A DNA stretch of 43,792 nucleotides from Oopsacas minuta (GCA_024704765.1 JAKMXF010000072.1:1-43792), one strand, 5' to 3'. Shown: positions 1-43,792, numbered from the stretch's first letter. Notes: generated by a model from the sequence alone, not told the origin. Numbers and translations: made by a program.

Positions 1-240
1 ACTAGATAGCAACTACGAATATAGACTACACAATATATAGGAGCGGGAAAGAGTATACAATTTATGACAATATATTTGTGTGTTCGAATACTTTTGTCCC
101 CTGACTGTACGTAGTTTCTCATTAACATGTTAGTAAAGTGTAGTATTAGTTCAACGTTAGTTACTAAGAAATGTGTGAAGTAGTCCTAATAGCTTACTCT
201 TAGGACATAGGACATAGGGTATAAAAGAGAAGTTTGGCCC

Positions 241-298
241 GCCTGATTTACATATTACTAGGAACTGGCACTTGGTTCTAAAAGGTTGGGGACCGCTG
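241..298. mobile_element. Right end of a hAT-type MITE; left end not seen in the window
   Basis: Ends ...AAAAGGTTGGGGACCGCTG, the reverse complement of a CAGCGGTCCCCAAC-type hAT TIR. No partner end in 1-300. Confidence 0.4.
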
Positions 299-1904
299 CC
301 CTATAACACTTTCCCATGTAAACAGCATCATACATATTGCTACTGTTGCCATGATACATAATATTAGGAATCCCAGGGGGGGGAGAAATCCTAGGGCGGC
401 CCTCTTATATATGAACCCATGGTCGACTTAGTATATTTATATATATGTATATGTATGTATGTATGTTTTCACACCTTTTGAGATAAGGACAATAAATTTG
501 GCATATATACTCGTAGTGATATCTAGATTTGAACCTGAAATTTGAAAATATTTGTTATTATCTTTGAGATTAGCTTCCACTTGTTGAATAGTGTTAAATA
601 GGGGTTAACAGGGACAGAGAATTTGAGGTTGACATTTTAACGTCAAATGTAATTAGCAAAATATATTTTTCTTTCTTTGCTAAATTGGTATTTAGTGGAA
701 TAATATAGTTTCAGTACACTGTGCGCAAGCTATCTATTTATCTGACACTTTATATCCCATTACATGTTATCGTACATGCTGATTCCGATCTTTTGTTTCA
801 TTATACTCAAGAACGACTCAGTTTCTAAAACTCAGGTCAAAATTTTGGATCTTACTAAACCGAAATACAGTCCTATTTCGGCTGAATTGATCTAGATACA
901 AATGAAATCATGAATGAAACGTTAACCATAGAGAAAAAATCACAAAATCCTTAAATTGTAGTGTCAATAAATATGTTGCAAAACACACCTGGTTTTTCTA
1001 TAATGAATTAAATCGGCATGCACTAAAGTTATGCAATCCAGATATTTATTTCATGACAAATTAAATTTGATGAAAATTTTTCTTGCTAATTCAGAAAATC
1101 GCATGTTTATGGGCTGTACATTATATAATTGTGACGTGTTGGAATAAAATACACCGTAGATTCCTAATCAGCATATTGGATTGCACAAGATGCAATATTT
1201 AGTGTTAAGGAAACACACTATTTTTCAAAATTTGTTGTACACTGTAATCCAGTAAAATTTAGTTGGTAATTTTTATCTTGTCACTGACTTTGATTTGATA
1301 TAATTTCTTATCAAATCACAATATAATTTTAATCTAACCGCTAGAATTCTAGATACTACTAAGCTTTATTCGTTATTCGTTGTAAAATATTCGTATACTA
1401 TGTACCAAGAATCATACTATTACTGACAACCTCGGTTAATACGTACTCGGAATTACTACCTCGGTTAATATGTGCTTCTTTTGTTTACGTCTAAACTGAG
1501 ACATACTGTAGTATTAATGTAAATATTTCATAAACAGTTGAAGTAGATATGAATATGCACATACTACGGTTGAATGGAAGTTGTACATGGGACCTATTGA
1601 CTTATCCAAAACATTCTATCAAGTATATACTAAAGTACTGGTGCTAATCAATGGACCTGGGCCAGGGACTTTCTAAGTCTGTCATTTTCCACATTTGAAT
1701 GTCCTTTTGTAGCGACAATAAAACAGAGTACACCTTTTTCCTGAGTATATTTTGTTATTTATTTTATATATACTCATTATATATACTCATCTCTACAAAC
1801 TATTTCCAAGTTGATAAGACGTCAACTAATTGCTTAATACCATATTTGTGAAGAGAATGCTCTTCACCATTCGGTAAGTGCAATTGTTCATATAAAATAA
1901 ATTT

Positions 1905-2125
1905 GAGAATACTCCAGTGTCACCACAGAAAGCCATTGAATGTAATTGGGATGGACCAAGGATAATACAATCTTAACATTTATGCTATATTATATAACCG
2001 AGGCATGAAGTGCTGAGTTTATCCCCTCACGTAACGACCTAAAGCACTAAGAATTTCTTAATCCAACCTAGGCACCAACCTAGGCACTAACCTCGCAGCG
2101 ACCTAGCATGCGAAGCGCGCTAGAA
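1905..2125 (+). mobile_element. 3' end of a non-autonomous Helitron-like repeat (hairpin-capped family, copy 1)
   Basis: Hairpin CTAGCATGC-GAA-GCGCGCTAG followed by AAT. Its reverse complement aligns with 37088-37295 and 26580-26760, which share CTAG..GCTTCG..GC and TTATCCWTGGTCC..CAAATT..AATGGC. Confidence 0.55.
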
Positions 2126-3409
2126 TATAATAATCGTGCGATATAAATGAATGATCAAATATATACATACATAGATACATCAAATGTAAATAATTGTGAT
2201 ATCGATCTAAAAGAAACAGCAAGTAACATTTTCTGCATATATATTGAGTTAAAATAGAAAAGCTCACCATTTATAGATTAATATATAAATTCATTTAATC
2301 TGAGTTTATTAGTACCATCGACCCTGGTTAAAAATTGAAAGGAAGAAAATATGTTCTAGTTTTGGAATACGTGTACTGAAGGCCTAAATTACTGTAGTGC
2401 TATCCTCTGATAAATTAATTTTTTAAATTAGAGGGCAATACCGCACTGCCTTTGTATATTTTTGAGCTCCTGGGAGAGTCAGGCTTTTCATTTTCTCATA
2501 AGGGAGAGAGTTCATTCTCTGATAAAGTAATATCTTTCATGTGTTTGATTGTGTTATCAATTTTAATGAATAATTGGTCCATGCGTATTTATAGTACAGC
2601 TTGTTTAAAATACTCCACTGACAAGTAGAACTAGGATTAATTGCGCTAAAATATTTGGGATAGTATTTGATTGGCTAATTATGGAACAAACTTAGTATCC
2701 AAATCCTGCATTACCCAAATCACTAAAGTAGACGTTGAATCCTGCTTCTCTATTTCTGTGAGTTGATCACTGATGTATCTATGGTGTTCAGCATTTTGAG
2801 GGTTTGTTAGGTTTAATGTCCCTCAAAATAAATACAGTTGTACATGGAAAACTTTCAAATGAAGCATCTGTTTCATATTGAAATTTTCCATCTTTAGCGT
2901 CCATTTCCCTCGAATTTTCTATAATGGATAGTCACAATGAGTTTCAAGACTATATTTTCTATCAATGATTGTTGATAAAGGAAACGTGTGTAGTTTATAT
3001 AATGTAATGCGTTTTGCATCTGTTTAGAGTTTGTGAGGTTTGTTAATTCTCAAAGAATATGCTTCAAATGTACGCATTTCGTATAAACAATATTCATAGT
3101 GAAAATCCACAGTTTTACATTTTGTAAAATTTTTGACCTTTATCTTTAATTGACTTGCAAATATATTTCTACGCGGCAAATTATCTACGAATTACATGGT
3201 TGGCAACTCCAAACAGAAACCATAGGATGCAATTACACATGATATTACATGGAGCTTGACACAACATGTAAGCATTCAAGATTCTTAAGAGCTACCGTTA
3301 AAATTGAGACATCATATGCATCCATTCTGAAACCATGCTTACCAGTCCCTCTAATTAAGTTATAATTCACTGGCAGAATCTCTGCAGATCACGCAATATA
3401 TTGACCAAT

Positions 3410-3852
3410 TAAGTAGAACGGATCAAAGTGTTCACAACCTGTTTGATGATATGGCCGACTACTCCTAACTTCTGACCATTGTAGACTGGATCAGATCCAT
3501 GTGGAGAAGATTACTGATAATGTTTGTATACAGATTTGAGCCTCCATAACCGTGTATGTTCAGCTGTAGCAAAAATAGAGACAATGTCTACGCCAGCTAA
3601 AATGCCTACCATCCATAGTTCTATATCTGTGCCCCACTCATGAGGAGCTGAGATGTGAGTCAGGTGTTGATGAGACTCTTACTCTGTCAACCCTGTTAAC
3701 CCTGTTTTCTCAATTACGTCCAAACAATGTTGTGGACTGGATTTAAACAGTGTAATCAGGTGTTCCTTTAAATTTCTGGACCTCGAAACTGTACCAAATA
3801 TTATGTTGGATAATGTTATGAATATACAATTTCTATCACCTAATAATGGCAT
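3410..3852 (-). pseudogene. OTU-family cysteine protease (deubiquitinase-like) domain remnant downstream of Helitron Rep
   Basis: Hand translation: MPLLGDRNCIFITLSNIIFG...HEWGTDIELWMVGILAG...(frameshift)GCEHFDPF. This matches the OTU motifs GDGNC, WG and H(Y/F)D. Two internal stops and one frameshift. Confidence 0.7.
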
Positions 3853-4344
3853 TATTGAGATATATGGATCAATAGTAGCGGTTAGTTGGTTTTACAGGGA
3901 TTGTTAGTAGTGTTGTAAACTACCAAGTGATTGATGAACAGGTTCTCAGTTTGTTAAGACTGGGACAGTATCAAAACCAAGGCTACTGGGAATCCTAACT
4001 CGCATATCTATGGTAAAGTTATTGGTGCAACCATTTAACAAATTTATGTCAAAATTAAGTGGTTTCCAAATGATGAATGCAAGAGTCCATCAAGTATAAA
4101 TTTATCTTTTTGAGGTTCTGTGAATTGAGAACCCCGGATAGAATTGAGTTCACTATCATAAAATCCTCTAAGCTTATGTTGCGTAATTGATTGTTCATTA
4201 TCATTCACTTAAATAGTCCTTTTAAGGGAGTACTGTTAAACTCAAGCTTCAACTGTTGGGAGGAAGAAAAGAACATATCCATGGAAATCAGATAAACCAC
4301 GAACCTGAGCTACATCTTGAGTAGGAAATGTCTGGAGATGTATT

Positions 4345-5404
4345 ATGTCAAATTGTTCAATTTTATTGTAGCTAAGCTCAACCATGATAACTCTAGCTTC
4401 CGTGACTCACATTTCTAGCAACGGGCATGCCTGAGAAATCAACTAAAGACTTTTCATGCTTAGACAGTCGGTAATCCAGATAAAGCAGAGAAATATTCAG
4501 GACATGCTCTTCTAGTTGTATATCTGGCATCACAGTTCTCGCTCGATGCAAAAAGTTCTCAGTGAATGAGGCCTCACGCTTATCGAGGTCAGAGTTAGCA
4601 GGGAAATAACGGACTCTTGATTCTCAAGATGGAGAACTAACCTCATCACGTCTGTTAGGTTTGCATGTAGTTTGAATGAAAATATTCGGTTGCATAGATA
4701 TATCGGGCTTCTAGATAATTCGCAACCCTAGGAGCACCGCTATCAGCAATATCACCAGATCAGAACTCCTCTATACCATTATCATGACCTTTTTAGACAT
4801 ATTTGTACAGATATTTAACTGCAGAAACAGTCGTACAGATCTCAATGTTAATATGTGCATTGTACTTTAGCAGCAAGAAGGATTATACGGGACTATTCAA
4901 CGATTGTCGGAAATGTCCCGCATACTTCTACACTATGATTGTTGTCTCTTCGACGGTATAGGAGATACCCATCATAGCAGTAGTTGTCACATCAGAGAAT
5001 CCTTGGAAAATTTCATTGAACAATACCGTCACGCGTGCAAGGAGCGTTTCTCTTGGCCACACCACATGGACCTTGGACTATACACAGTTCCCCAACATTC
5101 TAGGATGAAGGACAGTCTCAGGTATCTCAGCGCACTATGCTATCATACTGTGACGGATCACTTGGTTTCTTATAGTCAGATTTAGTATGATTAATATATG
5201 AGCATGGGGGGTAATCACCACTTCTGGAACTCAATACTATACCTCATGTGCACGAGGTACCAAAGGCATGTTTCTCATTGAGATCACTTAATAACTCTCT
5301 TAGTTTTAAGCGGAACACTCGTAGCATTAAGTCAGGGTGATCAGTCGCTTTCTGTCCTAACGGCAGTTGCTGATATTATTTCATCCTATTGGGGATTACA
5401 TGTA
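4345..5404 (-). pseudogene. Helitron RepHel, HUH replicase region (C-terminal part) plus pre-helicase linker; helicase absent
   Basis: With frameshifts: FTCNP, DHPDLMLRVFRLKL, IEFQK-W*LP-HAHILI (from KRGLPHAH), VQGPCG..NAPCTRDG, DGYLLYRRRDN, PYNP..KYNAHINIEICTTVSAVKYLYKYV*KGHD, NYLEARY, LVLHLENQ, KSLVDFSGMP, RVIMVELSYN. Confidence 0.9.
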
Positions 5405-5412
5405 AAGGTATT

Positions 5413-8197
5413 CATAGGCGGAAAGTTTTGTCAAAAATTCGTAATATCTGGGCCAACCCAATCACTAACTAGTAGTTCATTTTTGGCTTCTGTATATGAA
5501 TTAATTAGTTTTTTATTAAGCAATACTATGTTGAGAGTTTACAATTAAAATGTCATGGTAAACGCAATTTGAAAAAAAAAACAAGAATCGAGTAGTACAA
5601 AAATAGTGAAGAAATTGTATACTCAAACTAGACTAGGCGGCCCGAAAATGTTCTTTCTTTGAACTGTTTAATCTACAAATTCTTCTATGAGAGCACCAAG
5701 TTCCATTGTACGAACGATGTTCCTAAGAGCAGACAAGATTTCACAATGGTTCAGCCTCTGTTGAGTCTGACTGCTTCGTAAATATGTGTGATTCTCCGCA
5801 ACATACTAAACAAGTGCTCAGTTCGCATGTACTCACAGGCAGGCACACATAGGTAACACATAAGGGATGCATATTGGGAATCATCCATTTCAGTGCGTCC
5901 TCATCGACGAATTTCTTTCGCAATATATCAACTGTCGGTGAGGCATTCTCCTGAAGGCACCTTTCGAACCATATGTTTCTCTCGAAACGCAGTTTATCAA
6001 GATGGACGTCACCGTCATAAATGCGTACCAGCCTTGTCAGGCTTCATGTGTCATGTTTTCCTCTTCAAGAGTACAGCGAACCCGGTCCACTATTTCGAGA
6101 TCTTGATTTGAGTAACACTGAGTGAGGACCCTCGAACCTGTTTCCATCACTGATATATAAAGGTCTACGTAAAATGCTTTAATTTGATCCTCTGTTATTG
6201 TGGCTGTAGAAACACAAGCTCTTGCACCTTTCGCCCTTAGCAGAGCGGGCATATCTAAATGCATAGTTTCGAGAGTACCACTTTCATGGCATCGTACAAG
6301 ACATTCGCGTTGATAATGTTAGCCTCTGCGAACAGCGATAAAGTAGTTGCGTTGACCCATCGCCTCACGTCCCCAGTTGTTGCTCTCAGTCCCTGGCACA
6401 TTGTGTGAATTGGGTGCACGATCTGCAGAAGTTTCTGAACCACGCGGAGGGAAAAATACATCATGAAAATTTCAAGGTTCTGCAAAACTATCGGCCGTTG
6501 CCCTGTTCTCGGACGGTTCGGTGGCATCCTCTTTGAGTGTTTCTAAAAACTCAATTATTGATGCATAGTGTTCCAAGAAACTATCAACTGCAGGTAGACT
6601 CATGACCCAACGTTTGGGACACAAGGGACGTAAATTGTGGTTGTGGTGCTATTTCTCCGACTTCAACCTGGGCGACCATATCTTTAAATTTATCCCACTT
6701 CTTGGGAGACTTCCTTATGAGTGGATCATTACGTTCATTCCCACCAACGCCAGAGCTACCTCGGGGATTGATTTTAGAGAGTTCTATACGACCACATTTA
6801 GTTGGTGTCCAAAGCAATATAGAGATAGATTGCCTTAGAATTTTCAGCGAGAACCTTTGTCTGGAGACCGTTATGTCTACCTGCTATATTAGCAACTCCA
6901 TTGTATCCTTGTCCACGGACTCCCAAGAGTGACAACTCAAAACTCATAAGGGATGACTTCACGAGATTGAAAAGTGTCTCTGCATCGGTACGGCTGGTTT
7001 TATGAAATCCCAAAAACACTTCTTCGCTTTTCATTTTGCTTTTGCAAAAGCTTAGGCAAAACACCTGCTCTGAGCGGTTTATATCAGTAGTCTCGTCAAT
7101 AATGATTGAGAAAAGCGGCTCCTTTGACAAACCATTTGATTCCCGTCTTACTCTATCTTTGAGGTCCCTCAACAACGAGGGAGCTTTGTCTGTAGAATTT
7201 CGTTTTGAATATCCTTGGAGATAAATTTAAACCTTTCGGATGAAAAAGGATACTGGGACACTTTGGGATTGAATTTTGCGATTTGGTTCATCAGACAGTG
7301 GAAATTTGCAGCTGTTCTTCGTTGCGGTGACTGCGGAGTGAATCCCTTTCTGATCACAGAATCTTAAGTTTTCGAAAACAGCTTGCAGTGCTGTTCTATT
7401 GACAGAAATTTCTTTCTTAACATTGTCGTTAACCATGACTCTATGTGCTGCCAGATTTAGTGCACTATTGAGACCAGATTCGGAATTTCGATGTATAAGA
7501 CTCTCACCATGTTTCCTGATGCCATCTCTTCCTTTCTTTACGTTTTCATAGCCAACTTCCATATTTTTCCTTGGAAAGTTGTATTACTGCAAGTGTTCAT
7601 GTCGCTAGGCCCCAGACTGTGGTTCTGAAACCCCCAATGACAGCTACTACAATAGAGTGACCTCATGTTCTTTGCCAGCTGTAATCATGGGTAATCTTCG
7701 TACCACATCTTTTGAATAGAGTGCCCAGTAGCCGTCTTCTGCATGGGATTGGGAAGGCTGGCAAGATCTACTATAGTGGGTAAAAGGATCTCTTGCTGGC
7801 GTTCACAGGAAACCGATAGGGTTTCTTTGCGTAGTAGGCCTGAATCAAGGGCTGGCCATCTATATCGGAAGAATCCCGAACTGGTTTATCAGCCATTGTA
7901 TGAATCAAAAATCATATTGGTTACAACAATAACCCTTTTATATTATTGTTTGAAAATGAAGTATAGCTCATGGATAGAGATTCTAGGAGTGAATTTTATA
8001 CAACTCAATTAAAGGAGATAACATAAAATCGAAGTGACACAATATAGTTATGAAGTTGTTCGTTTTGGCAGTCGAAATTATAGTCACAACATCTAGATGT
8101 CGATTAGATCTCAACCTCACAAAATATACAAACTGGTTTTCAATTTCAAATCTGAGAGGCGGTCTCCCCTGCTCCCTCATCCAACTTTCCGCTTATG
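5413..8197 (-). mobile_element. Complete-ended hAT DNA transposon (ZMYM1/DUF4371-type, degenerate) inserted in the Helitron
   Basis: 15-bp TIRs CATAGGCGGAAAGTT (5413-5427) and AACTTTCCGCTTATG (8183-8197), 1 mismatch. 8-bp TSD AAGGTATT (5405-5412) and AAGGTAAT (8198-8205). Confidence 0.9.
5741..7860 (-). pseudogene. hAT transposase pseudogene (TTF-zinc finger/DUF4371 region, catalytic region, hATC remnant)
   Basis: ORF fragments FSIIIDETTDINRSEQ, EEVFLGF, RGQGYNGVANIAGRHNGLQ and LPVSTCE. Many stops and frameshifts. Confidence 0.85.
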
Positions 8198-8205
8198 AAG
8201 GTAAT

Positions 8206-8690
8206 TAACAAATCTGGTTTGCTAAACTTCCTTAGTATACTCATAGCGTCCTAATACAATTCGAACATTTGTCTAGGACTACTGGAAAAGGAAGAAGGGA
8301 GAATCAATATTACGACCAACCTCTCTATCAATATCACCTAAGGTGAAAGTATCTGCCGGACCGCTGTTTAGATCTGTTCTTATTTGTTTTTGATTGTGTC
8401 TGATTTAAATCAGTCTATACTGCTCTATATTGGCGTACATGTCTACCACATACTGATGAAACAGTCTGCCACAGAGATGTAGGTAATTCATACTGCCCTG
8501 ATCATGAACCTATAAGAGTAGTACTTCATAGGAGTAACGTGACCTCATCCTCTGCTGACAGGTATTCTAGAGTCACAGCCATCCTCTCCTAAGGGAGACA
8601 TGAGCACATAGGGCAGCGGATCATAGGCGCGGTTGACTTCATCGATAAACTGGAGTTGCCAGTAGTTGCTTGATCAATAATTATTCACGT
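8206..8690 (-). pseudogene. Helitron RepHel, N-terminal (Helitron_like_N) part
   Basis: IDEVNRAYDPLPYVLMSPLGEDG, VTPMKYYSYRFMIR, GRLFHQYVVDMYANIEQYRL, ILPSSFSSSPRQMFELY*DAMSILRKFSKPDLLIT. Joins FTCNP at 5404 once the hAT and one TSD are removed. Confidence 0.9.
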
Positions 8691-8704
8691 ATTTTTAATA
8701 TATA

Positions 8705-9427
8705 TGTTGCAGTGTACATGCGTGTTTGGTGTGATTGCAAACACACAAACTACCTAGTGTACTTGCAGTCTCACCAACCTATTGGTGTAAATGCTAGCTT
8801 TGAATATATTCCAACCAGCAGAAGGGGGCGATAAAGTTAGTTTGCCAATTCAACACCCAGATAGATTATGTGCAATTGGTCCTCGAAATATCTTAGGCAG
8901 TATTCAGAACAAACGGGACGATATCTATACTGTGGCAACTTCTAAAGGCATAATCTCGGGTTGTTATTCACGTAACCAATTTGAAATTCAGCCTTCCAAT
9001 TTGATTAGCACACCATTTAGTTCAGAGATTGTCTCACAAACAGAGGTGATGCGAAACGCTTCGCTTGGTGCTGGAGTAGGGGTATGTAGCTCTAAGAAGT
9101 GCAACAATAAAAGTATCCATGTAGAAGTTCTGAAAAAACTTGCTCTACGAAAAGCCATAAAGGAAAATGTGTTCTAACAAAGATTATAGTAGGTATCGCA
9201 TCACTTTAGAATTTTTGTAGTTCCATTATGCATAGTAATATGCGTAGGGTGATTGTTAGTATATTGTTAGTACCTTAGCCTAATTATCCCAATTAGGATT
9301 ACTCATATTCCATATAGCAGAGATCAGTAATTAAAATTTACCCAATATTGATTCTATTCGAAGCTCGAACTTAGACCAATAGGTTGATGTGATTGCAATC
9401 ACACCAACTCACATTTACACTGCAACA
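8705..9427 (+). mobile_element. 723-bp non-autonomous Ginger/KRBA2-like DNA transposon carrying a 3' transposase fragment
   Basis: About 36-40-bp imperfect TIRs beginning TGTTGCAGTGTA and ending TACACTGCAACA, flanked by TATA on both sides. ORF 8791-9177 has GDKVSLPI..DR...PRNILG..YTVATSKG...YSRNQF...CNNK, resembling the C-terminal region of KRBA2/SCAND3-like integrases. Confidence 0.7.
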
Positions 9428-9446
9428 TATATATATATATATATAT
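9428..9446. repeat. (TA)n microsatellite abutting the Ginger-like element
   Basis: Direct reading: tatatatatatatatatat. Confidence 0.9.
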
Positions 9447-9834
9447 GTGTCTGTCCAATACTATGAGACAGCTCAAATCTGAAAGGTCAATGTGTTTTGT
9501 TGCCTTTCTTGGTGAAGGGTTAGAGTTATCGCTTCAAAGACAAAGAGATCGTAGTCGTGGGGAAAAGTACCCATGTGTGGAAATTTCAGCTTTCTATGAC
9601 ATAGTTTTTCAATTAATTCTGGGCTAACACACACATACATTCAGCAATCCATCTGTTATTAAATTGATTAGGCTGCTTCAGTTGCCCTTTAATTTGAAAA
9701 CTTATTTCGCTTATTACTTTTTGTGTTTTTCTAATGCGGTATGATACACCGTAACGAATTGGAATTGAATCCAAATTATTTAGTGGTACAGCAATATTTT
9801 ATTTTGAAATGCTCTGGATCTTTGTGCTTCTAAT

Positions 9835-10195
9835 CCGATTTTCTACCCAATTTGGTGAAAAATAGTTTGATCATTGCTGGAGGTCGAAAAATAAGGACTG
9901 TGCAGTTTGGAGGTGGTCTTATGTCGGTTCTATAACACTTTGATAACCAATCTTGTACAGTTTACAAGATATTGATGAAAATCGCTTCAATCGATGATAG
10001 ATATAATACCAGCTCCGGCACCAACTATTTTCGCTATTTTCCCCTATATTTTACAGGATTGCTTATCGAATAATGTTATTCACCAACATGAACCTGCCTC
10101 AAACTACTCAATTCCATGTTTTCAGATTTCTAGGCATGATCTAACTCCACTTTTCATCAAATTGGACGATAACCGGTCAGAATCACTTATAACCA
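9835..10195. mobile_element. MITE-like element with long imperfect TIRs (family shared with about 23985-24350); boundaries approximate
   Basis: ATTTTCTACCCAATTTGGTGAAAAAT (9838-9863) matches the reverse complement of 24315-24340 and is inverted relative to about 10130-10190. Confidence 0.45.
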
Positions 10196-10419
10196 ACAGA
10201 ATTACAAAAGTATATTGTGGTACTAGTAAATCTTCATGGGTTTCATGGCATTTGTGAATGATGAATCAATAGAGTAGAGATAACGTAAAAGTATTAACCG
10301 GCATTTGATTTTAGACGAATGAAACAACTGTTACACCCTAATGTACATCTATATTATACATTCTTAAAATTATATTTTACTAAATTTCATACTATTTTAA
10401 TCTAAATCTTTTATCTAAG

Positions 10420-10685
10420 GTAATCATTTTGTGGATGATGACAATGTAATTATTGCTAAAATTGATTCAACTAAAAATGAATTGACCGACATTACCATTC
10501 CTTCATTTCCGACTATCAAATATTTCCCCCTCGATTCTGATCAAATAATTGAATATAGAGGTAATAGAGACTTAAATTCCTTCATAAAATTTATTGAGAC
10601 TGATGGAAAAGCTGATGACCTCGAATATATTTCAGAGTCTAGCGAAGACGATGATGTCCCCACTCTATCTCATGATGATTTATAG
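10420..10685 (+). CDS. P4HB: Protein disulfide isomerase, terminal exon (second half of a' domain, acidic tail, HDDL*)
   Basis: Pyrimidine-rich acceptor ...cttttatctaAG (AG at 10418-10419), then (G)GT-NHFVDDDNVIIAKIDSTKNE..SFPTIKYFP..IEYRGNRDLNSFIKFIE..DDVPTLSHDDL*. Its phase matches the donor at 37057. Confidence 0.9.
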
Positions 10686-11460
10686 TTCTTTATATTCACA
10701 GTTCAGTTGAACTGCAGTATGTCTTATTGTGTGACTCCTGTAAATATATATCTTGTTATTTGTTTACAATGACTATAGGTAATGCAATTCTTCAATTATT
10801 TGATGTATATTACATATTTCTTTAGATATATTCCTGTTGAAATAGTCTAATATTTTTCCAGTTTCATTGGCAGAACCAACAATTCTAGTTTGGGTTTTAT
10901 TGAATAATGTGGATGGTACTAGGGCTGTCGACGAATCCTCATTATCTAAGACCCGGATATCGAATCCTTGGGCACAGAATACCCGAGTATTTGAATTACA
11001 GTGGGATTACATGCTTATTTTCTTACCAAAAAAGCACAATAAGTCTACCCATTATACTACGATATATGTTTGTCAATCATACTAAATAGCAATTTGATTT
11101 AATGCAATGGATAACTAAAGATCTATCGTATTATCTTGTCATCAACTAGTAGTAATATTCTGTCAGTCCATTATTTTGTAGTATTCTTGAAATGACCTTT
11201 CAGAAATACTAATGCATCCAAGGAGGAGTCACTTAAACTAGATCTTAACTTCGTGTTGAAAAGGCCTGCTGCAGAGAATGCTCTTTCTGCTTCTACATTG
11301 GNCATTCGTGAATTATGCAATATTATCTTATTTATTCAAATTCTACTAGTTTGATATATCGTATATTTTTATCTCAGAATAAGCGCCTCGCCTTTTGTGC
11401 ACATGAAACTCGGGGCTTATTTGGGAAAGACTTATTGGATCGTAAAGGAAAGCGAATTTG

Positions 11461-11570
11461 TAATCACGTAATCATAATCATGTAATCATAATCAATTGTA
11501 ATCAATTGCAATTCCTCCTGTAATCATAATCATAATCATAATCACTCAGCAGTAATCAACCCCAGGTCTG
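11461..11570 (+). mobile_element. hAT-type MITE (TAATCA-repeat family), right end only
   Basis: TAATCA tandem array ending AGTAATCAACCCCAGGTCTG, nearly identical to 24835-24920. Followed by ACTGTGGA. Confidence 0.75.
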
Positions 11571-11819
11571 ACTGTGGATTCGTTGAAAATCTAAGTTTTA
11601 CTATAGCTATATGATTATTTCAATATATACGATAGTATTCATTTGATTCAACTAACTTGACATCCAATTGCTAAAAAATATGGGAATATAATTCTATCAA
11701 TACACCCACTTTACCTGGCTTCATAAACCTGAGAAAATTTGAAACGCGTGTAACAGTAACAATAATAGTTAAAGTAATACTTACAATTGATGACGTGTAG
11801 TATAAGTTAGGATGGATAC

Positions 11820-12160
11820 ATTGGGCACCATAACGATGACGTCACCATGGTGGATGTGATGACTACAATGCAAATTTTTATATTTTGAGATTTCGAAAAT
11901 TTGACAAAACATGATTGTTTCGACACATTCAAGAAAATTCCTTTGCTAAGTCAACATTAAGTCACGGAATACTAGAATGCTCAATACTCCGATTTTATAT
12001 GAGAATGAAGAGTACTTCCATCTGATGGAGTGTGGTAGTTGCTAAATGGGATACTTTTCCCATGATAATAATGACGTCACCCTAGTAGAGTAATGATGGC
12101 ATTGCCAAACTTTCCACTTTGAGATTTCGAGAATTTGTCAATTTTGTAATGTCTTAATTA
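11820..12160 (+). repeat. Two diverged direct repeat units, period about 234 bp
   Basis: ATGACGTCACC at 11836 and 12071. TTTGAGATTTCGARAATTTGWCAA at about 11885 and 12118. Confidence 0.55.
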
Positions 12161-12711
12161 ATTTTACAATAAATTGCGATTTCAGCTGTGTCCATTCTCT
12201 ATACTTTCATCCAAGCTTTAAGGACCATACCACTGAAATGGTATGCTCATCTATTTGACACGCGTAGACGATGCATTTGTATGAGAGTCTGTGTAGAATG
12301 TTGATACCATAGAAAGTTAAGGTGAAAACCGTTATCCGTTTGCGTCCTGCATACTCCAGGATAATACTATCTTGCCTAAAACAAAACAATTCAGCAGTTG
12401 CGCCCTCCTCCTTCCCCTAACTGCCACCCTTAAGGCAATGCCATCCCTATAATCGTTATCTAAAATAATGGAAACGCGATCTGTAATAGCCCATGCCTAG
12501 TGACGATTATCATCACACTACCACGGCAAGTGTATAACGAAAAAGGCAGTGTATATGACGAGTCCAAGGAAGAGACGAAACACAGCATGGAATCAGACAC
12601 AAGCAAGTATTTTATCTAATTTCTAAACTCAATTTGTCTTGTCTGTTCCCTTTTGTTGTACGTTAGCTCCCCTCGTGTCTATACAATTAAAATTTATTGC
12701 ACGTATACGCA

Positions 12712-14055
12712 CAGGGTGTATAATGTGTCTTGGCAGGTATGAATTCATGATGTTTAAAGTTGATTTAATCAGACCACAATTTATTAATGAATTATATTTG
12801 TCTTACACTTAACTACTGAGTCCTATCTATTACAAATACACTTCTTTATAAATACTTTCACTTTGATTTGTATTTAAACCCATTTTTTGTATTTCTCTTA
12901 TCTTTTTGAAATATGAATGTCAAAAATCATGGTTTGTCGATTCGCCTGGAAGCAATTGCCATGTTGAAACCTGGGATTGAGCACAAGATCGTAGCTTCAA
13001 GGCTAGGTGTCGGTTTGAAGTCGATACAAAGGTGGTGGCATAACGAGATACCTGGAAAATACCAAAATAGTGAACTCCGTCCTGGTAGGATTCCAAAAAT
13101 GAAAAAGGTCTGCAAGATAGTCATCTCAAAATCTCTAGGAAAGAGCGAGAAGTTAACACGTAAACTTGCACGTATTCTCAATGGTAAGGGATATTCTGTC
13201 TCGCAATCAAGTATATATCACTATTTGACCAATTCTTTGGGAGTAAAATCATTCAAACGCCCTAAAATACCTCGATTGACACAGGAAATGAAGGATAAAC
13301 GTCTCCCGTTCGCTAAAGATCACATAAATTATACAATTGTTAACTGGATAAAGGTGTTCTAGTCAGATGAATCACCTTTCCAAGTGTTCTCCATGCCAAA
13401 TCGTCAAAACGGCCGTATCTGGGCTCGAAATTCAAATAACATTGAACCTATCGTTCAGATGAAATTTCCCACAAAAATCAAAATCTGGGGTATGATGTTT
13501 CACAGGGCTCTCTCAAAATTTCACATCATTCCTCCGAAACAAACGATAAATGGAACCTACTTTCGAGATCATATCTTAGCCAAGACGTGTAATGATGCTA
13601 CAAACAGAACTGCAAATACAGGTTCTATTCTGGAGAGATCAATACTTGCTGGCACGTCTGATTTCCTATTCTTGCAGGATGGTGCCCCTCCTCACACTGC
13701 GAACTTGACACAGAGATGGTGTTTAGGACACTTTCCTCGGTTTTGGAGGAAGGTTGAGTGGCTTGGTAACACGCCTGATTTAAACTCGATTGAAAGCCTC
13801 TGATCAATATTGAAAGATCATGCTTGACAAATGGCAAATGCTACCAAGCTGGAAGACTTAATTCTACGAGTCAAATCCGCATGGGCTGACATAGACCCTG
13901 ATATTCTAGAAAATTTAGTTTGTGTATGCCAGCTAGGATACAACTCGTATTAGATAGGAATGGTTGTTATATTGGCAGATGATTGGAACAAATACTCGAT
14001 AACGGAAAATTATATTTACATTTTACTGACCCGCCAAGACATATGATACACCCTG
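12712..14055 (+). mobile_element. Tc1/mariner-superfamily element A, DD37E, full length, inactivated
   Basis: About 27-bp TIRs CAGGGTGTAT(A/C)AT(G/A)TGTCTTGGC(A/G)GGT. Right flank TA, left flank CA. Transposase 12913 to about 13980 with F*SDES, FLQDGAPPH...PDLNSIE (37 residues between D and E), stops at 13362 and 13803. Confidence 0.9.
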
Positions 14056-14157
14056 TATATGTTGCAATGTAGAAGCGAATTTAGTGTGATCACCAAACTC
14101 TATCTTACACGACAACATATACAAGGTGAGGTAAAGTTTAGCGTTAATAACGGCCCC

Positions 14158-14635
14158 CACAAGGTTCAGTGTACCTTTCCTTGAGCTCTTTCGAATGCAC
14201 GGGTCTCTCAGAAAATCATATTGATCGAAAAAACGAGGTCCTTGAGATTTTTCATGATTCTTGTGTAGATTTTTCATGATTCTTGTGTAGAATTTTGCGT
14301 AGAATCCGATTCTACGCAAAATTCTACACAAGAATCATGAAAAATCTCAAGGACCTCGTTTTTTCGATCAATATGATTTTCTGAGAGACCCGTGACCTGT
14401 CGTATGTTCCGAAATCTTACGAAAATTCCGCAGTGCAAGTGAGGACTCGTGTATAACGTTACCCAGATCATCGGGGGGCCATCCAATTCATATGCTTCCT
14501 GGTAATTTGGACCAGTTACCTCAACACAAAATGCCCAAAATGGATTTCTCTGACATCGCACAGATAAAATGCACTGGCGGAGCAATGAGTAACAAGCAAC
14601 TAAAAGNAGTAATAGGAATTTTACAAAGAAAATTA
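14158..14635 (+). mobile_element. Putative 5' end of a Transib/RAG1-like element (CAC-starting terminus plus N-terminal-like fragment), interrupted by a palindrome
   Basis: 14158-14195 matches 30999-31037 (4 substitutions, 1 indel), which lies just 3' of a RAG1-like ORF. The 14400-14630 frame reads ITLPRSSGGHP...KMDFSDIAQIK..MSNKQLK; that part of the assignment is from recall only. Confidence 0.4.
14198..14394. repeat. 197-bp near-perfect palindrome: 87-bp arms, 1-nt loop at 14307, 22-bp tandem duplication in the left arm
   Basis: CACGGGTCTCTCAG...GCGTAGAATC-C-GATTCTACGC...CTGAGAGACCCGTG. TTTTTCATGATTCTTGTGTAGA occurs twice, at 14248-14291. Confidence 0.95.
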
Positions 14636-14639
14636 TGAT

Positions 14640-17600
14640 TCCCAGGTTTCAGACTATGGTGAATTTAATGGTAACATTTTCGAAAGCTTATGGGATGATG
14701 AAAAATTCACTCTAAAGCCTATGGTGAAGCCACTGTGCGGCATGTTCAATGATGTCGTTGGTTTTAAGCTTGAGAAGAAGCCTTTTTATAGCCAACATTT
14801 CGTTTGCAACGTTCACCCATTCGATGTCATACTGGTTGACTGAATATGTCCGAATTTGCAGTGTGAAAAATATATTTTTCCAAGACGGAATAGGTCCGAA
14901 TAGAATAAGACCGAATATAATTCAAGACTGGAATAAAAGCCTGATACAGATCCAACGATAGTCCAATCAAATACCACCCAGTTATCCGAACGAATATACT
15001 CAAATGTCATCTTCTCAGAATAAAATTCGGTCTTAATCATGTTTCCCATGTCATGCTCCTGCATAGTCTTACTTAATCCATTCATTCTGGATAATACCTT
15101 GCGGAGAAAGCCAAGCGATATAACAGATTTCCCGAGGGAATCTTGTGATAGAGAACCGCGACCAAATCAATCTAGTTTGAATTCGGAGCACCAATCTTCT
15201 GTAGACTTACAAGAATTGCCTGAAGTTTTTTTATCATAGTGTTAATTTCCTCAAACTTACAAACCCATCGGACTTCTGTAAGAGAGGAGGCTGCCATTAT
15301 AGGCTGTTTGGGATAACACTCCTTTTGAACAGATTAGAATATTTCCCTGTGACTGGCGATGTTGAAAATGTCATGTAAGGACTTATAGACATTTACAGAG
15401 TGTATCAAAAGTGCTGTCGTATTGTCTATTTGACTACAACATATTCAATACACAATATACACTTATACTCTATTTACCAATATAATGTCCTGACCGATTT
15501 ATAACTTCGATAATACGATTAGGCATACGATTTGTCAAATTTTGAAGAATCACAAGGGCAATCCCTGACCACACCTTTTTCAAGTGAATTATGAGGGAAT
15601 TTATAGTGCTAACTTCGGGGAGTTTACTGAGCTTGTCTGCAAGGATAGACCATAAATTTTCGATCGTATTCAATTCTTGGGAGTTGCGTGGCCAGCCAAC
15701 CTTCGCCCAGTAGTTTGGCAGGTGTTCTGAACACCAAGTCTGAGTGAACTTGGCGGTGTGGGCTGGAGCGCCATCTTGCATAAAAATCGACTGGGACATC
15801 TGTTCAGTCATAGACTGTTCCAAAATGGTGCCAGAATTTGATGTTCTTCTTATCGCTCCATGCAAGTTCCTTTCAATATTATTTCTCGCTATACTCTCCT
15901 TTAACATTCTGTTTCTGAGGGATTATATGGGGACTGAGAGTGCCTGATGAGACATCATCCCCAAACTTGGATTTTCGTCGGGAATTTAACGCATTTGAAT
16001 GGCTGAGCATCGGCCGAACTATGTGACCACACTCGGTCGTTCTGCCTGTTTGGTGGTACAAATAGTTGAAAAGGTGGTTCATGGGACCATAAAACCTTCT
16101 CCCAATCTGTTTACCAATTCTTGTTTGAGGGCGAAGAGGAGTTGATCTTGCATCATTTTAATGCTGAGACGAGGGATTCGCTACCTTTTGTAAAGATAAA
16201 CACTGATGGAATGCATCAAATAGCGATGGACTGTTGAATGTGAAGCGGAAAAACCAGAATTGACCAATGTACGTGCTATAGATCGTGTAGATTTTCCTCT
16301 CTTGCACAAAGTCTTGGATATGATGATTTTAGGATCGCGAGAAAGGATCTTTGGGCGTCCGCACCTGGTTAAAGTACCCAAGGATTGTCCAAGTTTTCCC
16401 GACGGGACCATCTTTAGACTGATCTAATTGAAATATCTAGAACTTCTGACACTTTATTAAGAGTCAAACCAGCCTTTAGAATCCGAATGGCTCCATTTCG
16501 AAGTTCAATACCATGGTCGTTGACATCCATTATGCGAAAAATGTATAAACTTAGAAAAAAATATCAAAATGTGAGAATATAAAATAATTTGTGCAGATAA
16601 ATATACAAAAGAAATTCAACTATCGGAATGATAGCGAAATGATAAGAGTCAGGATTGGGTTGCGAATATTATGAACTTCCGATAATTGTTAGTTATACGA
16701 CAGCACTTTAATACACCCTGTATAACATTATTTATTCAGTAACTGTTCGAAAATACGCAGCTACAACCAAATTCAAACGGTGCGCAGCACAATAGATGTA
16801 CAGCAACCAAGGGTAACGTCTTTGTTTAGCACCTACACCTTTGTAACACCCGCTCATAACAGATGCGCCGTCTGCTCTAAGTGCCAATAGCGTGGCGGAA
16901 GAACACAACTTTTCAGTGGTTGGCCAAACTCCTTACACAATAATCTGGGCATTAGTTTCTTCTAGCCTGGTGACATCATAAAATCGCTCTTCGTTTTGTC
17001 ATTCGTTTGCAAATCTAAAACAGGTGGACAGCTCTTCACGCCCGCATTATCTTTGCATTCATCAATGTACATTGAATACATCTCCGCGATGTTTAATGGT
17101 TTCTCAATTTGATGACGAACCTCGAAAGCTAACGCTTTTATCAAATCGATTGAGGATCGCTTTGACGTGTAATCGTACGCATTGTATTGTTGTAACATCC
17201 TACCGTGCAGTTGTTTAAATGTTGGATTAGTGCATAGCATGGTCTTGATAAATTCTTTCCACTTTCCAGCATTAACAGATTCATTAGTTTCATCGTGTCC
17301 TCTATATGCTATCCCCTCAGAACAAAAGTACAGATGATACCCCAACAGTGTTTCATGTGTTCTTGATTATTTTCCACTACAGAAGGCCTCAAGGTCTAAC
17401 ATATTTCTAATGCCGGCTATTGGATTCTTTTTCTGGGTACTTTAACTTTCCCAGCGAGTCATGCAAAGTCGGTAATCAGAACTGCGTCATGGGACTTAAA
17501 ACTTCGATTGGTTTCCATCGCCTTTGACCAGGTAGAAAAGCCAATTTAGTAAATGCTGTATCACTTTTTGAAGTTGATGTGCTAAAGTTTCTACAAGCAG

Positions 17601-18109
17601 AACAAACGCCTTGTCTTTTCAATGCTGTTTTCAAGCCATGGGAAGCTAGTATAACACATTGCTCAAAAAGAGCGATTATTTTGGTCTCTCGGATAGGACA
17701 GTAAATTTGGCTGCGTTGGTCCGTCTATCAAAGTTCCAAGGCAACTCACATCCACGTCTTGATCAGTTGAAATTGTAGGAGTCAATGTAGAAAATGTCGC
17801 AGAAGGCGCAGATGTAGATGAGATTAGGGTTTCAGTGCTAGCTGGAGAGCAATCCTGATTATTCTCTTCGGCATTTGTTTCCACCCTTTTAGCAAAATAT
17901 GACGTTATTGGTAAAAGGTTTGCGTTATTCGCCTTCCTTTTCATTATGATATACGATACGTCTAATATAAAATGCAAAAGATATATGTAAACATAAAATC
18001 AGCCGCTGGCAATAAGAGGTTTTATTGGAGATACTGACTGAGAATACTGAAAGTGTGATGAGTCTCAACTAATTTCGCCCCCCAATATTTCGTTAAGTGT
18101 CCACCACTG
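14640..18109 (-). mobile_element. hAT transposon relic (ZMYM1-type), 3'-truncated, interrupted by Tc1 element B
   Basis: Terminus CAGTGGTGGACACTT at 18109. Transposase from MKRKAN (about 17944): RSF..FPWLE, IAYRGHDE, YSMYIDECKD, ADGASVMSGCYKGV..YIYCAAHRLNLVV (16750-16860). Beyond element B it continues SSLTEVRWVCK..., LSKTMQ, IRSD. Confidence 0.8.
15396..16720 (-). mobile_element. Tc1/mariner-superfamily element B, DD37E, full length, inactivated
   Basis: TIRs CAG(A/G)GTGTAT..AAAGTGCTGTCGTAT with TA on both sides. Transposase 16530 to 15470 (MDVNDHG..., FMQDGAPAH...QELNTIENLW, 37 spacing), with stops and frameshifts. Confidence 0.9.
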
Positions 18110-18314
18110 TGGAGCTCATTGACTAAACTTTGAATTCGATCGCGATATTCACCATATTTACTTCTAAGACGTTAATACTATTAGTGTCAAATTCCTCTCT
18201 TTGTTCTCTTACCCTTACAATGAAATCAATCACACTTAAATCCATACTTTTACCAAACAGTTGATTTGTTATACAATGGCTATGCTCAGGTTGTACTGAT
18301 ACTAACCCCTTAAC

Positions 18315-18941
18315 CAGGGGTGCCCAACATACGGCCACGCAAGCATGCACTAAGACTTTTGCAGTTTGTAAAATATACTATTTCTTAATGAACAATTCCT
18401 AAGCCACATTTCGATAGCATTCATACTGGGTGTCGAATTTCAAATTATTTGACATTTTGAAGATTCTTATTCATTTTCAATACACAACAGGTGCATGTGT
18501 TTAGTAATAATAATCCTTAGCGGTGTATAGATCTAAACTAGTATAATTCTAAGCTTATAATTGAAATTCAGATACTGCGTTTACTCATACATTAAGAATA
18601 ACTCGAAAATACATTAAAAATGGCTACTATATGGAACAAAACATCGACCATATAGTCAGACATATGCGTCATCAATCATCGTCCATGTCTAAGTAATAAA
18701 TCATTGTCTGTACTCGTGTTAGTGGTGGCATAATGAGTATTCAGGTTTCGTATTAGTATTTTTTATCATTTTCTGTAGTCTGCCAATATTTCATAGTATG
18801 GTCCCTTTCTGTAGCATTTCCACTTGGATATTCCAACAAATTTCCACTAAATAAATCTGAGATTTATAAATTGGTCCATGCCCCACCAAACTATTGAGGA
18901 AGTCAATGTGGCCCGTAATTCAATCGAGTTGGGCACCCTTT
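18315..18941. mobile_element. 627-bp hAT MITE
   Basis: TIRs CAGGGGTGCCCAAC and GTTGGGCACCCTTT. 8-bp TSD CCCTTAAC (18307-18314) and CCCTAAAC (18942-18949). Confidence 0.85.
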
Positions 18942-19921
18942 CCCTAAACTAACAGCGGACTGCACTCCAAAAGCTTTTACTATAAGTATATGATACGGCT
19001 TGTGAAAGTAGTACACTCATCGATATTGAAGATTTCTGTGAATTGCAATATTGCAGAAACATTGAAAGAGTGGACCTTCTTGCTAATTGTTCTCCGTAAC
19101 GAAGTAGACATATTGGCGCTGACATACAGTTTGCGGATCAAACCATCAAAAGACTGAAATGTAGAGACCATTAAGTTTACCATGTCTGATGTCCCGGTAA
19201 CCCTAAAACAAAATATACAAGTACAGTCGAAACATGTTATCTTCAAACAATCTTATACCGAGAGTATTAAGAAAAATGAAATTAGCGCAAAGATCGGATT
19301 GTTCACTTAAACGCAAAATTATACTAAGAAAACCAGGTTTTTGAATAAAGCAGTTTTATTATCATATAGTTTTTAACGTAACAGGGTTTAATTAATTACC
19401 TTGTTCGTGACATGTATCTTAAGTTGGAATGATAATCCTTGATTAATCTCGATGCCACTAATGATGGGGAGAATAGAGGTAAAACAAGCAAGGACGCACC
19501 TCCAGGCATAGGACTTTTGCAAAGATATGATTAGGAGCGCGAAAATTGAGGAATTTTACATATGCCATTATACTAAATATCCATCAAAGCGAATGAAATT
19601 TAGAGAGTAGGAGCTATAGAAGTGTGCTCATAATACCCTGAATTTCTCCCTGGTTGCGCTGTAGTACCCATATATTTCTGTGAACCTTTATCAACTAATT
19701 CAATTCACAGTTGGTATTTAGGTGGAAATATGCTTGATTTTCTCATTATTTCTATTATCTCATTAGAGTCAGCCTATCTTCAAACCTAGAAATTCGTAAT
19801 TTAATTCAGTGTATTTGTTGTTATGTTTTCTATTATCGCCAAGTTCTGCTTATCAGAATTTCTGTTCTTCAGTTTGTTTAATTGGATCAAGTTTCATTGT
19901 TGTATTTTTGGCAATTGTAAC

Positions 19922-20123
19922 CATGGCTGGATTCGTTTAAAGGTTAACGGCACAACAGTCAACTAACTAATATTTTTGCATAGTCATGGGTGTATTTTTT
20001 CAGTTCTAGTAAAAACGCTTAATTTATTTAATGGACTAACATTTGCAATGGTTAACCGATTAACTGATCTTATTGATACAAAGTTAACTGTCCCATTAAT
20101 TCGGTTAATCAACCCCAGTCCTG
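19922..20123. mobile_element. Degenerate hAT-type MITE related to the TAATCA family
   Basis: Right end GGTTAATCAACCCCAGTCCTG resembles the 11570 and 24920 ends. Left end and TSD are weak. Confidence 0.35.
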
Positions 20124-20150
20124 TTGTTACATATAAAGCTTAATGAAACA

Positions 20151-20190
20151 TCTGTATAATTAAAACGCAATTAATCTATGTATATGTGTG
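20151..20190 (+). mobile_element. 5' end of a non-autonomous Helitron
   Basis: A|TCTGTATAATTAAAACGCAATTAATCTATGTATATGTG aligns with the minus-strand end at 28533 (A|TCTCTACTACAAAAAACGTAATTAATCTGTATATATGTG). Confidence 0.5.
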
Positions 20191-21029
20191 TCATTTCATT
20201 TTGAATCGGCCAGCAGTCATACACTTATCTCTCACATTTCCTTACTAAATCTATCTGCCTATTTTTGTATGGGATATCCCTTCATATATTTGGGAATTCA
20301 GATCTTATGTCATTTTTCCAGAATCCAAGACTCACCGTCCAAAATCGTTTCACATAACACTCCTACATCTACTTATAACTCTCTCTATATATATTCTGTA
20401 TATACACAAATCCCCGTCTTAGTTTCCATTTTCATATGAACCTTTGTCGTTTCTAGCTAAGTTTACATTAATCTACTCTGTCAAAGTTTAGATTCGTTAG
20501 AGTAATCGATATGTGGCTACTAGTCACTTGCACACGCCATCACCTTTTCTCAAACTTTCCTTTTTAGATATAATTCGTAGTAGTAATAGTAATTATATAA
20601 TAGTAGTACATATATTTGTAGAGGAATCTCGTGTCGTTTTAACGAGATTCCAATTTATATATATGTTAAAATATTAAATTCGACGATTATTTTCTTGGTT
20701 TGTCAGAATTGATTGAGAACTGTTCGGCAAGCTTGGCAGTAGATGACTTAAACTCTAAAACTCATTTATTCAATTTTGAAATCAAAGTTGAATATCGAGT
20801 AATATGAATTACATTATTTTACTTTTAGATATAGCAATAAATAGGATAATAACTCATACCAAAGCCATATTAATTTGCTTTCGAAAATACATATTTTGAT
20901 TATTCAAACTTTACAAGTTTGGAGTGCTGTAGGTAAGATTCCTTTTATCCTAGATGCTGATTATAATATTTCCCACTGATTGAACTATGGAGAATCCAAA
21001 ACACACTTACATTCTATTTTATTTATCTC

Positions 21030-21650
21030 CTTATTTCCTCATATTTCCACAGTGTTGTCCCTTTTATATAATGTGCAATTCCGAAACTGGTTGAAAGAAC
21101 TTCATGGATCAGGCTGGAATTTTGGGGAAAATTTCTCACTGAGACTTTGCTCGATTCTTTTATTTTATATTTCTGCTATACTTAGTCATTCTACCAATTT
21201 GGTATTCAATACAATTCAAAAGGTGATTGATCTCTTCAAAGAACATTTTACTCTTCGAATCCCTAATCAATTGTCCTTTTTACAAATTTTGGTACAGTCT
21301 TTTGAGTTTCCGCCTCTTAAACGTTTTTGAACCAAGAGCATTCCTTAGATAGCTATATACTGCTGACTTTGATATTCTATACCATTGTTAAGTATTTGGT
21401 AGCTGTTTGCTGTTTGATTATCCCGCCGTTTTTGTAGCTTTTGCAATAAGTATCTTTGCTACACGAATTTTTTGCCTCCTTTCTTTATGTACAACTCTGA
21501 AATGCGGGCATGTGAACATCTCTTCGAATATCTCTCGCTCACGTTTAGTTGCGTGATACATTTTCTCGTGTTTAGCCACCTTGTAGCAAACCAATTGTTT
21601 TTGAACAAACTGCTTTAGTGCTATACAATGATCTTTGAAAATTATTCTCA
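21030..21650 (-). pseudogene. Highly degenerate Tc1-like transposase (N-terminal to middle), related to elements A and B
   Basis: RVAKILIAKA, ISKSAVYSYLRNALGQKR and VSELHII resemble VCKIVISKS, VSQSSIYHYLTNSLGVK and LSKFHII of element A. Confidence 0.45.
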
Positions 21651-23199
21651 AAAATTCTACGAAAGCTAAAGTTGAGAAAAGTTTTGGATCAATGAATGAT
21701 GGAATAATATTAGGGAAAGACGATTTTCAACTAAGAGTATAACTCGTGCTAACAAGCTTCAGAATGTTGCATGTTATGGTTACATGTTATGGTTGCATAA
21801 TATATTATGCTAATTAGAATAGTATATGTTGCCAACACTTTTGAGACAAAATATGGATTTTCTGAGATTTCCTTACGTTTTATCCGGTTTAAAGAACACT
21901 GACTCCATAACGACTTTTCAAAATTCAATTGTGGGCATCGTGCAATGGTAAATATCCTAAAAGGTATGAGTCTCAGAACTATACCTTTCTTATACATATA
22001 GGAAAGAGTATGTCACCCAATATTGCCACATAACAAAATATTTATATGCATGTACGTGAGAATTTATCCACTGTTTTCTAGACGATGGTGCGTTTTCATC
22101 AGGTATATTCGTAATGCGTGTTCATGTTCGCTATATCCACACTATCACTACAAGCTCTAGTAACCGATATTGAATATTTGATACAATAGTATCATACTAA
22201 TAGCAATTGATTCCGATATCTCGAGTTAGAGTATAAACATTCCCATACAGTTTAGTTTCATATTAACAATTCACCTAATAGCAAGTAAATCTCAATTTCC
22301 AATGAGTTATAGTCTGTCTGGGGCAAGAAATGTTCCTAATAGGGTAACTTGAGTTAGTCCATTGTGAAGACTTTCTTACTAATAGAGGGAATTGATGTCG
22401 TTGATGATTAGCAAGATTTTATGGCTAATAAACATACTTGTGTTTGCCTCTTAGCAAGAAGTTCTTGCCCATTAAGACTAAAACTCACTGGTTTGCATAT
22501 TATTATTTATTCCTTATTCAAATTCATTCTGTGCATTGGAGACCGTAAAACTCCCGTTTATTCCATTTCTCTGTACATTTTCCAATCCCAACCTAGTTTA
22601 TTCGGATCCTTAGGGTTTGTAGATTATGAAACGTTAGTCCCTTTTGAGACAAAATTGTATGTTGCTAATGGATTTGGATATTACCTTGTGCAAATGTATG
22701 CAACATAATTATATACATAATGACGCAATGGACCTACATATTCACTCGAAAAATTTCCTATCCAGAGTATCACGCAGTTAAGGGAGATCATTTCGATATT
22801 GGAGGTGCGGTAGAACTAATGTTGTTGTAAATAGGTCATGCCGTTGAGGAGCGAAGCCACTCTACCACACTGGGAGGCTTTCTGTACTGCCCAAACACAA
22901 ACCTGGATATTATTCCCCACATCATTTCATGGATTTCTCGGACATACTTCATTTTATTTTATTTAAATCTTTAGTGGAATAGCTAATGAAAGGATCATGC
23001 ATTTTCACATCAAATTTGGATATATTGCTAAATACAATATCCATTTGATCGGCCACGATTGATCACTTAAGTTACACAATTTGTAGGTGTTAAAATCCAG
23101 CTAATAGTTGGTCGATTTGTATAAAACTAGACTCATCACGTCAGTAGCGTCGCGCAAGTGGTCACTCGATGGGGTTAGCTTCATATTGGATAATGGAAT

Positions 23200-23720
23200 G
23201 TAGTCACATTCCTTATCTATTCTTGCGTTGCTAGGGATTAATATTTCCATAAATATACCCCATCCAGATTTCTTTTCCAAGAAGGTAATGAATGCTATTG
23301 CTTTTGATGCCAATGGTCCAGTGGCTCAAGTTTGCATCCCTACTCTCACCTCTCACTGTACTCCAGTACTCACAGAAGTTCATAAGCACTATTTGGAATA
23401 TCGACCCAGAACTGGTCTACTTGGAATCATACTTTTGCATGATAATGCATGAAGCCACTAGACTAAGCAAATTCACGAATTCATTACCTATATACTGACA
23501 CAAACTCTGGATCACCCTCTCTATTCCCTTGAGCTTCTTCGTTGTGACTTTTTGTTGTTTTCAAAGCTGAAAAGCGATCTTTCTTGCAAAGAGTCTCAAA
23601 TTGTTTGGAAATCGGTTCCGCGATTCATAAGTGCCTGAAGTCCCTAGTACAAGAAAAAATATCACTTCTGGATAAACAGATTACCGATTAATGAGTGTAT
23701 TCATGCCAAGGGCGACTAAT
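23200..23720 (+). pseudogene. Degenerate mariner (DD34D/SETMAR-like) transposase fragment
   Basis: SKKVMNAIAFDANGPV, RPRTGLLGIILLHDNA and HPLYSLELLRCDFLLFSKLK, across frameshifts. Confidence 0.7.
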
Positions 23721-23984
23721 TCGGAAATATTTGAATGTTAACATATCAGTCAGTGTATATAATGTGGAGATCAGTACAGTGAAATGACCTAAATTTATTT
23801 ATATTATGTATAAATTTATATATTTAGGCGCATCAGTTTCCTCGTTCGTCTAAAGACAAACGTCGCTTACTACTTTACATTATCTATACTGTATTGATTC
23901 ATCATGCACAATTGCAATTATATCCATGAACTTTTAGTTGTACCACAATAGATTTTTGTAATTATGCTGTTTTTTAGTACTTTT

Positions 23985-24350
23985 GACCGTTTTTCGTCCA
24001 ATATTGATGAAAAATGTAGTTCGAGCATGTCTATCTCTAGATATCTGAAAACTTGGAATTGAGTAGTTTGGGGTGGGTAACTACCGGTGAATAACATTAT
24101 TCGTAACCATTCTTGTACACTTTAGTAGAAATTCGCCAGATAGTTTGTGCCTGCGCTGGCATGATATCTTTCATCGATTGAAGTGATTTCTCTATTATCT
24201 TCTAAACTATTTAAGATTGATTATAATTATCAATAGTGTATTATTGATCGACATAACACCACCCCCAAACTACACAATTCATATTTTTCAGATCTCTAGC
24301 CATGATCAAGCTTCATTTTTCAACTAATTGGGTAGAAAATTTGGCAAAGA
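23985..24350. mobile_element. MITE-like element with about 90-bp imperfect TIRs (same family as 9835-10195)
   Basis: CTAGATATCTGAAAACTTGGAATTGAGTAGTTTGGGGTGG (about 24037) is inverted at about 24258-24300. Confidence 0.5.
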
Positions 24351-24809
24351 GCACAAAAATCAATACTATTTCAGAACTATGCAAAGTATAATGGCACAAT
24401 ATTGAAATGGTTGTCTATATTTTTCTCCTTAAAAGCCCTGAAGTGAAAACTGGATAGAATTAATGCCATATATGTTGTGAGAACTATTGACGATATTCGT
24501 CGGGTGTGCTTCCCTCCCTTTGCTATTCAATCGGACACCAAGTACCAGTATTTCACACTGGTCGAACTTTTTTCCAGCCTCTGGCAAAAAATTATGAAAT
24601 GAAAGGTGCCAAAAGTTCACATCTTTAGAAAGTGAAATAATTCTACATCTTCATACTATTCTAATTTTTATATTGGTTACATTTTTTTGCTAAAGGTACG
24701 TGAAACATATTCTGTGTACAGCTCTTATGTCATCGGTAATAATTCTATTGTTTTTAGAGGTTAAATATTTCTTTGTTATCAACGATATCCTAGTGCAGTA
24801 TACTGTGGA

Positions 24810-24920
24810 CAGGCCTGGGGCTGATTATGATTACAATCGTAATCAATTGTAATCAATTACAACTTTTCCTGTAATCATAATCATAATCATAATCACTCAT
24901 CAGTAATCATCCCAGGTTTG
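24810..24920 (+). mobile_element. 111-bp hAT-type MITE (TAATCA-repeat family), both ends present
   Basis: CAGGCCTGGGGCTGATTA...TAATCATCCCAGGTTTG. Left flank ACTGTGGA; right flank CAGTTTGG does not match it. Confidence 0.8.
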
Positions 24921-25056
24921 CAGTTTGGCACTGAGTTGTNAGATTTAACTATCCATTTATCAATTATATATTTATTGATTTACTTAAACTTTGTGATACA
25001 AGCAGCTATATTCAGAGCAATAATCAGATCTTTCCGCCAGTTGTTTGAAAAATAAT

Positions 25057-26173
25057 GAATTTTGAGAACTAGAGCATCGAGCAGTCATTAAATTTCTCTG
25101 TATAAAAGGACTAAACGCTACTGAAACGTTCAAAGAGATGAAATATGTCCTCAAAGACAATGTCCCTAGTCAATCTATGGTTGCAAATCGCATGCAGAAT
25201 TCAAACGTGGGAGAGAAAGTATTACAGATGACCCTCATTCACGAAGACCCACAGTTTCTCTCCATCTAGAAACAATCCAATCTATTGGTGGTATGATTGG
25301 AACGATCACGATATATCGATCAGAAATATAGCTAATAGGGTAGATTTATCAATTGGAACTATTCATTCGATCATTCATGTCCATCTTGGGCTCAAGAAAT
25401 ACAAAGCAAAGTGGATACCAAAAACCTTATCTGAAGATCAATTGATGGCTAGACTGGAAACTAGCAAAAGCATGGTTGATTTGTATATTTCTGACCCAGA
25501 AGATTTCATGCGAGACTGATTACAGAAGATGAAACCTGGATATACTACCATGACCCTTGCACTGTTAGCGGGGCTGCGGAATGGAGGCGTGAAGATTCTC
25601 CAAAGCCCAAAGTACCCCGACTTGGTCACTGTCCAAAGTCTAAGTCAAAGCTGATGCTATCAATATTCTGGGATTCTAAGGACCATTACTTTTAGATTAT
25701 CTTCCAAAATACGACGGTGACTGGAGCATATTATGCCAATCTGATGACGAGTTTACGCGAATCTTTAAAGAGGAATAGGCGAGGAATGCTAAAAAGAATC
25801 CCACTTATTTTACATGATAATGCCCCATCCCATAAAAGTCATATTGCACAGGAGGCAATAAAAGATTGTGGCTTTAACAGTTTCAACACCTACCATACGG
25901 TCCTGATTTAGCTCCCAGCGATTATTATCTATTTCCAATTGCCAAGCAAGCACTTCGCGGAAAGATTTTTGATGATGACGATGCATTAGAATTGGGTTTT
26001 GAAGACTGGTTAGACACCAAAGACAAATTTCTTTTCATCATGGTATTGAAAAGCTGAAAGATAAGTGGCTTAAATGTACTCTTTTACAAGGGGATTATGT
26101 TGAAAATTAAACTCTAGCCATTGCTATACAAAACGTCTATATACTAATTTCGACGAACTTATTGAACACCCTG
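25057..26173 (+). mobile_element. mariner (DD34D) element, degenerate transposase and right TIR; left TIR not found
   Basis: LEHRAVIKFLCIKG, EFKRGRESITDD, ITEDETWIYYHDP, LHDNAPSH and YGPDLAPSDYYLFP across frameshifts. Ends CGAACTTATTGAACACCCTG|TA. Confidence 0.85.
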
Positions 26174-26860
26174 TATACTGCTCATGTTTTACTATCCTAA
26201 ACCAATTTTCTATTCTAAACCAATTTTCTATTCTAGCGTTACTGTCTGTACAATAAAGTCTTTCTCCCCACATACGAATAAATCCACTCCACAAGGTAGC
26301 AATTGCATATCATAAGTTGACAAAATTCAATTATTATTGTCGGGATTTGGGAATTATTAACATCTTTGAATTTAGAAATGTTCTCTCGATATCCTTAATT
26401 TCAGATTTACACATGAGATATATTTACTCCTACTGTTTAACTAAAGGGGGACTTTTCTTTATACGTAACTGTATTTTCATTTATTGTTATATCATCTTCA
26501 AGTTCTTCTGGAGTCCCTTTATCAATAATATATTCTCCTCTATCACACTGTTCTAGTTCAATTAATTTGTTTTTGTAAATTCTAGTGTGCTTCGCTTGCA
26601 AGCTTAGGTATTAAACAACTAAATTTGCTGCTTTGGTCGCTCCGGTCGCGTATCTGCTCGACACTAAGTGCCTCAGGGTTAAATTTGGTGGAAATGTTAA
26701 GTGTTTATTATCCATGGTCCCTACAAATTCCATTTAATGGCCTTCAGTGGTAATACTGAACTTCCTACGTGCCTATAAGTTAGTACTTGGGCACTTTGTG
26801 TTTCATATAATATGAAATTCTTGAAAATTTCGAAATTCAAGAAATTTTGAAAATTTTGTA

Positions 26861-28171
26861 CAGGGTGACCAATAAGTTCTGCCACATCACTTCATATAGT
26901 AATATATTTTATGTAACCATGATAAATAGGTAGCTTTCGTATTCAATTCATTGATTTAAGTCTTAGGATCGTAATTCAACAGAGTAGTATAGCATTTAGT
27001 AAGTAGCAACAAATTTGGTGGCAATGGAAAGCAAACGATCAGCAATAATTGAATTGTTCAAAAATGGGAAAAATCAAAAGGAAATCACGAGAATACTAAA
27101 TATTCCAGAAACAAGAAGAAAGTTGATATTTCGTACTATAAAACGTTTCAACGAGACTGGTAGCATTATAGACAAACCTAGAAGTGGTTGCCCAGTGTCA
27201 GTTACGACTGTACGGATGAGAAAAACAGTCAGGAGTCGGGTATGGCGGAATCCTCAGCGATCAGTAAGAAAAATGGCCAAAGGACTAAAAATATCTCGTG
27301 GATCGCTTTAAATATTGCAAGAAGAGACTTAGGGCTATATTCTTTTAAGCGGAGAAAAGTTCACTTCATTACTGATCAAATACAAATGAAGAGGCTCTCA
27401 AGAAGCAAAGGACTCTTTTCTCGATACACCACCCCAGGCCTAGATCGAGTACTTTTCTCTGACGAGAAACTCTTTACTGTGGAGGAGGCATCAATTCGTC
27501 AGAATGATGGAATTTTGTCGACTTGTACCTCTGCCATCCCTGAAAAATACAGATTTGTCAAACGAGTCCAGAAACCACTCTTGGTGACGCTTTGGGCGGG
27601 AATATCCTCTGTTGGTCTTACATCGCTTGTTTTCGTCCCATCTGGTGTAAAAATCAACGCTGCAACATACAAGGAGCTCATTCTGGAACCATTAGTGAAA
27701 GACCTTGGCAAGACCATGTTTGAAAATGGTTCATTTGTGTTTCAACAGGACGGTGCGCCTGCTCACATTGCTAAAAGCACTCATGAGTGGCTTGATGCGA
27801 ATATTCCCCACATTATCACGAAGGTAGAATGGCCTCCCTCTAGTCCAGACCTAAACCCTTTGGATTTCTCTCTTTGGCCGACTTTGGAGTCAAGAGCCTG
27901 CTCGAAGTCTCATACGAATATCGAATCATTGAAGACATCTTTGGGGCGAGAATGGGAAAACATCTCTCAAGAAATGGTTCGTACCGCTGTAGCGGTAGTC
28001 CATCGGCGTCTGAAGTCTGTCATCAAACAAAAGGGTGGATATATTGAATGACAGTCGTATAAAATATATGTAATAGTATGTAGAAGCGTTCGTTAAAATG
28101 TCAACAAGATCGAATGAGAATTCGTTAAGTACAATAAATTTTCATTGTGGCAGAACTTATTGGCCACTCTG
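26861..28171 (+). mobile_element. DD37D (maT-type) Tc1/mariner element, full length, near intact
   Basis: 26-bp TIRs CAG(G/A)GTG(A/G)CCAATAAGTTCTGCCACA with TA TSD on both sides. Confidence 0.95.
27024..28051 (+). pseudogene. DD37D transposase with a single frameshift at about 27308
   Basis: MESKRSAIIELF HTH region, FSDEK, QQDGAPAH...SPDLNPLDF (37 residues between D and D), ending GGYIE*. Confidence 0.9.
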
Positions 28172-29749
28172 TACAGTCATGATAGCGTAATAATTCCATG
28201 ATAACTTATCCTTTGTCCAGAAACATGGTGTCAAAACGTGTGGCATATTGATGGATACCTGTGAGCCGTGATTCGAATTTCAAACTTCTTTCATGTATAT
28301 TGGCTAAGCAGTGGCTGATAATGTTATTTTTTCGAAATTCCAAAAAGGTGACAGTGACAACGTAATTTCGTCATATGAGTGAATTTCGTCCAAGATTCGA
28401 ACTTGTCCGAGCCATGCCCAAAATACCTTTGTATGCCCAAATCTGCTCATTGAGTTCTCTACTTTCTTCAATCAATTCTCGATACACAAACATACACATA
28501 TATACAGATTAATTACGTTTTTTGTAGTAGAGATTGGCCTGTATATTGACACATAAAGTGAAACATAATAATTCAGATAGATGATCAACTTCGTTAATAT
28601 TTTTGCTCTTAACATACAACCCAAAACATCTAAGATCACTTGTTTTGGTTTCTTCTTTTGTTATTTATTTCATCAAAATTATAACTAATCCTATGCATTA
28701 CATGTCCTAAGTAAAATGTAAAATTGTGGAAAATTATTTATCTTCACCACTTAATCGAAATTTCCAACAATTTTGGAGGTAATGTATAATGGGAAACTTA
28801 TTCAATTCCAAACAAATATTATGTATCATCACTCAAATATAGTTCATTCCAACTTTTTATATTTGAATCTCCTTTTTAAACTAACTTAATATTTACAGTA
28901 CACACCATTTATTTAAATAATGTGATATTTTTGTAGTCCCAAGATCACTCTTTATCATCTCTGCCACAGGAACTGGGCTATTAGCAGATTCTGGATGTTG
29001 CATTGTCAGAGCCTAATAAATATATTATTTTCACAGGAAGATTGTCTACTAATTGAATAACCAGTTACATCTAAAATTTCAATGATTTGCTGGTTCAGAA
29101 TTAGTTTTTGCGAGTAGATTTGTTTCGACTAATACAGATGAACGATGGAGGATATTGTGCGTAATATTGAACATAACCTGGTTAAGATAATCCGGTAACA
29201 AATGCCTCAAATATTGTCGAGCGACTTGCTCTATCTTCAATGTTGTCATCAGAGAATGTATCTATTATACCTTCCTCAAACAGTATTGAGATTTAAAAAA
29301 CAATTTAACAATTGTGATAAAGTTGAAGGTTTATAAATATTTGTTGTTCTGAGTGAGGAGCTTCAGTGGCAGACACTAGGGGGCCCCCAGATAAGTTAGA
29401 AAGAATAAAGTTTGAAGAAATTTGAGTAAAAAAGGAAAAAGACAAGGAATCTTTTACTTTAAAAAGGAAGGAGTGAGTACAAATTGTAATAGAAACAACA
29501 ATACCGAATAGCATAATTATATTGCGAAATTGATAAAAGACACTACTAATTCCTTAAGTGTTCAAAAGCTTTAATAAAGAAAAACAGCTAAAGTGTTCCA
29601 AAGACTTAAGTGTGTAGATAATATATTTATGAAGTGTATTAGTTAAATGGTGCAACTCAGACTTTTTTATTCACCTAATGATCAAGCACCATGTCCGAAT
29701 TTAGTCTTTTTAATATGTCTTTGTTCATCAAAAGCAGCATAAGGTCACT

Positions 29750-30290
29750 GGCCGACGAAAATCTAAGTTGTTCGACCCCCACCTTAATTTGCTATTCATC
29801 GCACTAAAACTCATTTTTACCGTTAGGGTACCTACAGGGAAGGTCTTCGAGATGGCAAGATCTTTGAAATGGTTGGGTACAACTCAGGATCAATGTGCTT
29901 TCCGGCTGCAATCAAAATTTTCGCTCGTTCGCACTCAGTCTTTAGTGATGCCGAGTCAATCTTCAGACAATCTCGGTAGTTGCCAACAAGGGTGGATATT
30001 GTGTTATAATCCCGGTATGTCGCTTTTGCCGCATCTAGAGCTTCCAGTGCTGCCAGTATGCTGGTATTCTTCGTTCCAATTCCTCAAGAAACATTGGAAC
30101 AGAAGCTGCGTCAAGACTTTCACAAAACTCGCATGGGCATGTAGATCTTCTAACATCCCGCATCGAAACATACAGATGATCCTCATAGTCCAATGCAATG
30201 TTTACAGTTGAATCAAGTCCTTCAGCACACAGTGGCTTTAAATGGCTATCCGTAGGCTTTAGGTCTTGGGTACATTTAAAGTGCATAAAA
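29750..30290 (-). pseudogene. Possible N-terminal fragment of a Transib/RAG1-like transposase
   Basis: Degenerate frames with DYED..RRSTCPCEFC and KMSFSAMNSKLRWGSNN, loosely resembling 14400-14630. Recall-based and weak. Confidence 0.25.
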
Positions 30291-30368
30291 TGTATTATGT
30301 ATCTATGGGTTATTGCATCTAACTAGTAGAATGACAGCAAAATATATTTGTATGGTTTCTATTTTTGA

Positions 30369-30547
30369 GTTATGATGACGTAAGCAAAATTTGCGAAACA
30401 TATAAACCAGCTTAAATCTATTTAGGTTGGAGATAGGGGTATATAATATATTATTTACTAATGGGTGATCACTATTTATAGTAGATTGACCAGATTGAGT
30501 ATTTACATGGCTTCTATTATTCTTGTTATGATGACGTAAGCAAAATT
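30369..30547 (+). repeat. Exact 23-bp direct repeat GTTATGATGACGTAAGCAAAATT
   Basis: Copies at 30369-30391 and 30525-30547. Confidence 0.9.
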
Positions 30548-30998
30548 ATAAAAGTTGAATTCCTGAAATATCTGTGTTATTTCAGGTATTTAGGTAGAGA
30601 GTTTACACTAAAATTATGTACTAAGGGGTAAAGTGTCTAGATTATCAATTTAACTTTCTTTATACTGTATATTATTACGGCAATAGCAATTTTATGTATG
30701 AAGCGAAAAAATTGAAATTTTGGAATTTTAGGATGACTTGGACATTTTGCGTGTTCTTAATACCTGACGGTTAATTATCCTGTAAATTTAAATAAAATTA
30801 TTGTAGCCTTATTGCGACCCAAGTGTTGTCCTGGCATGGCCTCCTCTGTTGCGTCGCCTTTTCGCAATACACTTCAGATGGATCAGAGTTACTTAACGTT
30901 TTCGCCACTGGGGATATGCCGTTGCGGGTCACGTTTCCATTATCTGGGCTCGCTATGATTGGGATTGCGTTGCCTGAATAGCCTCGGACAGAGGTCCC

Positions 30999-31560
30999 CA
31001 CAAGGTTCAATCTACCTTGCCTTTGAGCGCTTTCGAAAACTATTTGTATGGAAGTTGAAGATAGAAAGCAAGACGCTACTCAAATATTAAAGAATTAAAT
31101 AGTATGTCTTGATCGATAGTCTGGTGAAGCAAATTTGTACATTTCAGCCTGCAGGTGTGTCCGATTCCTTCACATTCCTTACGCTTAAGGACATTGCGAA
31201 AACCTATCAGAACTGGATCGCTTTGGCTCAACCGATGGACAAATATATCTCTAGAATTTGTTGTGAATGACATTTTCCTCGCAAGATGTTCACGATATAT
31301 TCGGATTAATTTATTGCAAGCCTCCACTGCTTCTTCAGAGAAATTCTTTAATCCAAATCCTCCATTACAATCTCGAATTAGTTCAGTGGAGTGAGCAAGT
31401 AGACGATGGAGAGATGGAGTAACATTTGCNCCTGCTCTCTCGACTTCCATTAGCTTAACTAAGTGCTAGAGGAAGTGAACCAGGAATATGCTTAGTAATA
31501 TTTGTATTACTGACTCAATTGGTTCGATTACAACATTAAATCATGTATAGTGAATCTAGT
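30999..31560 (-). mobile_element. 3' end of a Transib/RAG1-like transposon: catalytic-Glu region, C-terminal Cys/His motif and candidate TIR
   Basis: ORF 31450 to 31076: TPSLHRLLAHSTELIRDCNGGFGLKNFSEEAVEACNKLIRIYREHLARK, compared with RAG1 [34 protein letters not shown]. Candidate terminus CACAAGG at 30999. Confidence 0.75.
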
Positions 31561-31585
31561 TTCTTCATTTCCTTGTATTATAAAA

Positions 31586-31613
31586 GATGGGACAGAACTT
31601 TGGGACCACACTG
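31586..31613. mobile_element. Solo Tc1-like terminus
   Basis: Reverse complement TA|CAGTGTGGTCCCAAAGTTCTGTCCCATC resembles the TIRs at 26861 and 43221. No partner end found. Confidence 0.35.
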
Positions 31614-34600
31614 TAGATGAGTAATGTATGTTTGAGATGAAAGAAAATAGGATTGTTATAGTGGAAACAATTCTGAAAACAATTTGACATATTGCGCCGA
31701 CATAAGTATGGCTCAGAATATAAACGACTTGCTGATCAAAGAGTTACCTAAATACTAACCAGGTAATTTATTCTGTATGATCTTGAAAAATTGCAGTTAT
31801 CACTGTAATTTCAACTGTGTATGTGAGCACAAAAAGTCATACTTGTCAACAATTTTTGAAAGTGTATTGATTAGTCTTTCTCTTGTGTTTTTGTGCTAGG
31901 TAAATACGAAACAAGATTCATTACATGAAATTCGACATATAAGCATATATTAGTACAATAGTTGCTAGAATTGGAGTGATTTTGTACTATTGTGGTAAAA
32001 TTACCTGAAGTATGTTCAAAAGTACTATTCTGGATGTTTTCGCCGTATGTTAAAACAGTTTCACATTTGAATTAGTAATGATAACTGTAATTTATCATAC
32101 AGTATATAATCAATGGCCTGGATATGATTTGGGTAATTATTTTCTTTAGCAAGCTGTGGTTAAAGTAAGCCATGATGCACGTGTTTATAACAACTATACT
32201 ATAGTAGAGTCGGCCCTGTCAAATATCTTAGAAACATAGAGCAAAAAATTTTAGTTGCTCGAAATTATCAAAAATTTATTCTAAAATTGAGATCTAAGCC
32301 CTAATGTAGAAAAATTGAAGTTCAATTAAATTAGGCCTGATAGAATTCGTTTTGATTTCAGTTCGTTTATGCACAATTTATTCACAAGATTATTAGTCCC
32401 ATAAAATTTGAAAATAATCAAATTTTGGATTGTCCTCACGAAATTTCAGTAACAATTTGTAAAGGTGGAGGTGGTGATAGTGTCGATTGATAAATATAGA
32501 TGAATACTACGATAATGTTACTAAATGAATAAATAATTATCATTAAGAATTTTTGTTTCTATAGTGTATACGTTGTGTCAATTGAGGGTAAATCAATTCT
32601 TCACACACATCATTTCGGTAAACTTGAATACCACGTCAGCAAAGCATGAATTTATTGGGTCGAATTCCAGCGTCCCTTAGAGGAACATAATATAGTGATA
32701 TTATAATTTTGCATCCACTTAGTTGCATATCTTTATGCCAAATGTATTAGCCAATATTTCCCAAAAGTGTATAATTACACATATCAAGTTATGTGCTTTT
32801 AATCGTTTAATACAGTTCATTATCCTCGCTTAAAGTGTTACAGATTTACTTTATTGAATTGTTATCTAATCGATAATATCCCGGATGCACAAAATAATGC
32901 ATTTGTATTCTTATATTTAGGTAAATTGAGTACTATGTATATATCGACAATATGACTACACTATATAGTGATAAAATAACGAGGAAACAAGCATAAGTGT
33001 GGAATTCATTCGGTATTTGTATTTATACACATTCCATTCGTACTTTAGGCAACAATTTGATTATATATTCACCATTCGCATGTAAGTTCGTGAATTCTTG
33101 CTTCCTAGATGTTTACAGGGAATCTATGCCTATGAAATATCAATGCATTTTGAGGATATAACTTCACTAGGTAGCTTAGGGTGAATGGTAGCAAGCGGTA
33201 TCCCAAAGAATATGTATATCAAAAGGTTATCATCTGTTTAGGATTCCTTAGGTGATGGCAACGGAGAACAAACTCATGATTTAGCAACTAGGAAGATGTA
33301 CATGTAGATCAGTGGTTGTCAACTTTCTGCGGCAGATTCCTTTCATCTCAATGTTTCAAGACACACAATGAATTGTGCCGCGTCACACTGGTTGAAATAC
33401 GCTGGGCGACAACTTATACGGTGGTTGATACAAATCTGAAAAATTATGAATTTATCATGCATGGTCCAATTCAATCAAATATTATTCCTTTTGTGCAACT
33501 AGAGCTACTGCATAGTTTGCGATAATAAATCTCTGCGCTTTGTGCTCAAGTATTGAGAAATTCTCAATGCTATTTTGAATTAGAATTTCGCAATTCCCAG
33601 TTGTTACAAAAGTATGAAATTATCGATTAACCAATGAAGAAATAGAATTCAATTAGTATTACCAAATATAACTAATATGGCGGATGTCATTTTCACACTT
33701 TCAAATCTTATTAAATCCAATAGTTGTTTGGAATAAATATTCAACAAATTTTCAATGGATACAATGGGATAAGATAGTGCCAGAAACCTTTATTGAAACT
33801 CAATATCGACTATTCACCAAATAATATTTGGTTTCAACTAATATCAAAAGCTTGAGTAAATGCCTGTAGCTCACATGCAAAATCGGAATTTCCAGCTCTC
33901 GGTTAATCATAATTGAAATATGATTTTATGAATATTTAGTACCTAATCAATAGTACCCAGAACTAGAAAAATTCCGTAAGGTTTTGACAAATTTGAGACA
34001 ATGTAGTATCAAAATGTACAAATTGATTCTCTTGTCATGGAGTAATGGACAGAATTGATGCATTTATTAACCTTAACACAGAAAGCTAAGGTAGAAACTA
34101 TTGAAATTTTCGGTACGCAAATTTTTTCTTTATCTTCACCATTATTTTTCACTGTAATTCTAACACTTCACCAAAATACGTTTGTGGTATACTGTTCTTT
34201 GAAATTCATCATTTGTCTATTAATGTTTAATATAATGACACGTTTAATGTAAGAATATTATCCATCATTCACGTAATAAGTGAAATGCAGCTATTATAAA
34301 TAGTAAAGCCTTAAAATTGCGTAAATGTAAACTTACTGTGAAGACAGAAGCCGAAAGAAGTTGCAGTATAAACACAAATAGGAAACTCTTTCCAATGAAA
34401 GAGTTCAGATTAACAAATTATACTGAATAATTTAGAAACATGTTGTTTACAAACGAATTGAAACGCATGCAAAAAGAGAAAAGGAAAACTAATGAAGTTC
34501 GATTGCGAAAACTCTGATTGTGCGTAAACACCCTGACAGCACCCAAGACCAAGCTAACAATAATTCAAACAAATACCTGACTACAGTCAGGAGAGTGAAC

Positions 34601-35819
34601 GAAAATTCAGTGATATAACAAATAGAAGATTTACGATTAACAAATTCATTAGATAAAATGATCGTTTACATGTAAACTAGTGCAAAGTGGGTAATTTGAT
34701 AGCGAATGAATATATATGCCCAAATTTGGAAAATTCTAATTGATAATAGTTTCAATTAGGGCTTACAATCCCAAACCCCAGGATAAATATTGGATTAATT
34801 ATCCTCATTTACTATAAGAGGTAATCTCAATTACAACAGTTGTGTAATTCTAAATACTATATATTCATGTTATAGTATATTTATCCTCTGCCCACTATAT
34901 GGTGTAAATAATTGATATTACCCTGCCACGAAATACCGCATAAAACGGAAAGAAATTATGGTCCTAAACACTGCGTTATAACAGGTATCTAGTGTTTACT
35001 AGATTATATATGATAAATATAGTAACATGGGGTTTTGGAAGGGGAAGGTACAACTCTGGGAGTATTTCCCTAGGTCGACCAAATGGTTTGAACCTATGTA
35101 CAGCTGAGTTTTGGCCTAGAACTAATTTCGAATATAACTACGAACCTCGTGCCGTATATAAATAATCTTTAAATTAACTAAACCAAGAAATTTTCGCGTT
35201 AAATTTATGTCTGAATTTTAAAATACTATACTCCACAAAACGTAGATTTCCTTGGGAAGGATGAGAGGATGTTAGCAACAAGAGAAAGTGCTATAAATAA
35301 TTAATTGTACTATGAAACATCGAATTTATAGTGATAACGGCTAATCAATGTGATGAAACAATCGATCCAACGTCAAGAAAAACGATAACTATGCGAGAAG
35401 AGTATGGCATTTGACACATTTCCAATGACCACAATCAAACACCATTCTAAATAATCAAATCAAATCATTAATTACAGCCTACCACCAATTTTCATTAAAA
35501 ATATCGAAAGAAAATCTTACCTTCAGTTCAGTAAATTTAAAATGAATTATACATATACTATAAACACTTCAAGTAGAAATTATGAAAAACTTCCTAGAAT
35601 GTTTAAAAACCGAATTTTATCCAATTCTACTGTGGACAAATAGACGTTAATTAAATGCACCAGATGCATATTCGGGATTTATTAATCCGAACTGATCCGA
35701 AAGGGTCTCATTATCCGAACCACAAAGTATTTCACGTCCAAATCCTTTTTAGTTATGACAAATATTTATACCTTATCATATTCCATAGATTTTTCCAAAT
35801 ATAATTCCATTCTTTCTCG

Positions 35820-37056
35820 ATGTTCACTTCAGGACATGCTGTGAGATTTGTTGTGTTCGTTGGTGTCTTGCTATTTTCTTTTGCTTCATCTAACATTATC
35901 GAAGAAGAAAACGTTCTTGTACTCACTACAAATAATTTTGACGATGCATTAGAAAGATACAGCCATATTCTTGTTGAGTTTTACGCGCCTTGGTGTGGGC
36001 ATTGTCAGGCATTGGCACCAGAATACATACAAGCTGCTACAAAACTCAAGGAAATGGGATCAGAAATTCGATTGGCGAAGGTTGATGCGACTATAGAAAA
36101 AGATTTAGCTCAATCCAGAAATATAAAGGGCTACCCTACATTGATATTCTTTAAACATTCATCTCCAATAAATTACAATGGGCCTCGAAAAGCTGAGGGC
36201 ATTATTCAGTGGCTTGAGAAGAAAACAGGATCCCCAACAACTATTATCGACTCATTGGAACAACTTGTGGCATTTTCCAACACTGACAAGGTTGCTATTG
36301 TTGGGTTTTTCGCTTCAGAAACATATACAACTATATTCATGGGGGTCGCAGGGAAAATGGATAAACTTCCTTTTGGACTTTGCACAAACAAGGATATATT
36401 TGATTCTACTCTTTCTGGCAACGATGGAATAATAATTTACAAGGGATTTGATGAAAAGAAGGTTGTCTACAATGATGAACTCAATGCAACCAAAATTGAA
36501 AATTTCATAAACATACATCAGTTTGAGCTTGTTTCAGAATTTTCCCAAGAATTAAGCGAAAGGTTTTTCGAAGCTAATATAGATAGACATTTGATATTTT
36601 TCGCTCCAAAGGCCGAGGTCTCCACTGATAGGTCAATCGATCTCCTACGGTCGATTGCTTCTGACTTTCGTGGACAAATTCTATTCATTTCGGTTGATAC
36701 CTCTGCTGATCAATATAAAGGAATTATCGAGTTTTTTGGTATCAATCAAGACGAAATTCCTTGTCTGCGCGCAGTTATTCTTCAAGAAGATGTTGCTCGT
36801 TTCAAACAAAAGGAACCTGATTTATCTGAAGAGGGCATAAGAGATTTTGTTACTGATTTTTTATCAGGCAAATTGAAACATGATCTTAAGTCACAGGTTG
36901 TTCCAGACGATTGGAATGATAATCCTGTGAAGATACTTACATCCTCCAATTTTAATGAAATCATTATTGAAAGAAAGAGTAAAAAAGCCTTAGTGGAATT
37001 TTACGCACCTTGGTGTGGTCATTGCAAAGCTTTAGCACCTGTTTGGGATCTTTTGG
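35820..37056 (+). CDS. P4HB: Protein disulfide isomerase, 5' exon (signal peptide, a, b, b' and first half of a' domain)
   Basis: Intact 412-codon frame with hydrophobic N-terminus, two WCGHC active sites and SQVVPDDWNDNPVKIL linker. Canonical donor G|GTAAGT at 37057, phase 1. Confidence 0.95.
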
Positions 37057-37087
37057 GTAAGTAGTTTATTTGTATCGAATTATACAT

Positions 37088-37295
37088 ATGCTGGCGTGCT
37101 TCGTATGCTAGGTCGCTGCGTGACAGCTTAGTTCTCCATATTAGCTTGGGTTTTAATTAGCAGCTAAACTTATTTTGGTATTTGTCGCTAGGGTACAGAA
37201 TATTCTCTACACTACCTCCCTCGAATTCAATAATTAGTTAAAGTTTTATGATTTTATTATCCATGGTCCAACCAAATTACAATGAATGGCCTAAA
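37088..37295 (-). mobile_element. 3' end of a non-autonomous Helitron-like repeat (copy 3), just inside the PDI intron
   Basis: CTGGCGTGCTTCGTATGCTAGGTCGCTGCG matches the reverse complement of 2093-2123. TTATCCATGGTCCAACCAAATTACAATGAATGGC is shared with the other copies. Confidence 0.6.
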
Positions 37296-37831
37296 TCTTG
37301 AAGACACAAATATATATAGATTAATGAGTTCTATTATTGTCGTTATTTATATAATTTTGTATTTCATTTATATTCTATTTTGACAACTAATTTATACTGA
37401 TAATTCTCCTTATCACTAAAAGCAGTTGCCTCCCGAAGGTTTGTCCTTCTCTATTTACTTTCTTTACTTATACAATCGGGGTCTGCCATTTTCTCCCTTA
37501 TCACCCCCTATTTGCGGACTTTCTCTTCAATATCTAAATTTGTGAATATTTTGGCTTATCATATTATTTTTGTATTTATCTCTTGATTTTAAACAAAATA
37601 ATGTGTGAATCAGTATACAGTGAATATGAAAATTTTGTAAAACTAATTACTATTCATATAAAGAATTTTTCAAAATGCTTTCCTATCAACCAAAGTTGAC
37701 ACCTCTCACTGATTTTCCCCAACAATATCATTTGTAATCGGAAGCATTTCAGGTATATGGCCACATTATTGCCATATTTTAACTAGTTGATCCCATTAAG
37801 TAGAGGTAAATAGTTTATACAGTAGCATATA

Positions 37832-38067
37832 CCGTAGACTGGGGCTACTTTGGCCTACTGGGTTTGCTTTAGCCCAAATATCAAAGTCTCAAAGAAATTA
37901 GATTAGATTCAGTATAATACTTGAATATGACTTGCCAAATTTTTAACGAATTTTCAAATATGGGTAGACAATTTCGAATACAAATACAATATCTATTCGA
38001 TACGTAAGGAAATTTCAATATTTGGGCTAAAGCAAACCCAGTGGGCCAAAGTAGCCCCAGTTTACGG
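37832..38067. mobile_element. 236-bp TA-targeting MITE (Tc1/pogo-type)
   Basis: About 50-bp TIRs CCGTA(G/A)ACTGGGGCTACTTTGGCC(T/C)ACTGGGTTTGCTTTAGCCCAAATAT with TA on both sides. Confidence 0.9.
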
Positions 38068-38377
38068 TACCCAAAAATACTTGTCCAATCCCTTAGCTTT
38101 ATTCTCACATACATGCTCCTTTATCACTGATAATTTGAATTGTATCCGTAAAACGTATTTTTTGGTTTGGCCATAACTGAATATTTGTTACACCCTTTGT
38201 GGCACAATCAAAAATTGTAATATCTTCTAAGATATTTTGTCATTTCCCAAGCTCCAATTAGCAAAATTCACACATTTTCCCGTGTAATCATTTAATTTGA
38301 AAGAGACCAAGTCTCTGACTATTTACTCGTTTTTTCCATTGAAATTTATACTGAAATTGGCTAATGTCCAATTTTCT

Positions 38378-39289
38378 CTAAATNTATATATTAACTAAAT
38401 CATTTGCTTTGTCACGCATCTGATCAGAGAGTAAAGAAATCAATTCTGATAAAAATCCAAACCTGTCCCTGATGACACAATATGCCGCCTGTCTTTGATT
38501 CAAAGCTGCCACTAGTTTATCAATAATTGGAATGAAATTTGTTACCATGAATTCATTTGATGGAGAAAGTTCAGCATCTTCAGTATCACCATTGTCAAAT
38601 TTATTATTTCGCTTACGCTTTCTTCGATGTTCTTTGGAGTACGTTGCACAGTGATAAAGAACCTTACTTCGATGCTCAAACTCCATAAACTGAGATCATA
38701 GTGAATGTACAAATTCTTTCAATGATTCTAACAACTTTGTGGCTGTATTCAAATCTAAACTTGCATCTTGAAGACATTTGCTAGTTTTATTAAACCTAAT
38801 CAATATTGTAGACCAAATTTGTAACATTAGTCCTGTTTCTAAACGATTCATTATTGCAGCAAGTCCCTTTGCCTCCAAAGTGTCACAGGTTTCTCAGATT
38901 TATCTTCGCACATTAGTACAAGTACTTCTTCAATATTTGTATAACCTTGTAGTAGGCATCTACCGCATCATGGTGTGCAGACCATCGTGTGTCTGAAAGT
39001 CTTTTCAAAGTTGGTATTCCAAACTTCTTGAAGACATCAAGAAGGAGATCCCATCTATGAGTGGAGGCAGAGAAAAACACATACAACTTTTGTACAAAAT
39101 AGAAAATTGAGACTGCAGCTGAACAACATTCTACAGCACTTTGTCCGATAAGATTGAGGGAATGTGCACAACATGGAATGAATTCAGCGAACTTATTCTT
39201 TTCGTGAATCAAAGCCTGCATGCCATTATACTTTCCGCTCATGTTTGATGCGTTGTCATATGTTTGACCTCGAAAGTCTTTAATGGAAA
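38378..39289 (-). pseudogene. hAT transposase relic (ZMYM1-type); 5' part cut off by the foldback element
   Basis: FRGQTYDNASNMSGKYNGMQA, IPCCAHSLNL, LKRLSDTRWSAHHDAV, SKCLQDASLDL, FIPIIDKL..RF. Confidence 0.85.
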
Positions 39290-39499
39290 CACCCCAACCT
39301 TTGCAAGATGGTAAAAAATCGCTATATGAGCCGGTATAGAGCATTTTAAGAGATGAAAATTGAGCTAGAGATTTCTAAAATCGGTCAGTGACAAAGAGTT
39401 ACAGCAATTCGAGCCTATAAGCCAAAGTATATCGAGAAAATTGAAATTACATTGAAACCAAATATATTACAATCATAGTCTTGCAAATAGCATAGTAGT

Positions 39500-41539
39500 C
39501 AGTGCCCCCCCCCTAAGCAAAGTTATGGGCCATATTTGGTTGGCCTTATGGCCTGTTTTATCGGCCGAAAACTATCTAATAGCGGCAAAGTTCCTGCTGG
39601 AGATTACGACACTTTTCAGGACATTCAAATGAAACCCAACATCGATATTGCCGAAATCGCTGAATTTATATCGTATATGATCATATTAATAACTGTTAAG
39701 CCTATGCCTATACTAATAATATCTACTCAAAAAATATATTTTCGCCTCTTTGGAGTTGGTTCCTCTGCTTCAGATCCCTCCAGACCAATTCTAAAGCTTA
39801 TTCCTGCTCCGCACTCTCGACGAATGAATTTTAGCTCCCTCTGAACATTTCATCATCGGCCTTTTCCCACTCAATATCTGCCATATCTTTCTCATCCTCG
39901 CTGAAATCCTCATCATCAAGATCATCCAACTCCTCCAAAGTCATGTGGTGAACATTGACTGAGCCTACTAAGGTCGATTTCAATGCCTTTTGTCACCTTG
40001 TTTTAGGTCTTGCCAGTGTTTTGTAATATCCTCACTATCCGGAAGTGGACTCAATTTCATACTCATAGCCGCCTCCAGATTAGCCCTCCTACGCGATTCC
40101 TATTTTTGGTCCGAATTCTATTCAGAGTGCTGAACCCCCTTTCTGCCACAGCAGAGTCCGAAGATAGCGAGCCTAGTATATTTATAAAGTCTTTCAGGAT
40201 TGATTTGTCTGGCTCACCCAATCTTAGTGTTTTCTGAACCGTAAATATTTCGTATATGTCCCTCTGATGTGGTGCCTTACAGAGAGACCTATGGACTCGG
40301 ATCAGATTTTTCTTATCTCAGTTTCGTCTCCATATGCTGCGTAGAAGCGGAAAAATGAGCTCAAGTGCTATTCCATACTCTTCTCGACTAATCTTTTAGG
40401 GAAGCAGTTTTCTGCTTCTGCATCATCGTAAGGTCGAAGGACTCTAAGATCATAAATAGCTACAAGCTTTCCTTCATTCATCGGGAACCTACGTTGGACG
40501 CTGAGCATAGTTCCTTTGTGAATGCATTTCGGCGTTTTCTTTGGTTTCATCATCTGAATTATCCGCATCTTCATAGAAATCTTCCAACTGGGTAACCGCC
40601 CTTTCAATGATGAGGGATGCATTCCATGGGCTTGGTGAATTATACTGCAGACGAATAAATAGCCTATATAATACTCGAAGTGCTCGTCTCATTGTATTCA
40701 AATCAGTCAGAGAGATCTTGTCGGTTAATGAAGTGATCACAAACTGGGCCTCATGCGTTCTTTTTATGTGAGAATTAGTTGCCCATTGGACTATAGCCTT
40801 AGCATTTTTAGTGACAGAATTCACTGGCGAAAACGGCTAAGCCCCCTCGTATTACACCAGGGTCCAGGAAGGGTAATTCGTGAAAACGTGCTGACGAGTG
40901 ATTTATATTCTTGCCTTCTGTCAGAACTCCTCGAAAAAAATTTCTCATCAACAGTTATTCTAAACGGCATCTCAGACACAATCTTCATTAAACTAGGAAA
41001 CTGCAGCTCCGCTCCAGCTCGGAGAAACACGAACGGATAATTCTTGCTACTCCAATAAGGGGTCACTTCCACATCGCCTCTAGAAGTCGTGTTATCGGAT
41101 CAACTTTAATCATCGCCAATTCCTGTGTGGCGCAGAGAGCAACTACGTCTACAAATGGGGCAACCTGTCTGCGGAACGACTCAACCGCGCTTTGTTTTTC
41201 TTTTACAACCAGCTGCTTGCTTTTCTCGACCCATAGTCTTACAGGCATCCCATAAGTGAAGCAAAAGAAACACTACATAAAGAAAAAAATTTTATAAAAA
41301 TACTGTAATTGCTAATTAATCGTGTAAATTAGCATCAAGTGTAGAAAATAAAATTTGAAAGAATATAATAAACCAGTATTCGGCAGGGAAAATCGCGCAA
41401 ACTTTAGATACGATTGGCTATAGGAATTTTGAAATATTCACTTTGATCGGCTGCAGATCCGAATTGGCCGGCTGTTGGAATGCCAAATTGGCGTTTTGGG
41501 CGGCCAGCCGTCAGGTCAAAACGCTTAGGGGGAACACTG
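39500..41539 (-). mobile_element. 2040-bp hAT-type non-autonomous element carrying a non-transposase cargo ORF
   Basis: TIRs CAGTGCCCCCCCCCTAAGC and GCTTAGGGGGAACACTG. Perfect 8-bp TSD ATAGTAGT (39492-39499 and 41540-41547). TTGGCC-rich subterminal repeats. Confidence 0.9.
39850..41248 (-). pseudogene. Unrecognised degenerate ORF, roughly 450 codons across frameshifts, with an acidic C-terminus
   Basis: Consecutive minus-strand ORF pieces 41248-41063, 41072-40821, 40824-40489 and 40622-40368, then LEELDDLDDEDFSEDEKDMADIEWEKADDE. No hAT motifs seen. Confidence 0.45.
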
Positions 41540-43220
41540 ATAGTAGTGTGCATACAATAATACAACATACCTAATTAGCATTCCAATGTGTAAGTAATTT
41601 GTGTTACATATTAATCAATCTCTTAAATTTCCAAATAAATAAACATATTTAGTAACAGTCTGTAATAATGATATTCATTTGATTAACTAAATATCAAGAG
41701 ATTATTTAGTTATTACTTAAAATTTAAGTGGAGACGGTTATAAGTTCTATTCCTTGGGTATCACATTAAATCAAAGCTTTCATTGAAATTTTAGATATCA
41801 ATTAAATCACACTATAACACAAGACAATTTTACAATTGCATGCATCTTTTATTGCAACAGATTTCCTGAAACTTTATTACATGGTATGCTTATTTTTTGG
41901 TTATTGTCACTCATGTTTGGTTGTTTGTCCAGGATAGATTGAGGAACTTATAAGAACTAATGACTATATTTTCCATGGGGTTGTGGGATACTCAATCTGG
42001 CAACTTTTGAATAACTAATGCAAGTGTTTTTTTGTGAATCAATTCAAATTGTATTAGTAAATTAATATTGAGTTCACTGACTAAGGCCGAAAATTCGAAC
42101 AAAATTCCCTTATTAAGTAAACTGGAATAAGGCCGAAAATTATTCAATACACCAGCAGGAAGCAGCCTTATAACCAAGTCCGTTAAAGCCTCTGCGTTGG
42201 TCAGTCCAGGAGGCTGTTGCTACTAAACCCCTGAACTGTAGAGATCTAAGAGATTGATTAATACGTAACACAAATTAGTTACACACATTAGAATGCTAAA
42301 TAGGTATGTTGTAGTATTGTATGCACACTACTATGCTATTAGCAAGACAATTATTGTAGTATATTGGGCTTCAATTTAGTTGCAATTTTCTCCATAGACT
42401 TTGTCTTATAAGCTAGAATTGCTGTAACTCTTGTATTTCCTGACCGATTTTAGAAATCTCTAGCTCAATATTAATTTCTAAACATGTTCTATATCGGTCT
42501 ACATAGCGATTTTTACCATCTTGCAAAAGGTTGGGGTGTAACATCCTATAATTGTACCAAAGAAGTATAAGATATAATATTAATTCTCTTGGAAGACAAA
42601 AAATATTGAAATCGTAATCTACGCCCAAATTTAGCCCTAATTAACTAGTTGAAGCTAATGTCTCAGAAGATTTGAAGTGCTTACCAAAAGGTGTGAAAAT
42701 ATGATTAATCAAATGAAAAATTAGTGTATACTTGTATATTTAATCCAATGTATTGATCAATAGAATTGCAGTCTACATCAATACAAATATATTTCTACTA
42801 CATGTCAAAAGCAAGTCAGTTTTGCATTTTCGGCTTTATACTAAAGACATAAAAACTTAAAAATTTAAGCACATTATTATCAACCCCTACATGTATTTTA
42901 GAAATTCTGAGAAAAATAATGGCACTTGAATAACAATTTTCTGGATAATACGAAATATATGTGTGGTTAATCACCGACAGACTATGCCAAATTCCGCCAC
43001 GGCTTGCCACAAGAAACTTGACAAAATATAATTACAAAAATGAAAGTATTCTACATCTGTCCATTCGTAAATTATCGAAAAGTAAAACTTAAAATTGTAA
43101 CTCTCAATTTGAGGGAGCCCTGTACACTCAAAAATGTAAATAAATTGCACGAGAAGGGGCGGGAATTCAAACAAGATTATGTAAAAAATTGAGGCAGGAA
43201 TCGACCAAATTCGTGAAGTA

Positions 43221-43792
43221 CAGGGTGGCCTTGAAGTCCTGTTCCATTGATAAAGTGGAATTGCTTGACTAAACTGTATCCTATAGGCTGGCAATTTTTA
43301 TTCGTATACAGAATACTATCAGAATATATAATATCTTTACTACTCAATATAACCTCCTAGTTTTTTAACTACGGCTCTCAATCTTTCAGAAAATGCTCCA
43401 ACCGCGGCACGAATGCTTTCCTGAGGTATTTTGTTCCACTCCCTTGTTAAAGACCGCTTCAAACACTCGACAGAGGTATGAGACTTGGCGCAAGCATTGG
43501 TCTCCAGGATGGACCAAATTGCAAAGTCCATCGGTTCAGGTCTGGACTATAGGGAGGCCATTCTGTCTTCTGAATAAATCCTGGAAAATTGTGTTGGAGC
43601 CAGGTTTGGGTACTATTGGCGGTATGAGCCGGTGCTCTATCCTGCTGGAATATAAACGGTTCTCCATTAAACATTGTTTGACCTAGATTCTGCAATACAG
43701 GCTCCAAGATAAGCTCCCGATAGGTGGTAGCATTTATTTTTACTCCAGGGGGGACAAATATCAATGGTGTCCGAGCAGTTGCCGAGACACCA
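43221..43792 (-). mobile_element. DD37D (maT-type) element, 3' half; runs off the window end
   Basis: TA|CAGGGTGGCC terminus at 43221. IFVPPGVKINA, QQDRAPAH..SPDLN(fs)MDFAIW..GGYIE*, a paralog of 27024-28051. Confidence 0.9.

What the first reader, a model, noticed from the sequence alone, without database searches (positions are those of the whole stretch)
10420..37064. PDI gene halves in reversed genomic order that splice perfectly into a 500-aa protein
Seen in sequence: the 5' exon (35820-37056) ends ...WDLL-G|gtaagt in phase 1. The 3' exon sits 25 kb upstream on the same strand and begins ag|GT-AAT-CAT. Joined, they give 1237+266=1503 nt, or 500 aa plus stop, reading WDLLG-NHFVDDDNVIIAKIDST, the normal P4HB a'-domain continuation. 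Neither half shows decay, although nearly everything around them does. I saw no second copy of either exon in the window. Inference, four options: (a) tandem PDI paralogs with very large TE-filled introns (>10.4 kb and >6.7 kb) whose partners lie outside the window; (b) transposon-driven circular permutation of the locus with the break in the intron; (c) trans-splicing or back-splicing; (d) mis-assembly.
Basis: partly seen in the sequence, partly recalled or inferred. Interest (0 to 1): 0.8.

Follow-up and report, generated by a model that had tools for sequence, protein, structure and literature searches.

The report
PDI exons reversed by scaffold joins
The two halves of a glass-sponge protein disulfide-isomerase gene are both real and intact, but their reversed order most likely comes from how small contigs were strung together in a draft assembly, so it is probably an artefact.

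Summary
Window 35820-37056 is an intact 5' exon (412 codons, then G|gtaagt). Window 10420-10685, on the same strand, is an intact 3' exon (ag|GT, 87 codons, stop). Together they make a 500-aa a-b-b'-a' PDI with two CGHC sites.

Single-N scaffold joins lie at 11302, 14607, 24940, 31430 and 38384, and four of them separate the two exons. The genome is the Oopsacas minuta draft, built with SPAdes and then scaffolded with SSPACE, Pilon and GapFiller. At every join a contig stops inside a multi-copy repeat, and the neighbouring contig does not continue that repeat.

In three related sponge assemblies the same gene is collinear, with TE-filled introns of 5.6, 16.4 and 26.6 kb at the same phase-1 site. 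The O. minuta paralog is also collinear, with a 720-bp intron. Both exons show equal purifying selection. Neither exon has a second copy anywhere in the assembly.

Best reading (about 0.8): an ordinary two-exon PDI gene with a long intron (at least 12-20 kb), whose contigs were ordered wrongly. A collapsed tandem duplication (about 0.1), a recent real rearrangement, or trans-splicing cannot be excluded without reads. Interest is low.

The parts
35820..37056 (+). PDI 5' exon: signal-like N-terminus, a domain (CGHC), b and b' domains, and the first half of a' with the second CGHC. Ends in phase 1 before gtaagt.
   Evidence: Thioredoxin in 2 stretches, Thioredoxin_6. 65-69% identical to P0002-P0006.
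37057..38383 (+). Start of the intron on the same contig as the 5' exon. Unique sequence except a 240-bp MITE at 37830-38069. Ends at a scaffold join.
10420..10685 (+). PDI 3' exon: second half of the a' domain, acidic tail, C-terminal HDDL, then TAG.
   Evidence: Matches the 3' exons of L043, L070 and L071 at 60% identity.
1..10419 (+). Sequence contiguous with and upstream of the 3' exon, taken as the 3' part of the long intron. It is TE-filled. The scaffold starts inside a Tc1/mariner-type MITE (inner edge of its right TIR). The acceptor ag is at 10418-10419.
11302..11302 (.). Single-N scaffold join, 616 bp after the 3' exon. The left contig stops inside a repeat (10917-11301) whose other copies continue alike.
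14607..14607 (.). Single-N scaffold join. The left contig stops inside a repeat (14339-14612).
24940..24940 (.). Single-N scaffold join. The right contig starts inside a 1.24-kb repeat. The left contig ends in a 130-bp stretch 99.2% identical, inverted, to 45262-45391 of the scaffold.
31430..31430 (.). Single-N scaffold join. The left contig stops inside a 1.2-kb repeat with 20 or more copies (30227-31429).
38384..38384 (.). Single-N scaffold join, 1.3 kb after the 5' exon. The right contig starts in the interior of a 1.8-kb hAT derivative.
38385..38554 (+). 170 bp that are 100% identical to the last 170 bp of the scaffold (C72 46288-46457). Other copies of this family are 90-97% identical.

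Best explanation
The window is most of a 46.5-kb 'super-scaffold' of the Oopsacas minuta draft genome. It is built from at least six short contigs joined at single Ns. One contig (1-11301) carries the 3' exon of a canonical PDI gene. Another (31431-38383) carries the 5' exon. The real gene is most likely an ordinary collinear two-exon gene. Its single phase-1 intron would be long and full of transposons, about 12 kb if the two exon contigs abut and about 20 kb if the tail of the scaffold lies between them. The scaffolder, working from read pairs that fall in repeats, placed the 3'-exon contig upstream instead of downstream. One false join, for example at 31430, is enough to produce this. Shown: the exons, the Ns, the repeat-interior contig ends, the assembly method, the collinear orthologs, and the equal constraint on both exons. 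Inferred: that the order is wrong.
For: Assembly structure:
- Five single-N joins are present, four of them between the exons.
- G000 has 61,460,524 bp in 365 pieces, which matches the O. minuta paper. The NCBI O. minuta protein P0007 is encoded exactly on C319.
- The paper used SPAdes on PacBio plus Illumina reads, then SSPACE (936 scaffolds to 365), Pilon and GapFiller. Different animals were used per library.
- That is about 571 joins in 61 Mb, whereas this scaffold has 5 in 46 kb. About 150 kb of other loci from this genome showed no N.

The joins themselves:
- At each join a contig ends inside a multi-copy repeat. The other copies of that repeat go on alike, and the neighbouring contig does not continue it.
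- Contig ends share near-identical local repeats: 170 bp at 100% and 130 bp at 99.2%.
- Both scaffold ends lie inside repeats.

Comparison with relatives:
- The gene is collinear on one strand in three related assemblies, with introns of 5.6, 16.4 and 26.6 kb at the same phase-1 site.
- Two further relatives have introns of more than 17.6 kb and more than 39 kb.
- The paralog on C319 is collinear.

Constraint and copy number:
- dN is 0.26-0.32 for the 3' exon and 0.25-0.26 for the 5' exon, with dS saturated.
- Neither exon has a second copy in the assembly.
Against: No reads were available, so none of the joins is shown to be false. SSPACE needed at least 5 read-pair links per join, and five joins form a consistent chain. 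In a de Bruijn assembly, contigs can truly abut at a single N. I found no sequence that positively links the 5'-exon contig or the scaffold tail to the start of the 3'-exon contig; the MITE there has only a TA target duplication, which is uninformative. The meaning of a single N in SSPACE/GapFiller output rests on my recollection of those programs, not on a tool result.
Confidence: 0.8

Rival explanations
1. The order is real because the locus is a recent tandem duplication of a unit of at least 46 kb, and the assembler collapsed the near-identical copies. One intact gene then spans the copy junction (5' exon of copy 1 to 3' exon of copy 2), and the scaffold is one unit opened inside the intron.
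For: This would give exactly the order seen with both exons intact. Both scaffold ends lie in repeats where an assembler would stop. The required intron of about 20 kb is in the range seen in relatives.
Against: Neither exon has a second, even slightly diverged, copy in the assembly. The scaffold end (interior of a hAT derivative) does not continue into the scaffold start (interior of a MITE); its canonical continuation sits at 38555 instead. None of the relatives examined shows a duplication within the stretches read.
Confidence: 0.1
2. The order is real and the gene was recently broken in its intron by a transposon-mediated rearrangement (for example alternative hAT transposition). This would leave two still-intact but no longer cis-spliceable halves.
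For: The region is dense in hAT, Tc1/mariner and Transib fragments. A hAT derivative here is rearranged relative to its five canonical copies.
Against: Both exons are free of stops or frameshifts and have perfect splice sites. dN is as low in the 3' exon as in the 5' exon. This is the only classical PDI copy in the assembly that keeps both CGHC sites; the paralog lost the second. The ends of the proposed transposed block sit beside the N joins at 11302 and 24940, so they are contig ends.
Confidence: 0.05
3. The order is real and a full-length mRNA is made by trans-splicing of two transcripts, or by splicing a long read-through or circular-type transcript with exon order permuted.
For: Donor and acceptor are canonical and phase-compatible. 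Nothing in the sequence forbids it.
Against: There is no conservation of the reversed order: three relatives and the paralog are collinear. The order itself rests on four unsequenced joins. No transcript-derived protein of this gene is in the protein collection searched. From general knowledge, intergenic trans-splicing of protein-coding halves is very rare in animals.
Confidence: 0.02

Closest known systems
Classical protein disulfide-isomerase (PDIA1/P4HB type) of animals
   Same: It has the a-b-b'-a' thioredoxin-fold architecture, two CGHC active sites, an acidic C-terminal tail and a KDEL-like end. It is 40-48% identical to arthropod and echinoderm PDIs.
   Different: The C-terminus is HDDL (HEDL in relatives) rather than KDEL. 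The gene has a single intron, which splits the a' domain and is very long.
Oopsacas minuta 'Protein disulfide-isomerase 2-like isoform X3' (P0007, scaffold C319:173999-176165)
   Same: Same family and 57-58% identical. It has the same single phase-1 intron position (...WDKLG|DHYG), and the published model splices there.
   Different: The paralog is collinear with a 720-bp intron. It has lost the second active site (SPSSRQS in place of APWCGHC).
Orthologs in unnamed ENA HiFi assemblies (ERZ25071281, ERZ25069837, ERZ25072740, and others; presumably other glass sponges)
   Same: 65-69% identical 5' exons and 60% identical 3' exons. Same phase-1 intron site, and long TE-filled introns.
   Different: All those resolved are collinear on continuous contigs of 0.6-2.4 Mb without Ns. 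O. minuta shows the reverse order on a patchwork scaffold.
Read-pair scaffolding mis-orders (SSPACE/GapFiller joins through repeats)
   Same: Short contigs ending in repeats, joined at a single N with no overlap. Local near-identical repeats lie at contig ends. The pipeline is documented in the genome paper.
   Different: The error itself is inferred, not shown; no reads could be examined.
Genuinely permuted or trans-spliced genes (e.g. Drosophila mod(mdg4); exon scrambling / circular RNAs)
   Same: Only the superficial picture matches: a downstream exon lying upstream on the same strand with compatible splice sites.
   Different: Here there is no continuous sequence supporting the order, no conservation of it, and no transcript evidence. 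This comparison is from general knowledge.

Membership tests
Classical PDI (PDIA1/P4HB type) | Four thioredoxin-fold domains a-b-b'-a' | tested here: met
   5' exon: Thioredoxin in 2 stretches (1.2e-44) and Thioredoxin_6 (2e-36). 3' exon: Thioredoxin profile positions 49-102 of 103. The exons were scanned separately and never joined.
Classical PDI (PDIA1/P4HB type) | Two CxxC (CGHC) active sites, in a and a' | tested here: met
   APWCGHCQ and APWCGHCK are both present in the 5'-exon translation.
Classical PDI (PDIA1/P4HB type) | N-terminal signal peptide and C-terminal KDEL-type ER retention signal | tested here: inconclusive
   A hydrophobic N-terminus (VRFVVFVGVLLFSFASS) is seen. The C-terminus is HDDL, and HEDL in the relatives and the paralog. 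No signal-peptide or retention predictor was run.
Classical PDI (PDIA1/P4HB type) | Groups with PDI orthologs in a tree | tested here: met
   The C72 protein groups with P0004, P0005 and P0008 (support 83/92) inside a sponge PDI clade (100/100).
Truly permuted / trans-spliced gene | The exon order is supported by continuous sequence | tested here: not met
   Four single-N joins lie between the exons.
Truly permuted / trans-spliced gene | The arrangement is conserved in relatives | tested here: not met
   Collinear in L043, L045/L070, L044/L071 and in the paralog.
Truly permuted / trans-spliced gene | Transcripts joining the two exons while the genomic order is reversed | not testable with these tools
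   No reads or transcripts of this species could be reached. No transcript-derived protein of this gene is in the collection.
Collapsed tandem duplication | A second copy of an exon, or the scaffold end continuing into the scaffold start | tested here: not met
   Both exons are single-copy in the assembly. The end and start lie in unrelated repeats.
Collapsed tandem duplication | Double read depth over the unit | not testable with these tools
   No reads were available.
Scaffolding mis-order | Joins without sequence overlap, made by a read-pair scaffolder, at repeat-bounded contig ends | tested here: met
Scaffolding mis-order | Reads that contradict a join | not testable with these tools
   No reads were available.

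The most novel reading that the evidence does not exclude
The reversed order is real in the animal, and a full-length PDI mRNA is nevertheless produced by trans-splicing or by splicing across a permuted or duplicated locus. That would make this an essential metazoan housekeeping gene expressed from exons in non-collinear order.
Probability: 0.03. Interest if true: 0.75.

Novelty: not a real feature. Interest (0 to 1): 0.1.

Why it matters
If the reversed order were real, it would be a rare case of a permuted or trans-spliced essential gene in an early-branching animal. As it stands, it matters mainly as quality control. This O. minuta scaffold is a patchwork, and its gene order should not be used for synteny or gene-structure claims. 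The only two-site PDI of this species is almost certainly mis-annotated as a truncated single-exon gene. The published pipeline allowed introns of at most 5 kb, and the intron here is at least about 12 kb. The one biological point worth keeping is the consistently huge, transposon-filled intron at one site of this gene across glass sponges, in a genome whose average intron is 341 bp.

Tried and rejected
- Word-index protein search with the 3' exon alone returned nothing. Because of the length window and word requirement, this is not evidence of absence.
- tblastx of the relatives' flanks and introns against the scaffold found only transposase similarities. There was no conserved flank, no nested host gene and no usable synteny.
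- I tested whether the 5'-exon contig end and the 3'-exon contig start flank one MITE insertion. The MITE makes only a TA duplication, so the test is uninformative.
- I tried to read the 7.9-kb stretch 38385-46287 as a tandem unit or circle, because its first 170 bp recur at the scaffold end. I rejected it as a simple tandem duplication. The 46287|46288 adjacency is the canonical interior of the hAT derivative, as seen in five other loci and in a relative. The structure is left unresolved.
- One search was a mis-specified pattern search and gave nothing useful.
- Walking along ERZ25766962 to 39 kb and ERZ25072730 to 17.6 kb downstream did not reach their 3' exons before the look-up cap.
- All searches were exon by exon and by reference.
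- The contig is not human.

Full report
**What is there.** Window 35820-37055 is an open frame of 412 codons, followed by G|gtaagt. Pfam finds a full thioredoxin domain, a Thioredoxin_6 (b-b') region and a second thioredoxin stretch in it. Both CGHC motifs are present. Window 10420 follows ...tatctaag. GT plus 10422-10685 reads NHFVDDDNVIIAKIDST...SHDDL and then a stop. Pfam places this piece on positions 49-102 of the 103-position Thioredoxin profile, which is the half of the a' domain the 5' exon lacks. The sum 1237 + 266 = 1503 nt gives 500 aa plus a stop.

**Which genome.** The window is positions 1-43792 of a 46,457-bp record, C72, in an assembly of 61,460,524 bp in 365 records. Those figures match the published Oopsacas minuta (glass sponge) draft. 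The NCBI O. minuta protein P0007 is encoded exactly, both exons, on record C319 of the same assembly. This is not human DNA.

**Copies and paralog.**
- Six-frame searches of the whole assembly find each exon only once.
- The next-best match is a 57-58% identical paralog on C319.
- That paralog is collinear, with a 720-bp intron at the same phase-1 site (G|gtgagt ... ag|GT GAC CAT).
- It has lost the second active site, reading SPSSRQS.
- The C72 gene is therefore the only classical PDI found in this assembly with both active sites.

The window is not continuous sequence. Single Ns sit at 11302, 14607, 24940, 31430 and 38384. Record C72 is thus a scaffold of at least six contigs:

| Contig span | Content |
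|---|---|
| 1-11301 | carries the 3' exon, 616 bp from its right end |
| 11303-14606 | TE-derived |
| 14608-24939 | TE-derived |
| 24941-31429 | TE-derived |
| 31431-38383 | carries the 5' exon, 1.3 kb from its right end |
| 38385 onward | TE-derived |

A run of 1,118 N begins just past the window, at 43793. It is either a further gap or a withheld stretch; I cannot tell which. Four joins therefore separate the two exons.

**How the assembly was made.**
- The genome paper states that Canu-corrected PacBio reads and Illumina reads were assembled with SPAdes 3.9.
- The 936 eukaryotic scaffolds were then joined to 365 'super-scaffolds' with SSPACE (at least 5 read-pair links), followed by Pilon and GapFiller.
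- That amounts to about 571 joins in 61 Mb, or one per roughly 107 kb.
- This scaffold has five joins in 46 kb.
- About 150 kb of other loci I fetched from the same genome, many of them repeat copies, contained no N.
- From my own recollection of these programs, a single N is what SSPACE writes when it expects two contigs to touch or overlap but finds no overlap.

**Quality of the joins.**
- At 11302, 14607, 24940 and 31430, one contig ends in the interior of a multi-copy repeat.
- The other genomic copies of that repeat continue alike past that point, and the adjoining contig does not continue it.
- At 38384, the right-hand contig starts in the interior of a 1.8-kb hAT derivative.
- That derivative's canonical order is seen in five other scaffolds and in a related species.
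- The 170 bp after that N are 100% identical to the last 170 bp of the scaffold, while other family members are 90-97% identical.
- The last 130 bp before the N at 24940 are 99.2% identical, inverted, to 45262-45391.
- The scaffold starts inside a young Tc1/mariner-type MITE and ends inside the hAT derivative.
- Read pairs that support these joins must largely fall in repeats, so the order and even the membership of the pieces is weakly founded.

**Comparative evidence.** The closest proteins to the 5' exon are 65-69% identical ORFs on long, N-free HiFi contigs of five ENA assemblies. These are presumably other glass sponges. All end at the same G|gt phase-1 donor. In a tree, the C72 protein groups with the P0004/P0005/P0008 set. 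I walked along these contigs to find the 3' exon:

| Assembly and contig | 3' exon position |
|---|---|
| ERZ25071281 ctg49572 | 5.6 kb downstream, same strand |
| ERZ25072740 ctg126417 | 16.4 kb downstream, same strand |
| ERZ25069837 ctg28057 | 26.6 kb downstream, same strand |
| ERZ25072730 | not found within 17.6 kb downstream or 10 kb upstream |
| ERZ25766962 | not found within 39 kb downstream or 10 kb upstream |

All three exons that were found begin ag|G(G/T) and end in HEDL. The introns are full of hAT, MULE, LTR-retrotransposon, Transib and Helitron-type genes. The ancestral and usual state of this gene is therefore collinear, with a very long transposon-filled intron. If the O. minuta pieces are re-ordered, the intron would be about 11.7 kb when the two exon contigs abut. 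It would be about 19.8 kb with the scaffold tail between them. Both values fall inside the range seen in relatives.

**Constraint.** Against the relatives, dN is 0.26-0.32 for the 3' exon and 0.25-0.26 for the 5' exon, with dS saturated. Both halves have been kept under equally strong purifying selection. This fits one working gene and does not fit an old break.

**Verdict.**
- The most economical reading is that one or more scaffold joins are wrong; a single false join such as 31430 suffices. The gene would then be an ordinary two-exon PDI with a long intron (confidence about 0.8).
- The main rival is a collapsed recent tandem duplication (about 0.1). It predicts double read depth. It is not helped by the lack of any second copy or by the mismatch between scaffold end and start.
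- A very recent transposon-driven break (about 0.05) or trans-splicing (about 0.02) cannot be excluded without reads, but nothing positive supports them.
- I could not show a join to be false, and I found no sequence that positively links the 5'-exon contig to the start of the 3'-exon contig.

**Annotation consequence.** The paper mapped RNA-seq with a maximum intron of 5 kb, so this gene could not have been modelled correctly whatever the true order. The only protein of this gene in the collection searched is the 414-aa ORF of the 5' exon.

**Earlier notes from this scan.** Note s1-235718 reads 11461-24920 as a block moved by reversed-end hAT transposition. Its two ends lie 160 bp and 20 bp from the N joins at 11302 and 24940. 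They are contig ends, and that reading needs the same caution. Note s1-235787 (30999-31560, Transib tail) agrees with my RAG1-like Pfam hit for 31076-31450, but that region straddles the N at 31430.

Noticed in passing
L043:11210-16827; L045/L070 (ERZ25072740 ctg126417, about 109384-125767); L044/L071 (ERZ25069837 ctg28057, about 117509-144108); window 37057-38383 and 1-10419: The single phase-1 intron of this PDI gene is huge and transposon-filled in every glass-sponge-like assembly examined: 5.6, 16.4, 26.6, more than 17.6 and more than 39 kb. The O. minuta paralog has 720 bp at the same site, and the published genome-wide mean intron is 341 bp. Why this one intron collects transposons across species is unexplained.
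   Followed up: partly
L007:2640-2718 (G000 C319, about 175140-175216): The O. minuta PDI paralog (NCBI 'PDI 2-like isoform X3') has lost the a' active site (LFYSPSSRQS instead of EFYAPWCGHC) while keeping the first CGHC. It is a one-site PDI.
   Followed up: partly
window 35820-37064: The genome paper mapped RNA-seq with TopHat -I 5000. An intron longer than 5 kb cannot be modelled that way, so this gene is probably annotated, if at all, as a truncated single-exon protein. The only protein of it in the collection is the 414-aa ORF.
   Followed up: partly
window 1-112; e.g. L059:570-1495, L060:567-1484: A young Tc1/mariner-type MITE of 916-926 bp with 110-bp terminal inverted repeats (TACAGTCAGGGGAC...) and TA target duplications. 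It has 20 or more copies at 98-99% identity. The scaffold begins at the inner edge of one right repeat.
   Followed up: partly
window 37830-38069: A 240-bp palindromic MITE in the intron just after the 5' exon, with 40 or more genomic copies at 93-97% identity.
   Followed up: no
window 38385-39291; scaffold C72 45391-45729 and 45730-46457 (L016/L020): A 1.8-kb internally deleted hAT element has its three parts in canonical order in five other scaffolds and in a related species. Here the parts are scattered and partly inverted, and its first 170 bp after the N at 38384 recur exactly at the scaffold end. This may be a real local rearrangement or a mis-traversed assembly graph; it is unresolved.
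   Followed up: partly
scaffold C72 43793-44910 (just beyond the window; L016:794-1911): A run of 1,118 N sits inside a Tc1/mariner transposase gene and starts exactly at the window's end. It is either a sized scaffold gap or a withheld stretch; I could not tell which.
   Followed up: no
L017 and L018 (ERZ25072730 ctg83160 and ctg83147): Two contigs at 288-290x coverage carry an identical PDI 5' exon but differ by transposon insertions nearby, such as a pogo/Tc5 transposase at L018:2820-4214. They are probably two haplotypes with insertion polymorphism around this gene.
   Followed up: no
window 24810-24939 and scaffold C72 45262-45391: A roughly 110-bp MITE with CCTGGGG...TIRs plus 20 bp of flank is 99.2% identical, inverted, between the end of one contig and the interior of another. 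A third copy, 90% identical, lies at 11484-11570.
   Followed up: partly
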